The translations under genes and the position numbers were made by a program. Of a stretch of 64,000 nt of DNA, positions 1 to 64,000 are shown in pieces (positions within the stretch are counted from its first letter, which is position 1; every line of letters begins with the position of its first letter). The notes beneath the pieces are model-generated. The model was not told the DNA's origin, made no database searches, and worked only from the letters and a program-made list of their open reading frames with translations. The stretch lies in sequence record PV593634.1; one strand, written 5' to 3'.

Positions 1-3
1 GTC

Positions 4-1401
4 ATGGGCTTCCGTCGTAAAGATGTGGATGCTGCAATGTGCGGTTTAACTAAACATGCACTGATGATTCCAGATTCCACTTATGATGTTCTGTTCCATA
101 GTTCTCCTAATTGCATCGTAGCCGATGTTAAAGTAGAGACCGAACGTTATAAGAACTTGTCCAATAACAAACGTGCTGAGAAACGTAGTCAACCTCACAC
201 TCTGATTCTGGAGAAGTTGGAAGAAGAACAAAACGCCTTTGCTAACTCCATCGTAAGTTGGTATAAAGGTAAGCAACGTCAGTATATCGACAAGAAGCCA
301 CCGCTGTCTCGTGAATTGTGGAACTTCATTTGCTTTAACGGAATGGGATCCATTACTCGTGATTTCACATCTCCGAGTAGTAACGGTAAGTTCAGTAAGA
401 TCAAACGTAAGATGGGTAACATCCAGTTGAAAGATTGGCGTATCCAGATCGATCTGCGTGAGGATGTGGAAGGTCAGGTTCGATTCAAGAACACGGGTAT
501 GGATGGTAACAAATCCGTAATCATGAAGATCCTTCCAAGCAAATGTGCTCCGGTAGATGAACACGGTGTGATGGCAGATATGGTAGTGGGTAACACTCCT
601 GGCTATCGCCGTCAGATTTTCAACTCCTTTATGGAATTGGATATCAACTTCGTGAACATTCACATTTATCCAGAGATCAAGAAAGCTTATGAGTCTAAGG
701 ACTTCCAGAAAGCTTGGACACTGGCTCGTGATTTCTACGAAACAGTTTCTCCTGATCAGGGTCGTATGGTCGATTTGTTTAATGCTGAAGAAAGAATGCA
801 GCACTTACATTGGATCATGAAAGATGAGAACGAATTCTCAGCGTTGGGTAACAACACTGGTGAAATCCAAGGTGTTAAGATCATCGAACGACTGGCGGAT
901 AAATATCCTCATATTCAACCAACCCCGGTAACTTACGAAAACGAGTTTGGTGAAACCATTACGACTCGTCATCCAATCGTAATTAGTTCCGTCTATTACA
1001 TCATGCTGGATAAGTTCGGTGACGATATCAGTTGTCAGTCTACACCGAAACTAAACATCTTTGGTCTACCAACGTCTCTGTCTAAACATGAACGTGCTCG
1101 TGACTTCTATCGCGCAACGCTCAACCGAAACGTAGGTGAAACCGAAGGTCGTCTATTCATTAACCAAAAAGGTGGTGCAGCAGCAGTTCGTATTCTTGCT
1201 CTTGCAAACAGTGCGGAGTTGTTAGAAGAATCGGTTAAGCGCTTAATCCGTGCTGAGAACCCATTCCTCATTCCGCGTTTGGTATTACCTGGTGAAGAAT
1301 CTAAGAACCACTCTCTCCAAGTAATCGACAATATGTTATCTGACTTTGGCTTAGGATTTAGGAAAGAAAATGAAGAAGATAAAATTACGCGAGTTCGCTA
1401 A
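4..1401 (+). CDS. rpoB: Non-virion RNA polymerase beta subunit, C-terminal part (phiKZ gp71-73-like); 5'-truncated by window edge
   Basis: RFKNTGMDGNKSVI matches the beta GDK..GRHGNKG motif; YYIMLDK and RNVGETEGR match beta C-terminal YxxKLxH / GEME regions; frame is open to base 1; followed by beta'-C gene. Confidence 0.9.
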   Translation: MGFRRKDVDAAMCGLTKHALMIPDSTYDVLFHSSPNCIVADVKVETERYKNLSNNKRAEKRSQPHTLILEKLEEEQNAFANSIVSWYKGKQRQYIDKKPPLSRELWNFICFNGMGSITRDFTSPSSNGKFSKIKRKMGNIQLKDWRIQIDLREDVEGQVRFKNTGMDGNKSVIMKILPSKCAPVDEHGVMADMVVGNTPGYRRQIFNSFMELDINFVNIHIYPEIKKAYESKDFQKAWTLARDFYETVSPDQGRMVDLFNAEERMQHLHWIMKDENEFSALGNNTGEIQGVKIIERLADKYPHIQPTPVTYENEFGETITTRHPIVISSVYYIMLDKFGDDISCQSTPKLNIFGLPTSLSKHERARDFYRATLNRNVGETEGRLFINQKGGAAAVRILALANSAELLEESVKRLIRAENPFLIPRLVLPGEESKNHSLQVIDNMLSDFGLGFRKENEEDKITRVR

Positions 1402-3391
1402 CCTCTCTTGCTTGTCCATGCTCCAGTTCACTGAACGTCGAGTGAAAACAGAAGTAGTAGATGATAAAGGCGACACAGTAATTACCGATACATGGATGTT
1501 GGCTCTTTCCTGGTTTAGTTTGGTAGTCCATCGTTATTATAACGAAGAACCTTATCACATCGACGAACTTGCTTTGTTAAATGCCAAAGATGGTTGTCAG
1601 GCATTTATCGATGATGATACGTTGAAGGTTCCAATCGATAACTTCTTAGAACGTCTGATGCCAAAGTATGACGATCCGGTGTTCTATGATTTTATCAAAC
1701 AGCTGATCTTCACATGGCATAACCAGGTTCACAACTATCTCTGTATTAAATCCGAGACAGGTGTGGTATCTGCACGTGCTATGGATGTTGTTCATTGTTA
1801 TCGACATCCTCCAGTAGCTGATCTGAAGAAACGTGTGGCTGAAGGTAAAACCAACTTGGCTGATGCGGCTAAGGAATTCGAAACGATCATGATGACAGAT
1901 CCTGCTTTTGATAAGTCGGTATTCGGTCTATTGTATCGTACTCGTTCGGTTAACCCAACACAGTCGTTCCAGCTGGTGATTGCTCGTGGTGACGTATTCG
2001 ACTTGAACAACGTTATCCTGCCAAACACCGTAATGCCTTCCTATGCTGATGGTATTACCAACCTAGCCGATTCGCTGGGTGAATCCAAAGCAGCAGGGTT
2101 CTCCTTGATCTCTAACGGCTCTGCACTCCAGGACTCCGAATGGTTCCATAAAAAGATCCACAACGTGTCTCAGGTAGTGCAGGGTGTTCGTTATCAAACA
2201 GACTGTGGCTCCACTACGGGCCCGGTGCTGAAGATCATCAGTAAGGAGTTCAAGAAGTCGTTAGCTGGTCGTTGGCGTATTAATGACGATGGAACTACAA
2301 CCCTTCTAACTTATGAAGAATTGAAGAAGATCGAAACTGGTGACATAATCCGTATTCGTGACGTTGCTTGGTGCCATCATGCTGGGCGTGATGGTAAGCC
2401 ATGTTCTATTTGTTTTGGTAAAATGGAATCCGCACTTCCGTATAATCCATATACCCAAAAGTCAGCAGTTCCTGGATTGTTCTATGGTTCTACATTTGCG
2501 GAACCTATTGGACAGTCCATCCTGAAAACCAAACACCGTATCGGCTCCGCAACAGCTGTAGGGTTCAAGGTTAACAGACAGGACGTTGATTATATCACAA
2601 CTGACGAACATGGCGACTACATCTATTTCCATAAAGGTATTCTGAACGAAGAATCCGATCCGTATATCATTCTGGATAAAGAAACCCAGCAGGACTTCTC
2701 CGACTTCCAGTTCATGGATAACATTGAAGATCTTGATGCATCTCGTCTGCGTACTTACGAAGCTATTAAACTGCGCGTTAACATCGTTAACCCAATGTTC
2801 GATAATCGTAAAGCAACTCACTATCCGACAATCGTTACCACGGTAGCATCTCGTGATGCTCGTATGACGAAACCGTTTATCGAGTATCTGTTATCCAAAC
2901 CTATGGAAGAAGAAGGTCGTACCTTTAAGATCAGTCTGAAAGACTTTGACTTCAAAGAACCGGCCTTCGAACTACCGCAGGTAAACGAAGACCTTGATGC
3001 TTATCGTAAACGTGTAGAAACATTCTTGAAGTTCCCGAATATTAACCGTCGTTGGGATGTGAAGGTAACACCTGAGTTACATGGTGAAACTATGATTGCA
3101 TTCTGGAAGGTAGTAGACGAGAAATATAAAGGTGCGAATATCATCATGCATTCTATCTTCCTATGGGCGTGTATGGCAAGAGATCCAGAGAACCTGGACT
3201 TTGGTATTCCTATTGGGGATGAACCTCGTAACTTCATTTCTCTGCACGATGCGGTACTGTCTCGTGGTTTAGGTAACACCTTGTTGTATGGCTGGCAGGG
3301 AAGTGCGTTGTTGGGTAGTCCAATTAACTTCCTGATCAAGAACCGTCAGGGTGGTGCTCTGGAAGCATTCATCCATCCAATCGCTCGTTAA
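1370..3391 (+). CDS. rpoC: Non-virion RNA polymerase beta' subunit, C-terminal part (phiKZ gp74-like)
   Basis: 673 aa; Zn-binding pattern TDCGS...RDVAWC...CSICFG and STFAEPIGQSILKTKH (equivalent to QSIGEPGTQLTMRTFH trigger-loop region); synteny with beta-C and SF2 helicase. Confidence 0.88.
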   Translation: MKKIKLREFANLSCLSMLQFTERRVKTEVVDDKGDTVITDTWMLALSWFSLVVHRYYNEEPYHIDELALLNAKDGCQAFIDDDTLKVPIDNFLERLMPKYDDPVFYDFIKQLIFTWHNQVHNYLCIKSETGVVSARAMDVVHCYRHPPVADLKKRVAEGKTNLADAAKEFETIMMTDPAFDKSVFGLLYRTRSVNPTQSFQLVIARGDVFDLNNVILPNTVMPSYADGITNLADSLGESKAAGFSLISNGSALQDSEWFHKKIHNVSQVVQGVRYQTDCGSTTGPVLKIISKEFKKSLAGRWRINDDGTTTLLTYEELKKIETGDIIRIRDVAWCHHAGRDGKPCSICFGKMESALPYNPYTQKSAVPGLFYGSTFAEPIGQSILKTKHRIGSATAVGFKVNRQDVDYITTDEHGDYIYFHKGILNEESDPYIILDKETQQDFSDFQFMDNIEDLDASRLRTYEAIKLRVNIVNPMFDNRKATHYPTIVTTVASRDARMTKPFIEYLLSKPMEEEGRTFKISLKDFDFKEPAFELPQVNEDLDAYRKRVETFLKFPNINRRWDVKVTPELHGETMIAFWKVVDEKYKGANIIMHSIFLWACMARDPENLDFGIPIGDEPRNFISLHDAVLSRGLGNTLLYGWQGSALLGSPINFLIKNRQGGALEAFIHPIAR

Positions 3392-3426
3392 TAAATGAAA
3401 GGACAAGGATGTCCTAGGAGAAACAA

Positions 3427-3630
3427 ATGGTTAACCGAATTCAAGCTGATGTTAGTGACTCAACAGCTAAAGCGTTTGAAGAGTTCAAGAAAGATCACTG
3501 TATGACAAAGGGCGTGACCATTGATCGTGCCGTTGCATTATACCGTCGTATGTTTTCCGAAGCTCAAGCCGATAATCGTATCATGATTATCGATTCTCTA
3601 GGAAATCAAAAAGAAATCGTATTACTGTAA
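3427..3630 (+). CDS. Ribbon-helix-helix (CopG/Arc-like) small DNA-binding protein
   Basis: 67 aa; N-terminal alternating strand RIQADV, then helix-G-helix (..KKDHCMTKGVTIDRAVALY); strong SD AGGAG. Confidence 0.6.
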   Translation: MVNRIQADVSDSTAKAFEEFKKDHCMTKGVTIDRAVALYRRMFSEAQADNRIMIIDSLGNQKEIVLL

Positions 3631-3640
3631 GGGGAACAAA

Positions 3641-3817
3641 ATGATCTATAGCGCTCGCGAATTGAAAGAACATCTGAACAACACCGCTGGCTTTAAAGAC
3701 GGCAAGTGGGTACCCATTCGCCCAGTTCCTATGTTTGGTTGGGGTGGTTTAAAACGTCGTATCAAAGGCGCCTGGCTGGTTCTCACTAACAAGGCTGACG
3801 CCGTAACCTGGAAATAA
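3641..3817 (+). CDS. Small hypothetical phage protein (58 aa), absent from the supplied ORF track
   Basis: Manual translation MIYSARELKEHLNNTAGFKDGKWVPIRPVPMFGWGGLKRRIKGAWLVLTNKADAVTWK; SD-like AAGGGG upstream; fills the gap between two + genes. Confidence 0.8.
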   Translation: MIYSARELKEHLNNTAGFKDGKWVPIRPVPMFGWGGLKRRIKGAWLVLTNKADAVTWK

Positions 3818-3822
3818 TCGAA

Positions 3823-4128
3823 ATGAAAGAAGTAGAAGATATTGTACTGCTGATCAAAATGGGTGAATCTGTGCAGATGCCCCGCCGTGAAGTATTCTCT
3901 CACTTCCCAGTACTTCGTGTTATTAAAGTAGTTAAGGATGGAGTTCCCATTGGTACTGAATTCTTCCCTGGGGCTCAATCCGTACCTAGTACTCGTCATC
4001 CTAAAACGATCCGTTTAGTAAATCTGAACTGGAACGGTGTCGATGTCCGTGTTTTGTATGATTCAACATCCAAGCAAGTCTCCCTTGTTTCTGGTAATGT
4101 TGATTCCGTATCTATCCGCGTTATATAA
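3823..4128 (+). CDS. Hypothetical protein; single copy of local beta-rich repeat domain
   Basis: C-terminal LYDSTSKQVSLVSG..SVSIRV resembles the repeats in 4138-5322. Confidence 0.65.
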   Translation: MKEVEDIVLLIKMGESVQMPRREVFSHFPVLRVIKVVKDGVPIGTEFFPGAQSVPSTRHPKTIRLVNLNWNGVDVRVLYDSTSKQVSLVSGNVDSVSIRVI

Positions 4129-4137
4129 GGAAAGTAA

Positions 4138-5322
4138 ATGAAACCGCAACATCCCGGTGAGTTTCTGCAGGACCTAATGAGTGAGTACAGGCTTACTGCC
4201 AAAGATGTGGCAGAAAGGACAGGTATCAGCACTCCTATTATCAGCCGCATCATTAATGGTAAGGCTCCGTTATCCGTTTATAATGCGCTACGTATTGGTA
4301 AGTTGTTCGGACTCGACAGAACGTTTTTGAATAACCTTCAGTTGAACTTCGATATGTACGAGATTGCTAATACCAAGAATCTTAAAGACCAGCTGGATGC
4401 TATTGAACCTTTGGATCTTAAACTGGAATTCGATACTGATAAAGATGCCGTCATCAATGTGGCTGGCGGTACTACGGTTGATGTTGGTAAGAAGATCGAT
4501 GTTGATTCTCTACGTATAACCAACTACCGTCGCGCTAATTTGTACCACACTAAACGTGGGGTTGAACTTCCCTATCTTCAACCTGATTGGGACGAAGCTA
4601 AAGCATATGGTAAAGTAAAACTACCATGTGGGATGGCACACATTCATTATGATAAGGAAAGAAACCGTATTCGTATTGTTGGTGTGGGATCTATGGAAAT
4701 TCGTTTCGATTTCGCTCCTGAACCTAAAGAGCGCGATCGTTACAACATCTTTAAATCCCGCGAAACCATCATGCCCGAAGGTTTCAATCTAGAGTCTCTG
4801 ACTGTAGCTAATTATAAAACTGGGATGTTTATTGAAACTGACTGGAAAGAACCCATTCCTAATAATAAACCGGAATGGGTCGTTATTGGCGACATAGAAG
4901 GAGTTAAAACAGCCACATTAAGTACTGGTCGTGGCGAGAACATCAACTTCAAATATTTAGTAGAGAAGCGTTTACTAATTGTATCCGGTCCGCAGGAAAC
5001 CATTATCGAGTTCGATAAGTGTGACAACAGGCCGCGTAATCGTTATCAGGATCTGGTAATGAATAACGAAACCTGGTTCATGCCGATTCATGGTGCTCCT
5101 AACTTATTAACGCTGGAGGTTATTTCTGGTGTTGATAAGCACGGTTCTATCGAACCAATTAGAACGGTTCCGCTGTTCCGGTTGGTTGATCCGTTAATAG
5201 AACTATGGGCTGGCACTGTAAGTATTGGGGAGCAGGTAATTGCTATCTCTTATGACAGGAAACAAAACCGTCTGACTATGGATGGTTCTTCCTCTGTTTG
5301 TATCCGTTTTGAGTACGAGTAA
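4138..5322 (+). CDS. higA: HigA-family (Xre/Cro HTH) antitoxin-like domain fused to three ~90-aa repeats
   Basis: N-terminus MKPQHPGEFLQDLM...LTAKDVAERTGISTPIISRIINGKAPLSVYNALRIGKLFG...LNNLQLNFD is the HigA HPGE-HTH signature; C-terminal ~280 aa internally repeated. Confidence 0.8.
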   Translation: MKPQHPGEFLQDLMSEYRLTAKDVAERTGISTPIISRIINGKAPLSVYNALRIGKLFGLDRTFLNNLQLNFDMYEIANTKNLKDQLDAIEPLDLKLEFDTDKDAVINVAGGTTVDVGKKIDVDSLRITNYRRANLYHTKRGVELPYLQPDWDEAKAYGKVKLPCGMAHIHYDKERNRIRIVGVGSMEIRFDFAPEPKERDRYNIFKSRETIMPEGFNLESLTVANYKTGMFIETDWKEPIPNNKPEWVVIGDIEGVKTATLSTGRGENINFKYLVEKRLLIVSGPQETIIEFDKCDNRPRNRYQDLVMNNETWFMPIHGAPNLLTLEVISGVDKHGSIEPIRTVPLFRLVDPLIELWAGTVSIGEQVIAISYDRKQNRLTMDGSSSVCIRFEYE

Positions 5323-5371
5323 TTTACCTCTCCTATGATATGAATGAAAAACATATCAAAAGGAATTACCC

Positions 5372-5602
5372 GTGATTACCTCAATCAGTGAAATGAAACC
5401 AGGTGAGTATTTCAAGGTAGATTCGGCCGAAGGCGGGATCACCAAAGCACCATGCACTCGCAGAATCCTGGCTGTGGGTGAAAAGACTGTAGCTTCTGAT
5501 GCATTCGCAGATAAGGGCTATCACTTTAAACTTAAGATGGCTAACTACATTGGGACTATCACTACCCCCAATGGCATGGTCATTCATCAATTCAAAATGT
5601 AA
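5372..5602 (+). CDS. Hypothetical protein (76 aa)
   Basis: GTG start after SD AAGGA; ends just before a hairpin. Confidence 0.7.
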   Translation: MITSISEMKPGEYFKVDSAEGGITKAPCTRRILAVGEKTVASDAFADKGYHFKLKMANYIGTITTPNGMVIHQFKM

Positions 5603-5606
5603 AACA

Positions 5607-5630
5607 GGATAGGGGCTTCGGCTCCTATCC
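5607..5630 (+). terminator. Hairpin terminator-like element
   Basis: GGATAGGGGC-TTCG-GCTCCTATCC then TTTATG. Confidence 0.75.
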
Positions 5631-5655
5631 TTTATGTTTGTATAAGGAAAATGAA

Positions 5656-5925
5656 ATGAACGTTATCTCTTTAAACAAAGGCGAAGAAGTAGTAATCAAT
5701 GATGCATCTATCACTGAGTTCTGGCTTACTTCCATTGTGAAGGAGGACGATTCAACCATCGTGAAAGATAAACCGACCCACCCGTCAGAATTCAGTATTA
5801 AAGAGCCTCTGCGTTGTAACTATAACTACGACGGCATGACGCCTACTATTATCTTTGACGTCAATTCCCGTAAGCTGAAAGCTACCGGATACGGCTACAA
5901 GACACTCACCTTTGTATTCAACTAA
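5656..5925 (+). CDS. Hypothetical protein; local beta-rich repeat domain
   Basis: ATG 5656 after SD AAGGA (track start 5638); C-terminal IFDVNSRKLKATGYGYKTLTF pattern. Confidence 0.7.
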   Translation: MNVISLNKGEEVVINDASITEFWLTSIVKEDDSTIVKDKPTHPSEFSIKEPLRCNYNYDGMTPTIIFDVNSRKLKATGYGYKTLTFVFN

Positions 5926-5936
5926 GGACTATCGTT

Positions 5937-6257
5937 ATGATGGCGATTGAATTAAACGGTTTACTGAACACCAATTATTCCCAGAAACACATTCAGGAAT
6001 TGTTGCTTGGTAAGCCTGTGGTACGTTTGGACATTATGCGTATCGTTAAGATTGATGGTACTCACATCAACATCCCTCAAGGTGCCGTTGGGTTCAAACA
6101 AGACTCAGATGGTGTATGGCGTTCTGAAGGCGAGGTGGTACAGAAAGAAGGGAAGCCTTCCATCAAGTACCGTCTAGAATTCGACCCAGCTACCCGTGCA
6201 TATAAAGTCGACGGTGAGTATTTCGAACGTATTATCTCTCGCGTTTATATCGACTAA
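5937..6257 (+). CDS. Hypothetical protein; local beta-rich repeat domain
   Basis: SD AAGGA; C-terminal LEFDPATRAYKVDGEYFERII pattern. Confidence 0.7.
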   Translation: MMAIELNGLLNTNYSQKHIQELLLGKPVVRLDIMRIVKIDGTHINIPQGAVGFKQDSDGVWRSEGEVVQKEGKPSIKYRLEFDPATRAYKVDGEYFERIISRVYID

Positions 6258-6262
6258 ACAAA

Positions 6263-6286
6263 CTCAAATAGATATCATTGGGGTGT
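6263..6286 (+). promoter_or_regulatory. Candidate phage promoter motif (degenerate copy)
   Basis: CTCAAATAGATATCATTGGGGTGT; upstream of helicase. Confidence 0.35.
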
Positions 6287-6300
6287 AAGTTACTCACCCC
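6280..6300 (+). terminator. Hairpin terminator-like element
   Basis: GGGGTG...CACCCC then TTTATATG. Confidence 0.5.
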
Positions 6301-6401
6301 TTTATATGGAGGATTAGAAAAAGACTGCTAGGGCAATAAGTTAGACCAGTATCTTTTGGCCCCAGTAGTTACTGGATTTAATTTATGTGAGGTTAAATCA
6401 G

Positions 6402-7946
6402 ATGAGAAGAACACTAGTTGTTCATAAAGCGAGCACGTATGTTCGTCTTACTGACTTTAAGCCTGAACTCGTCCAGCAAATATTACGACCTTTTTGTGCA
6501 CGACGTTTTTATAGAGTTCAGAAGGTCCCTATACCAGGTGGTGGACCCAATGCTTTCAAAAAGGAAGTAAGCCACGTATTTGCAAGATTCAACGAAGACA
6601 GAACAGAGTTAAGGTTTAACGCCGAAGCTTTACCTGAGCTTATCAAATTCATGGAGGAAAACGGATATAGTAAGTCTCGTATCCAGATCAACGAGGAAAA
6701 GGTCATTGAGGCAGCTGATGTCAAGCTTAAGCTCAAAGATCCAAAGATAAAACCACGTAATGAAATTCAGGAAGAATACACTGAGTTCATGGGTGGACCC
6801 AAACCGTTAGTTGTTAACAACATGGGTACTGGTCAGGGTAAAACGTTTTGTGCGATCTGGACGTCTGTACAGCTCGGTAAGCGAGTGCTCATAACGGTAT
6901 TGCCAAGATATGTCGATATCTGGATTAAAGCGTTTGGTGAGTTCCTGGACATCCATCCAACGGACATTCTCGTAGCAGATACGTTCGGGGTGGAGAAACT
7001 ACACCAGACCATGAAGGATGGGTTAATTAATCCTTCTATCATTATACTACCGTTAACCAAGATCGACGTTTATATTAAACGTATGAAAGAAGATCCTGAA
7101 CTACCTGGTTTGGATGAAGTCTTTCACGATCTGAAATGTGGTGTGAGAATTATTGATGAGGCTCACGAATCGATCTATTCGGTTTACATGTCTCTGATGT
7201 TTGGTAACCATATGAAGACGATGGCTTTGTCAGCAACGCTTAAAGGCGATGACGATTTCATCAACTCCGTATATAACCAGATATTCCCACAACACTGTTA
7301 TCTACGTCCTCCCGAATATACCAAGTACATTCATGTCATTGCGTATAGTCACCGGATGGATGTTAACCGATACAGAATCAACGCAAAAGGATTCGGTGGT
7401 TATTCCCATGTTAAGTTTGAACAGGGAATAATGAAAAGCAGTCACGTCTGGGAACAGTATTACCAAATGCTCAAAGAGTCATTTAAGGTATATTACCTAG
7501 ACACTCTTCGTGACGGTCAAAAGGCCATGTGGTTCTTTGCGACGATCGAAATGTGTGACTTGTTCTTGAAGCGACTTAAGGTCGACTATCCAGATCTTGA
7601 TGCAATTGTCTTTACGGCTGAACAGTCGAGCAAGAAGGAAACGAAAACCGCTTACCGTGAGCACCAGGTCGTTATTACAACGCCAGGCTCTTGTGGTACC
7701 GGTAAAGACATTCCGAAGCTCTACATCGTGTTTAGCCCTATCTCTGTGAGTTCTTCACAGCGTAACGACCAGATGGTTGGACGTACTCGTCCGATTGACA
7801 AATGGTGGCCTGACTTGGATCCGATATTCTTGTACTACGTCTGCCCTGATATATCCAAACAGGTTGACTATCACAGGAAACGGAGACAGATCTTCGATAA
7901 GAAGATGAAGAAGTTTACTTTGATTGACAGTGGTTCTCGTATTTAA
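6402..7946 (+). CDS. SF2 DEAH-box helicase (phiKZ gp75-like, UvsW-related)
   Basis: Walker A MGTGQGKT, Walker B IIDEAH, motif III LSAT, motif V GTGKDIP, motif VI QMVGR; ATG 6402 follows SD GAGGT (track start 6387). Confidence 0.92.
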   Translation: MRRTLVVHKASTYVRLTDFKPELVQQILRPFCARRFYRVQKVPIPGGGPNAFKKEVSHVFARFNEDRTELRFNAEALPELIKFMEENGYSKSRIQINEEKVIEAADVKLKLKDPKIKPRNEIQEEYTEFMGGPKPLVVNNMGTGQGKTFCAIWTSVQLGKRVLITVLPRYVDIWIKAFGEFLDIHPTDILVADTFGVEKLHQTMKDGLINPSIIILPLTKIDVYIKRMKEDPELPGLDEVFHDLKCGVRIIDEAHESIYSVYMSLMFGNHMKTMALSATLKGDDDFINSVYNQIFPQHCYLRPPEYTKYIHVIAYSHRMDVNRYRINAKGFGGYSHVKFEQGIMKSSHVWEQYYQMLKESFKVYYLDTLRDGQKAMWFFATIEMCDLFLKRLKVDYPDLDAIVFTAEQSSKKETKTAYREHQVVITTPGSCGTGKDIPKLYIVFSPISVSSSQRNDQMVGRTRPIDKWWPDLDPIFLYYVCPDISKQVDYHRKRRQIFDKKMKKFTLIDSGSRI

Positions 7947-7949
7947 ACT

Positions 7950-7979
7950 AGACTCTGGGGGCTTCGGCTTCCAGGGTCT
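7950..7979 (+). terminator. Hairpin terminator after helicase gene
   Basis: AGACTCTGGGGGC-TTCG-GCTTCCAGGGTCT with G-T pairs. Confidence 0.7.
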
Positions 7980-7991
7980 TAATCTCTGGCG

Positions 7992-8402
7992 GTGAGCATG
8001 GAGCTAATATCCTTGAACCTGCGTTTCCCGCTTATACAGGACACGACAGTTTTGCAAGTAATAGGTGCTGGGCTAATGTACTTATTCGATAAGCACAAAA
8101 CGTTAGGCACTGATATAGATGACACCTTAATGATTGACCAAGCAAAGTTAACCATGGGTGATCATTGTAGTGATTTGATTATAACCGATGAACAGTTCGA
8201 GCTGTGTTATAACAATGCATGCGACGGTTTAAATACAGCCCTTGTATGCCACTGTGACAGCTTGAAAGCTTTAGCCGAACAGATAGACGGAGTCAGAGAT
8301 ATCTTCTCCATGGAGTATCCTGGAGTCCTTAAATTGTACGTTAAAGAAGGAGTCCCTAACTATGGAGCAGATGGAAGTCCTTTCGTTCACCTTCTCCAAT
8401 AG
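7992..8402 (+). CDS. Hypothetical protein
   Basis: ORF in tightly packed + strand run; start uncertain (7992 or 7998). Confidence 0.6.
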   Translation: MSMELISLNLRFPLIQDTTVLQVIGAGLMYLFDKHKTLGTDIDDTLMIDQAKLTMGDHCSDLIITDEQFELCYNNACDGLNTALVCHCDSLKALAEQIDGVRDIFSMEYPGVLKLYVKEGVPNYGADGSPFVHLLQ

Positions 8403-8748
8403 GAAAGTGAATTCCGCTATCTATAGTAACCAGCAATACTTGAATGAAGTGATTGTGTTCGTCCTAGGTGAAAGACTGATCTTAGGTCCCACCGACCCGT
8501 ATAGTGTCCGTGAGAACATGCACGGTTACATATCGAGTATTCTTGATCCTTTAGATCTACCAATGATCGAGGACATTGTCGACGAGCTAGAAAAGCACGT
8601 CACTGTTATATCTTCTGATACAACATACGCTGCTTTATATCTCAGTGGAGAATGTTTCCTCAAATATGAATATCAACAGTTTAACCGTTTCTGCAAACTT
8701 ATGGTCTACTGCGATCCCTATGAGTTTGCTGACCCAACCACTTTTTAA
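8362..8748 (+). CDS. Hypothetical protein
   Basis: SD AAGGAG upstream; overlaps previous gene end. Confidence 0.6.
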   Translation: MEQMEVLSFTFSNRKVNSAIYSNQQYLNEVIVFVLGERLILGPTDPYSVRENMHGYISSILDPLDLPMIEDIVDELEKHVTVISSDTTYAALYLSGECFLKYEYQQFNRFCKLMVYCDPYEFADPTTF

Positions 8749-8776
8749 TCCATTAATAAGCTACGGAGATTTTACA

Positions 8777-9337
8777 ATGTTAAACACTACTGAATCCTTG
8801 ATCCCTTCAGAAGACATGGTTACCTATAAGTTCAAAGTTCCTGGTCTGGCTGATCTGTTTGAAATGTTCTCCCCACGTCAGTCACATATCGCTCTGGAAG
8901 GCGCTCTGAACGTTATCTTCGGTCGTACCAATGCTGCGCTGCCAGTTGGTGCTCAAGTTGACGGGGACGAGTCTGAGGCTGCCCCTACAGCTGAAGATGA
9001 TGCTCTTGATCATGAGACCCAGATCGTTCAAGATGTGACCTACGCCCTGTACACCCACCAAATGGCTGACAACGCTGGAGCAGCTGCCGGTGAAGGTATT
9101 ACCACCATGTGGGTTATTCCCGAGAACTATGAGAACGAACTGGAATACCAGATGCTGGAAACTTCTTTCCGTACCATCTTCACCAAACTGTCTAATGACC
9201 TGACTGCTGATAAGTTTAATCAGGACGTTATCACTTTACATGGCGAAATGGAATTCTTCAAACGTATCGAACTGTTCAGTTATAACTATAACGTTGAACA
9301 TGAACTGTTGTCTGTTACTGTTGCAACCACTAAGTAA
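8777..9337 (+). CDS. Hypothetical acidic protein
   Basis: ATG 8777 with SD GGAG (track start 8645); strong preferred-codon bias; followed by hairpin. Confidence 0.75.
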   Translation: MLNTTESLIPSEDMVTYKFKVPGLADLFEMFSPRQSHIALEGALNVIFGRTNAALPVGAQVDGDESEAAPTAEDDALDHETQIVQDVTYALYTHQMADNAGAAAGEGITTMWVIPENYENELEYQMLETSFRTIFTKLSNDLTADKFNQDVITLHGEMEFFKRIELFSYNYNVEHELLSVTVATTK

Positions 9338-9344
9338 TAAATAC

Positions 9345-9372
9345 CCCTACTACCCTTAATTGGGTAGTAGGG
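9345..9372 (+). terminator. Hairpin terminator (CCCTAC family)
   Basis: CCCTACTACCC-TTAATT-GGGTAGTAGGG-TTTT. Confidence 0.8.
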
Positions 9373-9416
9373 TTTTAACCATTCCTATTTTTAATAAACT
9401 TACTAGGTGGCTTGAT

Positions 9417-9821
9417 ATGTTTAAGTACAATAAACCAGCACATAACGAAGCAGAAAGATCTTTCAGAGAACTTCTCACTCTTCCATGTATGAAAGACGTT
9501 AAAAAGGATTTGATACATAACCTGAAGAATATGTGTGAACATTCCAATACCGGTAACATATTTGCTAACTACTGCATCAAAGGAACTAGCAAAGTTAAAC
9601 TGGCTAGACGGGCGGTGGGGTCTAATCGGTTTGATGCTCTGCGCATCGAATTAGATACTAATCGAAAAGGCACACGTAAAGCATTCTTAATGTTAGCTGC
9701 GGATAAAGACCTTGATGGATTCCCTATAGAAATACATGTTCATTTCTGGGGTGGTATTAAGTCGGTCTACACTGTACCTAACGACAAATTAAGAGAATCT
9801 CTTATTATTGCTTTAGGTTAA
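9417..9821 (+). CDS. Hypothetical protein
   Basis: ATG 9417 after AGGTGG (track start 9360); flanked by two near-identical hairpins. Confidence 0.65.
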   Translation: MFKYNKPAHNEAERSFRELLTLPCMKDVKKDLIHNLKNMCEHSNTGNIFANYCIKGTSKVKLARRAVGSNRFDALRIELDTNRKGTRKAFLMLAADKDLDGFPIEIHVHFWGGIKSVYTVPNDKLRESLIIALG

Positions 9822-9830
9822 ATGTTAGAT

Positions 9831-9857
9831 CCCTACTACCCGTAATGGGTAGTAGGG
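9831..9857 (+). terminator. Hairpin terminator (CCCTAC family), same stem as 9345
   Basis: CCCTACTACCC-GTAAT-GGGTAGTAGGG-TTTTACTATG. Confidence 0.8.
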
Positions 9858-10075
9858 TTTTACTATGTTTTATTTATTTTCTTATTGCTTATCTTATTAT
9901 CTGTTACGGGGGAAGGGGGTTAAATCCCGGAGGGAAATTACTTATAAATATAACGGAGTGATAACGACATCTCTATTAGTTATTAGTCAGTTAGATTGTA
10001 TGTATTACAAGCTTTAATAGATACTTAGGAAAAGTATTTAATTGATCAATTAAACATTTAAACAAGGTAAATCAA

Positions 10076-10873
10076 ATGTCTTATTCTGACATCAATCACG
10101 CTTTAAATATGCTTGCTGGGTTAGAAGCGTTCTCTAATGGTTCCACTCGTTCTCCTGATGCTGTGTATGCCGCTACTGTGCTTAAGCTACATGCTCTCGA
10201 TGCAGGACATGTTGAAGGTACCGAAGGTTTCATGGACGCTGTTAAGAAGGGCGCTAAGAACGTTAAGGATTGGATCGTAGCTTTGATTAAGGCAATCAAG
10301 GAATACCTGACTAGTACTGATCGTAAGGTAGCCGAAACTCGTAAGAAAGTTTCTGACTTAGGTAAACAGATTGACACCGCTCATAAAGCGGCTAAAGCTG
10401 AAAAGAAAGAAGGTGGCGACCACGCTGCTGGTTGGAAAACTGATCCCAAGCTTGAACAATTCAGTAAGTCTATCGAAAGCATTATCAGTGACCTGGAAGG
10501 TATTGACGGTTCTAAAGCACAGCCTGTTGAGTTTACTGCCGATACATCTAAAGCCATTACTGAGCTGAAAGTGTTGCTTAAAGCTTCCGGTGAAGAAAAG
10601 TCTGATCCTTACGCATTCGCTGAAAAGATCTGCGATATCATTAAAACTATCGACGCTCAGTACACCTCTTTCTGCGCTGCTCTGAAGAAATGGGGTGATG
10701 GTAAAGATGAAAAGGAATTGGGTTCTATCAAGATGGGTCCTGATTTCCACAAAATCTCCAGTGAGTTACATGACGCTAGCCGTCGTCTGACTAAGATGTC
10801 AGAAGAAATGGTTAAACGTTGTTCTGCTGAATTGGCAGCGACTACTGGTAAGACCGAGAAGGAAGAAGAATAA
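10076..10873 (+). CDS. Putative internal head protein, paralog family (copy 1)
   Basis: N-terminal ~75 aa clearly homologous to 10873 and 18422 genes; GLEAF and GTEGF maturation-like motifs. Confidence 0.75.
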   Translation: MSYSDINHALNMLAGLEAFSNGSTRSPDAVYAATVLKLHALDAGHVEGTEGFMDAVKKGAKNVKDWIVALIKAIKEYLTSTDRKVAETRKKVSDLGKQIDTAHKAAKAEKKEGGDHAAGWKTDPKLEQFSKSIESIISDLEGIDGSKAQPVEFTADTSKAITELKVLLKASGEEKSDPYAFAEKICDIIKTIDAQYTSFCAALKKWGDGKDEKELGSIKMGPDFHKISSELHDASRRLTKMSEEMVKRCSAELAATTGKTEKEEE

Positions 10874-11652
10874 TGTCGTACTCTGATGTTGAACACTACG
10901 CAACCATTATCTCTGGATGTGAAGATCTGACATCCGGTAACGTTAAATCTCCAGATGCTGTCTATGCATTTACTGTGTTGCAATTGCACGCTGGTGATGC
11001 CGGTCTGGTAGCTGGGCAAGAAGGCTTTATGGATTCCATTAAAGCTGGTGCTAAGAATGTAAAGGAATGGATTAAGAAATTGATTCAGGCCATCCGTGAT
11101 TACTTCAAATCTAAAGAAGGTAAAGGTTCTGCTGAGCAGGTTGCTATCATTAAGAAAGTGGCCGAAGCTAAAGAAACCAAACCTACCGAAGATAAAGGTG
11201 ATACCAAAGGTGGTGAACCTAAACCAGCTGGTGAAACTAAACAGGATATGTTTAAAGCTGGATGGAAATACTTCTCCTCAGCATTCAGTCAGATTAACAT
11301 CAAACTGGGTAACTTCCCTAATGTTGGTGATGAGCTGCAGGGCATTCCTAATCCAGATGCTTTCATTAGCGAAATCGAAGACCTGAAGGAAAAGGCAGAT
11401 AACAACCCAGGTAACACAGATGGTGTTGGCGAAATCATTGACACACAGAACGCACTGAAAGCAGCCTCTGAGAAGATCACTTCTATTCTGACTGCTAAAG
11501 GTGATGCATGGCTGGCTGACGAAGCTAACAAAGATCTGGTTAAAGCTGCTGGACGTGCAAGCGTTATTTACCTTGAATGTTTCAAAGCTATTGGTAATGC
11601 ATTCGATCGTTTTGCGGCTCGCTCTGCTGAATGGCACGACAAACATAAATAA
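10873..11652 (+). CDS. Putative internal head protein, paralog family (copy 2)
   Basis: MSYSD..SPDAVYAFTVLQLHAGDAG..GQEGFMDSIKAGAKNVKEWI shared with paralogs; TAATG coupling to previous gene. Confidence 0.75.
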   Translation: MSYSDVEHYATIISGCEDLTSGNVKSPDAVYAFTVLQLHAGDAGLVAGQEGFMDSIKAGAKNVKEWIKKLIQAIRDYFKSKEGKGSAEQVAIIKKVAEAKETKPTEDKGDTKGGEPKPAGETKQDMFKAGWKYFSSAFSQINIKLGNFPNVGDELQGIPNPDAFISEIEDLKEKADNNPGNTDGVGEIIDTQNALKAASEKITSILTAKGDAWLADEANKDLVKAAGRASVIYLECFKAIGNAFDRFAARSAEWHDKHK

Positions 11653-11658
11653 CATATT

Positions 11659-11686
11659 CCCTATCCCTCCGAAAGGAGGGATAGGG
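11659..11686 (+). terminator. Hairpin terminator
   Basis: CCCTATCCCTCC-GAAA-GGAGGGATAGGG-TTT. Confidence 0.8.
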
Positions 11687-11690
11687 TTTA

Positions 11691-11724
11691 GTTGTATTTT
11701 GTTTCAAGTAGATATTATCTAAGT
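11691..11724 (+). promoter_or_regulatory. Candidate phage (early) promoter motif
   Basis: GTTGTATTTTGTTTCAAGTAGATATTATCTAAGT. Confidence 0.6.
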
Positions 11725-11764
11725 AATGTAGTTAATGTTAATTAAATTTTAGAGGAAATTAATT

Positions 11765-12385
11765 ATGGCAATTTTAGCTTTTGATATGGATAATACTTTT
11801 ACTAATACTTCCGCTAGTATTCGTGTTGAAGCTTATACTGCAGCTTATGAAGCAGGGCGTACAGATATTGTTCAGTTCTTAGTGCAAGCAAGAATGCCTG
11901 TGTGTAAGTATCCTGATTGGGTAAGTAAGTTCATATATGAGAATGTAATCATTAAACGTATTTATATGGATTTGGCTGAAGAGACTAAGTTGTTTGATGG
12001 TATTAAAGAAACCATTAAAACAGCTAAGGAATTTAGAAAGGATTTGAAAACAGTTATTTGTACACATCGTGGTAACAATACAAGCGCTTGGATGAGTAGT
12101 TATAATTGGTTAAATAAAAGGGATATGATTGAGACTGGTATGATTGATATGATTCATTCTATTAGTCATATCGAACAGAAGGATAAGATTGCTTATTTGA
12201 AAGCAATGTATCCAGGACAACCTATTTTGTTGGTTGATGATAATCCGTTAGGTTCAACAAGTACTATTCATGATCATTGTAAAGAAGTTTTGATTTATGA
12301 TGCGATTGATAAATTTGATGGTTATGTGAATCAAGATCGTTTTACTGATCATAAAGATTTGTTACAACGTGTTATTAACTTATAA
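11765..12385 (+). CDS. HAD-superfamily hydrolase, 5'(3')-deoxyribonucleotidase-like
   Basis: Motif I FDMDNT, motif II ICTHR, motif III K, motif IV LLVDDNP. Confidence 0.8.
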   Translation: MAILAFDMDNTFTNTSASIRVEAYTAAYEAGRTDIVQFLVQARMPVCKYPDWVSKFIYENVIIKRIYMDLAEETKLFDGIKETIKTAKEFRKDLKTVICTHRGNNTSAWMSSYNWLNKRDMIETGMIDMIHSISHIEQKDKIAYLKAMYPGQPILLVDDNPLGSTSTIHDHCKEVLIYDAIDKFDGYVNQDRFTDHKDLLQRVINL

Positions 12386-12395
12386 GGAATATAAA

Positions 12396-12659
12396 ATGAA
12401 ATCTTCTACTGTTATTTATGCTGTGTTCTTTGCTATTGCAATCGCTTGGATATCTTATCTGTGGACTCCTGACGATAGACCTAAAGCGTTTATTGAATCA
12501 CAAGGGTTTACTGAAGTTGAAGTTGGTACATTATCTTTCTTTGGTTGCCGTAAAGAAGTAGGTTATTCTTTTACAGCTAAGAAAGATGGTAAAGAAGTTA
12601 GTGGCGCAGTTTGTAATAGTTTCATTATCTTCGGTACTAATGTGATTCGTTTATATTAA
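12396..12659 (+). CDS. Small membrane-anchored protein
   Basis: N-terminal hydrophobic helix VIYAVFFAIAIAWISYLW; two Cys (FFGC, GAVC); SD AAGGA (track start 12369). Confidence 0.7.
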   Translation: MKSSTVIYAVFFAIAIAWISYLWTPDDRPKAFIESQGFTEVEVGTLSFFGCRKEVGYSFTAKKDGKEVSGAVCNSFIIFGTNVIRLY

Positions 12660-12666
12660 TAGAAAT

Positions 12667-12694
12667 CTCTACTATCCCATCTGGGATAGTAGAG
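12667..12694. terminator. Bidirectional hairpin terminator between convergent genes
   Basis: CTCTACTATCCC-ATCT-GGGATAGTAGAG. Confidence 0.8.
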
Positions 12695-12718
12695 TCTCTT
12701 ATGAGTTGGTTTTATTTT

Positions 12719-14020
12719 TTATCTTAAAATCTGATCAAGCGTCATGGTGATTGTTTTCAGCTGTGATACGTGCATTGCTTTCATACGTGTCAACATGAAC
12801 TGAGTAAAGATATAAACAGTCTCTGCCGATACACGTTCTTTGATAGCACCTAACTTGTCACCACAACAAACTTTACACAGGTTGTCACCTTCCTGAGTAC
12901 AGTACTGCGGAACACGCATCTGAATAACAGAACCTAACTCTGTAGCTTTGGTTACTTTCTTCAGTTCACCATCTTCTACATAGTTGCCACCAATCCAACC
13001 TTTCAAGTTGTGCTTAGTGATCTTAACTCGTTCAGTACGAGAAGAACCACAATCCTCACCACCAATGACGATACGGTTAGTTAACAGGATTGCCAACTTA
13101 ACTTCTGCACCACCTTCACCTGTAGCGTTACCACGGTCGAACGATGCAGAGATTGCAGTGTTGATGTATTCAGGATAGTGAGCTGGATCCCAGCCTTCAT
13201 CCAGTGACTTACGTAACAGGTTATATTTACCAGTGTTGAAGTCAGGTACCATATCAAAGATAATGAACATCTTCTTACGGGCGTTATCAATAAACTTACC
13301 GTTGATGAAGAAGTCTTTAGATGGACCGTTGTACTGGATCTTGGCATCCAAAGCAATTACCTGATCAATAGCCAAAGCAACAGCAGTAGGATCGCTCAAC
13401 TTACCTTCGTCTTCCAGTTCTTTTAGAAGCTTATCACGCAGAGCAATAACTTCAGGATGAACTGTCAGTACGTCGATAGAGGAAGCTTTAACAAATACCT
13501 GGTTCATCCCTTCAAGGTAATCCAGCTGCTTAGTGACTTTCAAGCAATCGTCAACAGAAGCTTTACCTTCGGGAACCTCTTCACCCGGTGCTGGGTTATC
13601 AACCATGATACCGTCAATAACACCCTGAATGGTTCCACCGGAGATCTTACCATTAATGTAGCTAGTACGAGTACCGAATGACTCAAACAACACTACGATG
13701 TTTGTCAGGAAGATCCCGATAGTGGTTTCGTGCTTACCGTTTATGAAACCATGAGCTTCAGTATCAACCGTAATCTTTTCATTCTTATCGAACAGAGGCT
13801 TTGAAAAATCGCCACCTTCGATTGTGACCTTCTCACCAGCTTCATCGTAGAAGTAGAAAGACTTAGTTTGATCATCGCGAATTGTTGCATACGGAACCGC
13901 CCTTAACATTTTGTTGTTAGCTGGAGTATCGTGTACGAAACTAAAGATCGACATCAGGAAGGACTTACGAATATAAGCCCTTTTCTGGAACGCCATAAAC
14001 AAGTAATCAAGCTTATGCAT
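12719..14020 (-). CDS. rpoC: Virion RNA polymerase beta' subunit, C-terminal part (phiKZ gp80-like)
   Basis: 433 aa; EDCGS...RVPQYC..LCKVCCG Zn motif; bridge-helix-like SFDRGNATGEGG; synteny. Confidence 0.85.
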   Translation of the reverse strand: MHKLDYLFMAFQKRAYIRKSFLMSIFSFVHDTPANNKMLRAVPYATIRDDQTKSFYFYDEAGEKVTIEGGDFSKPLFDKNEKITVDTEAHGFINGKHETTIGIFLTNIVVLFESFGTRTSYINGKISGGTIQGVIDGIMVDNPAPGEEVPEGKASVDDCLKVTKQLDYLEGMNQVFVKASSIDVLTVHPEVIALRDKLLKELEDEGKLSDPTAVALAIDQVIALDAKIQYNGPSKDFFINGKFIDNARKKMFIIFDMVPDFNTGKYNLLRKSLDEGWDPAHYPEYINTAISASFDRGNATGEGGAEVKLAILLTNRIVIGGEDCGSSRTERVKITKHNLKGWIGGNYVEDGELKKVTKATELGSVIQMRVPQYCTQEGDNLCKVCCGDKLGAIKERVSAETVYIFTQFMLTRMKAMHVSQLKTITMTLDQILR

Positions 14021-14906
14021 TTAAAGTAACCTTCTTCAGGATTTGAGAAATCTTGTATGCTTCTTCCACAGTGTTGGAGTTTTCCTCAACCAAGGAGTTG
14101 AACTGTCCTTGAATCTCAGAATCACCCATGTGAGAGATCAACATCAAAGACAACACGTTAGCTAAGTAGTTAGCCATATCGTGGTCTACGAGTTTCTGTC
14201 CCAGTTCGTTAATGAACAGGTTCATGTACGTATCGAATGACTGTCCACATCCACCACCGTTACGGATATGTAATCCAGCAAGGGTATCAAGGATAAATGG
14301 TTTGTTAGCTTTTACACGTTTAGTGACATCCGGGTCCACCCAGGTAGCATCATCTTCATCGATAATGTTTAAGCCAATCATCAGTCCACGAATAACGTTA
14401 GGGGATACTTCCTTGATATAGTAATCCATGTTTTCCATATCGTACTGAGGTTGGACCATTTTAACTACACGAATGAAACGCTCTTTAGCAGTAGCTTCTT
14501 CGTCATTTAAAGTATCCATCAAACCGATCAAATCGGTCATGCCATCAGCCATATAGATCGTGTCGAGAATGTTACACAGTTCAGGTAAAGAGTTAGGTTC
14601 AATCCAATCTTTATCTACTATGATTCCCATTATCTGCAAAGCGTCAATAATCGTATCGATAAACAAGATGCGAATATGTGCCATTAGATCTGCGGTTCCC
14701 AGAGCTTCATCGACCAACAAGTGAGTTATTGTTGAATCTATGAAAGAATCAGGGAAACTAATTGCAATTAAATTATACGCCTGGTTGTATTGTGTAGCAT
14801 GTTCAGGAGTGCATCTTGCGATAAAGTCCTGCCACATCTCACCAAGATTTTCAACGCCCAAATCTACGTTAGTAAGATCAATCATTTCTGACATAGGTTT
14901 ACCCAT
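14013..14906 (-). CDS. Conserved virion protein (phiKZ gp79-like)
   Basis: 297 aa immediately upstream of the gp80-like gene, overlapping its start; synteny only. Confidence 0.55.
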   Translation of the reverse strand: MGKPMSEMIDLTNVDLGVENLGEMWQDFIARCTPEHATQYNQAYNLIAISFPDSFIDSTITHLLVDEALGTADLMAHIRILFIDTIIDALQIMGIIVDKDWIEPNSLPELCNILDTIYMADGMTDLIGLMDTLNDEEATAKERFIRVVKMVQPQYDMENMDYYIKEVSPNVIRGLMIGLNIIDEDDATWVDPDVTKRVKANKPFILDTLAGLHIRNGGGCGQSFDTYMNLFINELGQKLVDHDMANYLANVLSLMLISHMGDSEIQGQFNSLVEENSNTVEEAYKISQILKKVTLNA

Positions 14907-14934
14907 TAATGTAATATATAAGAAGGTTCATACA

Positions 14935-15717
14935 ATGTCTAAATCAGTTCAAGCTAAAGCAAACAAACGTAATGCCCGTGCAAAAGCAAAACGTGCTTCC
15001 GTATCCAAAGGTCGTGCTGCGCCTCAAGCTATCAAACAACGTCAGATGCGTGCACTGATGGGTCAAGGTGCAAAGATCCCTGGGTTTGATGCTGCGCTTG
15101 AATCCGCCGTAATTGATATGAAGAAAGGGAAGGCTGTAGAGTCTGAGTTCAAGAACACAGCTGACATGATCGATGGTATTAAGAAAGCAGTGGGTGAAGT
15201 ATTCAAGCTGTACTGCTACGTAACTCTGGCTGACTATCTGATCAAAGCTAAGGCTATTGAACATGAACTGTCTGTACCGCTGGAAGACATCTCCCGTGTT
15301 CTGATGAACTTCGACAGCCGTATTGGTGTAATCGAATTCATGAACCAGGATCCGACCCCAGAAGACGAAATCGCGATTCAGACCGAAGCGTTTGATATCG
15401 GTACTAACCTGGCTCAGATCTCTGAAGACCTGTACCAAGAAGTTGCACGTCTGGAAACCTTTGGTCCTCTGATGGAAGAAACCATTGGTCGTCTGGCTAA
15501 CGAAGTTCCTGCCGAGGTAACTGACTCTGGCGCTCGTTATACTCAAGCTCTGCAAGCAGTTGCTTACGACTACCTGCACCGTCTGACCCTGGCTGATCAC
15601 GAACAAGCTCAGGCTACTTCTGACGGTACTGAATCAGAGAAAGAGAAAGAAGTAGAGCATCTCGAAGTTCTCGATATGATGTCCCGTGAATCTGCCGAAG
15701 GCGAAATTGCTGAATAA
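14935..15717 (+). CDS. Hypothetical protein with very basic N-terminus and acidic C-terminus
   Basis: ATG 14935 with SD AAGGT (track start 14740 overlaps the opposite gene); strong codon bias. Confidence 0.8.
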   Translation: MSKSVQAKANKRNARAKAKRASVSKGRAAPQAIKQRQMRALMGQGAKIPGFDAALESAVIDMKKGKAVESEFKNTADMIDGIKKAVGEVFKLYCYVTLADYLIKAKAIEHELSVPLEDISRVLMNFDSRIGVIEFMNQDPTPEDEIAIQTEAFDIGTNLAQISEDLYQEVARLETFGPLMEETIGRLANEVPAEVTDSGARYTQALQAVAYDYLHRLTLADHEQAQATSDGTESEKEKEVEHLEVLDMMSRESAEGEIAE

Positions 15718-15750
15718 TCCCCCTCCACTCCTAATTAGGAAAAATGTATC

Positions 15751-17358
15751 ATGTCTGAAGAAAACAAAGACGTAATGCAGGAGCTTAATAAAGAGGCGGC
15801 AATCGTCGCCCTTACTAATGCTCTTGTAGGACCTGCTCTGGAAGATGATCCGGCACAGCCTCTGTTCCTTGGAACTCTTTCCGAAGAACATAAAGCGATC
15901 TACAAAACATCAGTAACTCTGATGGCGTGGCGTCGCGCAGAACAGGAAGGTAAAGAACGTGACGCTAACGTACTGAAAGATCAGTATGATGCACTGCGTG
16001 AAGAACACTTCCCTGGTGTGGAAAACACCATCTTAACCAACATGTTGGTTAACTACTTCCGTTTCTATTTTAACGGTCTGGATCGTGGTCTGGTTCGTTC
16101 TACAACTAACGACGTAGTGCGTGGTCGTAAAGTTGTTAACACCTTACCTACTAAGTCAGGCGTCCGTATTGGTTTGATTTCCAAGAACACCGCATCAGTT
16201 AAATCTGATATGAGCGTTCGTGACCGTATGCGTCGTAACTTCCTGAAAGCAACGGGTGCACCGGATACCTTTAACGTTATCCTGGCTAACTCCCTGATCT
16301 TCCTGCGTGTCAAGATTCCTACCCCTCTTGACCTGGTACGTTTGATTAACGACATCGTTGTTCAGCTTCGTAACTATGGACAGCGTTTCAACCAATCAAC
16401 TATCCACCTGGAACGTGCTGGTATTAGTCGACTGATTGTTGACTTTATCCTGGACCGTACTTCTTACCATTCGGTTAAAGGTATTGGTGATCCTGCTGAA
16501 CTGAAGAACTTGATCCTGTCTAACGATGTTAACCATCTGGCACAGGGTCTCCTGGCTATCGGTTCACCTAAGGGTGTAACATTCCGCATGAGTTGCCTGG
16601 CTCACAAATGTGGTTGGACTGAAAACCAGGTTATCGATCCTGCTGCGATGCTTCTGTACGTTGAAGAAGATCAACCAGAAGAACGTCGTCAACTACTGTA
16701 TCGTCTGGTTAACGAAGGTCTCAAACTGTCTCCTGAAGATCTGGCTAAAGTTCCGCCGGTATATAAAGGAACGGATGGCGAACCTCTCAATACCAAGATT
16801 GAGTTCCCTCAAGGTGGTGGTCGTTTGATCATTCAAGTTCCTTATATGAATGATTACTTCAACTGCTATGATGACATGGCTGCTCGCATTAACCCTGAGC
16901 TTCGTGAGCTGGCTGTCAAGTTCCCTAATGCTAAGACCCTGGAAGAGAAACGCAAAGAGTTCTATGCTCAGATGCGTGGTCACGAATATCTCCAGTGGTT
17001 CAGTGCTTACGAAATTGACCCAGCTCCTGGTGAAGAAGGCGAGAAAGAAGTCATCTACCGTGATGAAGATCCGAAAGGGTTTGATGAAGGTCTGATGGAT
17101 ATCTTTAACAATGACGAAGAACTCTACATCGAAGCGCTGCAAAAGGTTATTACCATTGCACCTCGTATGACTTACACCTTCGTTGGTATTTGTGAAGATA
17201 CCTGTCCTAAGTGTAAACAGAAATCAGACGGTCCTCTGGCTGAACATCTGCACAACTTCACACCTATCGACCCAGTGATGAATTTTTTCGACCATACCCG
17301 AATGATTATCGACCTCAGAACAGCACAACAGAGTTTACAAGAGGAAGCTCTTTCTTAA
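15751..17358 (+). CDS. Putative tail/baseplate assembly chaperone (G-like; T4 gp26-like Zn-finger type)
   Basis: 535 aa; two Cys pairs (CLAHKC, CPKC); -1 slippery heptamer near the 3' end; function inferred. Confidence 0.55.
   Translation: MSEENKDVMQELNKEAAIVALTNALVGPALEDDPAQPLFLGTLSEEHKAIYKTSVTLMAWRRAEQEGKERDANVLKDQYDALREEHFPGVENTILTNMLVNYFRFYFNGLDRGLVRSTTNDVVRGRKVVNTLPTKSGVRIGLISKNTASVKSDMSVRDRMRRNFLKATGAPDTFNVILANSLIFLRVKIPTPLDLVRLINDIVVQLRNYGQRFNQSTIHLERAGISRLIVDFILDRTSYHSVKGIGDPAELKNLILSNDVNHLAQGLLAIGSPKGVTFRMSCLAHKCGWTENQVIDPAAMLLYVEEDQPEERRQLLYRLVNEGLKLSPEDLAKVPPVYKGTDGEPLNTKIEFPQGGGRLIIQVPYMNDYFNCYDDMAARINPELRELAVKFPNAKTLEEKRKEFYAQMRGHEYLQWFSAYEIDPAPGEEGEKEVIYRDEDPKGFDEGLMDIFNNDEELYIEALQKVITIAPRMTYTFVGICEDTCPKCKQKSDGPLAEHLHNFTPIDPVMNFFDHTRMIIDLRTAQQSLQEEALS
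17283..17289 (+). other. Putative programmed -1 ribosomal frameshift site T TTT TTC
   Basis: In-frame codons AAT TTT TTC give X XXY YYZ; -1 frame is open from 17244 to stop at 17807 (checked codon by codon). Confidence 0.7.
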
Positions 17359-17399
17359 CGGAAGATCATAATCTTAATAAACGCTCTGTTGAGCGAGCT

Positions 17400-17807
17400 A
17401 TGGAAATGTTCATAGCTGAGGCCCAAGAGAAAGACCCATTGAAGATAGCGGTGCTTGAGCGCCGCTTATTCATGATCAAATACGGTTACGTAGGCGATAA
17501 GGAATTACTCACAGGCCAACTGAAGTTCAATACCAATACCAGGGAGTTCTTTCATCCCTGGTCCATTAGGGCCATGGGTAAGACATTCGGGGCCCGTGAA
17601 TATGGCCGCTTCATGCCGATGATAGACTATTTCAACTTCCCAGTGGATCTTATAGAGGATCTCCTCGAAGGCGTTGTGGAAGGTGAACAGGAAGCTATCA
17701 AGGCCAAACAAAAAGCCGCACAACAAGCAGCCGCTGCAGCAGGTGGGAACCAAGATCCACATAAAGCAGCGCTGGCATTGGCTCAACGTGAACAAGGTAA
17801 GAAATAA
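17400..17807 (+). CDS. T-like C-terminal domain of putative chaperone fusion (reachable by -1 frameshift from 17289)
   Basis: -1 frame relative to 15751 gene; no clear SD before ATG 17400; W..M...Y.NFP..L..LL..E pattern recalls gpT/gp51-type domains. Confidence 0.65.
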   Translation: MEMFIAEAQEKDPLKIAVLERRLFMIKYGYVGDKELLTGQLKFNTNTREFFHPWSIRAMGKTFGAREYGRFMPMIDYFNFPVDLIEDLLEGVVEGEQEAIKAKQKAAQQAAAAAGGNQDPHKAALALAQREQGKK

Positions 17808-18349
17808 TGGGAAATCAATATAAACCACCCCAGGTAGAGAAACGCAATAACACCGTTACTCACCAGGTTGAACAGGATAAAGATAATGACAACACTATTG
17901 GTGTTAGTTCCAAATCCTTTATCCGTACTCCAGAAGCGATCTACCAAGAAAACATCAGTACCTTTACTAAGTTCCTGAAAGGTGAAGTGTATGGTGGTTC
18001 CCTTGAAGAACGCCAGAAGTTCCAACTGGACTTCTTCAAATCCATTCCAGCTATTCTTCGTCTGGACCAACATAAGGTTAAAGCTATTCTCGATTTCTTC
18101 ATTATCGAGATTGCTAAGAACCGTGAAACCTACGAGTACTCTAAAGTACTGGCTCCATTGTTCAAACTGGAATCTAAGCTCCCAGGTGAAGATGTAGCTC
18201 GTTATAAACGTTTCATGTTGTTCATTACCATGTTGTCTGACAACGCTCGTAATCGTGATCGTTTCCGTGCTCAGTTCGATACTGTTAGCTTTGCTAACAT
18301 GTGGGATGCTGCTGCTAAAGCGAACATCACTAATTACGTGTTCCGTTGA
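17807..18349 (+). CDS. Conserved hypothetical (possibly virion) protein
   Basis: TAATG coupling; strong codon bias; followed by hairpin. Confidence 0.75.
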   Translation: MGNQYKPPQVEKRNNTVTHQVEQDKDNDNTIGVSSKSFIRTPEAIYQENISTFTKFLKGEVYGGSLEERQKFQLDFFKSIPAILRLDQHKVKAILDFFIIEIAKNRETYEYSKVLAPLFKLESKLPGEDVARYKRFMLFITMLSDNARNRDRFRAQFDTVSFANMWDAAAKANITNYVFR

Positions 18350-18356
18350 TACCCCC

Positions 18357-18384
18357 TCCCGTCCCTCCGAAAGGAAGGGCGGGA
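18357..18384 (+). terminator. Hairpin terminator-like element
   Basis: TCCCGTCCCTCC-GAAA-GGAAGGGCGGGA then TGTTATG. Confidence 0.7.
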
Positions 18385-18421
18385 TGTTATGCAATACACT
18401 ATTAACTTTAAGGAAATTAAA

Positions 18422-19216
18422 ATGTCTTTCTCCGATGTTGAACACGTAATGACCATGATGTCTGGCTGTGAATCCCTCCTTCATGGTGATCCTAAATCGG
18501 CTGACGCTAAATACGCTTTCACTGTACTGAAACTCCATGCCAACGATGCTGGTTATGTAGCCGGTCAAGAAGGTTTTATCGACACCATTAAGAAAGGTGC
18601 TTCTGCAACCGTTGAATGGGTTAAGAAATTGATCCAAGCTATTCGCGATTATCTTAAAGGCGTGTCCCGTGAAGACCGCGATCGTATTAACAATATCGAT
18701 AAGAAACTGAAAGCCCTGGAGAAGGTAGAACAGTATAATGGTGCCGATGCCTTTGATGGTGTCAAGGGAAGTGCTGCTCTTGTCCTTAAGCGCTTGGAAG
18801 GCGTTGCTAAGGATGTAGAAGGTACTGATATTTCTTTCCCTGATGTCGGCGCTCTCGTTAAGAAAATGGAAAATCTAATTGAGTATATGGATGGTGATTC
18901 CACTACCGACTTCCATAAGAAAGTAGACTCGCTATTGGGCGATCTGAACAACGCTATTACTTCAGCTACCTCTTCCCTGGATAAATCCGTTAGCGGTAAA
19001 AAGGGTGAAGACAAGTCACTGACCGATAGTGAGAAGTTCGCATCCACCGCACTGAAGAATCTGGTATCTGCTAAAGAAGCATTCAGTCGCTTCATTGACA
19101 AGTATATCCAAGAAGTAACCAACGTCTATGATCGTTTCAAGAATAAACTTGAAGATCAGAAAGGTCAACATGAATCTCTGACCAAAGAAAAGGCTAGACT
19201 GGAAAAGAAAAACTAA
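18422..19216 (+). CDS. Putative internal head protein, paralog family (copy 3)
   Basis: ATG 18422 with SD AAGGA (track start 18389); MSFSDVEH..GCESL..KLHANDAGYVAGQEGFIDTIKKGA. Confidence 0.75.
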   Translation: MSFSDVEHVMTMMSGCESLLHGDPKSADAKYAFTVLKLHANDAGYVAGQEGFIDTIKKGASATVEWVKKLIQAIRDYLKGVSREDRDRINNIDKKLKALEKVEQYNGADAFDGVKGSAALVLKRLEGVAKDVEGTDISFPDVGALVKKMENLIEYMDGDSTTDFHKKVDSLLGDLNNAITSATSSLDKSVSGKKGEDKSLTDSEKFASTALKNLVSAKEAFSRFIDKYIQEVTNVYDRFKNKLEDQKGQHESLTKEKARLEKKN

Positions 19217-19224
19217 TAACAATT

Positions 19225-19250
19225 CCCTACCTTCCGAAAGGAGGGTAGGG
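19225..19250 (+). terminator. Hairpin terminator
   Basis: CCCTACCTTCC-GAAA-GGAGGGTAGGG-TTTATG. Confidence 0.8.
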
Positions 19251-19270
19251 TTTATGTTTGTCTATAACAA

Positions 19271-19294
19271 TTCAGATAGATATTATTATGGTGT
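19271..19294 (+). promoter_or_regulatory. Candidate phage (early) promoter motif
   Basis: TTCAGATAGATATTATTATGGTGT. Confidence 0.6.
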
Positions 19295-19335
19295 TACTAC
19301 GTGAACTATTAATTAACCTTTATAGGAACTTTAAT

Positions 19336-19818
19336 ATGCGAATTACATTTCCAATTGACCCGCCTTTACAAAAGTCCAACCTTGAAGAATCTTTCCTGGC
19401 GTTACTCAGTGCCCCAGGCTTTGCCCACTACCGTAAAGTGTTTATCCACGATATCAAGAACCTGGCTAACACACTTAACTATGACAATTTCTTTGATGTA
19501 GTGAATTTGGAATGGGAAGGTCGCCTGTCCTACCATCCTGAACTTGTTCCAAACCATCAGGTTCACAAGTCACTCAGGAGTGTTAGTCCTGAGTTGTTAC
19601 CTGGTGTTCGTATTCCTCTGGATCCACAAGACGCTCCAGACCTGCATGCTGCCGAGCTGTTGATTTCTGTGCAAGATGGATTCAGTTGCAAGCAAGGCTT
19701 TGGTACCACTATCGCTCTGCGTTTCCAGACCATCGGTATCCACAAGTGGCAGTACATTCATATCACTCCTAAAGAACTGGAGTTGGCTCTCGAACACTTA
19801 ACCCAAATGGCGGTATAA
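19336..19818 (+). CDS. Hypothetical protein
   Basis: ATG 19336 with SD AGGA (track start 19258); downstream of promoter-like motif. Confidence 0.65.
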   Translation: MRITFPIDPPLQKSNLEESFLALLSAPGFAHYRKVFIHDIKNLANTLNYDNFFDVVNLEWEGRLSYHPELVPNHQVHKSLRSVSPELLPGVRIPLDPQDAPDLHAAELLISVQDGFSCKQGFGTTIALRFQTIGIHKWQYIHITPKELELALEHLTQMAV

Positions 19819-19820
19819 CA

Positions 19821-20240
19821 ATGAACAAGTTACAAGAATTCCTGAAAGATGTGCGCGAGAACCCGGATTCTTTTAAAGGTCTCCATTACCCAACTCTGTT
19901 GAAAGCGATTAAGGATATCGAAAACCAATCCCTTAAGCACAAGCTCTCAGAGAACTGGTTCCTAGATCAGCAGTACAGTCCTAAGTACTTGCTTAATGTC
20001 ATGGAACTTCAACTGCCTGGGTTTAAAGATACCTGCGGACCTAAACTAATCCCAGCTGCTGTATTCGATATCGATAAACGCAGTTCCCTCGTTGAACGTC
20101 TTCAGTTGGCTATTCATGCTAGCGCTAACCGTTCAGTGCAACTCGGCATCCGTGTTAAGTACCGTGGACACTCTCGTTATGTATTCTACCCATGTGGAAC
20201 TAACGAAGTAATGGAACGTCTGAAATTTATCTTCCGATAA
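19821..20240 (+). CDS. Hypothetical protein
   Basis: Follows previous gene by 2 nt; ends before a hairpin. Confidence 0.65.
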   Translation: MNKLQEFLKDVRENPDSFKGLHYPTLLKAIKDIENQSLKHKLSENWFLDQQYSPKYLLNVMELQLPGFKDTCGPKLIPAAVFDIDKRSSLVERLQLAIHASANRSVQLGIRVKYRGHSRYVFYPCGTNEVMERLKFIFR

Positions 20241-20248
20241 ACATAAAC

Positions 20249-20277
20249 CCCTACCCCTCCTTTCGGAGTGGGTAGGG
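20249..20277. terminator. Bidirectional hairpin terminator between convergent genes
   Basis: CCCTACCCCTCC-TTTC-GGAGTGGGTAGGG. Confidence 0.75.
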
Positions 20278-20290
20278 ATCTTAGTTTAAC

Positions 20291-22033
20291 TTATTTCTTT
20301 TTGTTGTTCAGGAAAGGAATTACAGACTCTTCGTAGAAAGAGTTGATGTCAGTCAGTTGAGGCATGCCGAAGATTGTGTTACACAGTGTTACCGCGTTAG
20401 CAATCGGAGACGATGCGTAGTTAACACCAATGCGACGGAACTCAATACGATCAAGTCCTTCAATCTCACAAACCTCAAGCTTAGTCGTTTTGTTAGAAAC
20501 GTTAAGACTTACAGTGATGTGTGGGTAAGCGCCTGTTACGTCGATATCATCTGTGTCACCACGACCACGAGAACGCCATGAAGGAAGACCGGCATAGATT
20601 GGCTTACCTTTATCTTCGTTCAGCTCAGCGTGTAGCAGAGCGATCCAGTCACGCAGGTCTGGTTTGATTTCTTTCCATACGTCTTCTTTCTTACGACCTA
20701 CGGTACCCCAAACATAACCATGTTCCAAAGCAATGAAGGAAAGCTTATCGGAAATCATGGATGGTTGAGACTGGTAGGATTTCAGTTCAGAAGAAGTTAC
20801 CAGAGAAGCCAATGATAAAGAGTAGTCGTTAGTCTTACGGTTAAGATCTTCAATTACCCAGTTATCTCGAATGTTGTACATTACATATTCATAAGGGAAG
20901 TTCTTCACCATGAATTTGTGCCATTCAGCAGAACCAGGTTGTAAGTGGTCAGCTTCTGGAATATACAACTTGCCTTCAACACCTTCAGCCTTAGCTGTGT
21001 TCTGAAGTGAGTAAGATTCTTTCTTACCACCTGGAGCACGTTTAATAGCATAGAAGGACATGCCATCAAACCACTGCCATTTAGCAGGAGCTTGTAGTAC
21101 AGGGAAACGTTCCTGAGCTTCCAATGGAGACTTAGAACCATCAACCTTAGTTTTGAACTCACGACCTTTAAAGTAGAAGTAATCCTTATAAGCTTTCGGG
21201 ACAGATGGATCGCTATAAGTTTCTGCTAAGTCATAGTTCTCATTAACCAAGGAATCTTCGTTGGCTTGCATATCAAAGTTTGCGTTCCAGCTAACAATGA
21301 AGTCAGGACCACGACGATGCCAGAAATCGATGTTCTCTTTAACAACCTGAGCAGGAGTCTCAACAATGTTCCAGTCGATAGTTACATTGTGTTTGTCCAT
21401 GTAGTCTTTCAAGTGTATCGCAGCGCACTCGTTTAACTTACGCAGAATGATCGCATCATCTTTCTGATCTTCGATTGGGAAGTAAGAACGAATGCCCGCC
21501 CAGAATGCTTGTTCACGAATGGTGGTAGAAGCCATGTTAACGACACCAGTTGTGGAGTCATCATTAATATATGTTTCAACGTCATATGCTGCAACGTTGT
21601 ACGCTTCCTGTGGTTGGTGTTCTGGATACTTCTTATAGAAGCGTTCTTTAAAGATAACCGGTACAGATTCCTGACAACCAAATACATAAGGACTGTTCTT
21701 CAGTTCACCAATCTGTGCTTTACGATCTGGACGACCATAAAGACACTTGCTAATCTGTTGTGCAAGATTCGCTTCGTTGGCTGTGTGCTTATCACACTTA
21801 GCAATTTCGATATAGTCTCGTTTATCATTAAACGTTTGATACTTCTTCTTAACAATATAGAAGTCACGTTTATAGTTTTCAATTTTGACAAGTTTATCAG
21901 TACGATCACCATTGGCGTGTACTTCTGTAATTTTAGCAGTAAGGAGATCATTACCTGGTGCAAATTTGTTGAACGATAGATAAGCGTGTTTACATACACG
22001 TCCAACAACTGGATTATCAGTTTGGTCTGTCAT
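20291..22033 (-). CDS. Split family-B DNA polymerase, 3'-5' exonuclease + motif-A subunit (phiKZ gp82-like)
   Basis: ExoI YDVET, ExoII WNANFD, ExoIII YNIRD; C-terminal DVTGAYP = PolB motif A; no motifs B/C; start 22033 likely (track 22087). Confidence 0.85.
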   Translation of the reverse strand: MTDQTDNPVVGRVCKHAYLSFNKFAPGNDLLTAKITEVHANGDRTDKLVKIENYKRDFYIVKKKYQTFNDKRDYIEIAKCDKHTANEANLAQQISKCLYGRPDRKAQIGELKNSPYVFGCQESVPVIFKERFYKKYPEHQPQEAYNVAAYDVETYINDDSTTGVVNMASTTIREQAFWAGIRSYFPIEDQKDDAIILRKLNECAAIHLKDYMDKHNVTIDWNIVETPAQVVKENIDFWHRRGPDFIVSWNANFDMQANEDSLVNENYDLAETYSDPSVPKAYKDYFYFKGREFKTKVDGSKSPLEAQERFPVLQAPAKWQWFDGMSFYAIKRAPGGKKESYSLQNTAKAEGVEGKLYIPEADHLQPGSAEWHKFMVKNFPYEYVMYNIRDNWVIEDLNRKTNDYSLSLASLVTSSELKSYQSQPSMISDKLSFIALEHGYVWGTVGRKKEDVWKEIKPDLRDWIALLHAELNEDKGKPIYAGLPSWRSRGRGDTDDIDVTGAYPHITVSLNVSNKTTKLEVCEIEGLDRIEFRRIGVNYASSPIANAVTLCNTIFGMPQLTDINSFYEESVIPFLNNKKK

Positions 22034-22121
22034 TATTAATACCCGAATGTTATGACGTCGATGAGTTGAATTTTCTACATAATCCAACTCGCCCTTTTAT
22101 TTTACTCCTGGAGTTTCAATT

Positions 22122-23471
22122 ATGTTAGGAATTGATTTCCTTAATCAGCGCGGGCCGATCACCCTAGCTGGTCAGGAATTTATGGATTATCAAAACAAAA
22201 ACCTGTTCAGGGAACTGAGCACTTTTGTTGCAGATCATAGCGAGGAAGTTTTTAAACCCAATGGCGATTTCGCAGGCATCAACTTCCGTAAAAGTAAAGA
22301 AGACCTCACCAAGCTCTCAGAGCTGATCTTCAACGCAACCGGCATTAACTTGCTTGTACATGCCCCTTTGGATATGATTGGGAATATGGGTGTTGACTCT
22401 GGTTTTATTAAACCTGGTCATATCTTCAATATTAAAAATATTGAATCCATTCTTAGTTCTGATGAATCTTCCATTGCGCGTGCATTCCGCCGTCTGAAGA
22501 CTGACTGCTTGAATGGTTGGGTTGATACATCAACTGCTAAGATTGGCGGTGACTTCAGTAAGGTACAGTTTAACCTCTACCTGGGGCCTGTCTTCGAAGA
22601 GTTCATCAATCGTGATGTTCTTCGTCGGTATAAGATAGGTATCTTCGATGCTGTTGCCGCCATTATCATCCACGAGATGGGTCATATCTTTACCGGTTTC
22701 TTGTTAATGCAGAACCAGGTATTCGATACAGTCATGCCTACCCTCGCAGCGAAGATGATTATCAATGGTAACATCTACGGTAAACAACGTGTTCAGATCG
22801 TTAACGAAACACTTAAAGAACTGGGTGTAAGTGATCGTCCAGATGACAAGTCCATTGAGAACGCTGATGGTCCTGGTCTGATGATCATGTTCAACAAGTG
22901 CATTGAGAACCGTGATCTTCGTCGTACTCTCTCCCTGGGTACCGCAGGACGTGGTTCTGAGATTTATGCTGACTTGTTCGCAGTTCGTGCTGGTTGTCCT
23001 AAAGCTCTAATCGCAGCTACCTATGAAATCAGTGACACACCGATCCTGGGTCGAGTTGCTAAAGTTTGTATGGGTCTGACCATTGCTCTGTCCTGTACCG
23101 TGTTGTTCCCAATCGCACCTATCGTAGGTATGATTTCAGCTGCATTCGCTATTTGGCGTTTGGACGATAAGATCAACCCTCAGGAACGTTACGACTCACA
23201 GTACCGTCGTCTGAAGAACATTCTGCGCGATCAGGCAATGCACGTTAACGAAGCGGACTGGTTAGATAAGTCTACTAAAGTTACAATGATCAAAGAAGCC
23301 AAAGAGATGGAGAAAATGATCGACGATGCTAAACCTTTCTTTGAAGGGACTTTCATGCAACGTCTGGTCGGTTGGTACTTCTCCGGGTCTGACTTCAAAG
23401 CACAACAGTTCGAGCACTACACCGATGAGCTGCTCGGCCATACTCTGTCACTTTATAAAGAAGAACTTTAA
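22122..23471 (+). CDS. Virion protein with zincin metalloprotease motif (phiKZ gp84-like)
   Basis: IIIHEMGHIF and downstream EIYADLFA; hydrophobic segment; synteny. Confidence 0.7.
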   Translation: MLGIDFLNQRGPITLAGQEFMDYQNKNLFRELSTFVADHSEEVFKPNGDFAGINFRKSKEDLTKLSELIFNATGINLLVHAPLDMIGNMGVDSGFIKPGHIFNIKNIESILSSDESSIARAFRRLKTDCLNGWVDTSTAKIGGDFSKVQFNLYLGPVFEEFINRDVLRRYKIGIFDAVAAIIIHEMGHIFTGFLLMQNQVFDTVMPTLAAKMIINGNIYGKQRVQIVNETLKELGVSDRPDDKSIENADGPGLMIMFNKCIENRDLRRTLSLGTAGRGSEIYADLFAVRAGCPKALIAATYEISDTPILGRVAKVCMGLTIALSCTVLFPIAPIVGMISAAFAIWRLDDKINPQERYDSQYRRLKNILRDQAMHVNEADWLDKSTKVTMIKEAKEMEKMIDDAKPFFEGTFMQRLVGWYFSGSDFKAQQFEHYTDELLGHTLSLYKEEL

Positions 23472-23480
23472 GGATTTACA

Positions 23481-23912
23481 ATGAGCCATTTACAACACAT
23501 CGTTCGTTTCAAGCAAGCACTTCTTGCTGAAGGAATTAGTTCACCTGAACTTCAGATCCAGCTGGTTCGTACTTCTTACGTCAAAGCTTTGATCACCGTT
23601 GGTTATGGTAATAACCTGAATGAAGAACAGTGCATTCAGTTCAACCGTTATATCCTGAGTTACTGGAACGAAGTAACACCAGTTAACGGCCTGTTGGTTA
23701 TGACTATGGTCGGAAACTTCTGCCGTGCTCTGCAAGCTAAACTGGAACGTCCTTTCACGGACAACAAACTGAAGTTAGAAGTTTGTCCGAAGATCGAACT
23801 TCCTATCGACTGCAAGTGGGATGAACTGGAAACTTATAAAGATCTGGTTCAAACTCTGGTCGATGAAGCTAACCATAAACTTCCTGGTTTCCTTGAAACC
23901 GCTGGCGTCTAA
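23481..23912 (+). CDS. Head protein (phiKZ gp85-like)
   Basis: 143 aa; synteny. Confidence 0.55.
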   Translation: MSHLQHIVRFKQALLAEGISSPELQIQLVRTSYVKALITVGYGNNLNEEQCIQFNRYILSYWNEVTPVNGLLVMTMVGNFCRALQAKLERPFTDNKLKLEVCPKIELPIDCKWDELETYKDLVQTLVDEANHKLPGFLETAGV

Positions 23913-23927
23913 TTAAAAGGGATCATC

Positions 23928-25511
23928 ATGTCTGAAGAATCTAAACAGGTTAAAGACGATGAGACCGTAGAGCTGGGGTCAGTACTCCAGCTTTCACCTC
24001 ATACGCCTACCGATAAAATCGATGCTGTGGAACGTGGTAAAGATGGTGATGCAATGATCTCCCTGGATGACGTGTACGAAGTTACAGGTCAGGAATCATT
24101 CCAAATCGTTGCTCAGAACTGCCGTGAATATCTGAACAAGAAACGTCTGCATAAATCAGGCTTTAACGCTCTGATGATTTCGGGTGTTGAAGGTCTGGTG
24201 CCGGGCTTTGACCGATTGAACGCTATTAAAGGTGGCGAGTCATTCCTGGAGACCTTGAAGAAAGGTTTCATCACGGTTATCAAAGCGGTTAAGAAATTCA
24301 TCATCACTTGCGTTGACTGGGTTATCTTGCGCATCCGTACTGTTCTTGGTTTCGAGAAGACCGAGAAAGAACTGGCTATCGTTGCAGAAACCTCTGATGC
24401 GGTTAAACTCGAACTGATCAACATCCTGAGTATTCTGGCTAATAAAGAGAAAGTCAAGTTCGATGCTGACGAACTCTATGAATACCTGCCGGGTAATGTA
24501 CAGACCACTGAAGCGTTTAGCATCATTGCTAACCGTAACAAGACCGTCCAGGATCAAGTAGAGAACATGGGTGTTCTGTCTGACAAGCTTAAAGCTGTTG
24601 AGAAAGCTATTCTCGATGCTGGTTCTAACGCACGTGCGTCTGCCGGTCGTTATAAAGCGGCTTGCGATAAACTCCGTGAAGCATACTCTCATAAAGAAAG
24701 TTTCTCCAATGCTGACATCGTTGAATTCCGTCATAGCCTCGATAAAGAAATCATCGAAGAACTCGACAGTGGTAAACTGATCGATATGCTCGTTGAAATC
24801 GTTAACGATGCTTACGGTATTGATCTAGGTGAAGTCGGTATTGATAAAGACTTTAAACTTCAGATGGATAAGATCAAAGTTGATTTGGATAAACGTTATC
24901 GCGGTGTAGTAACTGCTGATCTTTATGCCAAGTACGCTAAGATCTCAAAACACCTGGTTCGTAACATCAACCTTCAATCACAGGTTAAGTTCGACGCTAA
25001 CCAACTGGCTAAGCTTAAGAACATGATCGAAGTTGATGACGCTGAACTACTTCGTCAAATCGCAGCATTTGATCCAAGTGCTGGTGTTCTGATTCCTACC
25101 TACTCTGCTTACTCTGCACACGTGTCTAACTACGTTGTTGTTCTGGAGCAGCTGATTAAGACCACGGGTGAAATTCGTCGTTCTATTGGTGGTATCGTTA
25201 ACTGGTCTAACAAAGTAGACAAGATGATGGTTACCTACCTGGCACGCGATGTTAAAGCCATTGTGGAAATGCAGGAAGAAGAACTGGGTGAAGAAGGTAA
25301 AGCTTCTACCCGCTTTAATAAAGATGGTGAAGCAGTAGGATATTCACTGGACATTAACTATGATGTTCTGTTTGCATCCCGTCACCCTCACTTCGCTACC
25401 TTGATGAACGTGGTTCGTGCTAAGACTGGCGAGTTCCGTAAGAAGAACAAACGCGTTATAGACGAGGTCAACAAAGGTCTTGCTAAACTCGGCGCTACTC
25501 AGAGACTGTAA
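23928..25511 (+). CDS. Head protein (phiKZ gp86-like)
   Basis: 527 aa; GQESF, GVEGL, GGESF motifs followed by amphipathic helix; synteny. Confidence 0.6.
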   Translation: MSEESKQVKDDETVELGSVLQLSPHTPTDKIDAVERGKDGDAMISLDDVYEVTGQESFQIVAQNCREYLNKKRLHKSGFNALMISGVEGLVPGFDRLNAIKGGESFLETLKKGFITVIKAVKKFIITCVDWVILRIRTVLGFEKTEKELAIVAETSDAVKLELINILSILANKEKVKFDADELYEYLPGNVQTTEAFSIIANRNKTVQDQVENMGVLSDKLKAVEKAILDAGSNARASAGRYKAACDKLREAYSHKESFSNADIVEFRHSLDKEIIEELDSGKLIDMLVEIVNDAYGIDLGEVGIDKDFKLQMDKIKVDLDKRYRGVVTADLYAKYAKISKHLVRNINLQSQVKFDANQLAKLKNMIEVDDAELLRQIAAFDPSAGVLIPTYSAYSAHVSNYVVVLEQLIKTTGEIRRSIGGIVNWSNKVDKMMVTYLARDVKAIVEMQEEELGEEGKASTRFNKDGEAVGYSLDINYDVLFASRHPHFATLMNVVRAKTGEFRKKNKRVIDEVNKGLAKLGATQRL

Positions 25512-25513
25512 TC

Positions 25514-26167
25514 ATGGAAAAACAAGAAATCATTGCTCTCATTGAGCGACTGTGCGGTGACCAAGAGAAGTATAATAAGTTTGTTCAGTATGTTGAAGAC
25601 TTTACTTCCCGCCGTCGTTGTAAGAAAGGTATTCTCGCTTTCATCGAAGAAATCTTTAATGCTCCTGAATTGGCTGGCACTAAAGAACTGGCGATCCAGT
25701 TACTCGGTGAAAAGTCGATGACTAACTCCCACGCTGCACACAAGTTCATCATGGATCATCCAATCACTATCGGTTATAACACCGCACTGATTGATGCTCG
25801 TATTGTTATTACTCGTGCTGTTGCAAGTTACATTGTGGCTGTCGCAGAACGTCTTCAGAACAGTACCCTGGACGATAAGGTAGAACGTCAGGTTTACCTA
25901 CGCCGTGCTATCGCTCGTTTCCTTACGCTATCTCGTAGTCGTCCTCTGTCCATTGTTCAACAGGACCAATGGCACGAAGTGGAACCATTCCCTTACATTA
26001 ACTATCTGGCTGCTACATTTGAAGAAATGATGGCACTGGTTAATAATGAAGAAGAGATGCGTGCTTATTCCGATGTCTATTATTCAACCATGAATATGGA
26101 TCAGGAAAACGTACTTCGTTCCATGATCAGTTATTTGGATTACCTCGATACCTTTACCGAGTGGTAA
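25514..26167 (+). CDS. Hypothetical protein
   Basis: 217 aa, coupled to previous gene; ends at hairpin. Confidence 0.7.
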   Translation: MEKQEIIALIERLCGDQEKYNKFVQYVEDFTSRRRCKKGILAFIEEIFNAPELAGTKELAIQLLGEKSMTNSHAAHKFIMDHPITIGYNTALIDARIVITRAVASYIVAVAERLQNSTLDDKVERQVYLRRAIARFLTLSRSRPLSIVQQDQWHEVEPFPYINYLAATFEEMMALVNNEEEMRAYSDVYYSTMNMDQENVLRSMISYLDYLDTFTEW

Positions 26168-26177
26168 ACAAACATAT

Positions 26178-26207
26178 CCCCTACCCCTCCGAAAGGAAGG
26201 GTAGGGG
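26178..26207. terminator. Bidirectional hairpin terminator between convergent genes
   Basis: CCCCTACCCCTCC-GAAA-GGAAGGGTAGGGG. Confidence 0.75.
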
Positions 26208-26213
26208 GTTATG

Positions 26214-29207
26214 CTATTTGCTTAAGTTTTCTGGCATGTGACGTTTAAACTGAATATCAATATCTTCTTTGATAGTCAGGAAGCGGTCAGCAGTTTGTTC
26301 AAGTACCTTACGCACACTAAAGCCGTTAGTGTTGTCAACGTTAGTAACAATCTCAATACCGGTAGTACCAGAGGTAGCTTTAACCTGTACGTCGATAACA
26401 TCAGAACCACCCGCATCTTTAAGAGACTGAATGATTTCAGACAGACCAACTGTTTCATCCAACAGTTCAGTGTTGATAAGACGATGGGTAGAAATACCCA
26501 GGTTATCTTTGAGGTTCTGATTACGCAGACCTTCACGAGACAGGCTGTAAGTAATAGAGAACGACAGATCCGTCTTAAGCATACGTTCCACAGCTTCGTT
26601 GATAATGCAACGAGTGAAGCCCATAGTGGAACGAGGTTTGAACACAAGCTTAGTTTCATCCAACGTAATCTTGTTGAATTCATCCAACTGTGCAACCACT
26701 TCATCAACAAAGAAATCATCAACACGATCCATATAGATGGTGTCGTAATCATCCTGAGAGACAATGTAGTTAAAGTCAAACCCAATGAAGTCCCAGTAGT
26801 ACAACATTTTGCGAGGTTCCAGCAGAACTGGATCTCCGTTTGTGTCGTATACCGTTTGACCTTTAAGGAACTTAAATACCGGTTTACCTTCAGGAGTGAA
26901 GACCTGATCACCTTTCTTATGAGTGATGATCGGGAGACCTGTTGCTGGATCTATCTTCAACTGCTGCATCGGCTTACCGTTTACGATTACCGTTTCATAT
27001 TCGTATTCGGTTTTCTCGTAGATAGATGGAATGTCAACATCATACTTACGATACATTGCCGGACCGGTAACTGGACGGATACGTGTATACATGGATTTCA
27101 ACTGACGACCAAACTCAAGAGCATAGTCGGTATCAACCATTGCAATGGTAGTCATGTTAAACAGAGTCTGATCAACCTTCATATCAGATTCAGAACGCAA
27201 CTGTTGGTTATTACCACTGTAGGTAAAGATGAAGTTAGCAGTGGTAGACAGGTCGACATATGTCGTTACCTGAGGACGACCAAACTGGTTAAATCCACCC
27301 AGGTCAATCTGGTTGTTAGAATCCACGTCATAACGAGTAGGAATAACGAACCGGAATAGACGTTCACCTTTATCAGTACGACCACGATATTCAGCTTTCA
27401 TCGTAGCTGCAGATGTTGTACCAATTGGCGTCAGAGATAACTGAATACCAACGATATCATCATCGAGTTTCTTGTAGTCATCAGACGACTGAGTTTCGAT
27501 ATCGATTTCGTAAGTGAACTGCGTCGATTTGATATTGATCTTACCAACACCCACTTGAACACCCAGGTTCACGTTTTCCCAACGGAAGGTCTGATACCTG
27601 ATATCTGGTTTGTTCAATCTGTAGATACGACAACTAGCACGAGACTGGGTGGTATCGATAACATAAGCAAACGGGTTATAACAAAACGTTTTGTTAGTCA
27701 GTGCTTCGATCTTACCTTGGTTAGATAACCCCATCAGCGTATCATAGTCATTACGAGGAATGATGACCGGCGTCTGCTGTGTGATGTCGAAAGCTGCCCG
27801 AGCAGGAATCGTTACACGGCGGCCGTTGTCAATGCCCCAACCAGAACCTATCAATTGCTCAAGCGACGTTAGAATGGATCCGACGTGTGTCCCCATTGAA
27901 CTGTTGAAACGAGTTACCGAATCGTCCTGATACAATTTGTTATCTTGCAGAGGTAAGTTCTTAGTAACACGATACAGACGAGAAGTAACCTGGTCAATTG
28001 ACTTAATGGAAGAATAACCGTTGGATAACAGGAATTCAGAAACATCAGTGTTGGACACAGGAATCAAACGTTTACGATAACCGTAGATTTGACGAGTCTT
28101 CAGTTCAGGGAAAGTCAACGCATTACGTCCACCGGTAATAGGGGCGATAGAGTCGATCATCACACCTTCACCGATAGTACGGAATGGTGCTTCGTAAATG
28201 TTCAACTTACCTTTATCGTTCTCGTAGTTGTAATAAGCCGCAGTGTGATACTGAGCCTTCAACGTGGTCAGGTCACGATAGTAAGCACCTTTGGTCGTAT
28301 AGACCAGGATGGTGATTCGCCCAATGCCTAAACCGTTCTGGGTGTAAACAGAAGGGAGAGAAGCAGTGAATGAACCCGTGCCCAGATCAGATGTACCGTT
28401 GGTGTCTTCCAGATCGATTGTCAGTGTGGGGAATGTCGGATCGAAGATATCGTTGTTGTACACAACAGACATTTCAGTACGAACGTTACTTCCCTCAGGA
28501 ACCAACCAGGCCCTTACAGCATAAAGACTATCAGCAAACTGAATCTGTTCACGGAACCCTGCAACTTCGTTCACTGCTCGGTTAGGGAATTCCGTAATGA
28601 GCAACTGACGAATAGGTAAATGAATAGCAAGGTACTGAATACCATCGATATTCAAGTAGTCTACATCAGGAGTGTTAGAAGACAGAGGTTTAAACGGAGA
28701 CTGACGAGCCGAGTCATAAACAACCTGATAACCACCGTGGTCCATTACACGAATTTCAACTGGGTTCTCAAGTAGGAACGGAATATCTGCAATAGTAATA
28801 CGGGTATCGGCAGGGATAACGAGCTTGCGATAAGAGTTATCTAAAGTACCATCCACATTATCAAAACGAACAGAAAAACGATCCAGAGACTCTTCAGAGA
28901 TGATGAACCGGACCCCTGTCTCAGATGGGTCAGCAAATACACCATACCAATCCTCATCTGACATGACTTTAGCTAAATCAGAAATGTTACGGGCATGAAC
29001 AGGATACGTCCTGGCTTCAGTATCACCAAGACGACTGATTAGGTTGAAGTTAGTGCCAACGATCAAGTCGATGGCGTAAGCGAATGGGTGACCGGAACCA
29101 TTCAATGTCCCAAAGCCCTGATCGAATGTCTTTTCAATATCGTTAAATATAGAAGGGATCACACGAGCTGGGCTGTTGGAGATACGGTTTAATTCATCAA
29201 AATCCAT
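26214..29207 (-). CDS. Large baseplate (wedge) protein (phiKZ gp87-like)
   Basis: 997 aa beta-rich; N-terminal YPVHARNISDLAK resembles baseplate J/gp6 family; synteny. Confidence 0.7.
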   Translation of the reverse strand: MDFDELNRISNSPARVIPSIFNDIEKTFDQGFGTLNGSGHPFAYAIDLIVGTNFNLISRLGDTEARTYPVHARNISDLAKVMSDEDWYGVFADPSETGVRFIISEESLDRFSVRFDNVDGTLDNSYRKLVIPADTRITIADIPFLLENPVEIRVMDHGGYQVVYDSARQSPFKPLSSNTPDVDYLNIDGIQYLAIHLPIRQLLITEFPNRAVNEVAGFREQIQFADSLYAVRAWLVPEGSNVRTEMSVVYNNDIFDPTFPTLTIDLEDTNGTSDLGTGSFTASLPSVYTQNGLGIGRITILVYTTKGAYYRDLTTLKAQYHTAAYYNYENDKGKLNIYEAPFRTIGEGVMIDSIAPITGGRNALTFPELKTRQIYGYRKRLIPVSNTDVSEFLLSNGYSSIKSIDQVTSRLYRVTKNLPLQDNKLYQDDSVTRFNSSMGTHVGSILTSLEQLIGSGWGIDNGRRVTIPARAAFDITQQTPVIIPRNDYDTLMGLSNQGKIEALTNKTFCYNPFAYVIDTTQSRASCRIYRLNKPDIRYQTFRWENVNLGVQVGVGKINIKSTQFTYEIDIETQSSDDYKKLDDDIVGIQLSLTPIGTTSAATMKAEYRGRTDKGERLFRFVIPTRYDVDSNNQIDLGGFNQFGRPQVTTYVDLSTTANFIFTYSGNNQQLRSESDMKVDQTLFNMTTIAMVDTDYALEFGRQLKSMYTRIRPVTGPAMYRKYDVDIPSIYEKTEYEYETVIVNGKPMQQLKIDPATGLPIITHKKGDQVFTPEGKPVFKFLKGQTVYDTNGDPVLLEPRKMLYYWDFIGFDFNYIVSQDDYDTIYMDRVDDFFVDEVVAQLDEFNKITLDETKLVFKPRSTMGFTRCIINEAVERMLKTDLSFSITYSLSREGLRNQNLKDNLGISTHRLINTELLDETVGLSEIIQSLKDAGGSDVIDVQVKATSGTTGIEIVTNVDNTNGFSVRKVLEQTADRFLTIKEDIDIQFKRHMPENLSK

Positions 29208-29215
29208 AACGTACC

Positions 29216-30322
29216 TTATTGGTTAAAGTTTGCAGATTCCATACCTTTAGGAATCCACCAAGTAAGTTTGATACCAGTACGTGAACTACTGAACCCAGCT
29301 TCACCTTTTACTTCCGCTTGACGAGGGAGTAATAAAGGATAAGCACCGTAACCGTATTTTACGTACTCGCTAGACTTCAGCTCACGGAAATAAGTGTTAC
29401 GAGATTCAGGTCTTAAGCGAGGATTGTATTCCCAGCTATGTTCGTTGAAGGATTGGATTAAACCCCACTCATCAAAACGCATACCAACGGAAGCGAATTG
29501 AATTGTGAAATCATCCTGACCTTCACCACGTAAGGTATTACCTGAGTTATCGATGTTAGCCATTGCGCCAACCGGATAACTTACTGGGATGGATTGCACG
29601 GTAGCAAAGATGTGTTCGAGATACTCGGTATCTTTGTTCATTATCAGGTGATAGATACGACAGTCATAATCTATTTTGTTACCCATCAAGTACAGATCAC
29701 GGGGAGTAACTAAACGGTCGCCTGAAGTCACCTCAGAGATATAATCTTCCCATACCTGGAACAGTCCTTGGAGAACGTTAGGCTTAGGGTTGAAGTATGT
29801 CTGGTTAATGGTAAATGCGCCGTTGTCCTCAAGCTTACTGCTAACACGCTGATAGACTTGTTGACGTAAACCAGGTTCTGATGTATCAATCTGAATTTGA
29901 AGATCACCGAATCCTGTAGAGGTTTTCAAGTATTCCGTCAAACATGTAATAAAGGGAGAGTAATTATCAAGAGCAACGTTAGGGTTTGATGCAGCCCACT
30001 TTTCATCCAACATCCCACGGATATAACCGGACATGCTGTATTGTCCAGCCCCATACAAACTCACCAGTTTTTCAGAACGACTGATGTTATCATCCGTTAA
30101 GTTAAGCTGTGGGCGAGTTACGAGGGCCAATCCTATGGTGTTATCGGCCATAGGCATCATTGCCGGGCCTTTACCCAGTATTCTAATTCCCCTTAGGGAG
30201 TTGATTAATGGCGAAGTATAACCTGGCGAAGTTCCTTGCAGAAGGGCAGCATCGAATAACTCTTTACGCTTCTCTATGTTTTCCCCTGAATAATTTGTAA
30301 AATTAGTTTCATCCTTTTCCAT
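29216..30322 (-). CDS. Tail tube-like/baseplate protein (phiKZ gp88-like)
   Basis: ATG 30322 with SD GAGG (track start 30436 overlaps next gene); synteny. Confidence 0.6.
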   Translation of the reverse strand: MEKDETNFTNYSGENIEKRKELFDAALLQGTSPGYTSPLINSLRGIRILGKGPAMMPMADNTIGLALVTRPQLNLTDDNISRSEKLVSLYGAGQYSMSGYIRGMLDEKWAASNPNVALDNYSPFITCLTEYLKTSTGFGDLQIQIDTSEPGLRQQVYQRVSSKLEDNGAFTINQTYFNPKPNVLQGLFQVWEDYISEVTSGDRLVTPRDLYLMGNKIDYDCRIYHLIMNKDTEYLEHIFATVQSIPVSYPVGAMANIDNSGNTLRGEGQDDFTIQFASVGMRFDEWGLIQSFNEHSWEYNPRLRPESRNTYFRELKSSEYVKYGYGAYPLLLPRQAEVKGEAGFSSSRTGIKLTWWIPKGMESANFNQ

Positions 30323-30346
30323 ATATAACCTCGAATGGAGTATGTA

Positions 30347-31438
30347 ATGATTCCTGCACTCACAACTATAGGCACGGTCTTGACTGGCCTGTCTGGAGCG
30401 TATACTTTTCTTAAAGACGGAGCCAAAGTTGCTCAAGGTGCTGCTGAGACGGTTAAGGGCACATATGATGTCCTCAACACTTCAAGCATTTCCAAGTCTG
30501 CTGGCAAGGTTCTAATCGCTCCAATGGTAGCAATTGAAGATACATTGCTGCACCAAGAATACATGAATGACCTGATGCAGGTTGTCAATATTCGTGATAT
30601 CAAAGATACCCTTACCCACCTCGCTATGCAGGGTGAAGTTAACGGTATTAAAATCAGCTCTCTCGTAGAGTCCATCAACCCACGTCGTGCTGGTCTGTTG
30701 GCTATGCAAGGTGCTGAAGCATTTGGTGTGCCAGAAACTAAAGCTAATGCTAAGAAAGCAGAAAAGGTTATCGAGAACCGTGTTACCGTTGGTGGTAAGA
30801 ACATGGCTGACTTAACCGAGTATGTTCCTTTGGCTGTTGGCCGTACTGTTGATGCTTCCGTATTCATCGATGGACACAACGTAACTTTCCCTCTGAACTT
30901 CCGTCAAGTTCCAGTTCCTGTGTCTGCAAATGATCTTATTACGATCTTTGACGCAGCTCGTCCAGAAGACGGCATGTACGCTCGCTTTATGATGTGGCGT
31001 GCTGGTGAACTGACTGCACCTGAGTTTCTGATGGGTACTGATACCATTAAGAAAGAGTTTAACATTCGTAAAGATGATCTGTCTGGCTACTATAAAGAAG
31101 CAAGTGATCGCGTTGCCAAGAACCGTGGTGCTGCACTGCGTACTGGCATTATGTCTGTTAACTCCGAAGCCAACACCATCATCATGTCTGCTGACACTGC
31201 TCGCAACATCGAACTGGAAACTGGTCTGAACTTTGCTGGTGGCGATTCTGCTAAGATTCGTAAAGCTGTTCTGGCTAACACCATCGTTGTCGTTGATGAC
31301 GGTATGGGTATCTTCACGTTCTATTCTTCTGCGACTTCTCGCCCTGAAGTTTATACTCGTCGTGAAATCACCGTAACTGCTAAGAAAGATACTTCTCTTG
31401 ATTTGCAGTCCTTAATGAAAATGTTTAACGGACGCTAA
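30347..31438 (+). CDS. Internal head protein (phiKZ gp89-like)
   Basis: SD GGAG; GAEAF motif; synteny (track start 30335). Confidence 0.65.
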   Translation: MIPALTTIGTVLTGLSGAYTFLKDGAKVAQGAAETVKGTYDVLNTSSISKSAGKVLIAPMVAIEDTLLHQEYMNDLMQVVNIRDIKDTLTHLAMQGEVNGIKISSLVESINPRRAGLLAMQGAEAFGVPETKANAKKAEKVIENRVTVGGKNMADLTEYVPLAVGRTVDASVFIDGHNVTFPLNFRQVPVPVSANDLITIFDAARPEDGMYARFMMWRAGELTAPEFLMGTDTIKKEFNIRKDDLSGYYKEASDRVAKNRGAALRTGIMSVNSEANTIIMSADTARNIELETGLNFAGGDSAKIRKAVLANTIVVVDDGMGIFTFYSSATSRPEVYTRREITVTAKKDTSLDLQSLMKMFNGR

Positions 31439-31440
31439 TA

Positions 31441-32322
31441 ATGATCATCATCTCTGAAACTCCAAAGCTTGACGTACTTGTTGCTCTGGACCGTGAAGCA
31501 GCTACCGTATCAGGTCTGCGCGATACCATTGCTCTGCTCAAACAGGGTGATCCAGACAACCTTAAACTGGCCGAAGCTGTTGTACAAAAGAACGCTGTAC
31601 TGAAAAGTATCGAGAACGAGCTGAAACGCACTCTGTCGCCTTCCTTTACTTTACTGGGTTCTATTGAAGATGCACTGGGTCAGCTCAACCTATGGCTTCC
31701 TAAGCTGCGTGACCGCATTGCTAAATCCCCTACCAAGATCTACGATAAAGAAACTATCACGTTTAAAGAGAAAGGTGTCCTGGATACTATCTCTAGTGTT
31801 AACTTCTGGACTCGCTATGCAACCATGGTTCTTGACATTGTTATCGATCAAGCTACCAAGCAGCAGGATCTGGGTAAGACCCTGACCAAGGTTGACTTTG
31901 CCTTCTTTAATGACACGGCTAAGTACTTCGCTCACCTGACTGTTAAGTTCTGTGAATCCGTTAAAGATATGGAAGCGGGTATCGATAACCTGTCTGACGA
32001 AACTTATGACGAAGTCTCCGAACAGATCATCACTGCACAGATGGGTGCCGGTGGGGCAGCTATTGCTGGTATTGCTCCTCATCAGTTCAACCCACTGCAC
32101 TGGTACAAATACGGTAAGATGAAGAAAGACGTTTCTCGTATTCAGTCTAACACTGAATCTATTCAGATGCTGGCTATGAAGATCGCTCGTCTGAACAACC
32201 GTAACAACGGCGCACCAAACCCAGACCTGGATCGTCAGATCGAAGTGTACCAGAACGCTATCATTAAGAAGCGTGCTGAAAACATCGCTATCGAGGCCCG
32301 TTACAATGGCAACAGAGTTTAA
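31441..32322 (+). CDS. Internal head protein (phiKZ gp90-like)
   Basis: 293 aa; synteny; coupled. Confidence 0.6.
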   Translation: MIIISETPKLDVLVALDREAATVSGLRDTIALLKQGDPDNLKLAEAVVQKNAVLKSIENELKRTLSPSFTLLGSIEDALGQLNLWLPKLRDRIAKSPTKIYDKETITFKEKGVLDTISSVNFWTRYATMVLDIVIDQATKQQDLGKTLTKVDFAFFNDTAKYFAHLTVKFCESVKDMEAGIDNLSDETYDEVSEQIITAQMGAGGAAIAGIAPHQFNPLHWYKYGKMKKDVSRIQSNTESIQMLAMKIARLNNRNNGAPNPDLDRQIEVYQNAIIKKRAENIAIEARYNGNRV

Positions 32323-32836
32323 GCATCTTAAATTCGGTCTAGTCCCTGCTTCCTTTAACGGAAACACACTGGAGAATACCGAAACAATTGTCAAGTCCTT
32401 CCTTGCTCAATTCCAGGGTTATGAACTCATGGATGACGCAGGCGCTCACACAGAGATCTTTGTACAAGCACGTAAGTATATCGGTGAGAATTTCCGTAAC
32501 TGGCTTATCGTAAACTTCCGTCAAGGCGGTGGATCTCGCCGTGAACTGTGTCGCAAGATCGCAGGATGGATTGGTGGTGAGCTTTCAGAGCAAACCGTTC
32601 TGAACCAACTTAAGATCGATATTAACGCGCTTAAGACCACTTCTATTAACATGATGCCAATTAAAACATCAGTCATCTATGACGACTATCAAGTCGCTCA
32701 GGAAGGCTGGAAAGTCGATAGCATTGACTTCTCCATTATTGAAGAACGTCACTTCTATGATTTCATGGCTTTGATTGGTCCTGAACTCGCAGCTAAGTTC
32801 TGCTTAAGTATGGATGGTATCTACTATGACCGCTAA
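32306..32836 (+). CDS. Head protein (phiKZ gp91-like)
   Basis: ATG 32306 with SD GAGG (track start 32273); synteny. Confidence 0.55.
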   Translation: MATEFKHLKFGLVPASFNGNTLENTETIVKSFLAQFQGYELMDDAGAHTEIFVQARKYIGENFRNWLIVNFRQGGGSRRELCRKIAGWIGGELSEQTVLNQLKIDINALKTTSINMMPIKTSVIYDDYQVAQEGWKVDSIDFSIIEERHFYDFMALIGPELAAKFCLSMDGIYYDR

Positions 32837-34094
32837 CGTTATGAATGACCTGAAGATGGCTGAGATCTCCTTGGCTAAGGTCCCTGACGTTAACAACATG
32901 GTCAAAGAAGCAAATGAAGTCATGGACGACTTCCGTGTAAACGTCGCTATTCGTGACGAGGTACAAGCTGCTCTTGATACTGTTGAACAACGTTCAGATT
33001 ACCAATTGACTATTCCGGTTGTTACCGAAGTAGATCAGGTTATTAACAAACACTCCAACATTGTTCTTAAGAACGACACTCCTATGGTTAGCGGGACTGA
33101 AGCTTTTGGCTTATCCCTACTTCCTTCTGAGTGGCGTATTCTGCGTACAGGTGCTCTGAAAGAGATCCTGGCTGAATCGTACAAGAACATCAAACGTTGG
33201 GCTAATACGCTCTCTGAGAACTTTGAGCGCATCTGGACTGAACTGAATACCTCTATTGAAGTTCTGGAAACTCGTTTAGAAGCTACTGTGGCGACTCTTG
33301 ACGTTGTGACTACTAAAGTAGATGGTATTAACGAAGTTGAGATTAACGAACTGGTAGCACGTTCCATCTCTAAGAACGGTAAGTTACCTGGCGGTGACAT
33401 CGCAGCTGTTCTCAAAGGCGAAGTCAATTACATTCTTCTCTGCCTGCGTGCTTGGTCTTCCGAACAGATCAAATATAAAGGTGACATCATTCGTTACTTC
33501 GGTAATGAACGTAACGTAGAGCTGGATGAAGTTGTTCGTGTTCTGCCTAAGGTATTCGATCAGCGTGCTGAAGTCGATCCCAAATACCGTACCATGCTCA
33601 CTGCTCGCGCTACTCGTCCAATGATTGGCGATAAGGTGTTCGAAGGTGTTGCTCTGGATCCTAAATGGGTTCGTGACAACATTAAGAGCGTTGCCGATAA
33701 CACCACCTATGCAGATGCATTGTCCTTCACTGGGTACCACGTAGAAGACTATAAAGCTTCCGCTAAAGCCGGTAAGGCAACAATGAGCATCATGACGATG
33801 TCTCAGATGTATGCGCTGTGCGATCTGGTTGAGAACATTCTGGCTGAGCTTCGCAAGATGAACTCCGAGTCTGATCCAACCAACTTCAACCCTGATGATG
33901 TTAAAGATGTACTGGGTACATTGAAGGCGACCAATACCAGTGACCAGCGTGCTTACCAATACGGTTTGATGACTGCCGATTACCAGTACAACGTAAATAA
34001 CTTCAAAACCCAGTCCACCACTATGTTGACTGTTCTGGCTAGCCACTTAATCACGCTGATTAACGCACACCTGGCCAACTATAATGTCAACTAA
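32826..34094 (+). CDS. Internal head protein (phiKZ gp92-like)
   Basis: GTEAF motif; synteny; start 32814 or 32826. Confidence 0.6.
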   Translation: MTANVMNDLKMAEISLAKVPDVNNMVKEANEVMDDFRVNVAIRDEVQAALDTVEQRSDYQLTIPVVTEVDQVINKHSNIVLKNDTPMVSGTEAFGLSLLPSEWRILRTGALKEILAESYKNIKRWANTLSENFERIWTELNTSIEVLETRLEATVATLDVVTTKVDGINEVEINELVARSISKNGKLPGGDIAAVLKGEVNYILLCLRAWSSEQIKYKGDIIRYFGNERNVELDEVVRVLPKVFDQRAEVDPKYRTMLTARATRPMIGDKVFEGVALDPKWVRDNIKSVADNTTYADALSFTGYHVEDYKASAKAGKATMSIMTMSQMYALCDLVENILAELRKMNSESDPTNFNPDDVKDVLGTLKATNTSDQRAYQYGLMTADYQYNVNNFKTQSTTMLTVLASHLITLINAHLANYNVN

Positions 34095-35043
34095 CTATCG
34101 ACAAGCTTCTCGTCAGTTAGAACAACATCTTAAAGATATGGAGGGGTGCGAATCCCTCCTGTCTGATGCTTTTGACGGTATACGTCGTAAAGGTTTAACT
34201 GTACTGAAAGCTGGTGCCAATAAAACCTTAGATCTTGCAGCCTCCGGTTTACAGAAAGCAAACACCGAACTAATTAAGATAATTGGTTCTCGTCGTTTGT
34301 TGATCTCTCACTTATATAACAGATATAAGAAAGATGACCGCGCTCAGATCGATATGGTTTTCCCCAAGACGGTTATGCTTAAAGCTACTCGTGATGGGAA
34401 CCCTGATGACCTCATTCCTTCTGTTGAAGTAATGAACCGAAATGTAGAAAAGGTAGTGAAGTACGGTAAAGAGCTTGAAGGTTATTATCAAAAGGAATTA
34501 AACTTCCTTAAAGATATTACCAAAATCAAGACCACCGAAGACGCTGCTGAATTAATCAGAAAGATGGATGATCTGAAGTTACCTGACGTTAAACTGCAGT
34601 CAAGTAATAATTCTATGTCTCATAGTGAAGACTTGCCAGGTGGCTACAATCTTTCGTTAAACAAAGATAATGGCTTATGGCATGTTGTATCTGATGAGGA
34701 TCATTCCGCAACTGAGATCGAAGACAACTATAGCATTGCAGACATTACGTCTCTCCTGACTAAGTTGAATACTCTGATGTCTCATTATCAAGATGCATCC
34801 AAAATCAACGACTCCTATTTGAAATACTTAAAAACCTTCAATACTGTGGTGACTAAGTCATTCCAACATTTGGACTCGCTGAAGGGTGAGATCTCGACTA
34901 GCTTGTTGAATGATCTTGAAGATCGATTGAATGGAAACCAAACGGCCTTTTCATTCTTCTTCGGTTCTTTGCCAAGAGTGCTAGTTCGCCTAGACGATTA
35001 TGTGGATACATTAACGTCGCACTTTAGTAAACAATTTAATTAA
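34084..35043 (+). CDS. Internal head protein (inner-body cluster)
   Basis: GCESL motif near N-terminus; position in the gp93-97 region. Confidence 0.6.
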   Translation: MSTNYRQASRQLEQHLKDMEGCESLLSDAFDGIRRKGLTVLKAGANKTLDLAASGLQKANTELIKIIGSRRLLISHLYNRYKKDDRAQIDMVFPKTVMLKATRDGNPDDLIPSVEVMNRNVEKVVKYGKELEGYYQKELNFLKDITKIKTTEDAAELIRKMDDLKLPDVKLQSSNNSMSHSEDLPGGYNLSLNKDNGLWHVVSDEDHSATEIEDNYSIADITSLLTKLNTLMSHYQDASKINDSYLKYLKTFNTVVTKSFQHLDSLKGEISTSLLNDLEDRLNGNQTAFSFFFGSLPRVLVRLDDYVDTLTSHFSKQFN

Positions 35044-35078
35044 ATCGTTTTAACTCTTTTCAATAAAAGGTATTAATC

Positions 35079-36338
35079 ATGTCTCTTAAGAATATGTTCG
35101 CTCAAATCGCTGGTCAGGAATCTGCAGACCTGGACGCATCTCTGGTACAGCAGGTTGAAGTGACCGCGGAACAAGCGGCAGAAGCAGTAATCGAAAAAGA
35201 AATCGCTGACTGTGAGAAAGACATCGCATCTCATGATCACCAGTTCGAAAAACACGAAGATGCTATCGATGCAATCGAAGAGAAAGTTGAAGAACTCGAA
35301 GAAGTGATCGAAGGTCTGGAAAGCATGATGAGCGGCAACACTCCGTTTAACGCTGGCCTGTTCGCATACCAGTTTAACCAGGGCGCTAAGATCGTTTCTA
35401 AGATGGGTGCTCCGGTTGAACGTCAGGGCGCTGAAAGCTTCTCCGACGCATCTACTGCTAACCTGAATGCTCTGGCTGGTGTTGAGAGCATGAAAGAAGT
35501 AGCTGGTAAAGCAGCTGGCGCTGCTAAGAAGTTCTTCATCGAACTGTATAACGGCTTCATCGCTGTAATCACCGGTATCTTCAACCGCTTCAAAGGTATC
35601 GAGAAGAAAGCAGCTAACATGAAAGCTCAGGTTTCTGCAGCCGGTGCTGACAAGTTCACTGGTGAAGTAACTCGTTCTGGTTCTGCTAAGTGGGTCGACG
35701 CTAAAGGTATGGCTCCGAAAGTTGTTGAAGCAGTTGTTGCTGCATCTAACACCCTGGCTGGTACTCTGGGCGCTACCTCTGATTACTCTCCGGTTGATTC
35801 TATCAACTCCGTAATCGACAAACTGGCTGCTGCTGGTACTAAGAAAACTGAAGGCGATAAAGTCCTGATCGAAATCGGTTCTGGTTACGCTGAAATCGTT
35901 GCTCCTAAAGACGAAGCTGATCTGAACAAAGTTTCTTTCACCGTTCGCGCACCAAGCACTTCTACCAACTGGACTGCTCCTAAACCTTCTAAAGCTGCAC
36001 TGGAAGGGATCTGTAATTCTGTAGCTTCTCAGGCTAAATCCCTGCAGGTTGCTAAGCTGGACAGCAAGTCTCTGACCGCTACCCGTGACAAAGCTATCGC
36101 TATGATGGAAAAACGTGGCGCTGATGACGACGAAGGCAAGAAAGCTACCAAGGCTAGCGTTGCTGGTATTAAATCCATGCACCGTGCTGGTATGAAACTG
36201 ATCCGTGGCGCTCTGGGCCTGGCAGGTGACGTACTGGATGGCCAGCTGGCATTCGTTAAAGCATGTATCGGCGGTAAAGCTGCTCCGGCAGAAAAAGACG
36301 ACAAGAAAGACGATAAAAAAGAAGGTAAAGAAGAGTAA
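35079..36338 (+). CDS. Abundant inner-body/head protein (phiKZ gp93-97 family-like)
   Basis: Acidic N-terminal propeptide with GQESA, GLESM, GAESF, GVESM; extreme codon bias; own terminator. Confidence 0.7.
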   Translation: MSLKNMFAQIAGQESADLDASLVQQVEVTAEQAAEAVIEKEIADCEKDIASHDHQFEKHEDAIDAIEEKVEELEEVIEGLESMMSGNTPFNAGLFAYQFNQGAKIVSKMGAPVERQGAESFSDASTANLNALAGVESMKEVAGKAAGAAKKFFIELYNGFIAVITGIFNRFKGIEKKAANMKAQVSAAGADKFTGEVTRSGSAKWVDAKGMAPKVVEAVVAASNTLAGTLGATSDYSPVDSINSVIDKLAAAGTKKTEGDKVLIEIGSGYAEIVAPKDEADLNKVSFTVRAPSTSTNWTAPKPSKAALEGICNSVASQAKSLQVAKLDSKSLTATRDKAIAMMEKRGADDDEGKKATKASVAGIKSMHRAGMKLIRGALGLAGDVLDGQLAFVKACIGGKAAPAEKDDKKDDKKEGKEE

Positions 36339-36378
36339 TTCTTCTGACTGATCAACTTGATCGTTAAATAAATTACGC

Positions 36379-36408
36379 AAGGGTAGAGGGCTTCGGCTCT
36401 CTATCCTT
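36379..36408 (+). terminator. Hairpin terminator after inner-body gene
   Basis: AAGGGTAGAGGGC-TTCG-GCTCTCTATCCTT then ATGTATG. Confidence 0.75.
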
Positions 36409-36457
36409 ATGTATGTCCGTTTGTAGAATACTTTGATCTTACAGAGGAGTTATTCTA

Positions 36458-37525
36458 ATGTCCCAAGTTATCCCTAATCCAAAAGCACCGAAGGAGTCTA
36501 CGGACTACATCTACGGTCAGCGTTTGGAAAAGTATGAAGATCGAATAAACTTCTTTCTTAATGAGAAAGTAGACATCGATAAAACAAATGTTAAAGACGA
36601 AGATAAAGAGACTGTAGACGGCCTTGAATCCCTCGTACAGCGTTTCTGTTCTTATGGTGGTCCAATGTTACCCCTCATTGATGAGAACGGCGATATAGCT
36701 GGTACAGAAGCTTCTGGTCGTGGTAAACGTTTCATTGACTTCTTAATCCAAGCTGCCAAAGATGCGGTAGCGTTCTTATTGAACATCATCAATAACCGTA
36801 TTGCTCGTTTAGATATTCGTGTGGCTCGTTTAACCATTGACCGTAAACGCATGGGTATTCGTACTGGGGATATCAAATATCCTCATGCTACTCGTCGTAT
36901 GTTAATGCCTCAGATTGTTTCTACCAACCCTAACTGGGTACCTCAAACTCTTGATAATGTTAAGAGCTTCTACAAAGACACAGTCAGCGCATATAAGACT
37001 ATGTCCGAGTCATTAGGTAAGGAACCTACTGAAGGTAAAGACCTGTATACATTGATTAACGATATAGTCTCTAAGGTTAAATCTCAGTTGCATCTGAAGA
37101 CCAGCGGTGATCTGTTAGTTGGACCGTTGCTTCCTAGTCTTCGTCAGTTGCACGTTCAGCAACCATCTGAAACAGATCCAAGCAAGATCGATATCTATTT
37201 TGCTCTGTCAGATGTCCAAGTTAAGATTCCTTCAGAAACGTTTGAATCATCCAGTAACCTGCTTGACAGTATGATCAAACAGATCGATGACCTGATCAAA
37301 GAGATTCGTTCTAACCAGTCTTCTGTTGCCAGTATGACACGTAACTTCGAGAAAGCCGTACGTGCTTTTGAGAACAAGAAGGATGGTAAGTTGACACCAG
37401 TGGAACGTGAATACTACAATTGGTTAATCCGTTTCAATAAGCGTCTGATGAACATTACGCTTCAATATGTTCTTGGCCAGCTTGATGCTGCTTGTGACTT
37501 CACCCAGACAGGTATTGCAAAATGA
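36458..37525 (+). CDS. Internal head protein (inner-body cluster)
   Basis: GLESL, GTEAS motifs; SD GAGGAG. Confidence 0.6.
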   Translation: MSQVIPNPKAPKESTDYIYGQRLEKYEDRINFFLNEKVDIDKTNVKDEDKETVDGLESLVQRFCSYGGPMLPLIDENGDIAGTEASGRGKRFIDFLIQAAKDAVAFLLNIINNRIARLDIRVARLTIDRKRMGIRTGDIKYPHATRRMLMPQIVSTNPNWVPQTLDNVKSFYKDTVSAYKTMSESLGKEPTEGKDLYTLINDIVSKVKSQLHLKTSGDLLVGPLLPSLRQLHVQQPSETDPSKIDIYFALSDVQVKIPSETFESSSNLLDSMIKQIDDLIKEIRSNQSSVASMTRNFEKAVRAFENKKDGKLTPVEREYYNWLIRFNKRLMNITLQYVLGQLDAACDFTQTGIAK

Positions 37526-38037
37526 GTGTAGACGTTATCAACATCGGGTCAGAACGTATCAAACGTTATGCTTTAGATCTGTACAACAAAGCTAATCAAT
37601 CTAATATCGAAATGGATGTGGATCGATTGACTTTCGAAAGTGTTGGTGATGATAAAGTAATGCTACAGGACACTGTGACTAAACGCGGTGTCTTGATTAG
37701 CAAGATCAGCTTACAGAGTTTGTTCCCTAATATCATAGACCTTCGTCCGTTTAAACATAACAGACATACAGCTCTTGGTATTATGCATCCGACGAACGCA
37801 GCTCACTTCAATGAGAAACATGAAGCGACCTTAGTTGATCCAGAAATAAATATACTCAAGTCCTCTACCGGTTTCCCGATAGAAGACATTAAAGAGTTTA
37901 TTTTGTTTTGCCGCGTATTTGGTTTTTACGAACTGGATATCGGCGACGTTACTTTAATCAGATCTAACGATACCCTTTACATATCCGTTAACGACACACA
38001 TGCTTTATACACAGGTGTGTTGGAGGTTAAGGTATAA
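37522..38037 (+). CDS. Hypothetical (putative virion) protein
   Basis: Start overlaps previous stop (ATGA). Confidence 0.6.
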   Translation: MSVDVINIGSERIKRYALDLYNKANQSNIEMDVDRLTFESVGDDKVMLQDTVTKRGVLISKISLQSLFPNIIDLRPFKHNRHTALGIMHPTNAAHFNEKHEATLVDPEINILKSSTGFPIEDIKEFILFCRVFGFYELDIGDVTLIRSNDTLYISVNDTHALYTGVLEVKV

Positions 38038-38651
38038 TGGAACTTATATTTTCAAATCAGGATAAGTACTTGCTTTTGAAGCAGTTGCTTATCACAATCC
38101 ATTTGGCAGCGAAAGGTGCTGTTCTTAATTCAAATGGAGAACATTACGATTTAGAAGTACAGGTTGAACGTGCTGTCAGACTGATTACTGAAATTGAGAA
38201 TGACTTCACTATCCCTTACGGTTTACTTCGTGGTGGACGGGTATATATCGACATGTCCGTAATTAATGCTCACATGCTCGGTATGTGTTCCGGTACGCTT
38301 CCTGAAGACTGCTGGGAATACGAATACATTCGTACCTTGGAAAACACAGAAAACCTGTACCAGGCAATCATGCACTATCCTGTTGTTGATGAGTTCGTTA
38401 AAGAACATGCTGACAACATGAAGTATAAAAACTTCTACGATGACGGCCGTGAAATGGCAGGTCACTTAATTGCTCGTACAGAACAAGCTCTTGATGTTGT
38501 TCGCCGTTGGTGCGAAGGTGCGGACCCAACTGTGTTAGAACAATTAATCATGATGATTAACGGCTGCTGTTTAATCGAGTTCCTATTCAACCTTACTAAT
38601 GACACAATGGGTGTCGAGGATATCCCAGATGCAGACATCCCTGGATGCTGA
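38037..38651 (+). CDS. Hypothetical protein
   Basis: TAATG coupling; SD GGAGGT. Confidence 0.65.
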   Translation: MELIFSNQDKYLLLKQLLITIHLAAKGAVLNSNGEHYDLEVQVERAVRLITEIENDFTIPYGLLRGGRVYIDMSVINAHMLGMCSGTLPEDCWEYEYIRTLENTENLYQAIMHYPVVDEFVKEHADNMKYKNFYDDGREMAGHLIARTEQALDVVRRWCEGADPTVLEQLIMMINGCCLIEFLFNLTNDTMGVEDIPDADIPGC

Positions 38652-39459
38652 TTTCGTTTACCTGGATTGGTGCTTAGATGGAATGGAGTCTTTGTTGAAC
38701 GACTCTAGTCCTACGTTCTTTGATTCTCTTACTGGTGCTGAATCTTACTACTGTTTGCACTTAGATGCCAGACAGTATGCTGGTATGGAGAATAAGTTCG
38801 CAGAAGGCGCTAAGAAGGCCGCTAAAGCGCTCTATGACAACATCATGGGCGTGCTCAAGCGTATACGCGAATACTTCTTTGGAGAAGGCGAGAAGGCCGC
38901 TGATGAAGCTCAGTCCAAAGCTGAAGAGTCAGTAGCCTTAACTATGGAGATGGATGGGAACACTCCTATTCCTGAAGACTCTCCTGCACGTAACCCTGAC
39001 AACTATGTCAAGTCTCTCGAAGGTGGTGCAGAGTTCCAAGAAGTGAAGGAAGGCGATACTAAGTTAGCCAGTGCTTTAGTGCGAGTTAAATCTGCAGCTC
39101 TTAAAGTCCGCGACTGCGATACCCTTGCTAAACTTCGTCCTGTTCTGATTGAGATTGGTAAAGCAACCAACGCTGGTAATGAAGCGGTTAAAGGTGCGCT
39201 ACGTACAACTCTCGGTGAAGCAGAGAAAGCAGCTAACAAACTCCGTAACGTTAAAGTCGCAAACGACGAAGACGCTGGAGAAGTTAAGACGGCTGTTAAA
39301 CAGGAGAACCAGGAAGCGACTGCTGAAGCACGTGAAGAAACTAAGAAAGCACGTATCGTTGGTGGTATCCGTAATAAGTTCGTCGGAACCATGAACGCCA
39401 TCAGTAAGTACGCTAAGACCATCAAAGAGAAACCTGAAGAATCCAAATTTAAAGGTTAA
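38629..39459 (+). CDS. Putative internal head protein, diverged paralog-family member (copy 4)
   Basis: GMESL..LHLDA..AGMENKFAEGAKKAAK..IREYF parallels the 10076/10873/18422 N-terminus; ATG 38629 with SD GAGGA (track start 38599). Confidence 0.6.
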   Translation: MQTSLDADFVYLDWCLDGMESLLNDSSPTFFDSLTGAESYYCLHLDARQYAGMENKFAEGAKKAAKALYDNIMGVLKRIREYFFGEGEKAADEAQSKAEESVALTMEMDGNTPIPEDSPARNPDNYVKSLEGGAEFQEVKEGDTKLASALVRVKSAALKVRDCDTLAKLRPVLIEIGKATNAGNEAVKGALRTTLGEAEKAANKLRNVKVANDEDAGEVKTAVKQENQEATAEAREETKKARIVGGIRNKFVGTMNAISKYAKTIKEKPEESKFKG

Positions 39460-39461
39460 CT

Positions 39462-40391
39462 ATGCAATATTCATTTCGCGATGAAGTGATCAAACGGTTA
39501 CCTGCTGGACATCAGTTCGTTGCTATGACTTCCGCTAACGAATTCGAAACAGATATCTTAACAGTTAAGGATGCTATTCGTCGAACTATCAAGATGGCTA
39601 AAGTTGACATCACCAGATATTTCGAACGCATCCCTAGTATAACTGTATCAAAGACATCCAACTTCAATGACGTTTACAGTAAGGTAAGTGATCTCTTTGG
39701 TCTAGGTTTAGTGCAAGGGGTGGATTATTATAACTCATCCCTCGTTAAACCTTCACAGGAAGCTCTGTACGTAGAGTTACCCATTAATAGCAATAGTTCA
39801 TGCTATCGTGGGTTTATTCGTTGCTACGTGTCTCTGGATGCGTTATCTGGGGCTAACAAAGGTGTTGTTCGTGATCTGCGTACAGTATCAAACATTATCG
39901 AGCTGGATAGCCTAAAGGTAAGACTTTATCTGGCTGGTCAGATCTTTGCGTTCTGTAAACCTTTTATTGAAGATAAGTTATCTGAACAGTTTATTCATAT
40001 CGTAGTTAAAGATATGGATTACTCTATCCGCTCTGGATACACTTACACATTCAGAGAGCTGTTAAAAGAAGCAACTGTTAAAGATGTTTTCAATGACGGT
40101 TTATCCGATATCATTCTTATTAACTTAAAGGGTGAAGATTACTTCATTCGTTATCACTGTCCTAATGGGTCTATTCCTCTTATTAAAAATAACGAGAAAT
40201 ATGATCTTGAGACTAGTACTGCTAACGCGGTGTTGGTTGGTGTTGAAGATAGTGTTGCGGAGAATCCGGGAGAGGGGAAAGGGGAATTATTATATACAGC
40301 ATCACGTAGTGATATCCCTATTGAAGTAGTTACTCCTCCTGAGGAAGTTAAACCAGTTACTAAGAAGACAAGAAAGAAAAAGAAATCATAA
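39462..40391 (+). CDS. Putative virion protein
   Basis: 309 aa; N-terminal domain pattern similar to 37522 gene (FE..., ..KISL..YF..I); basic C-terminal tail. Confidence 0.55.
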   Translation: MQYSFRDEVIKRLPAGHQFVAMTSANEFETDILTVKDAIRRTIKMAKVDITRYFERIPSITVSKTSNFNDVYSKVSDLFGLGLVQGVDYYNSSLVKPSQEALYVELPINSNSSCYRGFIRCYVSLDALSGANKGVVRDLRTVSNIIELDSLKVRLYLAGQIFAFCKPFIEDKLSEQFIHIVVKDMDYSIRSGYTYTFRELLKEATVKDVFNDGLSDIILINLKGEDYFIRYHCPNGSIPLIKNNEKYDLETSTANAVLVGVEDSVAENPGEGKGELLYTASRSDIPIEVVTPPEEVKPVTKKTRKKKKS

Positions 40392-40396
40392 TTATT

Positions 40397-40424
40397 CCCC
40401 TACTCCTTTAACAGGGAGTAGGGG
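40397..40424 (+). terminator. Hairpin terminator
   Basis: CCCCTACTCCTT-TAAC-AGGGAGTAGGGG-TTT. Confidence 0.75.
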
Positions 40425-40458
40425 TTTGATTTTATGATTGTTCAAGAGGGGATTAATT

Positions 40459-42057
40459 ATGTTTAAAGTAAAGATTCCTTCCTTTGAGACTTACAAGATA
40501 GCGACAAGACCTGTCGTGTTAACTTCGCTCAAACAAATGCTTGAGTATTTCGACAATGATCTAAATCAGAAGATCTATTTCAATGGCGAAGCAGAAGTAT
40601 CTAAACTCTTAGGTGGGGAGTACAACGATAAACGTGGTGGGGATCTAGGAACTGACGTTGGATACGATAACAAGATCTTTGTTGAATTCGAACGTGAGAA
40701 TGCTGGATACAACGATGAACTGGATGGGAATACTACAGACGACACCATTCCTCCTGTATGGGTGGATAGTGTAACTGGAGCTAAGATCACACCTAAGTTC
40801 AGTACACGTATTTATCGCATCACTGTTAACAAGTACATGAAGGACCGTGTAACTGCTGAACGTTATCTGGAAAACATCAAAGCAAAAACCTTAGGTGTCA
40901 ACCAGAACACGTTATTCAGTATGAACACCCATTACCCGATGATCGAACCTGTATTACGTTGCTATCTGGAAATCTTTAACCGTCTGGATAACGCTAAACA
41001 GATTCCCCAGGATATGGACTTCATTGCCTGGATGATCTACAACTCGAAAGTACCAGCTGGTATTATCAGAAACATCGTTGGTAATAACCCAGCATTCGTA
41101 TTCAAACAGTGTATTGATGACATTGGTGTGAATATGGATAACCCGACTATGGCCACCGTAACAAGTGGAGCATACATCGGTAAGTTCGAAGTGAGTTGGA
41201 CTTATTGGTTCTACTGGTCTGAACACAAAAACTGGATCTTAGAATATCCAATGCAAGTATTCCAGCAGCCAATGCCGCCGGAATATATGCCTGAGGTATT
41301 TGACGAAACTATCGAGTCTAATGTGTGTAAGCAGTTCTTTGAATCAGCAGCTGCCAGAGCCATCTGGGGTGATTTAAAGATCAACCCTTATTATCACGTT
41401 CTTCCTAACTTCGACAACTGGAGACCGGCTCCTACAAACTGGATATCGCCACAGGTACAGCTTGTTGTCAATATGGAAGATGTTGATGAACAAGTTATCA
41501 TTAACATCAAGGACATCCATGGATTTGATTGGAATCCAAAGTTAATGGACTACATCGTTAAATATCACAGTAAACTCACTAGACGACATTCTAACCCAAT
41601 GCAGTTTAAAGTTTATTCTGATAATACCGAAGTACTGGGTGAACAGATTGAGCTTCGCGAGAACGGTGACCTGATTCTGAAACGTAAGCCAAGGATGTCA
41701 AGCATCTACCGTGTCACATTTAACTTGGACTATGCGATTCGTTTATATAACGATGAGTGTATCAAGGACTTGCTAGATGATCCCGAGTGGGCTGAGTTCA
41801 TTTTGGGTGTGCTCTATCCTCATTATCCGCTCTGGCCTGGTTGGGGTGATAACGGGATTGATGATTGGTGGAAGATCCATAATGACATCGATCCTGGTGA
41901 TGGAGACGAAGTAGACTTCTTCATGCCTTACGGAATGATGGGCTTGCTTATCATTGCTCACAACCACGAAACGTACGAGAAGTACAAAGACTTAAAGAAC
42001 AGAGGTGTTATTGATGGCACAGACTATTATTGGCAAGGCACCCGAGAAACCACGTGA
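40459..42057 (+). CDS. Virion structural (neck/tail region) protein (phiKZ gp98-like)
   Basis: ~533 aa; synteny; ATG 40459 (track start 40438). Confidence 0.65.
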   Translation: MFKVKIPSFETYKIATRPVVLTSLKQMLEYFDNDLNQKIYFNGEAEVSKLLGGEYNDKRGGDLGTDVGYDNKIFVEFERENAGYNDELDGNTTDDTIPPVWVDSVTGAKITPKFSTRIYRITVNKYMKDRVTAERYLENIKAKTLGVNQNTLFSMNTHYPMIEPVLRCYLEIFNRLDNAKQIPQDMDFIAWMIYNSKVPAGIIRNIVGNNPAFVFKQCIDDIGVNMDNPTMATVTSGAYIGKFEVSWTYWFYWSEHKNWILEYPMQVFQQPMPPEYMPEVFDETIESNVCKQFFESAAARAIWGDLKINPYYHVLPNFDNWRPAPTNWISPQVQLVVNMEDVDEQVIINIKDIHGFDWNPKLMDYIVKYHSKLTRRHSNPMQFKVYSDNTEVLGEQIELRENGDLILKRKPRMSSIYRVTFNLDYAIRLYNDECIKDLLDDPEWAEFILGVLYPHYPLWPGWGDNGIDDWWKIHNDIDPGDGDEVDFFMPYGMMGLLIIAHNHETYEKYKDLKNRGVIDGTDYYWQGTRETT

Positions 42058-43315
42058 GGAAACAGTTCTACCCGAAGCGTATCAAAATACGATTATCGAG
42101 TCGCGCTATATTCCTCACACTAGCCTGTTGTCTTTTGTCCCTGGCATGCCTACCCGGACGATTTATTATCGTCAGTCACTTGGCAGGGATGAAGAACAGC
42201 AAGGGTTCGAGCCTGAGTCTATACAGACTTATTCATCCTACAAACGTGTCCATAACCTAATCATCAAAATTGATAACGGTAATGGAAACTATAACTTTGA
42301 TCCAACCAACGGTCAAGGTAGTAACCAACTTACTGGTTATGTCTTATTTGACTTGACACCAAACAAAGGTGACTTGTTCATTAAAGATATCGGTGATGGC
42401 CGTGCAGGTTTGTACGTTGTTACCCAGCAACCAGAGATCCGTACCATTCACGCTGACAAGTGCTATTATATCGAAGCAGAACTTGAAGCTATTATGACTG
42501 ACCAGATCCAATGGAACCTGGATCAGAAAGTCATTGAAGAATTGTACTACTCTAAGGACTCAGCAGTAGACGGCGGCAATGCTGTTCTGACGAAATCCGA
42601 TTACGACCTTAACAAGAAACTGTATGATCTTGAGTTTGCCATCATCGACGATATTTTGGCTTGCCATTACTTCGATGATGAAGATACGATCATTATCCCT
42701 AACTCGGAAAATGACAGGCTCTATGATCCATACCTTGCTAAGTTCCTGAGTTATGTATTCCCTCAGAAAGTTATTGGGGCTCGTAAGAAGATCAAACTAC
42801 TTGATCCTAATTACTATGTAGATAGTCGTCGGTCTAACCAACCCATCACCGTATGGGATATGTTCTACCGTAATGACTTCTCCATGCCTAAGCGTTATGA
42901 ATCTGAATACTTCACACATAACCGCCGTGACATGCTCAACACTCGTATGTATGGTAACGTCTTCTTCTCGAAGATGGACCGTATGATAAACGTATTCAAA
43001 GACTCAGCTAAACGTGGTCCTTACTCGTTTACTGGTGCTTTGTTACCTAACGTCGCTCCTCCTGGATACGATGGTCCTCGTGAACCTGGTACCCCATGGA
43101 CTTACTTCTTCACCCCAGAGTTCTATAATGGTGGTGGTACAGAAGTCGAACAGTTCGTCTGGAAAATGTTCCGTGATAAAACTATCGACAAACGTACTCT
43201 GGTCAATACCTTAGAGAAGTATTGGGAACTGGACGACACTACGAAGTTGTACATGTCTGGCATTTATGTAGGTGCAATTAAGAAAGCGCTAATCACTAGC
43301 AGCGATTACACATAA
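42014..43315 (+). CDS. Virion structural protein (phiKZ gp99-like)
   Basis: ~433 aa; SD GAGGT; synteny (track start 42005). Confidence 0.65.
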   Translation: MAQTIIGKAPEKPREETVLPEAYQNTIIESRYIPHTSLLSFVPGMPTRTIYYRQSLGRDEEQQGFEPESIQTYSSYKRVHNLIIKIDNGNGNYNFDPTNGQGSNQLTGYVLFDLTPNKGDLFIKDIGDGRAGLYVVTQQPEIRTIHADKCYYIEAELEAIMTDQIQWNLDQKVIEELYYSKDSAVDGGNAVLTKSDYDLNKKLYDLEFAIIDDILACHYFDDEDTIIIPNSENDRLYDPYLAKFLSYVFPQKVIGARKKIKLLDPNYYVDSRRSNQPITVWDMFYRNDFSMPKRYESEYFTHNRRDMLNTRMYGNVFFSKMDRMINVFKDSAKRGPYSFTGALLPNVAPPGYDGPREPGTPWTYFFTPEFYNGGGTEVEQFVWKMFRDKTIDKRTLVNTLEKYWELDDTTKLYMSGIYVGAIKKALITSSDYT

Positions 43316-43326
43316 AGGTAAGACTA

Positions 43327-43953
43327 ATGGAAACGGCACGTTATAATTATGTTCGTAAAGAACTCGTCAATCTACACCGGATAATCACAGAAGAAACCTT
43401 TAATATCTTCATACCGTTAAGTTCGTTTATGACGCTGAAGCAATTAGAGACAGCTCGTGACCGTCCACCGTTGACTGGCTTTGAAACCTTTGAAGAAACT
43501 ATTGAACGTCCGTTCTCCATTAAACGCATGCTGACCGCTGTAGAAATAATGGGGGATGAGCTTTCGATCGGTTTTAGACATGCCCGTCGTGACATCCCCT
43601 ATATCTACGAATCCATTCAAAACTGGATTAAGTACTGGATCGAAATCAAGATTGGTTTCCCGCATATCAGAACAGCTCCCATCGAGGAGTTGGAGTTAAT
43701 TGAAAAACTAGCCAAACATATCTTTGGTTCTTACGCTCACTATCATTACGAGAAGATTAATAAGACACTGGATATTCCAGATATCGCTCAAGCAAGCCTT
43801 CTGGATATTCTCAAAGGTCGTATGATGTACGGTAGCGACATTGACGAACAGTTGTCGTTCATCTCACACGTTGACGAGTATAAAGCGCTCACAGGCTCTC
43901 GTAGCTCGTCTAATAGCATGGGTGGTATGTTTGGTGGGCTTGGAGGCTTATAA
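43327..43953 (+). CDS. Conserved protein (phiKZ gp100-like)
   Basis: 208 aa; synteny. Confidence 0.55.
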   Translation: METARYNYVRKELVNLHRIITEETFNIFIPLSSFMTLKQLETARDRPPLTGFETFEETIERPFSIKRMLTAVEIMGDELSIGFRHARRDIPYIYESIQNWIKYWIEIKIGFPHIRTAPIEELELIEKLAKHIFGSYAHYHYEKINKTLDIPDIAQASLLDILKGRMMYGSDIDEQLSFISHVDEYKALTGSRSSSNSMGGMFGGLGGL

Positions 43954-45302
43954 TGTTAAATGCTCGTATACAGGCGCTTCTACGTCAAGCCTCTTCTACA
44001 GCTAAGTACGCTAAGAACGCAGCAGAGTCAGTTCAGATACAAGCTATCTTTATAACACCAGAAGGACAGTACCGAGCACTAGGTTGTTTAGGTATGGTAG
44101 AGATAGCTGACTTTGCTAATAAGGATAACCACTCGGAGATGATTCAGATTACCTGCCGTTTCCAGCCGGGTATCTATTTCAACAAGATCGTTCCATTCCG
44201 AGATGATCTAAAGGTACAGCTTATCGTAGCCACAGGAAGTGATAAACTGTTAAGGGAGTTCGTTGGCGTTCCTTTAGTCTCTAAGGACGTTAAGGCTGAA
44301 GGAAATAACACAGGGGCTCTGAACTTAGAAGCTCTTGATGTCACCAACCTGGTTGAGTATAAGTTCCAGCTTATCGATCCTGGATATGCCAAACTGAAGA
44401 ACGTTCCAGTTTCTAACATTTATCAGATGACTAACATAGAAGGTGTTATCGGTACAGTAATGCAGAAGTATACTGAAGCTGTGGGTATGACAGGATCAAC
44501 CTTATTTAAAGGGCTGCAGTTCCACAGACCTATCGATAATACCAACATGTTTGACTCTGTTGAAATTCCAAACGGAACTAAACTGGTTGACGTCCCAACG
44601 ATGCTTCAGAACGATAACGACTATGGTGTCTATACTAAAGGGTTAACTTGTTTCTACAAACAAAACTACTGGTGGGTTGTTCCTATCTTTAATACTGAGC
44701 TTGTGGATACACATCCTAGACCTCTTGAGATCGTTCGTGTGCCTGAAAACAAGATACCTGACCTAGATGTCAGTTATTACCGTTCAGACGTTGCTATGAC
44801 AATTATAGCGTGCGGTAGAGGTGATCATACAGATAACGCAGATATTGACAAACAGAACGATGGTGTTGGTCAGCGTATACTGTTAGGTGAGGCTGTGGCT
44901 GGCGATACAGGTTATCACTATCAGAAAGGTCGCGCTATTACTACCCGTGCAGATACCTTGCAGGAGTATAAGTTAAGCGACCGACGTTCCGGTGAGGAAT
45001 GGGTTCCACTAAACCCTAACCCTACCGGTAACCTTTGCGTACCTATGACACAGAACGCCATTAACGAAGGCGAGATCATTGAAGTAGAATGGCGTAACGG
45101 AGATACAGGTTATTTAGAACCGGGTCACCCACTTCACTATCAGTACATGTACGATGAAACAGAGATGATTGTGAGGAAAGGGGTGTTGTTAGGATATCGT
45201 ACAGATTACATTCCTATTAACGCAATGCCCAACCCAATTCTGAAACGCACAACTATTTTAAAGATATTCGTTAAGCGCCGTGAACAATTTAAAGTAGCAT
45301 AA
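43953..45302 (+). CDS. Baseplate hub-like protein (phiKZ gp101-like)
   Basis: 449 aa beta-rich; synteny; WRNGDTGYLEPG near C-terminus typical of hub proteins. Confidence 0.65.
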   Translation: MLNARIQALLRQASSTAKYAKNAAESVQIQAIFITPEGQYRALGCLGMVEIADFANKDNHSEMIQITCRFQPGIYFNKIVPFRDDLKVQLIVATGSDKLLREFVGVPLVSKDVKAEGNNTGALNLEALDVTNLVEYKFQLIDPGYAKLKNVPVSNIYQMTNIEGVIGTVMQKYTEAVGMTGSTLFKGLQFHRPIDNTNMFDSVEIPNGTKLVDVPTMLQNDNDYGVYTKGLTCFYKQNYWWVVPIFNTELVDTHPRPLEIVRVPENKIPDLDVSYYRSDVAMTIIACGRGDHTDNADIDKQNDGVGQRILLGEAVAGDTGYHYQKGRAITTRADTLQEYKLSDRRSGEEWVPLNPNPTGNLCVPMTQNAINEGEIIEVEWRNGDTGYLEPGHPLHYQYMYDETEMIVRKGVLLGYRTDYIPINAMPNPILKRTTILKIFVKRREQFKVA

Positions 45303-45306
45303 ACAT

Positions 45307-45340
45307 AACTCCTACCCCTCCGTCAGGAAGGGTAGGAGTT
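45307..45340. terminator. Bidirectional hairpin terminator between convergent genes
   Basis: AACTCCTACCCCTCC-GTCA-GGAAGGGTAGGAGTT. Confidence 0.75.
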
Positions 45341-45353
45341 TAACTACTTATGT

Positions 45354-46892
45354 TTACATGTCATCAAAGTCTGAACCACCGCCCATTGCTTCACTGCGTT
45401 GTGCTAATGATCTACGGAATGTTTTCTTCTCAAAGTTAACGTCATGGACTAAACCGTTATGTGGGTCTAATGGATAGATAAAGAAGCGAGCAGATTCCTG
45501 AGCACCTTCACCACGCATCTTACCAACATAACCAGTAAAGAAGCACTCGTTGTTCTGGAGCTTAGCTACGTGCAGACCGATTACACAGTCAACTTCGTTA
45601 GTAAGTTTAGTAGAACCTTCAGTCATTGACTTACCACCAACGTCACGAATGAAGTATGCTTCTGAGTCATCATCCTGTTCACGGATAAACTTCTTAGCTT
45701 CCGGGTTAAGCTGGTGCGGAGTTAAGAATACAGCACCACGAGAAGTAAAGAAGTTACGGGCACGGTTATACAAGTTCTGTAATTTGTCAGAACGAGATTC
45801 ACCTTGACAACCAGTCAAGTCCGCCATAGCCAGATAGTCATAAGCAGCTACAATGATTTCGTGACCCTTCAGTTCTAAGGTACGAATACGCTGCATGATT
45901 TCCTGAATAGAGTCGTGACTTGGGTTAACACGGTAGAACTTAAATGCCCAACCGTTTTCGGCAAAGGTCTCAATAATGGTATTAACAACTTCTTCGGTGG
46001 TAGCTTCTAAGAAGTTTGGTTTAACACCAGTCTTAGCAGTTACGAAGAGTTCATACATACGTTTAAAGATTAGACCCAAGCTATCTTCAGCTGACATCAG
46101 TACAACAGTTGGAATCTTGGTCTTGTTACGAAGAATAGGTTTGTTGTACAAAGGAACAGAAGCGATGAAGTGAGCCAGACCGAATGACTTACCGCGGTTA
46201 GTTAGTGCTTCGATCATGTACATCAGACCACGACGTAACCCACAGTCAGGATAGAGTGCTTCGTTCAAACCAGCTAAGCCAGTTTTAATAATACCTTCGG
46301 CAGAAGTTTCAACTTTAAGTTGATCGATAACACTAGTAATAGAAGCAGGGTCATCAGAACCAGTGCATTCAACCACAGCTTTGTCAAAGGTGTTATCGTT
46401 CAGCTCGGTGATCTTGCTTTCAATTAACTCAGCTACTTTCATCCAGTCTTCTTTAGAAAGGTCATCTTCACCTTCAAACAAGAATGGGCGAACCATGTTC
46501 TTAAATTGTGCTGAGAATTTACCTTTGTTAGAGACTTCCTGCAACTCTTTAATAATTTGAAAGATGAGCTGTCGGGCATCTTCATTACCAAGGTCCGTCT
46601 TAAATGACTCAGTCATCAGCTTTTCAAGCTCTGGAGATAACAGAACAATCTCAGCTACCTTACTGGCTAGCAGCGATGTTATGATATTCGAGTCAGACGG
46701 TTGCTCTCTGAACCATCCTAGTAACTTACGTAACAACGCTTCCGTTTTCTTATCTTGTTGGACTAAGCTCTCTTTACTTTTCGGAACATCTTCGGAAAGA
46801 AGGAGAATCTCATCCATGAGGTCTTTGTCGTCTAAACGCCAAGCTTGGAACATCGCAGTTGCTAATTTGACGAGACGAATTAAGTTGTTCAT
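45354..46892 (-). CDS. dnaB: DnaB-like replicative helicase (phiKZ gp118-like)
   Basis: Variant Walker A ALTNRGKS, catalytic SAED, Walker B YDYL, TPHQL, KMRG arginine-finger region; divergent from capsid operon. Confidence 0.88.
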   Translation of the reverse strand: MNNLIRLVKLATAMFQAWRLDDKDLMDEILLLSEDVPKSKESLVQQDKKTEALLRKLLGWFREQPSDSNIITSLLASKVAEIVLLSPELEKLMTESFKTDLGNEDARQLIFQIIKELQEVSNKGKFSAQFKNMVRPFLFEGEDDLSKEDWMKVAELIESKITELNDNTFDKAVVECTGSDDPASITSVIDQLKVETSAEGIIKTGLAGLNEALYPDCGLRRGLMYMIEALTNRGKSFGLAHFIASVPLYNKPILRNKTKIPTVVLMSAEDSLGLIFKRMYELFVTAKTGVKPNFLEATTEEVVNTIIETFAENGWAFKFYRVNPSHDSIQEIMQRIRTLELKGHEIIVAAYDYLAMADLTGCQGESRSDKLQNLYNRARNFFTSRGAVFLTPHQLNPEAKKFIREQDDDSEAYFIRDVGGKSMTEGSTKLTNEVDCVIGLHVAKLQNNECFFTGYVGKMRGEGAQESARFFIYPLDPHNGLVHDVNFEKKTFRRSLAQRSEAMGGGSDFDDM

Positions 46893-46930
46893 TTATACAG
46901 CTCCAGGTTAAATTACTTAAAGGTAAGTTT

Positions 46931-47482
46931 ATGATCTTTAAATTAGGCAATCAGGATCTCAATGTGTACTTTTTACAAGAACATCATTTTGATCTCTTAA
47001 ATTCTGTGGGTCTTGAACTCTCACAATTACCTCTCTTACCATCGTTCAAAGAAGTCTCAGATGCAGACTGCTTGGACTGGTTGAAGTTTCAACGTGGTGT
47101 TGAAAAACAATTATGTGGTTTCAAGAGTACAACTTATGATGATACCAGTGATATTACAATTGGTAACATTAACCGTGACGGTGTTGTTTATAAAGCAAAA
47201 TATGATGAAGTACTTAATGCAGACTCAGGTATTAATTTAGGTCAACATTTTTACTATCACATCTTTAACGGTAACCTGTTCATATTAAACAGTAATAATA
47301 CTGTGAACAGCAATTGGTTCAAAGAAGTACAGGGGAATCTGGCCAGTTCTCTTTATCAAGCACTACTATCTTCCTTTAGTGTCTTTGAGTTATATTTCCG
47401 TCCGGCCAAAGACTTAAAAGAAACAGTAGTACAAAGAAAGTACATTGACTTAGGTTATTTAATTTCCAAAGTCATTGCGTAA
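46931..47482 (+). CDS. Minor head protein (phiKZ gp119-like)
   Basis: 183 aa between DnaB-like and capsid genes; synteny. Confidence 0.55.
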   Translation: MIFKLGNQDLNVYFLQEHHFDLLNSVGLELSQLPLLPSFKEVSDADCLDWLKFQRGVEKQLCGFKSTTYDDTSDITIGNINRDGVVYKAKYDEVLNADSGINLGQHFYYHIFNGNLFILNSNNTVNSNWFKEVQGNLASSLYQALLSSFSVFELYFRPAKDLKETVVQRKYIDLGYLISKVIA

Positions 47483-47511
47483 TACTTTGTGGACTAGTAA
47501 TACCGCGCTCT

Positions 47512-47530
47512 AGATAGCTACTATCTTATG
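47512..47530 (+). promoter_or_regulatory. Candidate late promoter of major capsid gene (small hairpin + TATG)
   Basis: AGATAG-CTA-CTATCT immediately followed by TATG, ~70 nt upstream of capsid ATG; TATG is the reported phiKZ late-promoter consensus. Confidence 0.45.
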
Positions 47531-47601
47531 CGTAAAAATATTAACTACCGCGAACAAATATATTTGTTTTCAAAGAAAGACTCATTTAAAAGGTATTTAT
47601 C

Positions 47602-49761
47602 ATGCAACAGAATTTCCGTTTTAACACTGCCGGTAACGGTGCTGACCTTAAATCTCTGATCAACTCCTTCGCTTCTAACAGCGTCCGTACTACTGGTGAT
47701 AACCTGGGCCTGAAAGATATCGTTGGCGCTGAGTCTATGTCTCCTACCCTGCGCAACTTCGAAGCATCACTGGGTTTTAACGCTCGTACCGGTGTCGAAT
47801 CTGCTCTGGCTGGCTCTGATAAGTTCCAGCAGCGTGCTCAGGCTCTGCAGGATATGATCAAACACGGTGGTATGGAATCATTCTCCATGCAGTTGGATGC
47901 TGGTGCTGTTGCTCGTCAGAAAGCTGCTACCATCGATCTGAACGCCCGTTCTAACCGTCAGTGGGTTGGTGCTGAAGCACTGTTCACCACTCTGGTTGTT
48001 CCTTACGAAATGGAAGCTCTGGTTCTGCCAGTTGACGTTGCTGGTGTTGGCGCTTATAACTCTAGCGGTAACGCACAAGAAGCATGGGAACAACTGCGTC
48101 CGATCGCATCTGTTCTGGCTGACTCCAAATTCAACGCTGGTGATGACCTGAAACTGGTTCCAGTGGTTCCGGCTAACCCAGCTGACGCTAACGCAGTTAA
48201 CTTCGTTCCGTCTGCTGATTGGGCTCCGTGGGATACTACCTATGACGCTGGCGATCTGCTGGGTCGTGAAACTCACAAGACCAACTACCTGGCTATTAAG
48301 AAAATTAATAACCTGCTGTCTCTGTGCCGTGCTCCCGGTGCTGCTCCGTTTGAAAACAACGACGAAATCGAAGCGTCTTCTATCAAACTGGAAAGCCTGC
48401 TGTTCAAAATCAAAACTCTGGATGGCGAAGGTTTCTTTACCCTGGAAACTGGTTCAATGTCTGGCACTGCTGCCCGTCCTTCTACCGGTCTTACTTCTGA
48501 TGACAAACGTCAGATCAACTTCGTTCTGAATGGCTTCAACGTAACGAACCTGAAAGACAAAGACGGTAACGCAACTGCTCTGTTCAAAACTCTGCAAGAC
48601 GCTGGTCTGAAAGTGTTCCTGAGCTTCGAACTGTCTGCAACTTACAGCCGTTCTACCCGTAGCTGGTCTCCGACCATCAGCCCTGTTGCTGTTGCATACG
48701 TGATCAACAAAGACGGCGACAAACTGGTCCCAGGTACTCCTGGTATGCCGGAAGACATCGCTAACCTGATCACTGCTCAGACCGTCGCAGTTTCCGTTCA
48801 CGGTCTGCTGCTGAAACTGAACCACGCGAACACCAACCGTAGCCGTTACGGTACCACTGTTGTTTACGCTAACACCGTTAAGACTTACAACATCAACCGT
48901 CGTCAACCGATCTCCGTTAAGTATCCGATGCTGAACGAAGATAACAACGCTGACGTTCTGGCGATGCTGGTTAAGCAGATGGACGTTATGGTAACCCGTA
49001 ACATGTCCCATGATGCATTCAAAGCAGCTCACGCTCACTTTGACTACGTCTACGACAACAACGGTATGAAGATCGTTAACATTAACGATGACTCTTCTTC
49101 TGTACTGCCTGGTCAGCACTTCCTGGCGACCACTGGTATCGAAGCTAAGATGGATCTGATCAAAGAAGTATCTACGCTGGATAGCAAAGATACTCGCGAC
49201 AACATCGAAGCTGCTCTGGTCAACAAGATCTATGACGTGATCACTGCACTGCGTATTAACTCCAACATCTCCGCTCTGAAAGAGCTGGACGGTCGTGAAG
49301 AGAAATATACCATCGTAGCTCACGCTGCTCTGGCTCCGTTCCTGATGACTACTGGTGACTACCGTACCTTCGGTCAGAACATCAAGTTCAACATCGTTGA
49401 AACTAACATCGATAGCGAAATTGGTCGTATGTGGATCGTTCCAGAATCTCAGAGCAAAGAAGGTTCTATCGATATCTTCGGTGGCATGGGTATCTGTGTG
49501 ACTAAAGAACTGCTGGTAATCGAAGGTTCTGTAAACCAGAGCGATCGTCAATACCGCATGATCATCACTCAGCCTGCTTATCAGCACCACGCGCTGTGTC
49601 CGGTTGTAGGTCGTGTTCAGATTACTGACATCGACAAGCTGCTGGGCGACGAAGGTCTGATCACCAAGGTCAACAAGCACCTGGCTGAAATCAGTGGTTC
49701 CATCAAAGTTGATGGCGCAGCCGCTGGTACCGGTAAAGAAGTAGAAATCGACATTCCTTAA
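47602..49761 (+). CDS. Major capsid protein precursor (phiKZ gp120-like)
   Basis: 719 aa; extreme preferred-codon bias; N-terminal propeptide with GAESM, GVESA, GMESF; synteny; own terminator. Confidence 0.9.
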   Translation: MQQNFRFNTAGNGADLKSLINSFASNSVRTTGDNLGLKDIVGAESMSPTLRNFEASLGFNARTGVESALAGSDKFQQRAQALQDMIKHGGMESFSMQLDAGAVARQKAATIDLNARSNRQWVGAEALFTTLVVPYEMEALVLPVDVAGVGAYNSSGNAQEAWEQLRPIASVLADSKFNAGDDLKLVPVVPANPADANAVNFVPSADWAPWDTTYDAGDLLGRETHKTNYLAIKKINNLLSLCRAPGAAPFENNDEIEASSIKLESLLFKIKTLDGEGFFTLETGSMSGTAARPSTGLTSDDKRQINFVLNGFNVTNLKDKDGNATALFKTLQDAGLKVFLSFELSATYSRSTRSWSPTISPVAVAYVINKDGDKLVPGTPGMPEDIANLITAQTVAVSVHGLLLKLNHANTNRSRYGTTVVYANTVKTYNINRRQPISVKYPMLNEDNNADVLAMLVKQMDVMVTRNMSHDAFKAAHAHFDYVYDNNGMKIVNINDDSSSVLPGQHFLATTGIEAKMDLIKEVSTLDSKDTRDNIEAALVNKIYDVITALRINSNISALKELDGREEKYTIVAHAALAPFLMTTGDYRTFGQNIKFNIVETNIDSEIGRMWIVPESQSKEGSIDIFGGMGICVTKELLVIEGSVNQSDRQYRMIITQPAYQHHALCPVVGRVQITDIDKLLGDEGLITKVNKHLAEISGSIKVDGAAAGTGKEVEIDIP

Positions 49762-49802
49762 TAGAACGTTGATCTACGGATTAATTAAGTCATAGCACTT
49801 AT

Positions 49803-49835
49803 CCTCCTACCCTGGGCATAGCCTGGGGTAGGGGG
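49803..49835 (+). terminator. Terminator after major capsid gene
   Basis: CCTCCTACCCTGGGC-ATA-GCCTGGGGTAGGGGG-TTTTT. Confidence 0.8.
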
Positions 49836-49868
49836 TTTTTGCTGTTCATTTCACTTTCGCTAATTATT

Positions 49869-49892
49869 TTTAAACAGATATTATCTAAGGGT
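49869..49892 (+). promoter_or_regulatory. Candidate phage (early) promoter motif
   Basis: TTTAAACAGATATTATCTAAGGGT; heads the operon containing nvRNAP beta-N. Confidence 0.6.
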
Positions 49893-49929
49893 AGAGGTAT
49901 TAGATGTTATTAACAAAAGGAGTATAATA

Positions 49930-51015
49930 GTGGGTATGGTTAGTGGTGATCATTGGCATCACGCTGGCAATACACCATACGTTGAAGGAATAGAGTATTA
50001 CAATTACTCTGACTACGATATTGTCATAACTGACCGACTGGGTGTGGAGATTGAAATCCTACGCTCTGAGGAAAGACCTGCGAGGCTAGAAGACCGAGGG
50101 AAGGTAATCGCATTGGTGACAAGAGTAGTCGATCCTAGACGTGTGAACATTGCTAGTACGGATGCGATACTCGCTGCTGACAGAATGTATCTTGAGACCT
50201 TCAAGCAATCTGTAGAACGGCAGCGCGCCAATATGGCGACATGGGTATCAGAACACGATCAAATGCGATCGATTTGTCAAGGTGAGATCCGTTTGGATTT
50301 CCACCAAGCTACAACTGTAGCAAAGTCCAACCTTTTAGGAATTACCATAAGAGCTACTAATAACCGAGTAGCTAAAGTTCATGGTAATACACCAGAAGGT
50401 TTTATCAGAGACACAATTGTCCCAGAACTCGAAAGAGCAGATGAGGCAGCTGACGAAGGTAAGGACAAAGGGACACGAACTGTGTTCTCTGCACGTCTTA
50501 TCGACAACCACAATCGAGTAGGTGCTCTCTGGACCAGTGGGTTCGGTGAAGTATCTAAAATAATCCCTGTACGGGACGAGGAGCAGAAAGAAGGGCTATA
50601 CTTAGCCGGTGGATTAAACTTAAGTCTTAAACTGTTTGTACCTATTGACGAACTGATGGATCCAAAACGATTACTCAGTCTAAACTTACATCTAACCGAA
50701 ATAGAGGCTAGACGATATAACCTAGGAGATCATGTAACTTCCGTTACTACGGAAAGAGATAAAGCAAGAAAAGAAGTGAGAGACCTCAGAGCTGAGAATA
50801 AGAAACTCAGCGATAAAGTTACCGACCTGGAAACTAAAGCAACCGTGGAGAAGATCAACAAAGCCCACAGTGACTTTAAGAATACAGTTATGTTTGAAAA
50901 CATAAAAGAAAACAACGTTAACAATGCTCTAGGTAATGTGTCGAGATTATTGGGACTCGTCTTAGGAAATATAAAGACGTTTATCACTTTCGTTACTTTC
51001 TTGAAAGCAATGTAA
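49930..51015 (+). CDS. Conserved protein with coiled coil and C-terminal hydrophobic helix (phiKZ gp122-like)
   Basis: GTG start with SD AGGAG; heptad region ERDKARKEVRDLRAENKKLSDKVTDLE; synteny. Confidence 0.6.
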   Translation: MGMVSGDHWHHAGNTPYVEGIEYYNYSDYDIVITDRLGVEIEILRSEERPARLEDRGKVIALVTRVVDPRRVNIASTDAILAADRMYLETFKQSVERQRANMATWVSEHDQMRSICQGEIRLDFHQATTVAKSNLLGITIRATNNRVAKVHGNTPEGFIRDTIVPELERADEAADEGKDKGTRTVFSARLIDNHNRVGALWTSGFGEVSKIIPVRDEEQKEGLYLAGGLNLSLKLFVPIDELMDPKRLLSLNLHLTEIEARRYNLGDHVTSVTTERDKARKEVRDLRAENKKLSDKVTDLETKATVEKINKAHSDFKNTVMFENIKENNVNNALGNVSRLLGLVLGNIKTFITFVTFLKAM

Positions 51016-51031
51016 ATTAGAAGGAGACAAG

Positions 51032-52723
51032 ATGGATCCGCAACTGCTTAAAAAGATTCGTGAAGAACGCGGAGGCTTCACGCAAGCTTTAGTTGAAGGT
51101 TGGCATAAGAAGGATATGGATAAGATCATTCCGCATCTAACGAAGTGCTTTGAGAACATGTTCAGGTCCTTACGGGAAAAGGGCTATTACTTTGATGGTA
51201 TTGAAGAGGTTTGCCCTCTGGAGTTCTATAACTCAATTACTCGTTCAAGTAGTAGTGGGACCAAAGACTTCGAGATTGCCAAGAACAGTTTCTTTGGGGT
51301 TCGTATGCTGAACCACTATAAGGATCCTGAGACAGGCATCGAGTCAGAACTGAAATGCCCTCTGATGTTCTTGCCATATACAAACATATATGGTGACGTC
51401 TTTGCACGTAACTCCACTTATTCCATGCAGTTGGTTATGTCGGAACGTGGACCATGTGTAGATGGCGGTCGTGATAAATCGATCTTTATCCGTGTGCTGG
51501 GATATAAGTTCAAAGTAACAAAGGAAATCCACACGTTCAACCGAGTATTCAGAACCGGTAACAATGTGCAGACAGGTGCCATTAACATGACGCTTCCTGC
51601 CAACCGTTTCTATAACTCCAAGAATGATCGTAAGATAACCAGTAAGAAGGTTCCAATCCCATTACTGGCGTGGTACGTATTTGGTAAGTACGGATTCACA
51701 CACTGCATGAAACAATTTGCCGAATGTGAATACATGATCGATACCTTAGATACGTTACTGGATATCTGCCCTGAGTCAGAAGGTTGGGAGATCTATTCTA
51801 ACACTGGCCAGATCCATCCTAAAGCGTTTGACCGACCAAAGGGTGCTCCTGTATTGGATGATCCTGCAATCGCTGTTAAGAGCGCTAATAAAGGTGGTGA
51901 GATCTCCAACCTCGGTTTGCAGTATGTTGGTGGACTGTTGTTTATGTTCGGTGTGTTCAGTCACGAACTGGATATCCGTAGACTGGATGACATTAACTAT
52001 TGGCGTTGGATCATTGGCAGATGTTCTATTCGCTTACCATCCCATACAAATCCAGATGTGTATCTTCGTCAGATGAACGAACACTTCAGCTCCGTTGAAG
52101 AGTACGCTGACGATATTACCATCGACAAGTATAACAAGTTCGATATTGAAGTACGTGATACGTATGAATTGTTGAACTACCTGATGATGAACTATTCGTC
52201 TCTGATCAAGTTGTACGATCCTGCGAACATGCTCCACAAAGAGCTTGCTTCCATGGAATTCATCGTAGACTTCCTGATTCACCAGGCGAATGAATTCAAA
52301 TTCATGGTCCGTAATAAAAGCAATATCACTCCGAAGATTATCAACAGAGAACTCGATGCGCACTTCCGCCTGTTCAACGCTGATAAAACGGTATTGCAAA
52401 ATAATACAATCCTCGAACAAACCGGTACAGATAACCCATTCGTCGACTACGGCTTAGGTGTTATCCATCAGACCAAGTCCACCGTTAACCGGGGACCTGG
52501 GAAGAAGAAGGAAGAGTTCGATCCAAACCATCCGGGTAGCATCATACATGCTTCACAGCCCTTCGTAGGCTCATATCAGTTTTCTACGAAACCTAACCCG
52601 GATGCTCGAGGCTTCTTACAGCCACGTGTTCATTTGGAGCAGGATAAGTATACTGCATTGAGACCGGAGGACAGGGAGTTGTATGAGGCGACCATGCATC
52701 GTCTTAAATTTAGAGAAAGATAA
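51032..52723 (+). CDS. rpoB: Non-virion RNA polymerase beta subunit, N-terminal part (phiKZ gp123-like)
   Basis: 563 aa; LFLPY...STYSMQLV beta region A/B similarity; C-terminal HASQP..KPNPDARG; synteny. Confidence 0.8.
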   Translation: MDPQLLKKIREERGGFTQALVEGWHKKDMDKIIPHLTKCFENMFRSLREKGYYFDGIEEVCPLEFYNSITRSSSSGTKDFEIAKNSFFGVRMLNHYKDPETGIESELKCPLMFLPYTNIYGDVFARNSTYSMQLVMSERGPCVDGGRDKSIFIRVLGYKFKVTKEIHTFNRVFRTGNNVQTGAINMTLPANRFYNSKNDRKITSKKVPIPLLAWYVFGKYGFTHCMKQFAECEYMIDTLDTLLDICPESEGWEIYSNTGQIHPKAFDRPKGAPVLDDPAIAVKSANKGGEISNLGLQYVGGLLFMFGVFSHELDIRRLDDINYWRWIIGRCSIRLPSHTNPDVYLRQMNEHFSSVEEYADDITIDKYNKFDIEVRDTYELLNYLMMNYSSLIKLYDPANMLHKELASMEFIVDFLIHQANEFKFMVRNKSNITPKIINRELDAHFRLFNADKTVLQNNTILEQTGTDNPFVDYGLGVIHQTKSTVNRGPGKKKEEFDPNHPGSIIHASQPFVGSYQFSTKPNPDARGFLQPRVHLEQDKYTALRPEDRELYEATMHRLKFRER

Positions 52724-52734
52724 GGAAAACTTAA

Positions 52735-55158
52735 ATGAACAACGGTCAATCACGTGTATTCCAGGGCGCTCAAACTCGTAACATCAATACCGCAGAACAG
52801 ATGTACGGTCAACCTCAGCAGCCAGGCCAACAGCAACCTCAGCAACTTCAGCAGAACGCTCTGGCTGCATTGATGCAGTTCTCTAGCAAAGTAACACAGC
52901 AGATGAACCAGCCGAACTCTGGGGCGTCTCTGTATACAACGTCTAACCGTAACAGTACTTATTCCCATTTGTTATCTATGGATGACAATATGGCGGAGGA
53001 GCAGATCAAAGCTGAAGCAATTGCAAACGCATCTCAGGTTGGTCAATACGCATGGCAGGTGTGTGCTCGTCGTGTTAGTAACAACCCATATTACAAAATC
53101 CATATGGGTGCTCGTGAACGTTTTAAATGCCCTAAGCGTTCCTTACCTCAAGATCCAACTCTGACTTCGTTCATTGCTGAGATCGATGCCAACAACACTC
53201 TGTATCAGTTAATCCTGGCAAACGTTTCTATTATGTTCGCCGCTGATATGGCTCGTGAAATTATCGCCGGTAACGAAGCTGTTCGTACAGACCGTAAAGT
53301 TACTGACGATATTTATTACCGCTGCACCATTGATGCTATCAATATGCAGTTCTATCATTATCTTTCAACTCACCCAGAAGGTTCTCAGATCTTCCATCGT
53401 GCTTCTCCGGTTGTTCGTGAGGTTCTGGCAGCTAACGAAAACGGCATCTATAACCTGTGTCTTGATCGTTTCACCTTTGTAGGTGGTCAATGCCCTTGGC
53501 GTAACGGCGCGATTGCTGAGTTGACTCAGCGTGCTTCTATGCCAAGTACTCTGCTCGAAATGGGTAGTCCGTTAGATATGGGCTTTGGTGGGAACTATTA
53601 TGAGAAGCAGGCAGCCGCCGGTGGAATCATGACAGGCACCCAACAGTTCGATCAAAACAATGGCCTGGAAGAAATGAATGCGTGGATTCGTCAACGTGCT
53701 CAACAGTTTAACGATGAGCAACGTACTTCACAAATCCATACCGATCAGCCGTGCATCCAATCGACCTATGGTGCTGCACCTATCGTCCTGACGGATATCG
53801 AACTGATGACTCGCGAAAACCGCCATCGTTATAACCTGGAAGACTGGGCAACCAGAATCCCGAATACAGAATGGTACGTGGTGAAAGCAAAGCACATGGA
53901 CATTCTGTGTCGCTATATGACTATGGATGACGGTATTCCATATCGTTCTCGTGATACTCGTGTAGTCGGAACTGTTCCTGTCTATCGTTTTAACTGGATG
54001 GAAGGTACGTTTAACTTCAAGCTGGTGAAACACAACCTTAAGGATTTCGATCTGATGAGCGCTTTGGTCAGCAACCCTGAGAAGCTGCTACCCTATATGT
54101 TTGATGAAAACGGTGTTCAGAAATCTTCTTGGGATCCAGTAGTAATGGAAACCAATAAGTTCATGGCCGCTGATGGCATCATTCTGCCGGTAGGTGAAAT
54201 GAAAGAACTCGAGAAAGAACCACAAGTTCTGATCGGGAATAAACCAATGAAAGCAAACCTGGGTAACGAAGCCCTGGTAAACCGCATTGATGTTCTGACT
54301 CAAACTTACGATCCGAAGAAACAACTGGACGCATTTGTTGTCCCTACAGTTATCACTCGTGAGTGGCAGATGGAACCTCATGTAAATATGGAACGTTTCT
54401 ATAAGCAATTCAACGTAATGGTTCAGGGTAACACCGAAGGCCGTCGTGAAACTATGGAAGTGATCCGTGCAATCCGTACCGCGTATAACAGTTGTGAATC
54501 TGAAGAGTTCTCTGCATTCGTCAAACCGTACATCACTAACCTGGTGAACCGTTATTTGGTGGAAGTAGCTGGCTTTGCAGAAACCTTTAAAGAATCCAAA
54601 GAGTCTACCGTTGGTCAGTTGTTCCAACACTCTACCGACATCTTTGAAGATCTGGAAGATTGGGCTCAATGGCTGTCCAATAATGACATGCCAACTCTGC
54701 GTGCTTGGAATGATTATCAGTCCAATACCTTTATGCGCATGGGTATTGAAACTCTGATGTCACCTGAACAAGTTCAGGCTGAGTATAAAGAGAAGTATGG
54801 TAAAGACGAAGATCCAGTAATCGTAGCAGCAATGCTGAAGTCCGGTGAGAAAGCTGTAATCATCAGCCGTAACTCTATCTTCTTCAACATCCGTAACATG
54901 CCTGCTCCACACAACACTGAAATGTTCACCGTACAGAAATCTGTTAACCCAGAACTGTTCGCTATCGTAGCTACTGCAATTAAAGTGGCTGGTAAACATT
55001 TCGACGATGCTGAACCACAACTACTGGCTAAGTTTGAAACTGATACCGGTAATAAGGTTTATGCCATCACCCGCTCTTATTTGGATCCTCAGAACGTATT
55101 CAACGTACGTCCTATGGATTCCGGTCAGAGCTATGCGCACTGCTTACCAATTAACTAA
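52735..55158 (+). CDS. Large conserved hypothetical protein with Q-rich N-terminus
   Basis: 807 aa; SD AAGGA; follows nvRNAP beta-N gene; ends at hairpin. Confidence 0.8.
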   Translation: MNNGQSRVFQGAQTRNINTAEQMYGQPQQPGQQQPQQLQQNALAALMQFSSKVTQQMNQPNSGASLYTTSNRNSTYSHLLSMDDNMAEEQIKAEAIANASQVGQYAWQVCARRVSNNPYYKIHMGARERFKCPKRSLPQDPTLTSFIAEIDANNTLYQLILANVSIMFAADMAREIIAGNEAVRTDRKVTDDIYYRCTIDAINMQFYHYLSTHPEGSQIFHRASPVVREVLAANENGIYNLCLDRFTFVGGQCPWRNGAIAELTQRASMPSTLLEMGSPLDMGFGGNYYEKQAAAGGIMTGTQQFDQNNGLEEMNAWIRQRAQQFNDEQRTSQIHTDQPCIQSTYGAAPIVLTDIELMTRENRHRYNLEDWATRIPNTEWYVVKAKHMDILCRYMTMDDGIPYRSRDTRVVGTVPVYRFNWMEGTFNFKLVKHNLKDFDLMSALVSNPEKLLPYMFDENGVQKSSWDPVVMETNKFMAADGIILPVGEMKELEKEPQVLIGNKPMKANLGNEALVNRIDVLTQTYDPKKQLDAFVVPTVITREWQMEPHVNMERFYKQFNVMVQGNTEGRRETMEVIRAIRTAYNSCESEEFSAFVKPYITNLVNRYLVEVAGFAETFKESKESTVGQLFQHSTDIFEDLEDWAQWLSNNDMPTLRAWNDYQSNTFMRMGIETLMSPEQVQAEYKEKYGKDEDPVIVAAMLKSGEKAVIISRNSIFFNIRNMPAPHNTEMFTVQKSVNPELFAIVATAIKVAGKHFDDAEPQLLAKFETDTGNKVYAITRSYLDPQNVFNVRPMDSGQSYAHCLPIN

Positions 55159-55165
55159 TTAGAAT

Positions 55166-55191
55166 GGGGACTGGGCTTAGGCTCAGTCTCC
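55166..55191 (+). terminator. Hairpin terminator
   Basis: GGGGACTGGGC-TTAG-GCTCAGTCTCC then pyrimidine tract. Confidence 0.7.
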
Positions 55192-55295
55192 TTCTATTCC
55201 TTCCTATTTCTTTTTGTATCGTCTTTAAATAGTTTATACAGTAAAATGTGTGTTAATTATTTAAAGACCCTCACAAAGCGTTCTAGAGCGTTTTA

Positions 55296-55332
55296 AGTTG
55301 GATTCTGTTTCAGATAGATATTATTAAAGTGT
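55296..55332 (+). promoter_or_regulatory. Candidate phage (early) promoter motif
   Basis: AGTTGGATTCTGTTTCAGATAGATATTATTAAAGTGT. Confidence 0.6.
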
Positions 55333-55366
55333 TAATACAAACATTATTTTAGATAAGGATACTTCA

Positions 55367-55795
55367 ATGAAAACTTTCACTACTTCTATCTACGTTCCGC
55401 ATACCGCTAAAGCTGATATGACTAACAGCGACGTTGAACAAATGTCTTACAGTTTGGACAAAGCTGTTTCATTGCCTTTAGATATCGGTCATGGTGGTCT
55501 GGATGATATTAAGTTAGGTGAAGAGTTCATTCTTAAAGTGAATGGAACGCACGAACGCCACGAAATTAAAATGCGCGGTATTCATGGTGGTGTTGGTAAG
55601 ATCAAGTTTATGTTCGTAGAACCTTCTGATCCAGCAGTACATCGCTTTGCGGAATGGCGTATTAAGAAGATCAACCTGATGAGTATGAAGGATGGTTCCG
55701 AATTACAACTGCGCGATTTCGGACCTACACAACTGCGTCGTTTGATGCGCCATGCAATCGCTAAAGGTGAGCGTAACCTGGTAACTTATCGTTAA
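55367..55795 (+). CDS. Hypothetical (putative early) protein
   Basis: SD AAGGA; downstream of promoter-like motif. Confidence 0.7.
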   Translation: MKTFTTSIYVPHTAKADMTNSDVEQMSYSLDKAVSLPLDIGHGGLDDIKLGEEFILKVNGTHERHEIKMRGIHGGVGKIKFMFVEPSDPAVHRFAEWRIKKINLMSMKDGSELQLRDFGPTQLRRLMRHAIAKGERNLVTYR

Positions 55796-55809
55796 TAAGG
55801 AATAGACAA

Positions 55810-56385
55810 ATGAATACCCCTAATAACAAGCCAGTAATTGGAGTGTTGTTTAACGATCCGGCTAAACCAATTGGCGAAGCGGTTACTTATGTGGATACCA
55901 GTGGCAACCAACATCATTCTAAACCTTTGATGGAAATCGATTTACCAGAACTCAGAATGTTCAAATTGCTAAACGGTGACATGAAAGTTATCAATGAAAG
56001 CTATTGGGACGAGTACGAAGAACAGTCACAGGGTATGGATGACCTGGAACACAATACCATTATTAGTATAGCTAATATCAACATTAAAGGTTACATTGAA
56101 ATTCTGTCTATGGAGTTCATACAGGAGTTCATGAAAACCTTACCTTACGATAGACGCATTACAGATGTCGACCAAGCGATACTCGATAAACGAATTGAGC
56201 TATCGAACATTCTTGATGAGCTATTTAAAGAACATAAAAACCTTGTAGGTTATGGGCATAATGGCCACGAGGAAGCAATGGAGTTACAGGACCGTTATTG
56301 GAAATACTTCCGCGGTTGGATGAAGTCGTTATTAAGATGGAAATACCAGTCAATTGGATTCGATCCAGATGTTTGGTGTAAGTAA
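55810..56385 (+). CDS. Hypothetical protein
   Basis: SD AAGGA; 191 aa. Confidence 0.7.
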   Translation: MNTPNNKPVIGVLFNDPAKPIGEAVTYVDTSGNQHHSKPLMEIDLPELRMFKLLNGDMKVINESYWDEYEEQSQGMDDLEHNTIISIANINIKGYIEILSMEFIQEFMKTLPYDRRITDVDQAILDKRIELSNILDELFKEHKNLVGYGHNGHEEAMELQDRYWKYFRGWMKSLLRWKYQSIGFDPDVWCK

Positions 56386-56401
56386 TTAGCAGTTAGATTT
56401 C

Positions 56402-56438
56402 AGTTGTATTCTTTTTCAGACATATATAATTTAAGTGT
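56402..56438 (+). promoter_or_regulatory. Candidate phage (early) promoter motif
   Basis: AGTTGTATTCTTTTTCAGACATATATAATTTAAGTGT. Confidence 0.5.
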
Positions 56439-56492
56439 AAATACATACAGTATTACATTAACCTAACCAATCTACTTAGAAGGAAATATATC

Positions 56493-57143
56493 ATGACTAC
56501 TACCACTAAAGCTAAAGCAAACGAAACCACTATCGCTCTGAACAACGAAGCTGTTGAAGCAATCATCGAAGGTCAGGCGACTGTTGTAGCAGTAGAAGAA
56601 AAGAATGAATTCGAAGCAATGATGGAAGCTCCGCTGGAACCAGTCGAGCAAACAACCGAAACTGAAGAGGGTATCAAAATGAACGCAGATCAGAAAATCA
56701 AAGCAGCACAGGCAGCACTGAAAAACATTAATGAAGAACAAGCACAAGCTGGTTTCAGCTGGGCTGCAGTAGTAACTTCTTCAGCAGTAACTGGCATCAT
56801 CGTCGGTGCTCGTATGGCAACTCGTAACATGATCATCGCTGATACTGAAGTAGTTGGTGAGCAAGATACTCTGAAGCCTTACAGCGGTGTAGAAATCGCA
56901 GCACGTATGGCTGGCGCTATGTTGGTATCTGGTGGTATCAATGCCGGTCTGCAGAAAGCATCCAAGTTCGTATCTGGTAACCAGTACAACCTGTTCACTG
57001 CAACAAGTGCTGTAGCTCATGGTACTGCTCTGGTTGATACCCTGTTCGGTGATAGCCTGGTAGAAATGGTTGGTGGGGTGGTAGCTGGTAAAGCTGAAGA
57101 AGCAGAAGTAGCTGAAACTCAGTTCATTGAAGACGAAGCATAA
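56493..57143 (+). CDS. Putative membrane-associated early protein
   Basis: Acidic ends; Gly/Ala-rich hydrophobic segments; SD AAGGA; promoter-like motif upstream. Confidence 0.7.
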   Translation: MTTTTKAKANETTIALNNEAVEAIIEGQATVVAVEEKNEFEAMMEAPLEPVEQTTETEEGIKMNADQKIKAAQAALKNINEEQAQAGFSWAAVVTSSAVTGIIVGARMATRNMIIADTEVVGEQDTLKPYSGVEIAARMAGAMLVSGGINAGLQKASKFVSGNQYNLFTATSAVAHGTALVDTLFGDSLVEMVGGVVAGKAEEAEVAETQFIEDEA

Positions 57144-57149
57144 TAGTAA

Positions 57150-57179
57150 CCTCCTACTCACCTAAGGGTGAGTAGGAGG
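57150..57179. terminator. Bidirectional hairpin terminator between convergent genes
   Basis: CCTCCTACTCACC-TAAG-GGTGAGTAGGAGG. Confidence 0.8.
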
Positions 57180-57207
57180 ATTAACTATAACTTATTTATT
57201 TTTGTTC

Positions 57208-60114
57208 TTAAACAGGTTGGTCCCAGATATCGTCACCGGTACCTGATACTTCACCACCAGCTTCCTGCGCTTGTTCTTGAGCTTCGGCATCCATTTCTTC
57301 AGAAGCACCTTCTTCTACTTGCTCCTCAGCAGAGGCATCGTCATCAAAGCTTACTTCTTGTTGTTCTTCAACCTGATCGGTTTCAGGATTGTTCTCATCG
57401 ATAGTTCCTTCTTCACCTGGTATTACTGTATCGTTAGGTGGAAGTTCCCCATCATTGAATTTCTCCTGTTCTTCCTTCTCAATACGTTCTTTAAGTTTGT
57501 CAACTTTGTTCTCAGTTTTCTTACCAGATTTATGGTAATCAGCCAGGAACTTAACAACGTTAGCATCAAGGTCGGAAGCTTTGTTAATGATATTAAGAAT
57601 ACCACCAGCTTGACCATTAGAGAGAATATCCTCGAACGGCATTGGTAAGTTGAATCGGGTAAATGCTTCATTCAACAGAACCGCTTTAATGGATTCCAGA
57701 ATAGCTTCACCATCAAGACCAACTTCCTCAGCACGCTTACGCAACATCTTAGAACCACCACCCAACTCAACCCAAGTTGTAGCCAGTTTCTCAACAGCTT
57801 CAATCTTGTCTTCGAGTTTGTTCAGTGAATCAGTAATTGCAGGGGTAGGGAGAACTACAAAGAAGTTGTTCAGGAAGTCTTTCAGCACAACACGAATAAT
57901 ATCCATTTCTTCCGGAGAGGTTTCATCATCAGCGTCAGACTCTTGAGAGATTTTCTCTTTAGTCTCATCAGTGATATCCAACTCACCTTGGTCAGGTTTC
58001 ATGTAGAGCTTTTTGTTTTCCTTAATAACGTCTAATAAATCGCCAATCAACGGTTCGTTAACACGGATATGCTTACGCATAATCTCAGTGAAGAAACGAG
58101 AGAAAGTACGAGAGTAGTCGTTAGTCTGGTTACGGAGTAATTCCTGGTCAGCAAGTGCTTCAATTGCGAAGTCGTTGCCTTCACCAGTATCTTCCAACCA
58201 ACTACGTTTCAGACCAAAGTAACCAGCAACAGTGTTTAACAGGTTCTCACGAGTTTCGCGGTCAATGGACTTCAGTGGTTCACGTTGCATCTGTCCTGCT
58301 TGGAACTCAGGAGCTGCGATGTATTGGTTATCACCAGGGTTAACTTTAATCGTTAATGTTTGTTCTTTGAATCGGTCAAGAACCGCATCGATAGATACGT
58401 TGTTATAACCGATAATGTCGTGCAGTGTTGGGTTGTTAGCGAACCATTCATCACGAGCCATTGCTACTGTATTTCGAACGTCAAAGTCTTCACGTTCAGG
58501 AGTAATCTCCAGTAAGGTGTGAGAGATTGCGTTTTCCATTTGGGCAAGGGCATCAGCAGTATCAAGAACTGCCAAACGAGTGATGTGAAGTTTAGCTTCA
58601 TCAACCAGAGAACGACCAGTACCTAAACGGGAATAGTCGATAGCAACATAAGTGACATAATCAGAAGGAACGAATACAGCCCGCACACCTTGTTGACGCA
58701 TAGCACGAGACCAGAATAGTTTCTTGTTCTCTTCGGTCAGAGAGATGGTGACGTCTTTACTTAAGTCACCGTTTAAGAAACCTTCCACCAGTTCTTTCTC
58801 AAGAGTAGCGGAAGCGTACTCAACCATCCACGCCATATCTTCAGTACATTCGGCACCTTCACCAACGTTACGAATAGATTCAATAACTTGGTTAATGGAT
58901 CCCATCAAAGGCCCTTGCTGTTCTTCACCGGCGCCTTTAGTCTTCTGATAGAACTTAACATCAGAAGTTGCTTTCAAAGGTTCCCCTGTTTCAGGATCTA
59001 GCAAAAGAATGTGACCGAATGGTTTACCGATCTCACCGTTTATGTTTACCGGGATGTCCGCTTCGGAAGGCCAGTGGTAGTCGATACCAATCCCACGTCC
59101 ATCACCAGTGTAATACTTCCCTTTACGAACAGATAAGGTTTCATTCTTATCATAGTGACGATCTGGATAAAGTTCTTCCAATTGCTCGTCAAGGGTTTTC
59201 TTGGAGATAGTATTAACGTGGTTGTTATTCGTTTTGTGCTTCTTACCTTTGGATTTAGTCCAACGGTTATTAATCGCACTATCAACACCTTCCAAACCCG
59301 CTATCTTGCGAAGACGTTCTTCACGCATCTTGGAAGCAAGCTCACCAACCTTAAGTACAACCGGGTTATCTGTGAACGTGAAGTTCAACTTAGGATCAAC
59401 CAGATGGTATTCAGGCTCACGAACGATATCGGTATTATAAAGAGCTTCGAATCCAACAAAACTTCCAGCAGCAGATTTACGCTCTTTGCGAATGTAACCA
59501 ACGTTCTTAGCTTTACCCCAGTTGCCGTCAACGAACTGTTCAGCCAGAACTTTACTAGTTATAGATCGGAAGGATTCGTTACCAGAGACATCTACTTCCA
59601 TCCCGTTAATAAGGTGGTCAAGCGCAGCATGAGAAAGACTCAAGTGGACATAAGAACCTGTACGGAAGAGAACATCTTTAATAATTTGAGGCGCTAACTC
59701 TTCGAAGGGGTATTTTGTTGTGAAGTAGTTTTCAACTACTGTCAGTAACTGATCGTGAAGTTTCTGGTTTTTGATATCAGATGCTTCAGAATCGTAAACC
59801 AATAAGTTACGTTGATCCCCGTTCGGTTTTAACAGAAGGGTAGTCCAAATCTGTTCAGCGCGTTTGATATAGTGGGTTACTGTACGTAGGTCGGTACTAG
59901 CCTGGATATTATTAGTAATGATCTCCGAGATACTTTTAACTTTAGCCATTGGTGGCTTGGTTTTATTCTCTCGGTCTTTCTCATTCTTAATAGTCTCATC
60001 CTTTACAAGTAAAGAACGCAAGGTCTTATCCAAGGGAGACTGGTTCTTTAGTCTTCCTCGAATACTAGACTTATCTACTGGCTTCACCCCTTTGGGTAAT
60101 CTTGAAGTGGCCAC
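57208..60114 (-). CDS. Portal protein (phiKZ gp129-like)
   Basis: 968 aa; GTG start with SD AAGGAG; acidic C-terminal tail; GNESF motif; synteny with gp128/gp130-like genes. Confidence 0.75.
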   Translation of the reverse strand: MATSRLPKGVKPVDKSSIRGRLKNQSPLDKTLRSLLVKDETIKNEKDRENKTKPPMAKVKSISEIITNNIQASTDLRTVTHYIKRAEQIWTTLLLKPNGDQRNLLVYDSEASDIKNQKLHDQLLTVVENYFTTKYPFEELAPQIIKDVLFRTGSYVHLSLSHAALDHLINGMEVDVSGNESFRSITSKVLAEQFVDGNWGKAKNVGYIRKERKSAAGSFVGFEALYNTDIVREPEYHLVDPKLNFTFTDNPVVLKVGELASKMREERLRKIAGLEGVDSAINNRWTKSKGKKHKTNNNHVNTISKKTLDEQLEELYPDRHYDKNETLSVRKGKYYTGDGRGIGIDYHWPSEADIPVNINGEIGKPFGHILLLDPETGEPLKATSDVKFYQKTKGAGEEQQGPLMGSINQVIESIRNVGEGAECTEDMAWMVEYASATLEKELVEGFLNGDLSKDVTISLTEENKKLFWSRAMRQQGVRAVFVPSDYVTYVAIDYSRLGTGRSLVDEAKLHITRLAVLDTADALAQMENAISHTLLEITPEREDFDVRNTVAMARDEWFANNPTLHDIIGYNNVSIDAVLDRFKEQTLTIKVNPGDNQYIAAPEFQAGQMQREPLKSIDRETRENLLNTVAGYFGLKRSWLEDTGEGNDFAIEALADQELLRNQTNDYSRTFSRFFTEIMRKHIRVNEPLIGDLLDVIKENKKLYMKPDQGELDITDETKEKISQESDADDETSPEEMDIIRVVLKDFLNNFFVVLPTPAITDSLNKLEDKIEAVEKLATTWVELGGGSKMLRKRAEEVGLDGEAILESIKAVLLNEAFTRFNLPMPFEDILSNGQAGGILNIINKASDLDANVVKFLADYHKSGKKTENKVDKLKERIEKEEQEKFNDGELPPNDTVIPGEEGTIDENNPETDQVEEQQEVSFDDDASAEEQVEEGASEEMDAEAQEQAQEAGGEVSGTGDDIWDQPV

Positions 60115-60141
60115 CGGTGGGTTTCTCCTTAAGGGAAATTT

Positions 60142-62253
60142 ATGATTAACAATATCGAGTTTAAAGCTTATGTTAAAAACACGATCGCCTTTGCAAGAAC
60201 GATAGTTATAAAATGTAACGATATCGCCTTGTCAGATAACAGGTTAATGGAACAACACTATGGTTTAAATTCAGGAGTAGATCCTGCCAAGTGGCGTTAC
60301 TACATGAACCTGAACGGCGAGTATCATGTAACAGACCAAATGATGTATGTACAGTCTCTGGATAATGGGGACACAATAGAATTCACCAAAGCTAATTTGG
60401 ATTTGCACTTAGCAACTAAACGAGCTTATCGTGAAGGGTCTTATTATTACTCCCGACTAGTCGAAAAATACCCGGCTCAGTCAATTCTTATTAACGGTGT
60501 AATAAACCCAATCCCACAGTCGGAATCTGTACCAGCAAAGGATTACTCTATCCTACGCTATAATAAAGACTACGTTGAGTGGAATGAATACCAATTGATC
60601 CCTGCTTTACAAAAGCATATCGATGCAATGGTTCTGGGTTCTTTCGATACAGAATACCTGTATACCGATAACCTTATGCTTCCATTATTGATCGCCACAC
60701 TCCATGGTTCTCTGGTCTCCAACATTATGATGTTGAGGAAAGAAGCTGCTACGAGTCGTTATGCTCACAGTTTCTATATCTGGTCTCGTTTGCAGTCTGT
60801 CGGTATTTCTAGCGTATATAAGAAGTATCTTGATCGTAAACAAACCATGTGGTTATTCCGCAACATCGATTACGTTCTCCGTAAGTTAGGTCGTCGTGCT
60901 ACGTTTGATGACGTGCTGGATATCCTGCTTACCCATCGTCGTATTCCATTGTCTCGTTATGAAACTATTCAAACGACCGAAGATATGGAAACCACATTCG
61001 TTCCTAAACCAATGATGATCTCTACCCCAATCAACATGATCAACGAGTTCGGTATGGATACACGTATCTACACTGTACCAGAGGTCCTGAAGAAAGAAGA
61101 TCCATTGGCTATCGATAACGAAAGTAACTACGACCAGGGTGAGTCTGATACGTCCTACGCTATTAAATACGGTCTGTTTGGTGATGTGCCGTCTAAGGTA
61201 CTTGAATCGAATATGACCGATACCACTGATCGTAACCCAGATCGTTTAATGAGGGTTCTTCATAACGAATGGATCTATCTGACCTTTAATGGTCGATACA
61301 ACATCAATATCGATGTACCTGATGTTCGTTCAGGTTCCAAGGTTCGTTTGACAATGCCTCAAGCTGTTATACTCTGGCATTATCTCATTGACCGTTCTCG
61401 TGGTTGTGAACCAAAAGAAATCCCAGAATACAACTACTGGCACGTTCGTAAGTTAGTTGACCCGACATGGAAAGAGTTACAGATGTTGGGTGGTAAGGAG
61501 ATCTTATCCGAAGACACTTGTAAGAACATCCTCAAGGTCCAAGTGGATTTCCCTAACCTGATCACCCCAGACGGTTTCTTTAATAAATGTAAAGAAGTTC
61601 AAGATGCAATGTGGGAACATAAGAAGTTATATTCCCGCGTACTTAACCTGTTCTATGCAACACGTCGTAAGAACGCCGTAGACGCCTGCTACGCTGATGG
61701 TTTGGCTAAGTTTGGTAATTGGGCTACTTATGACGACTTCCTCTTGACGTTGGATCTAGACGTCTGGACATACAACCAGGATGAGTGTCTTGATATGGCT
61801 TGGGCTATTTGGTCCAAAGCTACCGGGTGGGAATTCAACGACGTACAGTCCATCGGCGAACAGCAGCGTATGCTAATTAACCTGATGAAAGATCTTACCA
61901 GTTATACTGTTCAGTATGTTGGTTCTACAGAAACATTGGAAGGTCAATTCAACCTCCCTTATATGTTACTGGCTGATGGTGACCACATTGTTGGTGACGG
62001 GCAAACAAGTCTGGTACACGACCCAGGCGCTATCTATATACCGATTGAGTTCCACGGTACTGTAGAAGCGAGTCTTGATGGGGAACCACCTATCGGACAA
62101 TTACCTGGTCCTAACTGGGGTGTGTCGGACGCAGTTCTTTACGGCTCTGCTAAGGTTCCGATTGAGATGAACCTTTATCCTATCGAATATAAACCTGCTC
62201 CGTTCAACAGTATCATCAGTAACGCACTTACCCTTAAAGAAGTTAAATACTGA
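60142..62253 (+). CDS. Baseplate wedge-like protein (phiKZ gp128-like)
   Basis: 703 aa; N-terminal W(R/K)YY(M/L)N.NG.YH pattern; synteny. Confidence 0.7.
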   Translation: MINNIEFKAYVKNTIAFARTIVIKCNDIALSDNRLMEQHYGLNSGVDPAKWRYYMNLNGEYHVTDQMMYVQSLDNGDTIEFTKANLDLHLATKRAYREGSYYYSRLVEKYPAQSILINGVINPIPQSESVPAKDYSILRYNKDYVEWNEYQLIPALQKHIDAMVLGSFDTEYLYTDNLMLPLLIATLHGSLVSNIMMLRKEAATSRYAHSFYIWSRLQSVGISSVYKKYLDRKQTMWLFRNIDYVLRKLGRRATFDDVLDILLTHRRIPLSRYETIQTTEDMETTFVPKPMMISTPINMINEFGMDTRIYTVPEVLKKEDPLAIDNESNYDQGESDTSYAIKYGLFGDVPSKVLESNMTDTTDRNPDRLMRVLHNEWIYLTFNGRYNINIDVPDVRSGSKVRLTMPQAVILWHYLIDRSRGCEPKEIPEYNYWHVRKLVDPTWKELQMLGGKEILSEDTCKNILKVQVDFPNLITPDGFFNKCKEVQDAMWEHKKLYSRVLNLFYATRRKNAVDACYADGLAKFGNWATYDDFLLTLDLDVWTYNQDECLDMAWAIWSKATGWEFNDVQSIGEQQRMLINLMKDLTSYTVQYVGSTETLEGQFNLPYMLLADGDHIVGDGQTSLVHDPGAIYIPIEFHGTVEASLDGEPPIGQLPGPNWGVSDAVLYGSAKVPIEMNLYPIEYKPAPFNSIISNALTLKEVKY

Positions 62254-62346
62254 TTAAGGCATTAGGTGTGTAACTCCATATTTGCCAGAGTTAGCATCGT
62301 TTGATTAACTCTGGTACTATTCACTAAGAACTTAAGGAAATTTAAG

Positions 62347-63264
62347 ATGGCTGAAGCAAGCGGTCGCGATTCGCAGAAACTACCTAACCAGTTGGTAACT
62401 CCGAACGCCCTGGGTATTATTATTAACGATGCAGTCACCACAGGTACTACGGTTGATATTCCTAAATGGACAACCATGAACGAACTGTATGACATCCTGG
62501 CTGATGAATCAATTGGTCGTAAGAACGGTAAAGATTTCAACCTGGCATATTACGGCATCGGTATTGGTGGTTCTCGTTGTATCGGTACGGACTCCAACGG
62601 TCTGGAAGGTCGTCGCGTTTATCAACACAAAGCAACTGACTTTGGTGCTTTCTATCCGATCCCATTCCTGATCCGTGAAATCGGTGATGACGTCGATCCT
62701 GAAACTCGTCGTAAATATCGTATTCGTGTTGTTCGTAAACTGGGCGATAAGATCTACGTTATGTATTACCTGAAGAAGATCAACTTCACTGAATTCGATC
62801 CTACCATGAAAATTGGTGAACGTGATCCAGTAACCGGTAACGAGCAAGAACGTCCATACATTCCGGTTAAAGAAGATTTGACCCCTACTCCGTACGAGCT
62901 GGTTTCAGTTAACGATGTTCCTGTAACTAACCAGTATGTTAACGGTACGGCTAAAATGGATCTGTCTCTGGACGGCAATGACCTGGAAGAAGTTCGTAAC
63001 GTTTGTCGTGTTCTGTTCAACGATAGCTCTAAAGCAGCGATCAACGAAATGTATCTGGTTTACGGTATCGAATCTCGTAACGATGGCGACATCGCTAACG
63101 GTGGTACTGTTAACTATGAAGAACTGCAATCAGCCTGCGTATCTTACTTCATTACTGAAGCTTATGCTCGTGATGCCAACTCCAACAGTCAGCTCCCGTA
63201 TGGCTTCTGGTACGGTAACTCATTACCACTTCTGATTGATCAGTCCGGTACCACAACTCCATAA
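62347..63264 (+). CDS. Baseplate protein (phiKZ gp130-like)
   Basis: 305 aa; YYGIGIGG motif; synteny. Confidence 0.65.
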   Translation: MAEASGRDSQKLPNQLVTPNALGIIINDAVTTGTTVDIPKWTTMNELYDILADESIGRKNGKDFNLAYYGIGIGGSRCIGTDSNGLEGRRVYQHKATDFGAFYPIPFLIREIGDDVDPETRRKYRIRVVRKLGDKIYVMYYLKKINFTEFDPTMKIGERDPVTGNEQERPYIPVKEDLTPTPYELVSVNDVPVTNQYVNGTAKMDLSLDGNDLEEVRNVCRVLFNDSSKAAINEMYLVYGIESRNDGDIANGGTVNYEELQSACVSYFITEAYARDANSNSQLPYGFWYGNSLPLLIDQSGTTTP

Positions 63265-63280
63265 CGACCCGGAGGGGTAA

Positions 63281-63892
63281 ATGTCTAACTTCGATTTAAC
63301 CCCTCGCCAAGCACAATTGACAAAATGGACCACGGCTTCGGCTGTGGTCTCTTCTGTTAACGAAATGTATGGTGAGAGCATCAACCCTGCTTTATATGAA
63401 GACAGGCTGGCCTTTACGGATGCTAACGGTTTACTGACCATTGAGTTTGTTCACATTCAAACTGGTTTGGTCCATTATGTATTCAAAGACCGTTACACCA
63501 TTGAGAGGCAATTGCAAAACGATTTAAGGATAGATAACCCCCGTGAGTTCATTTATCCAGAAGTCATTAAAAACTTTGGTGTCTTAATCAATACCGAAGC
63601 TGAATTGGAATTCATGAAGGATGTTCGTAAAGACGTTCGTTATGATTCTGGTAAACCGGGGAATAACAAAGCTTACGCATTAGCCAAGTTACTGAACCGT
63701 TACAACATCGGAAAGGGATGGAGTTCAAATCCAGACGGTGGTGGAACTACCGCTTACTTTGTTTTGCGGTATTATGGACCTGGTGCTAGTGCTCCAGATA
63801 TTTATAACTTCAACCGAGATGCTAAACTTTTAGTTGTGGTGGAGTTAATGATGCATGGTCAATATGAGACCCATGCACTTGTGGTGGGATAA
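63281..63892 (+). CDS. Putative virion protein
   Basis: 203 aa; SD GGAGG; in structural operon. Confidence 0.55.
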   Translation: MSNFDLTPRQAQLTKWTTASAVVSSVNEMYGESINPALYEDRLAFTDANGLLTIEFVHIQTGLVHYVFKDRYTIERQLQNDLRIDNPREFIYPEVIKNFGVLINTEAELEFMKDVRKDVRYDSGKPGNNKAYALAKLLNRYNIGKGWSSNPDGGGTTAYFVLRYYGPGASAPDIYNFNRDAKLLVVVELMMHGQYETHALVVG

Positions 63893-63897
63893 TTACT

Positions 63898-64000
63898 ATG
63901 ACAGTACGCATACTAGGAATAGATCCAGGTACTACTAACCTTGGTGCGGCAGCGTTGGAACTAGATCCCTACGAACGTAAGCCTTTTAAACTCGTCTATG
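63898..64000 (+). CDS. ruvC: RuvC-like Holliday junction resolvase, 3'-truncated by window edge
   Basis: Manual translation MTVRILGIDPGTTNLGAAALELDPYERKPFKLVY; ILGIDPG is the RuvC/RNase H-fold N-terminal signature. Confidence 0.75.
   Translation, partial: MTVRILGIDPGTTNLGAAALELDPYERKPFKLVY

Follow-up and report, generated by a model that had tools for sequence, protein, structure and literature searches.

The gene considered here belongs to the Shewanella jumbo phage SXP01 (PV593634.1), whose genome measures 270 kb, and our analysis started from a stretch of 64,000 nucleotides of this record, referred to below as the window. GenBank labels the 394-aa product 'putative XRE family plasmid maintenance system antidote protein'. 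The gene is part of a cassette of small genes, which has the RNA-polymerase beta/beta' genes on one side and a helicase gene on the other, and the features at the locus are the following:

3400-3415, no strand assigned: hairpin directly 3' of an RNA-polymerase subunit gene that ends at 3391
3427-3630, plus strand: 67-aa gene, first of the cassette (phrog_8557, E 2e-7)
3641-3817, plus strand: 58-aa gene (phrog_21988, E 4e-14)
3823-4128, plus strand: 101-aa gene, here called U, ending 9 nt upstream of the 394-aa gene
4138-5322, plus strand: whole 394-aa gene, an intact ORF with a HigA-like helix-turn-helix (HTH) domain and three repeats, here called R (GenBank XTB82697.1)
4138-4419, plus strand: HigA/XRE-type HTH domain, residues 1-94 (TIGR02607, Pfam HTH_3 and PDB alignments)
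4432-4725, plus strand: R repeat A, residues 99-196 (HMM of external relatives, hhalign)
4726-5028, plus strand: R repeat B, residues 197-297 (external HMM; the copy modelled with AF2)
5029-5319, plus strand: R repeat C, residues 298-394 (external HMM, Smith-Waterman alignment to A)
5372-5602, plus strand: 76-aa cassette gene (phrog_32154, E 1e-28)
5606-5631, plus strand: terminator-like hairpin after the 76-aa gene (11-bp stem with 6 GC pairs, then a T-run)
5656-5925, plus strand: 89-aa cassette gene, here called S89 (hhalign of family profiles against R and U)
5937-6257, plus strand: 106-aa cassette gene, kept in L004, L007 and L008, with no family match

The genes from 3427 to 5602 lie on one strand, are tightly packed and are flanked by the two hairpins at 3400-3415 and 5606-5631, which may delimit a transcription unit of this extent. 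A scan that did not include phage-specific promoters found no obvious promoter of the 394-aa gene directly upstream of it, and the search for an operator nearby yielded no convincing or recurrent palindrome, only short palindromes in the coding region and two hairpins. Among the neighbours, the 67-aa gene has a counterpart called in the equivalent slot of L004-L007 and OBP, a correspondence of position only, while the 76-aa gene is kept in all relatives, with homologues in N1M2, Yubaba, OBP and AH04. No named anti-defence gene, anti-CRISPR genes included, was identified in the cassette; elsewhere in SXP01 there is at least one further domain that can be recognised as anti-defence, of the Tad2-like type. 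Further along the window, a 703-aa ORF at 60142-62253 was considered as a nuclear-shell protein and rejected, since it is a phiKZ gp128-like virion protein.

The 394-aa ORF begins with ATG, and an AAGGA motif resembling a Shine-Dalgarno sequence precedes it by 6 nt. Its architecture, which a preliminary description had called unfamiliar, is indeed unusual: among 5.8 billion clustered proteins there are only two full-length relatives, with 94% and 78% identity. Both have the same length and architecture as the SXP01 protein, and three independent metagenomic contigs are represented. A search of 1.84 billion representatives with the C-terminal 304 aa returned nothing beyond the known 94% relative, and scans of IMG/VR with the whole 394-aa protein, with P0009 and with N1M2 gp053 gave essentially nothing new. 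When compared with the 94% relative, the gene has a dN/dS of 0.078 overall and of 0.015-0.13 in its four individual domains. Purifying selection thus acts on all four domains of the protein.

The assignment of the N-terminus to the HigA type, made originally from characteristic motifs, holds in every comparison. Residues 1-77 match TIGR02607 antidote_HigA (E 7e-14, 51.4 bits, with a curated cutoff of 47.7), residues 18-63 match Pfam HTH_3 (PF01381, 30.3 bits, gathering cutoff 23), and residues 1-93 match phrog_1381, 'plasmid antitoxin with HTH domain' (E 1e-12). Alignments by phmmer to the PDB entries 3cec, 3trb, 7csv, 2eby and 4mcx, which are structures of the HigA/VapI/YbaQ type, span residues 1-76 up to 1-92. 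The HigA domain is complete, as judged from the family model and from the alignments to solved structures. HTH domains of the HigA/XRE family dimerise and bind DNA, and we infer that the SXP01 domain retains DNA binding. Conservation within the protein is also highest here, with a dN/dS of 0.015 and 98.9% identity to the 94% relative.

With respect to the origin of this domain, plasmid-borne HigA antitoxins are 33-39% identical to it over residues 1-92, and the identities of all bacterial and plasmid HigAs found range from 31 to 39%, with no Shewanella among the sources. This survey covered plasmids and one genome per species, and its genome scan detects close relatives only. As no identity exceeds 39% and no Shewanella HigA was found, there is no hint of a recent capture of a host antitoxin.

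In HigBA modules, HigA has a toxin partner, and a toxin was therefore looked for at several levels. No gene neighbour has a Pfam match to a toxin family, or to any other family, even at E<=10. Pfam searches for RelE/HigB/ParE/Gp49 were negative in the window, where every six-frame ORF of 70-210 aa was included, and also in the remainder of the 270-kb genome, where the six-frame ORFs of 80-135 aa were covered. Altogether, the scan covered 104 + 102 + 101 six-frame ORFs, at the sensitivity of Pfam and phmmer. Two of the closest plasmid HigAs have a RelE/ParE toxin annotated beside them, one in the same operon and one divergent, and neither of these two natural partners matched an SXP01 ORF by phmmer (best E 0.27). 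The earlier observation that no toxin gene lies nearby is thereby confirmed and extended to the whole genome; a cognate toxin elsewhere in the genome, which would have spoken against an orphan antitoxin, was not found by Pfam and phmmer.

It had been proposed that the protein is an antitoxin mimic or decoy, in which the orphan HigA would neutralise host HigB/RelE toxins and the R repeats would add avidity or further targets. The complete HigA domain, with a family score over the curated cutoff, and the failure to find a cognate toxin in the phage would fit this idea, as would the Tad2-like domain elsewhere in SXP01. There is also precedent for the principle, in that orphan antitoxins directed at other TA defences are known from phages (PMC11825919, PMC11481870) and plasmid orphan antitoxins have been proposed as anti-defence genes (PMC11541004). 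However, the literature that we searched contains no demonstration of an orphan HigA countering a defence. Furthermore, the recognition of toxins by antitoxins is generally specific, and here the identity to the HigAs found is at most 39%, with none from Shewanella in a scan for close relatives.

The distribution of related genes also argues against a decoy. Phages of many different hosts, 73 records in all, contain orphan HigA-like genes, and one of these genes, gene 81 of the Erwinia phage AH04, encodes a stand-alone HigA-like protein of 106 aa (36% identity, E 9e-17) in the very slot of the SXP01 gene, after two RNA-polymerase genes and before the helicase. Such genes in phages of very different hosts, together with the syntenic copy in AH04, point to a role that is intrinsic to the phage. 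Beyond membership of the HigA family, the proposal of a mimic has thus gained nothing from the analysis, and we consider it rather improbable.

A conserved gene, U, sits exactly in the HigB position, which had been missed in the preliminary description. The GenBank record PV593634.1 does not annotate it. This arrangement raises the question whether the two form a toxin-antitoxin pair, with U as a toxin that has escaped recognition and the fusion protein as its antitoxin. The geometry is that of HigBA, with a gene of about 100 codons ending 9 nt before the HigA-like start, and the spacing is comparable in an Azospirillum plasmid, where a 107-aa RelE/ParE toxin ends 7 nt before its HigA. However, U matches no family, toxin families included, in Pfam (even at E<=10), PHROG, NCBIfam or PADLOC, and its AF2 model is all-beta and helix-free, at moderate confidence (pLDDT 71). 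Judged from this model, which is unlike the mixed alpha/beta fold of RelE, U does not appear to be a RelE-type toxin. Nor are the two genes coupled in other phages: U has homologues with 46-52% identity in OBP, N1M2, pEt-SU and Yubaba, and the U loci that we inspected (OBP, N1M2 and Yubaba) contain no HigA-like gene, whereas AH04 shows the converse, a HigA-like gene in the absence of U. Together with the apparent R fold of U described below, this makes a novel toxin-antitoxin pair highly implausible.

Following the HTH domain, the protein consists of three R repeats of about 97 aa each, with a mutual identity of about 18-30%. The repeats had been noticed before, and their number is correct, as judged by HMM, hhalign and Smith-Waterman; together they amount to about 296 aa, though, and not to the 280 aa given originally. 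The recurring linker motifs that first drew attention to them are present at residues 198-213 and 300-316. The repeats are so divergent that a plain self-BLASTP of the protein sees none of them, and Smith-Waterman with shuffles, hhalign and HMMs were needed for their detection. Against 300 shuffles, Smith-Waterman gave z=6.8 for the pair A-C and z=4.8 for A-B, while the pair B-C was not significant; hhalign supported A-B (E 3e-4) and A-C (E 1e-4). An HMM built exclusively from single-copy relatives in other phages recovered all three repeats, at residues 111-191 in A (3e-5), 212-293 in B (2e-9) and 343-392 in C (3e-3), with E 3e-21 for the whole protein among 991 ORFs. These comparisons were made at the level of the repeat, because a global alignment of the 394-aa protein with 175-aa relatives smeared the short proteins over all three repeats.

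The AF2 model of repeat B is confident (pLDDT 89.4, pTM 0.80) and has seven strands and no helix of four or more residues. It has no neighbour among PDB folds (best TM 0.39), the R sequence profile found nothing in the PDB, and R has no match in Pfam, NCBIfam, PHROG or PADLOC. In BFVD, the best hit of the model is a 99-aa protein of the Klebsiella phage N1M2, gp053 (TM 0.83, E 9.5e-7, 29% identity), and jumbo-phage proteins, all of them uncharacterised, are its only structural neighbours. We therefore define R provisionally as a domain of about 95-97 aa that is all-beta in its predicted structure and matches no known fold. It is confined to a small clade of phiKZ/OBP-like (OBP/N1M2-like) jumbo phages. 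Only a Pro, a Tyr and a Gly are invariant, and no catalytic-looking residues are conserved, for which reason R is most likely a module for protein binding or self-association. The earlier suggestion of generic sensing modules thus gives way to a clade-specific beta domain, which also exists as a stand-alone gene of the cassette.

The same fold may be present in two further genes of the locus. The BFVD model of the U homologue of N1M2 aligns with the R model at TM 0.61, and hhalign of the S89 family profile gave E 1.7e-3 over 81 columns with R and E 7.7e-4 over 76 columns with U. For U, the sequence is less telling: the C-terminal motif of R is not found in it (pairwise z about 0), the repeat HMM does not match, direct hhalign of R and U has E 0.11, and a reciprocal search with the U model did not recover the stand-alone R protein. 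By the indirect route of its N1M2 homologue's model and of the S89 family, U is probably a distant paralogue of R, and S89 is, by profile comparison, probably a further one. R, U and S89 appear to form an expanded paralogous family beside the RNA-polymerase genes of the phage.

The relatives show how the modules of the 394-aa protein are otherwise arranged. The R locus is found between RNAP beta/beta' and the helicase in SXP01, in L004-L008, in N1M2 and in the Serratia phage Yubaba. In the cassettes of N1M2 and Yubaba, R makes up a 99-aa protein by itself, without an HTH. In 175-aa proteins (L007/L008, P0010), a single R is fused to the phrog_21988 domain; P0008 and P0009, which have this same composition and length, are sited in the cassette, and the repeat HMM matches 175-aa proteins of this kind with E 1e-10 and 5e-6. 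In SXP01 and AH04, by comparison, the phrog_21988 domain is a separate adjoining gene. Since a HigA-like protein and R both exist independently in the cassettes of relatives, the SXP01 gene appears to have arisen, in this lineage specifically, by the fusion of two modules of the cassette.

Such a history allows for the possibility that R is the functional core, for instance in host takeover or in association with RNA polymerase, and that the HTH would serve as a handle for dimerisation or protein binding that does not bind DNA. The relatives, in which R occurs alone or with a partner domain other than an HTH, are in keeping with this, and so are the position of the cassette directly after the RNA-polymerase subunit genes and the resemblance of R, U and S89 to an expanded paralogous family. 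It is difficult to reconcile, however, with the fact that the HTH is the part of the protein under the strongest conservation and that it fits the models of DNA-binding families along its full length. We thus regard this explanation as improbable.

A more far-reaching reading holds that R, U and S89 represent one undescribed beta fold with five copies in SXP01 and that the HigA domain with its three R copies is an effector of counter-defence or host takeover. Such an effector might be a multivalent orphan antitoxin that catches host toxins, or might tether the beta modules to host DNA. If true, this would be the first case in which an orphan HigA is shown to work for a virulent phage; at present we find it doubtful.

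The explanation that we favour, with about even confidence, is that the 394-aa protein is a DNA-binding regulator or adaptor which arose by fusion of two modules from a variable cassette of small genes. Its HTH would dimerise and bind DNA, either of the phage or of the host, and the protein would act during infection as a transcription regulator or as a DNA-tethered scaffold rather than as an antitoxin. Multivalent binding could come from the three R copies, and dimerisation through the HTH would bring six copies together in one molecule. Domains of the HigA family also bind toxins, so that family membership cannot separate a regulator from an antitoxin. Counting against a regulator, phiKZ-like phages are transcribed by their own RNA polymerases, and classical HTH regulators are not known to take part in their transcription programme. 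The search for an operator and a promoter at the gene, which gave no convincing palindrome upstream and no obvious promoter, counts against it as well.

A further point against it concerns the DNA that would be bound: if SXP01 builds a phage nucleus, a cytoplasmic HTH protein would reach host DNA only.

A repressor of host genes had been offered as the alternative to the decoy, and a DNA-binding repressor does suit the evidence better. In its specific form, this proposal places the HTH on HigA/XRE-controlled operators of the host or of mobile elements (TA, defence or prophage switches) and not on the phage genome. The full HigA/XRE HTH and the lack of a recurrent operator-like palindrome near the gene speak in its favour. 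Many phiKZ-like phages enclose their DNA in a nucleus-like shell, and if SXP01 did so, host DNA would be the accessible target. However, given the low identity to bacterial HigAs, a shared operator specificity cannot be assumed, and early destruction of the host DNA is a feature of many jumbo phages. We therefore see a repressor of host genes as unlikely, if worth keeping in mind, and retain the broader reading of a DNA-binding regulator or adaptor.

These observations have consequences beyond SXP01. Orphan HigA-like genes are common in virulent phages, where they are routinely labelled 'plasmid antitoxin' and none has an assigned role. The fusion ties one of them to an uncharacterised module of the cassette and thus provides a lead on which proteins work together. 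R itself, with a confident model and no neighbour among solved structures, would be a reasonable structural target. The case also calls for caution in annotation, as 'HigA family' in a phage implies neither a TA system nor an anti-TA function.

How does the SXP01 protein compare with known systems? To T4 Dmd and the orphan DarG-like antitoxins, the likeness is one of concept only, that of an antitoxin-related phage gene without its toxin. Dmd and the DarG-like antitoxins target toxins other than HigB, and no mimic of either kind was returned for the SXP01 protein by Pfam, PHROG, NCBIfam, PADLOC, PDB (sequence and fold) or BFVD. XRE regulators with a C-terminal accessory domain and Aca-type regulators combine an N-terminal Cro/C1-type HTH with a domain that does not bind DNA, and like the SXP01 gene they sit among small accessory genes. 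In contrast to the XRE regulators, the C-terminal part of the SXP01 protein matches no known sensor or oligomerisation domain, by sequence or by structure.

With the HigA of HigBA modules (TIGR02607; 3cec, 3trb VapI, 4mcx; Azospirillum lipoferum 4B), the protein shares a complete all-helical HTH of about 92 aa as well as the N-terminal HPGE motif. However, HigA antitoxins are single-domain proteins of about 95-105 aa, whereas the SXP01 protein has 394 aa and a beta-repeat extension of about 300 aa. HigBA modules have a RelE/HigB partner, usually directly upstream, while none was found genome-wide in SXP01, and the SXP01 gene differs further in lying in a jumbo phage beside RNA-polymerase genes, with no lysogeny gene noticed. 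The orphan HigA-like proteins of phages (phrog_1381), such as AH04 gene 81 and gp155 of the Klebsiella phage Miami, belong to the same HTH family and are likewise toxinless. They are single-domain proteins of about 95-106 aa, and three R repeats are found in the SXP01 lineage only. The other half of the protein has its counterparts in N1M2 gp053, Yubaba 02390 and P0008-P0010, uncharacterised proteins that contain R once and no HTH, whereas SXP01 carries it three times.

The Shewanella xiamenensis phage SXP01 (PV593634.1; 269,939 bp; the window matches this record exactly, its coordinates being 62,000 below those of the record) carries split multisubunit RNA-polymerase genes and encodes a major head protein of phiKZ type as well as a virion protein like phiKZ gp128, and phiKZ inner-body-protein domains are present in its relatives, such that we place it among the phiKZ/OBP-like jumbo phages. 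The fusion gene at 4138-5322 (plus strand), labelled 'putative XRE family plasmid maintenance system antidote protein' in GenBank, is an intact reading frame with an AAGGA motif 6 nt 5' of its ATG. Its 394-aa product joins a HigA-like helix-turn-helix (HTH) domain to three copies of an all-beta domain, here called R. There are two full-length relatives of 394 aa each (94% and 78% identity), which lie on three independent metagenomic contigs in the same gene order as in SXP01. In comparison with the closer relative, each domain is under purifying selection (dN/dS 0.015-0.13), the HTH domain being the most constrained.

A HigA-type N-terminus had been recognised in the preliminary description, and database comparisons bear this out: NCBIfam TIGR02607 (HigA family addiction module antitoxin) covers residues 1-77 with 51.4 bits, its curated cutoff being 47.7, the domain exceeds the gathering score of Pfam HTH_3 and matches phrog_1381 ('plasmid antitoxin with HTH domain'), residues 1-91 can be aligned to solved HigA/VapI/YbaQ-type structures (PDB sequences), and plasmid HigA antitoxins are 33-39% identical to residues 1-92. 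By these alignments, a complete HigA domain is retained, more than the HTH motif alone. The best identity to any HigA among 72,556 plasmids and one genome per bacterial species is at most 39%, which shows no more than the absence of recent capture, because the genome scan detects close relatives only; no Shewanella HigA was among the matches.

The same description had claimed three tandem repeats with recurring linker motifs. The motifs are present, and the repeats (bounds used: A 99-196, B 197-297, C 298-394) are confirmed by several comparisons. They are about 18-30% identical to each other, and self-BLASTP of the fusion protein finds no internal repeats. Two pairs, A-C (z=6.8) and A-B (z=4.8), score significantly above shuffled sequences in Smith-Waterman alignments, and hhalign gives them E 1e-4 and 3e-4, respectively. 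The strongest test is an HMM of single-copy relatives from other phages only, hence independent of the fusion protein, which matches residues 111-191 (E 3e-5), 212-293 (E 2e-9) and 343-392 (E 3e-3), with a whole-protein E of 3e-21. R has no match in Pfam, PHROG, NCBIfam or PDB sequences, and among 1.84 billion representative proteins the C-terminal 304 aa found the 94% relative alone; judged by sequence, the C-terminal domain is outside every described family. The conserved positions of the R family, one Pro, one Tyr and one Gly, suggest a scaffold or binding domain rather than an enzyme.

The fusion gene lies in a cassette of small genes between two RNA-polymerase beta/beta' genes and the helicase gene, the content of which differs among phages.

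Small-gene cassettes of SXP01 and relatives, in gene order
SXP01, 3427-3630: 67-aa gene, phrog_8557, not annotated in GenBank
SXP01, 3641-3817: 58-aa gene, phrog_21988, not annotated in GenBank
SXP01, 3823-4128, plus strand: conserved 101-aa gene U, not annotated in GenBank
SXP01, 4138-5322, plus strand: fusion gene, HigA-like domain and three R
SXP01, next in order: 76-aa gene
SXP01, 5656-5925: 89-aa gene
SXP01, 5937-6257: 106-aa gene
Klebsiella phage N1M2 and Serratia phage Yubaba: R alone (99 aa), U, 76 aa, 89 aa; in Yubaba also one 56-aa ORF before the helicase
Relative's contig L007: 67 aa, U, 102 aa, phrog_21988 fused to R (175 aa), 76 aa, 89 aa, 109 aa
Relative's contig L008: as L007, without the 67-aa gene
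Erwinia phage AH04: phrog_21988-like (61 aa), HigA-like alone (106 aa, 36% identical), 76-aa-family gene, four more small ORFs
Pseudomonas phage OBP: 110 aa, 67 aa, U, unrelated 166-aa protein, 76 aa, four more small ORFs

Both halves of the SXP01 fusion protein therefore occur apart in the same slot of relatives, and two different partners have become joined to R. These patterns are evidence, of the Rosetta-stone type, for joint action of the HigA-like, phrog_21988 and R modules. No additional copies of the R, U or HigA-like domains were found elsewhere in SXP01.

The three small genes lacking in GenBank are backed by relatives' gene calls and PHROG matches, and the 67-aa protein is, by eye, a putative ribbon-helix-helix protein. 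GC-rich hairpins after the RNA-polymerase gene (3400-3415) and after the 76-aa gene (5606-5631) flank 3427-5602, which is consistent with a separate transcription unit bounded by the two. The helicase ORF (6387-7946) has a GTG start at 6387 and a length of 519 aa; its counterparts are called at 514 aa in relatives (contigs L004 and L007, N1M2, AH04), whereas the GenBank CDS starts at 6651 (431 aa), probably too far downstream. The Yubaba homologue is labelled 'transcript termination protein'. In the comparison with L004, identity falls from 95% in U (dS 0.5) to 78% in the adjacent fusion gene, where dS is saturated (~2.3), which suggests mosaic exchange or very different constraint inside a few hundred bases. 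Among 102 SXP01 ORFs outside the window (record 1-62,100 or 125,900-163,000) are a small Tad2-like one (Thoeris anti-defence 2; PF11195, E 7e-15), a glutaredoxin and a second small HTH (HTH_37/HTH_3), possibly L030:41150-41461.

A confident model of repeat B, for which six sequences (repeats and single-copy relatives) were aligned, has seven strands and no helix of at least 4 residues (pLDDT 89.4, pTM 0.80). Foldseek found no neighbour among solved structures (best E 0.23, TM 0.39). Among predicted viral structures, the model matches the 99-aa N1M2 protein (TM 0.83, E 9.5e-7, 29% identity), followed at TM 0.47-0.61 by uncharacterised proteins of pEt-SU, PhiEaH1, 201phi2-1, PS119XW and PhiPA3. 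The BFVD (predicted viral structures) model of the N1M2 U homologue, assigned by 50% identity to the U model and by tblastn, also resembles R (TM 0.61, E 6e-4). Family-profile hhalign links the 89-aa protein to R (E 1.7e-3, 81 columns) and to U (E 7.7e-4, 76 columns); R and U compared directly give no significant match (E 0.11). One common fold for R, U and the 89-aa protein is probable rather than demonstrated.

By eye, the C-terminal strands of the 89-aa and 106-aa proteins follow a pattern similar to the C-terminal meander seen in R and in U; profile comparison backs the likeness in the 89-aa family (E about 1e-3) and weakly in the 106-aa family, which U matches at E 3.5e-3 over 41 columns. 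BFVD entries A0A9E7J4K8 (89 aa, TM 0.62-0.69) and G9I9X5 (156 aa, OBP-style accession, TM 0.65) also resemble the R model, and a 156-aa OBP cassette gene just ahead of the helicase (7913-8383 of L010, the OBP sequence) is a candidate counterpart of the latter.

With respect to a partner toxin, a Pfam scan of six-frame ORFs (70-210 aa for the window, 80-135 aa for the other 206 kb) detects no HigB, RelE, ParE or Gp49 family. The closest plasmid HigAs have two natural RelE/ParE toxins annotated next to them, and neither toxin matches anything in SXP01 (best E 0.27). At the sensitivity of these ORF/Pfam and toxin-query searches the fusion gene is an orphan; the earlier statement that no recognisable toxin lies nearby thus stands, and a cognate toxin elsewhere in the genome, which that description had named as counter-evidence, appeared in neither search. 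U ends 9 nt ahead of the HigA-like start, an arrangement identical to that of a HigB-HigA pair (the closest plasmid HigA, from Azospirillum, follows a 107-aa RelE/ParE toxin at a distance of 7 nt); this would fit a novel toxin-antitoxin pair. However, U has no Pfam match even at E<=10 and none in NCBIfam, PHROG or PADLOC, and its AlphaFold model is all-beta with zero helix (pLDDT 71), the RelE fold being mixed alpha/beta. Moreover, each gene occurs without the other: U homologues (46-52% identity) exist in OBP, N1M2, pEt-SU and Yubaba, the inspected loci of OBP, N1M2 and Yubaba have no HigA-like gene, and AH04 has the HigA-like gene without U. U was rejected as a recognisable toxin on these grounds, and a novel pair is very improbable.

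The first proposal was that the protein is an antitoxin decoy. Phages do carry orphan antitoxins against other toxin-antitoxin systems (PMC11825919, PMC11481870). Yet the identity of the fusion protein to HigA is low, with no Shewanella match, the same kind of orphan gene occurs in 73 phage records of many and diverse hosts and is syntenic in AH04, and the HTH is its most conserved part. For these reasons we prefer a regulator or adaptor over the decoy, which appears unlikely. By its domain match, the protein belongs to phrog_1381, a phage group that is poorly understood. A repressor of host DNA is also unlikely, if somewhat ahead of the decoy, and an HTH domain serving as a non-DNA-binding handle ranks behind both.

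The reading as a DNA-binding regulator or adaptor, target unspecified, has in our judgement an even chance of being correct. Probably dimeric like the rest of its family, an HTH domain of HigA/XRE type would carry three clade-specific binding modules. Caution against a regulator comes from the fact that neither an operator-like repeat nor an obvious promoter of its own was found for the fusion gene, and HTH regulators are not known from phiKZ-like transcription.

In comparison with HigBA antitoxins, the likeness is that the N-terminal domain belongs to the HigA family by sequence. A HigBA antitoxin, however, is small, consists of a single domain and is paired with a toxin, none of which holds for the fusion protein; since these defining features fail, we do not count it among toxin-antitoxin components. 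Unknown C-terminal domains are common in HTH proteins, and the fusion protein is best described as an HTH protein of XRE/HigA type whose accessory part is unusual.

Follow-up and report, generated by a model that had tools for sequence, protein, structure and literature searches.

The intergenic hairpins of the Shewanella jumbo phage SXP01 are probably intrinsic-type terminators of the kind found in phage phiKZ, and the TATG that accompanies many of them would be part of the terminator tail and not a hairpin-dependent promoter. The proposed mechanism is as follows. At 0-20 nt past the stop codon the RNA would fold into a GC-rich stem-loop, whose core is often CCCTAC..GTAGGG and whose tetraloop is often GAAA, UUCG or UUUC; a U-rich tail would follow, the preferred form being UUAUGUUUGU. 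The G of the tail, 5-7 nt past the stem, would fall at about the expected release point, and one palindromic hairpin would halt transcripts arriving from both sides of a convergent gene pair. RNA 3' ends would then be expected at these SXP01 tails, and the A and G of the tail presumably matter to the phage polymerases.

The phage and its hairpins

The window, a stretch of 64,000 nucleotides, is the segment 62001-126000 of PV593634.1, the sequence of SXP01, which is a relative of the phages OBP and N1M2. SXP01 has two phiKZ-type RNA polymerases. Subunits of both the virion and the non-virion enzyme (vRNAP and nvRNAP) are annotated and the virion polymerase is multisubunit. One gene of the window, listed in Table 1 as context and lying outside the hairpin family, encodes a homologue of phiKZ gp123, the nvRNAP subunit that binds the promoter TATG (PMC12809450). 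The annotation of SXP01 is sparse, with 193 CDS in 270 kb, and junctions and tails were counted using a codon-usage gene model; every result has the same direction under an earlier, cruder model. Enrichment counts refer to the whole 269,939-bp genome. Relatives of SXP01 are present in public reads, as Logan contigs with DNA about 97% identical.

The family of about 17 hairpins that had been described in the window is present in full; the stems measure 8-15 bp and dG ranges from -11 to -28 kcal/mol. The positions given for TATG on the plus strand, or CATA marking it on the minus strand, are exact in 18 of 18 cases, and the claim that every convergent junction of the window carries a hairpin holds at five out of five. 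Genome-wide, hairpins occur at 17 of 18 convergent junctions, 43 of 238 tandem junctions and none of the 19 divergent ones, and the distance from stop codon to hairpin is mostly 0-20 nt. The stem-loops are GC-rich, the 5' arm being rich in C and the 3' arm in G. CCTAC..GTAGG is present in 25 of 62 cores across the genome and the loops, mostly of 4 nt, are most commonly GAAA, TTCG and TTTC. This composition, the location 3' of genes with two-way use at convergent pairs, and the possession by the phage of phiKZ-type virion and non-virion multisubunit polymerases are all properties of phiKZ-type terminators. In an independent consensus scan the family hairpins are the top-ranked terminator-like sites in 5000-24999; sigma-70-type promoters show no enrichment in the consensus scan, with 40 against 41.8 expected.

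In one-way hairpins, 38 G·U pairs are found in the sense fold and three in the antisense fold, and 25 hairpins are more stable in the sense fold compared to four in the antisense (p=1.4e-5). This shows that the sense RNA fold is under selection. Since G·U pairs are almost confined to the sense RNA, we conclude that the hairpins act as RNA.

Table 1. Putative terminator hairpins and associated features of the window (coordinates are those of the window; a dot marks sites given no single strand).
Feature	Position	Strand	Remarks
Terminator hairpin, tail TTTATGTTTGT	5607..5643 (stem-loop 5607-5630)	+	UUCG loop; tandem junction, stop codon 4 nt upstream
Weaker hairpin, dG -11, tail CTTTATATG	6279..6308	+	
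Terminator hairpin past helicase gene	7951..7978	+	UUCG loop; tail without TATG
Terminator hairpin, tail TTTTAACC	9345..9372	+	N1M2 orthologue has tail TATATG
Terminator hairpin, tail TTTTACTATG	9831..9867	+	TATG at 9864; missing at the orthologous N1M2 junction
Hairpin 11659-11686, plus tail TTTAGTTG	11643..11696	.	GAAA loop; TATG tails on minus side
Convergent-junction hairpin, plus tail TCTCTTATG	12667..12703	.	Kept in N1M2 as TCTGTTATG
Terminator hairpin, tail ATGTTATG	18358..18391	+	N1M2 orthologue has GTTTTATGTTGT, then a separate early-type promoter
Terminator hairpin, tail TTTATGTTTGT	19225..19286	+	Followed by early-type promoter core AGATATTAT at 19278-19286
Convergent-junction hairpin 20249-20277	20238..20277	.	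Minus-side tail GTTTATGTTT closes DNA polymerase gene
Two-way terminator 26178-26207	26168..26213	.	TATG tail on each strand; both kept in N1M2
Terminator hairpin, tail TTATGTATGT	36381..36420	+	Upstream of virion protein gene; tail and leader kept in N1M2
Hairpin with TATG (40433) 9 nt later	40397..40436	+	Virion protein gene 26 nt on; kept in N1M2
Convergent-junction hairpin 45311-45336, minus tail AGTTATGTTTATG	45298..45352	.	Plus-side TATG 11 nt out
Capsid gene leader	47512..47580	+	Mini-hairpin 47512-47526, TATG 47527-47530
Capsid gene terminator, strongest hairpin (dG -27.6)	49803..49884	+	Classical TTTTTG tail without TATG
gp123 homologue gene (phiKZ nvRNAP beta-like subunit)	51032..52723	+	E 8e-17, full length
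Terminator hairpin	55166..55191	+	Tail without TATG
Convergent-junction hairpin 57150-57179	57136..57203	.	Minus side is portal gene end, TATG 7 nt out; T-rich block TTATTTATTTTT follows on plus side

TATG and the terminator tail

Of the 78 terminator-oriented hairpin sides in the whole genome, 29 have a TATG starting no more than 5 nt past the last G-C pair. The check proposed with the original prediction, for enrichment of TATG near hairpins, gave a clear answer, the intergenic background being 3.8% (binomial p about 2e-21). Under the earlier gene model there are 25 TATG tails, compared to a mean of 3.5 and a maximum of 11 in 2000 composition-matched tail shuffles. The frequency depends on what the side faces: 18 of 32 for terminator-facing sides at convergent junctions and 11 of 46 at tandem junctions (Fisher p=0.005), with five of 46 for sides that face no gene end. 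At convergent gene pairs a CATA upstream and a TATG downstream of the same hairpin occur together because each strand has its own TTATG tail. At 11643-11696 there are TATG tails on the minus side though no minus-strand gene ends there; this side might provide the minus-strand operon 12719-14906 with a back-up stop.

The word itself is scarce in the genome, with 1877 occurrences observed against 2687 expected by composition. Within genes, a synonymous-codon shuffle gave a sense-strand ratio of 0.86 (z -9.6), yet TATG ranks only 15th of 256 tetranucleotides and the signal of avoidance is too weak to use. The density in divergent promoter regions, 0.0057 per position compared to 0.0050 in all intergenic DNA, is uninformative.

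The tail consensus extends beyond these four letters to T-TATG-TTT-(G/T)-T, written TTATGTTTGT. Allowing one optional extra Y, the pattern YTTATKYYGT is present on 10 of 78 terminator-facing sides and none of 46 other sides. The tail G lies at +5 to +7 past the stem in 24 of the 29 TATG tails. The idea that TATG often replaces a U-tract did not survive, the word being placed within a U-rich tract. The classical U-tract rule, at least five T in 8 nt beginning 0-2 nt past the stem, describes 21 of 29 TATG tails, 20 of 39 other terminator-facing tails and 18 of 38 non-terminator sides. A nearby TATG is missing from about half of the terminator-facing sides and the tail of the capsid gene terminator is a plain UUUUUG in all eight phages compared; for these reasons TATG is considered preferred, not required, in the terminator tail.

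Two other explanations of the tail were tried and rejected. The mirrored CATAA is not an in-frame back-up stop codon, as the frames (8/9/6) carry no bias. Nor does TTATG merely lengthen the stem by pairing with a CATAA on its upstream side, since it is unpaired at four tandem sites judged by eye (8680 and 55945 in genome coordinates, 5607 and 19225 in the window). At convergent sites the pairing of TTATG with CATAA is true by construction.

Conservation and comparison with phiKZ

N1M2 and phages of six further genera keep the hairpin at orthologous junctions, with compensated changes in the stem, and often keep TTATG. The 45311-45336 junction has a hairpin in eight of eight phages with stem sequences that are unrelated. 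The N1M2 counterpart of the hairpin at 40397 is placed about 215 nt from the preceding stop codon. The capsid gene terminator is retained in eight phages with compensatory stem changes, which were read from the plain sequences, the MAFFT/RNAalifold alignment being one column out of register in some rows. An early-type promoter core follows this terminator at 49876-49884.

In phiKZ, 61 terminators identified by ONT-cappable-seq and predicted to be intrinsic share a hairpin and the motif YTTATKYYGT (Putzeys et al. 2024, PMC10914365). Motif A of the 201phi2-1 terminators is similar, and eight terminators of that phage were tested by terminator trap (PMC11512511). Both phages, like SXP01, have two multisubunit RNA polymerases of their own. 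The common pattern is a C-rich/G-rich stem-loop followed by a TTAT(G/T)-pyrimidine-GT tail, placed past genes and two-way where these converge; in phiKZ DNA such tails are also seen on both sides of convergent junctions. This homology of motif supports one of the alternatives originally put forward, that TTTATG is a termination signal for phage RNA polymerase. There are differences. The SXP01 stems are longer and usually contain a TA step (CCCTAC..GTAGGG) where phiKZ has CCYCCCC, and the tail is one T longer. Classical bacterial Rho-independent terminators also combine a GC-rich hairpin with a U-rich tract behind it, and have bidirectional forms at convergent genes, but in SXP01 the tail has a fixed A and G (UUAUG) instead of a plain U run. 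Conservation of the UUAUG tail across phage genera on different hosts points to phage polymerases and not to a host enzyme. The tails of phage AR9 have the form TTTAT-T, with TATG in none of 12. The AR9 nvRNAP reads another promoter than TATG.

Starting and stopping at TATG

Does the hairpin also make a promoter? The original prediction was of fused terminator/late-promoter units: TATG late promoters would gain the specificity they lack from the hairpin, whether as DNA or nascent RNA, in the style of phage N4. The tight spacing of TATG from the stems is in keeping with this, the four letters and the polymerase family are the same as for phiKZ late promoters, and the specificity of the latter beyond TATG is unexplained (PMC4666361, PMC12809450). 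The distribution of the hairpins is against it. They are absent from all 19 divergent junctions, though late genes there need promoters too, and TATG tails peak at convergent junctions, which lack a downstream gene and where a start would yield antisense RNA only. The G·U asymmetry, moreover, reflects selection on the fold of sense RNA. A phiKZ-type late promoter has TATG before a co-directional late gene and hairpin-free DNA upstream, whereas the SXP01 tails have a GC-rich stem at about -4 to -30. Neither the validated phiKZ promoter P119L nor the region before phiKZ gene 83, to which P83-1L/2L have been mapped, shows a GC-rich hairpin; in both the upstream DNA is AT-rich, as it is in the conserved capsid leader. 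The promoter hairpins of N4 combine stems of 5-7 bp with 3-nt loops, and a single-subunit virion polymerase recognises them as DNA. SXP01 is similar in having a hairpin beside the supposed start site and in being a phage that injects its own polymerase, but stems of 8-15 bp, mostly 4-nt loops and a multisubunit virion enzyme are unlike N4. We consider a hairpin-dependent promoter very unlikely. The small hairpin with TATG described before the capsid gene was correctly placed in SXP01, but the hairpin is not conserved in seven relatives. In contrast, the TATG is identical in eight phages, the leader downstream is almost identical and the DNA upstream is AT-rich with no conserved hairpin. This TATG is likely a late promoter and start, and is the best late-promoter candidate.

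The stem-loops could instead be mainly sites of RNA 3'-end protection or processing, blocking exonucleases or attracting endonucleases while the polymerase reads through. Selection on the sense RNA fold would be compatible with such a role, and 3'-end mapping as carried out in phiKZ cannot alone separate termination from processing. We judge this unlikely given that a U-rich tail directly past the stem is a signature of termination, that a terminator-trap assay was applied to eight related 201phi2-1 terminators (PMC11512511) and that a two-way design at convergent genes suits collision avoidance. Another proposal, that the hairpins derive from a small repeat able to move or recombine, REP- or MITE-like, and have no transcriptional role of their own, is brought to mind by the 29-mer of hairpin 20249-20277, which recurs unchanged at three further loci and in N1M2; in related phages the assemblies are broken at the 20249 copy and continue into the flank of another. 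Placement strictly past stop codons, tails that depend on orientation, and conservation of position between genera despite differing, co-varying stems make this extremely improbable.

The preferred reading, termination with TATG as part of the tail, leaves room for a second use of the word. At tandem junctions before middle or late genes the tail TATG might also be a start for nvRNAP, giving a promoter-coupled terminator in which the hairpin is unneeded for recognition. The core of the phiKZ late promoter is TATG with G as +1 (Yakunina 2015, PMC4666361) and is read by gp123, which has its homologue in SXP01. At 5607, 36381, 40397 and genome position 257052 the next start codon is 20-50 nt past the TATG with no other promoter word between, and 36381-36420 is among the best candidates for such dual use. 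The same layout occurs between the phiKZ late head genes 95 and 96. In N1M2, two of the orthologous junctions have an explicit early promoter in that place. In bacteria overlapping terminators and promoters are reported to be common (Fletcher et al. 2026, bioRxiv preprint 10.64898/2026.08.19.745784). These promoter-coupled terminators match the concept behind the original prediction, in that a termination sequence also contributes to the promoter that follows, and no more than 35 bp separate the 3' end from the start. However, they are sigma-70 systems whose -35 element is supplied by stem DNA, and their enrichment is between tandem genes, the opposite of the convergent enrichment of TATG tails noted above. 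In several cases a separate early-type promoter comes next after the TATG tail. The region -4 to -30 would also be a GC-rich stem where P119L and the capsid leader are AT-rich, and ease of strand separation has been suggested to add to promoter specificity (PMC12809450). Dual use is thus possible but rather doubtful.

With similar reserve we suggest that the pocket in the nvRNAP beta-lobe (the gp123 homologue) which recognises the promoter TATG might also read the tail TATG, on the non-template strand, causing a sequence-specific pause and, together with the hairpin, RNA release. The hints are the tail G at +5 to +7 past the stem, a tail common to phiKZ and OBP-like phages on different hosts with TATG absent from the 12 AR9 tails, and the lower frequency of TATG tails in the first terminators past early-type promoters (four of 18 compared to 25 of 50 others, p=0.054). 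If true, one four-letter word would both start and stop a phage polymerase, possibly with instant restart at tandem late genes.

Overall the sequence evidence favours a termination role for the hairpins over a hairpin-dependent promoter. The phiKZ terminator motif would now extend to the OBP/N1M2/SXP01 group, with enteric and Shewanella hosts, and the hairpins offer a map of transcription-unit ends for the poorly annotated SXP01. We found no paper that discusses the overlap between terminator tail and promoter TATG. The point of wider interest is that a conserved terminator tail holds the very word that nvRNAP reads as a promoter. If this overlap is functional, whether in pausing and release or in terminating and restarting, it would bear on how sigma-less polymerases choose their sites.

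Gene junctions and hairpins in SXP01

The window corresponds exactly to bases 62001-126000 of the record for Shewanella phage SXP01 (PV593634.1), whose capsid gene it matches at 100% identity. SXP01 is a jumbo phage with a genome of 269,939 bp, related to Klebsiella phage N1M2, Serratia phage Yubaba, Pseudomonas phage OBP and others (capsid gene identity 77-85%). Its record annotates virion and non-virion multisubunit RNA polymerase subunits, and the product of 51032-52723 is homologous over its full length to phiKZ gp123 (E 8e-17). The GenBank record holds just 193 CDS across 270 kb and unannotated ORFs with good codon usage are numerous (e.g. 5937-6257, 19258-19818 and 19821-20240); relying solely on the record would therefore give wrong junction classes. 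The classes used here come from a crude codon-usage gene model, two versions of which gave the same direction in every test. On the sense strand of coding regions AAAA and TTTT are strongly avoided relative to synonymous shuffles (ratios 0.44 and 0.31); Shine-Dalgarno-like GAGG and GGAG are strongly avoided there too (0.47-0.67). Over 17501-23500, relatives about 95-99% identical occur in public runs, among them metagenomes from gut, invertebrates and wastewater as well as several small runs that carry single-organism labels, one relative having a 307-nt insertion at 19818/19820.

Hairpins were sought with RNAfold in 44-nt windows over the whole genome, used beyond the window for statistical power, and each stem was taken to end at its outermost two stacked G-C pairs. 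The 17 hairpins originally predicted in the window are real, and all 18 TATG or CATA positions given with the prediction are exact. In an independent consensus scan no terminator-like sites within 5000-24999 rank above the family hairpins, and sigma-70-type promoters show no enrichment (40 against 41.8 expected).

Hairpins and TATG tails by class of junction and of hairpin side
Class	n	Hairpin present	TATG start within 5 nt past stem
Convergent junctions	18	17	
Tandem junctions	238	43	
Divergent junctions	19	0	
Convergent sides facing gene end	32		18
Tandem sides facing gene end	46		11
Sides facing no gene end	46		5
Intergenic background			TATG 3.8%

It is as sense-direction RNA that the hairpins act. 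Across 34 one-way (tandem) hairpins, G·U pairs number 38 in the sense-strand fold and three in the antisense fold, and the sense fold is the stabler in 25 and the less stable in four (Wilcoxon p=1.4e-5). An identical 29-nt hairpin (20249-20277), one-base bulge included, recurs at three or four SXP01 junctions (genome 9304, 221332, 269885) and at the orthologous N1M2 junction (L009 18550). Public assemblies of related phages break at this hairpin, joined to the flank of another copy. The recurrence and the breaks point to terminators exchanging sequence, or to selection on the sequence that is very strong.

TATG tails and a probable phiKZ-type terminator

TATG is enriched near the hairpins when all gene-end sides are set against intergenic background (binomial p ~2e-21). 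Composition-matched shuffling of tails, under an earlier gene model, gives a mean of 3.5 and a maximum of 11 TATG tails against the 25 observed. TATG is under-represented across the genome overall, making the enrichment more striking, and the tails are commoner on convergent than on tandem gene-end sides (Fisher p=0.005). The pattern of hairpin plus TATG is real and highly non-random. Tails aligned on TATG have the longer consensus T-TATG-T-T-T-(G/T)-T; TATGTTTG has 39 copies where about 13 would be expected, some 17 of them, counted by eye, directly following a stem. In 24 of 29 cases the tail G lies 5-7 nt past the final G-C pair of the stem. TATG was originally thought often to replace a U-tract. 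Its place beside the stems stands, replacement does not: the tails average 6.9 T within the first 12 nt and 21/29 pass the classical U-tract rule, so TATG is embedded in the U-tract.

Terminators of phiKZ have been located by ONT-cappable-seq (Putzeys et al. 2024, PMC10914365). Among them, 61 with an intrinsic prediction have in common a stem-loop and, next to it, a TTAT region; their consensus closes with ...GGB-YTTATKYYGT. The 201phi2-1 motif strongly resembles it and eight terminators were tested in a terminator trap (PMC11512511). Downstream of phiKZ capsid gene 120 is a GC hairpin, then TTTATGTTGT. Over 80 kb of phiKZ, 22 hairpin sides face a gene end and 14 of them have TATG within 5 nt; at three convergent junctions this holds on either side. 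In N1M2 the fraction is 9/11. The phiKZ terminators and the SXP01 family appear to be the same element, differing in a slightly altered stem core (CCCTAC..GTAGGG) and one additional T in the SXP01 tail. We consider it likely that the SXP01 elements are intrinsic terminators of the phiKZ type, whose conserved tail contains TTATG.

The hairpin is kept at 11 of 12 orthologous N1M2 junctions, with stems altered but still pairing, and TTATG is often kept there too (12667, 18358, 20249, both sides of 26178, 36381, 40397). The convergent junction of the virion-protein and helicase genes has a hairpin in 8/8 phages with largely unrelated stems, and the capsid terminator exchanges CCTAC/GTAGG for CCTTC/GAAGG across phages and has two alternative inner stems. 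TATG tails have been gained or lost between relatives at 5607, 9345 and 45311: the tail is favoured, not obligatory.

The hairpin at 11659, although at a tandem junction, carries a full TATGTTATTTATGTTTGT tail on its minus-strand side (11643-11658), overlapping the end of the upstream gene. The minus-strand operon 12719-14906 has no TATG on its own terminator side, and transcripts reading through from it may meet a back-up stop in the 11659 tail. At several convergent junctions the hairpin is followed, 10-12 nt on, by the T-rich block TTATTTATTTT(T) (57192-57203; genome 9343, 12326, 172881). The block shares bases with the minus-strand gene's stop codon (portal, terminase and others), which gives such genes Lys/Asn-rich ends and stacked stops. 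It also precedes early-type promoters at tandem junctions.

Promoter readings and the capsid leader

Do the hairpins supply late-promoter specificity, as the original prediction mainly proposed? Late genes start at divergent junctions, yet none of these has a hairpin, and TATG tails peak at convergent junctions, where starts would yield only antisense RNA. The DNA upstream of phiKZ late promoter P119L, on which all the biochemistry and structures were done, is AT-rich and lacks a hairpin; the same holds upstream of phiKZ gene 83, the mapped location of P83-1L/2L. A recent open-complex structure led to the suggestion that ease of strand separation is the source of the promoter's remaining specificity (PMC12809450); a GC-rich stem at -4 to -30 would resist melting, which would count against a promoter there. 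Several TATG tails have a separate AGATATTAT-type promoter 20-30 nt further on, e.g. at 19278, the type predicted as the early promoter of N1M2 and OBP (PMC7058600). A hairpin-dependent promoter is thus not supported, whereas the alternative originally offered, TTTATG as a termination signal for the phage polymerase, is supported by the match to the phiKZ motif (PMC10914365).

The best late-promoter candidate, on sequence grounds, is the TATG at 47527, which with its downstream leader is identical or nearly so in eight phages of several genera. The mini-hairpin just upstream, predicted to accompany it, is peculiar to SXP01 among the eight phages compared. The leader (47520-47601) begins at this invariant TATG and is almost identical in the eight, though capsid coding sequences are only 77-85% identical. 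Within the leader, TTTTC follows a perfect AT-rich palindrome, AACAAATA/TATTTGTT, and the two could form a leader hairpin or attenuator; in 201phi2-1, terminators are reported just downstream of capsid promoters (PMC11512511). The motif cAGATATTATcTAnGTGTA, usually preceded by a T-rich stretch, occurs at 11710, 19278, 49876 and 55316, with 13 exact plus-strand copies genome-wide. It matches the early promoter predicted for N1M2 and OBP, itself the counterpart of phiKZ TATATTAC. The copy after the capsid terminator is conserved in eight phages, upstream of a gene pair ending with the gp123 homologue.

Overlap of start and stop words

The phiKZ non-virion polymerase (nvRNAP) requires TATG and initiates at its G (PMC4666361), and its beta-like subunit gp123 reads TATG on the non-template strand (PMC12809450). 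Might the tail TATG also serve as a start at some tandem sites? It is the only promoter-like word ahead of the next gene at 5607, 36381, 40397 and genome 257052, and at two of these junctions N1M2 has an explicit early promoter instead. The phiKZ late head genes 95/96 have the same layout between them, and overlapping terminators and promoters are newly reported to be common in bacteria (preprint 10.64898/2026.08.19.745784). Those bacterial overlaps favour tandem genes, whereas SXP01 TATG tails peak at convergent junctions, and we regard such dual use as unlikely. A further reading, similarly doubtful, is that the elongating nvRNAP recognises TATG in the tail as a signal to pause or release. 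The hints are the fixed register of the tail G past the stem, a tail common to phages of different hosts, the absence of TATG tails (0/12) from AR9, whose promoter rule differs, though its genome is very AT-rich and the sample small, and the lower share of TATG tails where a terminator is the first to follow an early-type promoter (4/18 against 25/50, p=0.054); they are not decisive. The one thread worth an experiment is that the phage polymerase's start and stop words overlap.

Follow-up and report, generated by a model that had tools for sequence, protein, structure and literature searches.

A probable −1 recoding site joins two conserved genes of phiKZ-like jumbo phages

Introduction

A −1 frameshift in the tail assembly chaperone genes is conserved in long-tailed phages, the type case being gpG/gpGT of lambda, as stated in PMC9024508 (citing Xu, Hendrix and Duda, 2004) and in PMC13581612. 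Among the assembly factors of T4, gp26 and gp51 are listed as baseplate hub assembly chaperones (PMC3004832, Table 2), and gp51 is needed for assembly and missing from the final particle (PMC3004832).

The locus described here belongs to the Shewanella jumbo phage SXP01, the source of the 64,000-nucleotide stretch of record PV593634.1 that was analysed (hereafter, the window). It holds two genes, ORF1 and ORF2, whose counterparts in phiKZ (gp077 and its neighbour) are part of the core of the intensively studied nucleus-forming jumbo phages and are annotated as two hypotheticals. A first-pass annotation of the window had proposed that a −1 frameshift at a T run joins these two conserved genes, and that no such event had been described in phiKZ-like phages. 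The first proposal is strongly supported by a comparison of 33 genomes, and a literature search found no published description of a frameshift in phiKZ-like phages.

The ORF1/ORF2 Locus of SXP01

The two genes are part of a block of co-oriented genes (Table 1), and no strong terminator-like hairpin was found between them on the + strand. The surroundings of ORF1 comprise the gene of the virion RNA polymerase β' subunit, which lies beside it, a virion structural protein gene, several hypotheticals and, nearby, a DNA polymerase gene; none of the genes flanking ORF1/ORF2 has an assigned baseplate function.

Table 1. Features of the ORF1/ORF2 locus, with positions in the window
Feature	Position	Strand	Remarks
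Upstream co-oriented gene	14935..15717	+	adjoins ORF1 in all relatives; corresponds to PhiPA3 gp075 (there noted as similar to phiKZ gp078)
ORF1, 535 aa, phrog_4585	15751..17358	+	orthologues: PhiPA3 gp074, phiKZ gp077, 201phi2-1 gp136
Overlap: −1 frame open within ORF1	17244..17358	+	dual-coding from 17289 on
Slippery heptamer T_TTT_TTC, proposed −1 shift site in ORF1	17283..17289	+	X_XXY_YYZ phase
−1-frame coding segment, 172 codons + stop	17289..17807	+	first 37 codons: linker from the site to annotated ORF2
ORF2 as annotated, 135 aa, phrog_19747	17400..17807	+	GenBank record: 17406-17807
Downstream co-oriented gene, 180 aa, phrog_14374	17807..18349	+	ATG overlaps ORF2 stop
First strong terminator-like hairpin after gene block	19225..19250	+	+ strand scan

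As had been claimed, a T_TTT_TTC heptamer lies in frame near the end of ORF1: AAT TTT TTC occupies 17281-17289, ORF1 codons start at positions equal to 1 modulo 3, and 22 sense codons separate the TTC of the site from the ORF1 stop. The −1 frame, in which ORF2 lies, is free of stops from 17244 to 17807, and the lengths proposed for the two products, 535 aa and a fusion of 685 aa, are arithmetically right (513 codons to the site plus 172 in the −1 frame). Two subsidiary points of the first-pass annotation fared less well. The SD match of the ATG at 17400 (3 nt of the core, versus 4-6 nt in 39 of the 55 ORFs of the window) agrees, if weakly, with its remark that ORF2 has no clear SD. Among the 0-frame codons after the site that it had called rare, CGA (6% of Arg) and AGA (9% of Arg) are indeed so, but TTA (17% of Leu) is not, and the use of all three is better explained by the coding constraint of the −1 frame.

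The T_TTT_TTC site exceeds chance expectation within the window. The 55 ORFs contain 34 X_XXY_YYZ heptamers in phase, after which the −1 frame stays open for a median of 5.5 codons; the second longest opening is 31 codons and that of the T_TTT_TTC site is 172. T_TTT_TTY occurs in phase a single time among these ORFs, and the site is built from minor codons by the codon usage of the window (AAT, 27% of Asn; TTT, 35% of Phe).

Conservation of the Site and of the −1 Frame

The comparison covered 33 phiKZ-like and related jumbo phage genomes, 32 of them evaluable: a first set of 20 genomes with protein identity down to 21%, eight scorable genomes of a distant set (which includes PhiPA3, the phiKZ-like SL2, Goslar, PCH45, an SPN3US-like phage, an Agricanvirus, a Ralstonia phage and a Bacillus jumbo phage) and four uncultured viral genomes. 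In IMG/VR, no close relatives were found with a single protein, and a search with alignment A1 gave six loci, four of them new. The gene order is also shared, a gene similar in size to the one downstream of ORF2 being present in 18 of the 19 annotated loci retrieved for the first set (the exception is Noxifer). At the level of the protein families, hhalign matched the ORF1 families with a probability of 100% (E 6e-45), F-F aligned on F-F, and the ORF2 families with a probability of 82% (E 1e-5).

ORF2 is in the −1 frame relative to ORF1 in every evaluable genome (20/20 in the first set, 8/8 in the distant set and 4/4 uncultured), and it keeps this frame in spite of indels in the spacer. The alignment of orthologues likewise bears out the first-pass reading: 30 of the 32 genomes have an in-phase T_TTT_TTN at the same F-F motif, the remaining two carrying G_TTT_TTY there, and the −1 overlap contains no stops. 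From the site to the ORF2 stop the −1 frame is uniformly 154-180 codons long in the 30 other evaluable genomes, compared with 172 in SXP01. The first Phe codon is TTT and the base before it T in 19/19, while synonymous sites in the codons around them vary freely. In eight of 19 genomes just 12 nt of open −1 frame precede the heptamer, and in a ninth just 9 nt. Invariant −1-frame residues start 3 nt past the heptamer, −1 codons 2 and 4 both encoding Pro in 19/19. The 0-frame residues over these Pro codons vary, yet they always keep the C-C dinucleotides (D is GAC in 11/11 and T is ACC in 14/14), and synonymous positions in the orthologue alignment are frozen at and after the site. Judged from these sequences, a chance origin of the arrangement is untenable. 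A Leu at −1 codon 23 is invariant as well; it overlaps the ORF1 stop and is therefore not independent evidence.

The start of ORF2 bears on whether ORF1 and ORF2 could be two ordinary genes, ORF2 starting at the ATG at 17400 or 17406 and, elsewhere, at a non-AUG codon or by termination-reinitiation, with the heptamer as a mere by-product of F-F. SXP01 and OBP do have an ATG at the homologous place, and conservation of F-F in the protein imposes TTY TTY. However, most relatives lack an ATG there. Annotated ORF2 starts scatter, often falling on internal Met codons; the gap lies between −136 and 323 nt and the annotated ORF2 length between 45 and 182 aa, and homologous residues without an ATG lie upstream of them. 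Two ordinary genes would also leave unexplained why T precedes F-F and TTT encodes the first Phe in 19/19, against codon bias, why in no genome a stop interrupts the −1 frame after the T run, and why the −1 frame within ORF1 encodes an invariant Pro-x-Pro; nor do they account for ORF2 being always in the −1 frame despite the spacer indels. We thus consider this explanation very unlikely. Read by a −1 shift, ORF2 would need no start codon of its own, and it is because a start codon is missing that most of the second gene is unannotated in phiKZ-type records.

Homopolymers are error-prone, and RTH11, one of the 33 records, has one frame break in ORF1, which would fit a sequencing or assembly error, or a recent frameshift mutation, in what is truly a single fused ORF. 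Against this, the 32 genomes sequenced independently have a common two-frame layout, and no fused ORF1-ORF2 homologue was present among ~190 homologue clusters (44 close ones and the top 150 of 879 distant ones). All 44 close ORF1 clusters are 514-575 aa long, and nearly all of the top 150 of the 879 distant clusters end 11-25 residues past F-F (a few up to ~45). Moreover, the 0-frame tail past the site is itself conserved and is modelled as a helix. The probability left to an error or recent mutation is negligible.

Stimulatory Elements and the Nature of the Slip

Stimulatory elements, i.e., a downstream hairpin or pseudoknot or an upstream SD-like element, are common at −1 frameshift sites but not obligatory. 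RNAalifold predicted 0 pairs downstream of the site from 19 sequences, the z-scores of single-sequence folding ranged from −1.9 to +1.9 with no conserved stimulatory structure after the site, Rfam gave no match at the site, and no upstream SD-like element was seen by eye. Since no stimulatory element was found, the efficiency of the shift may be low. The T_TTT_TTN sites would constitute a clean natural set that seems to function without stimulatory RNA structure.

The finding of no stimulatory RNA structure suits transcriptional slippage equally, in which the RNA polymerase, a multisubunit enzyme that these phages encode themselves, would add one extra U at the T6-T8 run. The longer protein would be identical, so that all the comparative evidence for recoding fits this mechanism too, and a homopolymer is present at the site in every genome, reaching 7-8 T in seven of the eight scorable distant phages and in four of the first set. 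However, of the 19 first-set genomes that have a T run, 14 have only T6, as do 4/4 uncultured ones, and T6 is short for efficient polymerase slippage during elongation. In addition, every run of at least six T preceded by T holds a correctly phased X_XXY_YYZ (30/32), and the two exceptions keep TTT_TTY with 5-6 T, which allows an A-site slip and is a poor tract for polymerase slippage. Some form of recoding at the T run is very likely, and, given recoding, we infer with good probability that it is ribosomal; transcriptional slippage appears unlikely. That ORF1 and ORF2 are one recoded gene, in which a −1 ribosomal slip on T_TTT_TTC gives two isoforms, is probable from the sequence comparison.

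The ORF1 and ORF2 Proteins

ORF1 has four invariant Cys residues (C282, C287, C485 and C488), the conserved F-F motif lies 22 codons upstream of its stop, and its AF2 model has a pLDDT of 82 and a pTM of 0.82. Pfam searches with ORF1, ORF2 and the neighbouring proteins gave nothing significant, and no match was found in PDB, either by sequence with three profiles or by Foldseek with the ORF1 model. In BFVD, Foldseek matched ORF1 to models named 'Baseplate hub assembly protein, bacteriophage T4-like' (E 2.5e-4 to 1e-3, probability 1.0), with TM scores of 0.5-0.55 on the target and 0.3 on the query, both sides being predicted models; solved structures of gp26/gp51 were absent from the PDB search results, and the fold comparison is therefore one between predicted models. 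The best fold match of ORF1 to a 'tail assembly chaperone' had an E of 1.5. The Pfam family PF12322 (T4_baseplate) matches four of 82 distant members of the ORF1 family, short of the Pfam gathering score (best E 1.2e-5), and it gave no match to SXP01 ORF1 or 37 close relatives even at E 10; phrog_150 ('baseplate hub') matches one of the 82 distant members, below threshold. The resemblance to T4 gp26/gp51 noted in the first-pass annotation thereby receives independent, if weak, support (the BFVD matches and PF12322 in 4/82). From models and profiles, ORF1 appears to have a new fold with faint structural and profile links to the T4 hub-assembly proteins. We tentatively propose that ORF1 may act in assembly of the baseplate hub, as a non-virion factor with a distant relationship to gp26/gp51. 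For ORF2 a model of poor quality was obtained (pLDDT 55), and its fold search returned no informative match.

In Churi, the orthologue gp256 is listed among the non-structural proteins, with detection at 15 min post-infection (PMC11849849). For a tail-assembly factor this time point is early, which counts against a hub-assembly role.

Two other leads were discarded. The label 'ZipA-like cell division protein' that some orthologues bear is unsupported by every search. BFVD relatives of 686-687 aa had looked like in-frame, Rosetta-stone fusions; the SPN3US-type ORF1 owes its length to an N-terminal extension and ends 21 codons past the site, and no long C-terminal extension exists in the top 150 (of 879) representatives.

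Discussion

In the model proposed here, the majority of ribosomes would read ORF1 to its stop and produce the 535-aa protein, and a minority would shift into the −1 frame on T_TTT_TTC, a heptamer that permits re-pairing of both Phe-tRNAs, and read 172 more codons up to the ORF2 stop. The last 22 residues, a predicted C-terminal helix, would thus be swapped for a Pro-containing linker and the ORF2 domain, and by analogy with lambda G/GT the extended isoform would gain a second binding domain. The ratio between isoforms would be set by the site, with a presumably low efficiency.

If correct, this model adds a hidden protein isoform to every such genome, corrects hundreds of annotations and gives proteomic and structural studies a specific protein species to seek. 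Stoichiometry set by frameshifting would then extend to an unrelated, much larger family linked to the T4 hub assembly factors. A broader interpretation is that the recoding is universal and ancient across the phiKZ-related lineage (nucleus-forming phages and Bacillus, Ralstonia and Xanthomonas relatives; at least 879 protein clusters) and makes an essential, unseen isoform of a core gene (phiKZ gp077), so that T4-type hub assembly factors would be the functional counterpart of G/GT. Although we regard this as rather doubtful, it would bring a second, unrelated protein family under the rule that a frameshift yields two isoforms of a chaperone in a fixed ratio. A still more unusual variant has the phage's own multisubunit RNA polymerase slip on the T run.

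Comparison with Known Systems

Bacterial dnaX (tau/gamma) resembles the putative ORF1-ORF2 gene in that a −1 slip on a homopolymer-like heptamer lets one gene specify two products in a set ratio. In dnaX the shifted frame stops almost at once and the frameshift product is shorter, and an upstream SD-like element and a downstream hairpin flank the site, whereas the shifted ORF1-ORF2 product would be longer by 150 residues and neither an SD-like element nor a hairpin was found. T4 gp26/gp51 is the sole named family that the ORF1 superfamily touches, through BFVD models and sub-threshold PF12322/phrog_150 matches; in contrast to these proteins, ORF1 is about 2-2.5 times longer, and the SXP01 protein has no PF12322 match. 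To our knowledge, no frameshift has been reported for T4 gp26/gp51.

The first-pass annotation had spoken of a G/GT tail-chaperone system, a description that holds as an analogy and fails as homology. ORF1 has 535 aa against ~140 aa, or ~100-150 aa over the range of upstream proteins; it has no sequence or fold similarity to tail-assembly-chaperone families in Pfam, PDB and Foldseek searches, and it adjoins no tape-measure gene, lying instead by the polymerase genes described above. Like lambda G/GT, ORF1/ORF2 has a simple slippery heptamer towards the 3' end of its first gene, at which a −1 shift is predicted from the sequence, apparently with no strong RNA structure required. It would likewise yield mainly a short isoform along with a lesser amount of a form extended at the C terminus, the two having a common N-terminal body. 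An ORF1 orthologue, Churi gp256, is listed as non-structural. As in lambda, the second ORF appears to lack a start of its own, and the layout is conserved across very divergent phages.

Reading frames at the proposed shift site

The first-pass annotation had placed an in-phase slippery heptamer in ORF1, a 535-aa gene of Shewanella phage SXP01, and an open -1 frame leading from there into the following gene, ORF2; the sequence bears out both. Every ORF1 codon begins at a position congruent to 1 mod 3, so that AAT TTT TTC occupies 17281-17289 and T_TTT_TTC is an X_XXY_YYZ heptamer in the correct phase. Window positions equal PV593634.1 record positions (269,939 bp) minus 62,000, and 15751-17807 matches the record at 100%. 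Across the 55 window ORFs there are 34 in-phase X_XXY_YYZ heptamers. The -1 frame stays open for 172 codons after the ORF1 site; the next longest of the 34 reaches 31, and the median is 5.5. This site is also the sole T_TTT_TTY among them. It uses minor codons, AAT encoding 27% of Asn and TTT 35% of Phe in window ORFs.

Features of the ORF1/ORF2 gene block (window coordinates)
Feature	Position	Strand	Remarks
ORF1	15751-17358	+	535 aa; record label: hypothetical protein
-1 frame without stop	17244-17807		contains ORF2
T_TTT_TTC heptamer	17283-17289		proposed shift site
SD-like and T/C-rich stretches	17338-17350		about 50 nt after the site
ORF2	17400-17807	+	record: 17406-17807; record label: hypothetical protein
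ORF2 stop/next gene start	17805-17809		one-base overlap
Conserved downstream gene	17807-18349		phrog_14374
275-aa ORF	18389-19216		phrog_5750; at the end of the gene block
Terminator-like hairpin	19225-19250	+	ends the gene block

Conservation of the arrangement

ORF1 relatives were found by tblastn in 71 phage records, 19 of which were fetched (21-74% identity), including Serratia, Klebsiella, Pseudomonas (OBP, EL, Noxifer), Pantoea, Edwardsiella, Kosakonia, Erwinia, Aeromonas, Vibrio and Photobacterium phages and a second Shewanella phage. Across the orthologous pairs, the gene after ORF1 lay in the -1 frame, open from upstream of the site, in 20/20 genomes, and T_TTT_TTN lay 72-81 nt before the ORF1 stop in 19 of them (exactly 75 nt in 15), Noxifer having G_TTT_TTC at the same F-F motif, the conserved Phe-Phe of ORF1 encoded at the site. 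The -1 frame opens just 12 nt before the heptamer in 8/19 genomes and 9 nt before it in a ninth.

The distant relatives agree with this picture. Nine further genomes were fetched using one distant ORF1 family member as query, eight being scorable (PhiPA3, phiKZ-like SL2, Goslar, PCH45, an SPN3US-like phage, an Agricanvirus, a Ralstonia phage and a Bacillus jumbo phage). All eight have a run of T6-T8 at the same motif, after which the -1 frame continues for 154-173 codons to the ORF2 stop; T_TTT_TTN is in phase in seven, and PhiPA3 has G_TTT_TTT. In the ninth record, Xanthomonas phage RTH11 (OQ790161.1), one frameshift breaks ORF1; this may come from a homopolymer misread or be genuine variation. 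Relative to the conserved tail of ORF1, its ORF2 nevertheless keeps the -1 frame. The RTH11 orthologue (1450-3333 of the fetched locus) is annotated as a 627-aa product with a low-complexity tail unlike any relative. The same architecture occurs in four uncultured viral genomes (IMG/VR). Between the SXP01 and distant clades, hhalign gave E 6e-45 for ORF1, and 82% probability and E 1e-5 for the ORF2 sets.

That orthologues might instead be single fused ORFs, a caveat of the first-pass annotation, found no example among 44 close or the top 150 distant clusters. ORF1 measures 514-575 aa in 44/44 close clusters. A profile search of 1.84 billion representatives returned 879 clusters; of the best 150, nearly all stop 11-25 residues past the conserved Cys-Pro-x-Cys ... 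F-F region, a few extend up to about 45, and none has a long C-terminal extension. The 0-frame tail of ORF1 is conserved, matches its PHROG profile right to the last residues and forms a helix in the model. Since no homologue in these clusters is fused and this tail is conserved, a shared sequencing error or pseudogene is excluded for practical purposes.

Coding in the overlap and mechanism of the proposed shift

The 19 -1-frame polypeptides, beginning with the first codon past the site and ending at the ORF2 stop, are collinear on alignment, with invariant Pro at -1 codons 2 and 4, both inside ORF1. The 0-frame residues at these bases vary, yet solely among codons keeping the C-C dinucleotides (GAC for Asp in 11/11 cases, ACC for Thr in 14/14); Thr and Pro codons nearby use three or four synonyms evenly. 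The first Phe codon of F-F is TTT in 19/19, always preceded by a T-ending codon. Leu at -1 codon 23 is likewise invariant, but it overlaps the ORF1 stop codon and is not counted as independent evidence. Because the constraint sets in only a few bases from the T run and the -1 frame is shut by stop codons just upstream, the shift must, judging from these alignments, occur within a window of about 20 nt containing the run. A constraint that begins there, in a frame closed just upstream, cannot be explained by reinitiation downstream of the ORF1 stop.

The simplest reading is a slip on the heptamer alone: RNAalifold found no shared RNA structure downstream of the site, single-sequence folds there are no more stable than shuffles, and Rfam gave no match. 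RNA polymerase may also produce the same longer protein by adding one U at the T run, most plausibly in genomes with 7-8 T; that T6 prevails and that the shortest runs keep TTT_TTY speaks for the ribosome over the polymerase. Downstream of the site, a purine-rich SD-like stretch is followed by a T/C-rich one; both are conserved in the SXP01 clade alone, coincide with conserved residues of both frames and may reflect no more than dual coding.

Annotated ORF2 starts scatter (gap -136 to 323 nt, length 45 to 182 aa), and in most genomes an internal Met is taken as the start; homologous residues, but no ATG, lie upstream of it. In SL2 (3126-3587 of the fetched locus) the annotation covers only a 45-codon end piece of the ORF2 homologue and leaves out most of it, apparently for want of a start codon in that frame. 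No + strand terminator lies between ORF1 and ORF2. The one-base overlap of the ORF2 stop with the next start suggests translational coupling to that gene. The 275-aa ORF shows a weak, below-cut-off similarity to internal head proteins of the phiKZ type (PF12699, E 6.9e-5).

Function and relation to known systems

ORF2 searches gave no informative match. No Pfam family was assigned to ORF1; its AlphaFold model, though confident (pLDDT 82, pTM 0.82), has no match in the PDB, and in BFVD its strong matches are uncharacterised jumbo-phage proteins. C282, C287, C485 and C488, invariant in close and distant alignments, suggest a metal site that brings together two segments far apart in ORF1, some 25 residues ahead of the shift site. 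Orthologues are labelled 'putative ZipA-like cell division protein' in Aeromonas phages ZPAH34 and LAh10 and Erwinia phage RisingSun, which none of the searches supports, and 'putative baseplate protein' in one Klebsiella phage record. PhiPA3 annotation equates gp074 with phiKZ gp077 and 201phi2-1 gp136, and gp073 with 201phi2-1 gp135. The ORF1 orthologue Churi gp256 appears in a list of non-structural proteins detected at 15 min (PMC11849849).

A full-text literature search found no description of ORF1/ORF2 recoding, just as the first-pass annotation knew of none in phiKZ-like phages; 'frameshift', 'chaperone' and 'tape measure' are absent from the text of a recent Goslar virion structure paper.

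The suggested resemblance to T4 gp26 and gp51, which are listed as hub assembly chaperones (PMC3004832), finds weak support: BFVD matches to the ORF1 model include several T4-like baseplate hub assembly protein, hub subunit or hub assembly chaperone models (E 2.5e-4 to 9e-3), and 4/82 distant family members match PF12322 T4_baseplate (best E 1.2e-5) and one phrog_150 'baseplate hub', although ORF1 itself falls in no such family. We infer with moderate confidence that ORF1 may be an assembly factor. As for the proposed G/GT system, ORF1/ORF2 resemble the lambda tail assembly chaperones gpG/gpGT in their logic rather than through descent.
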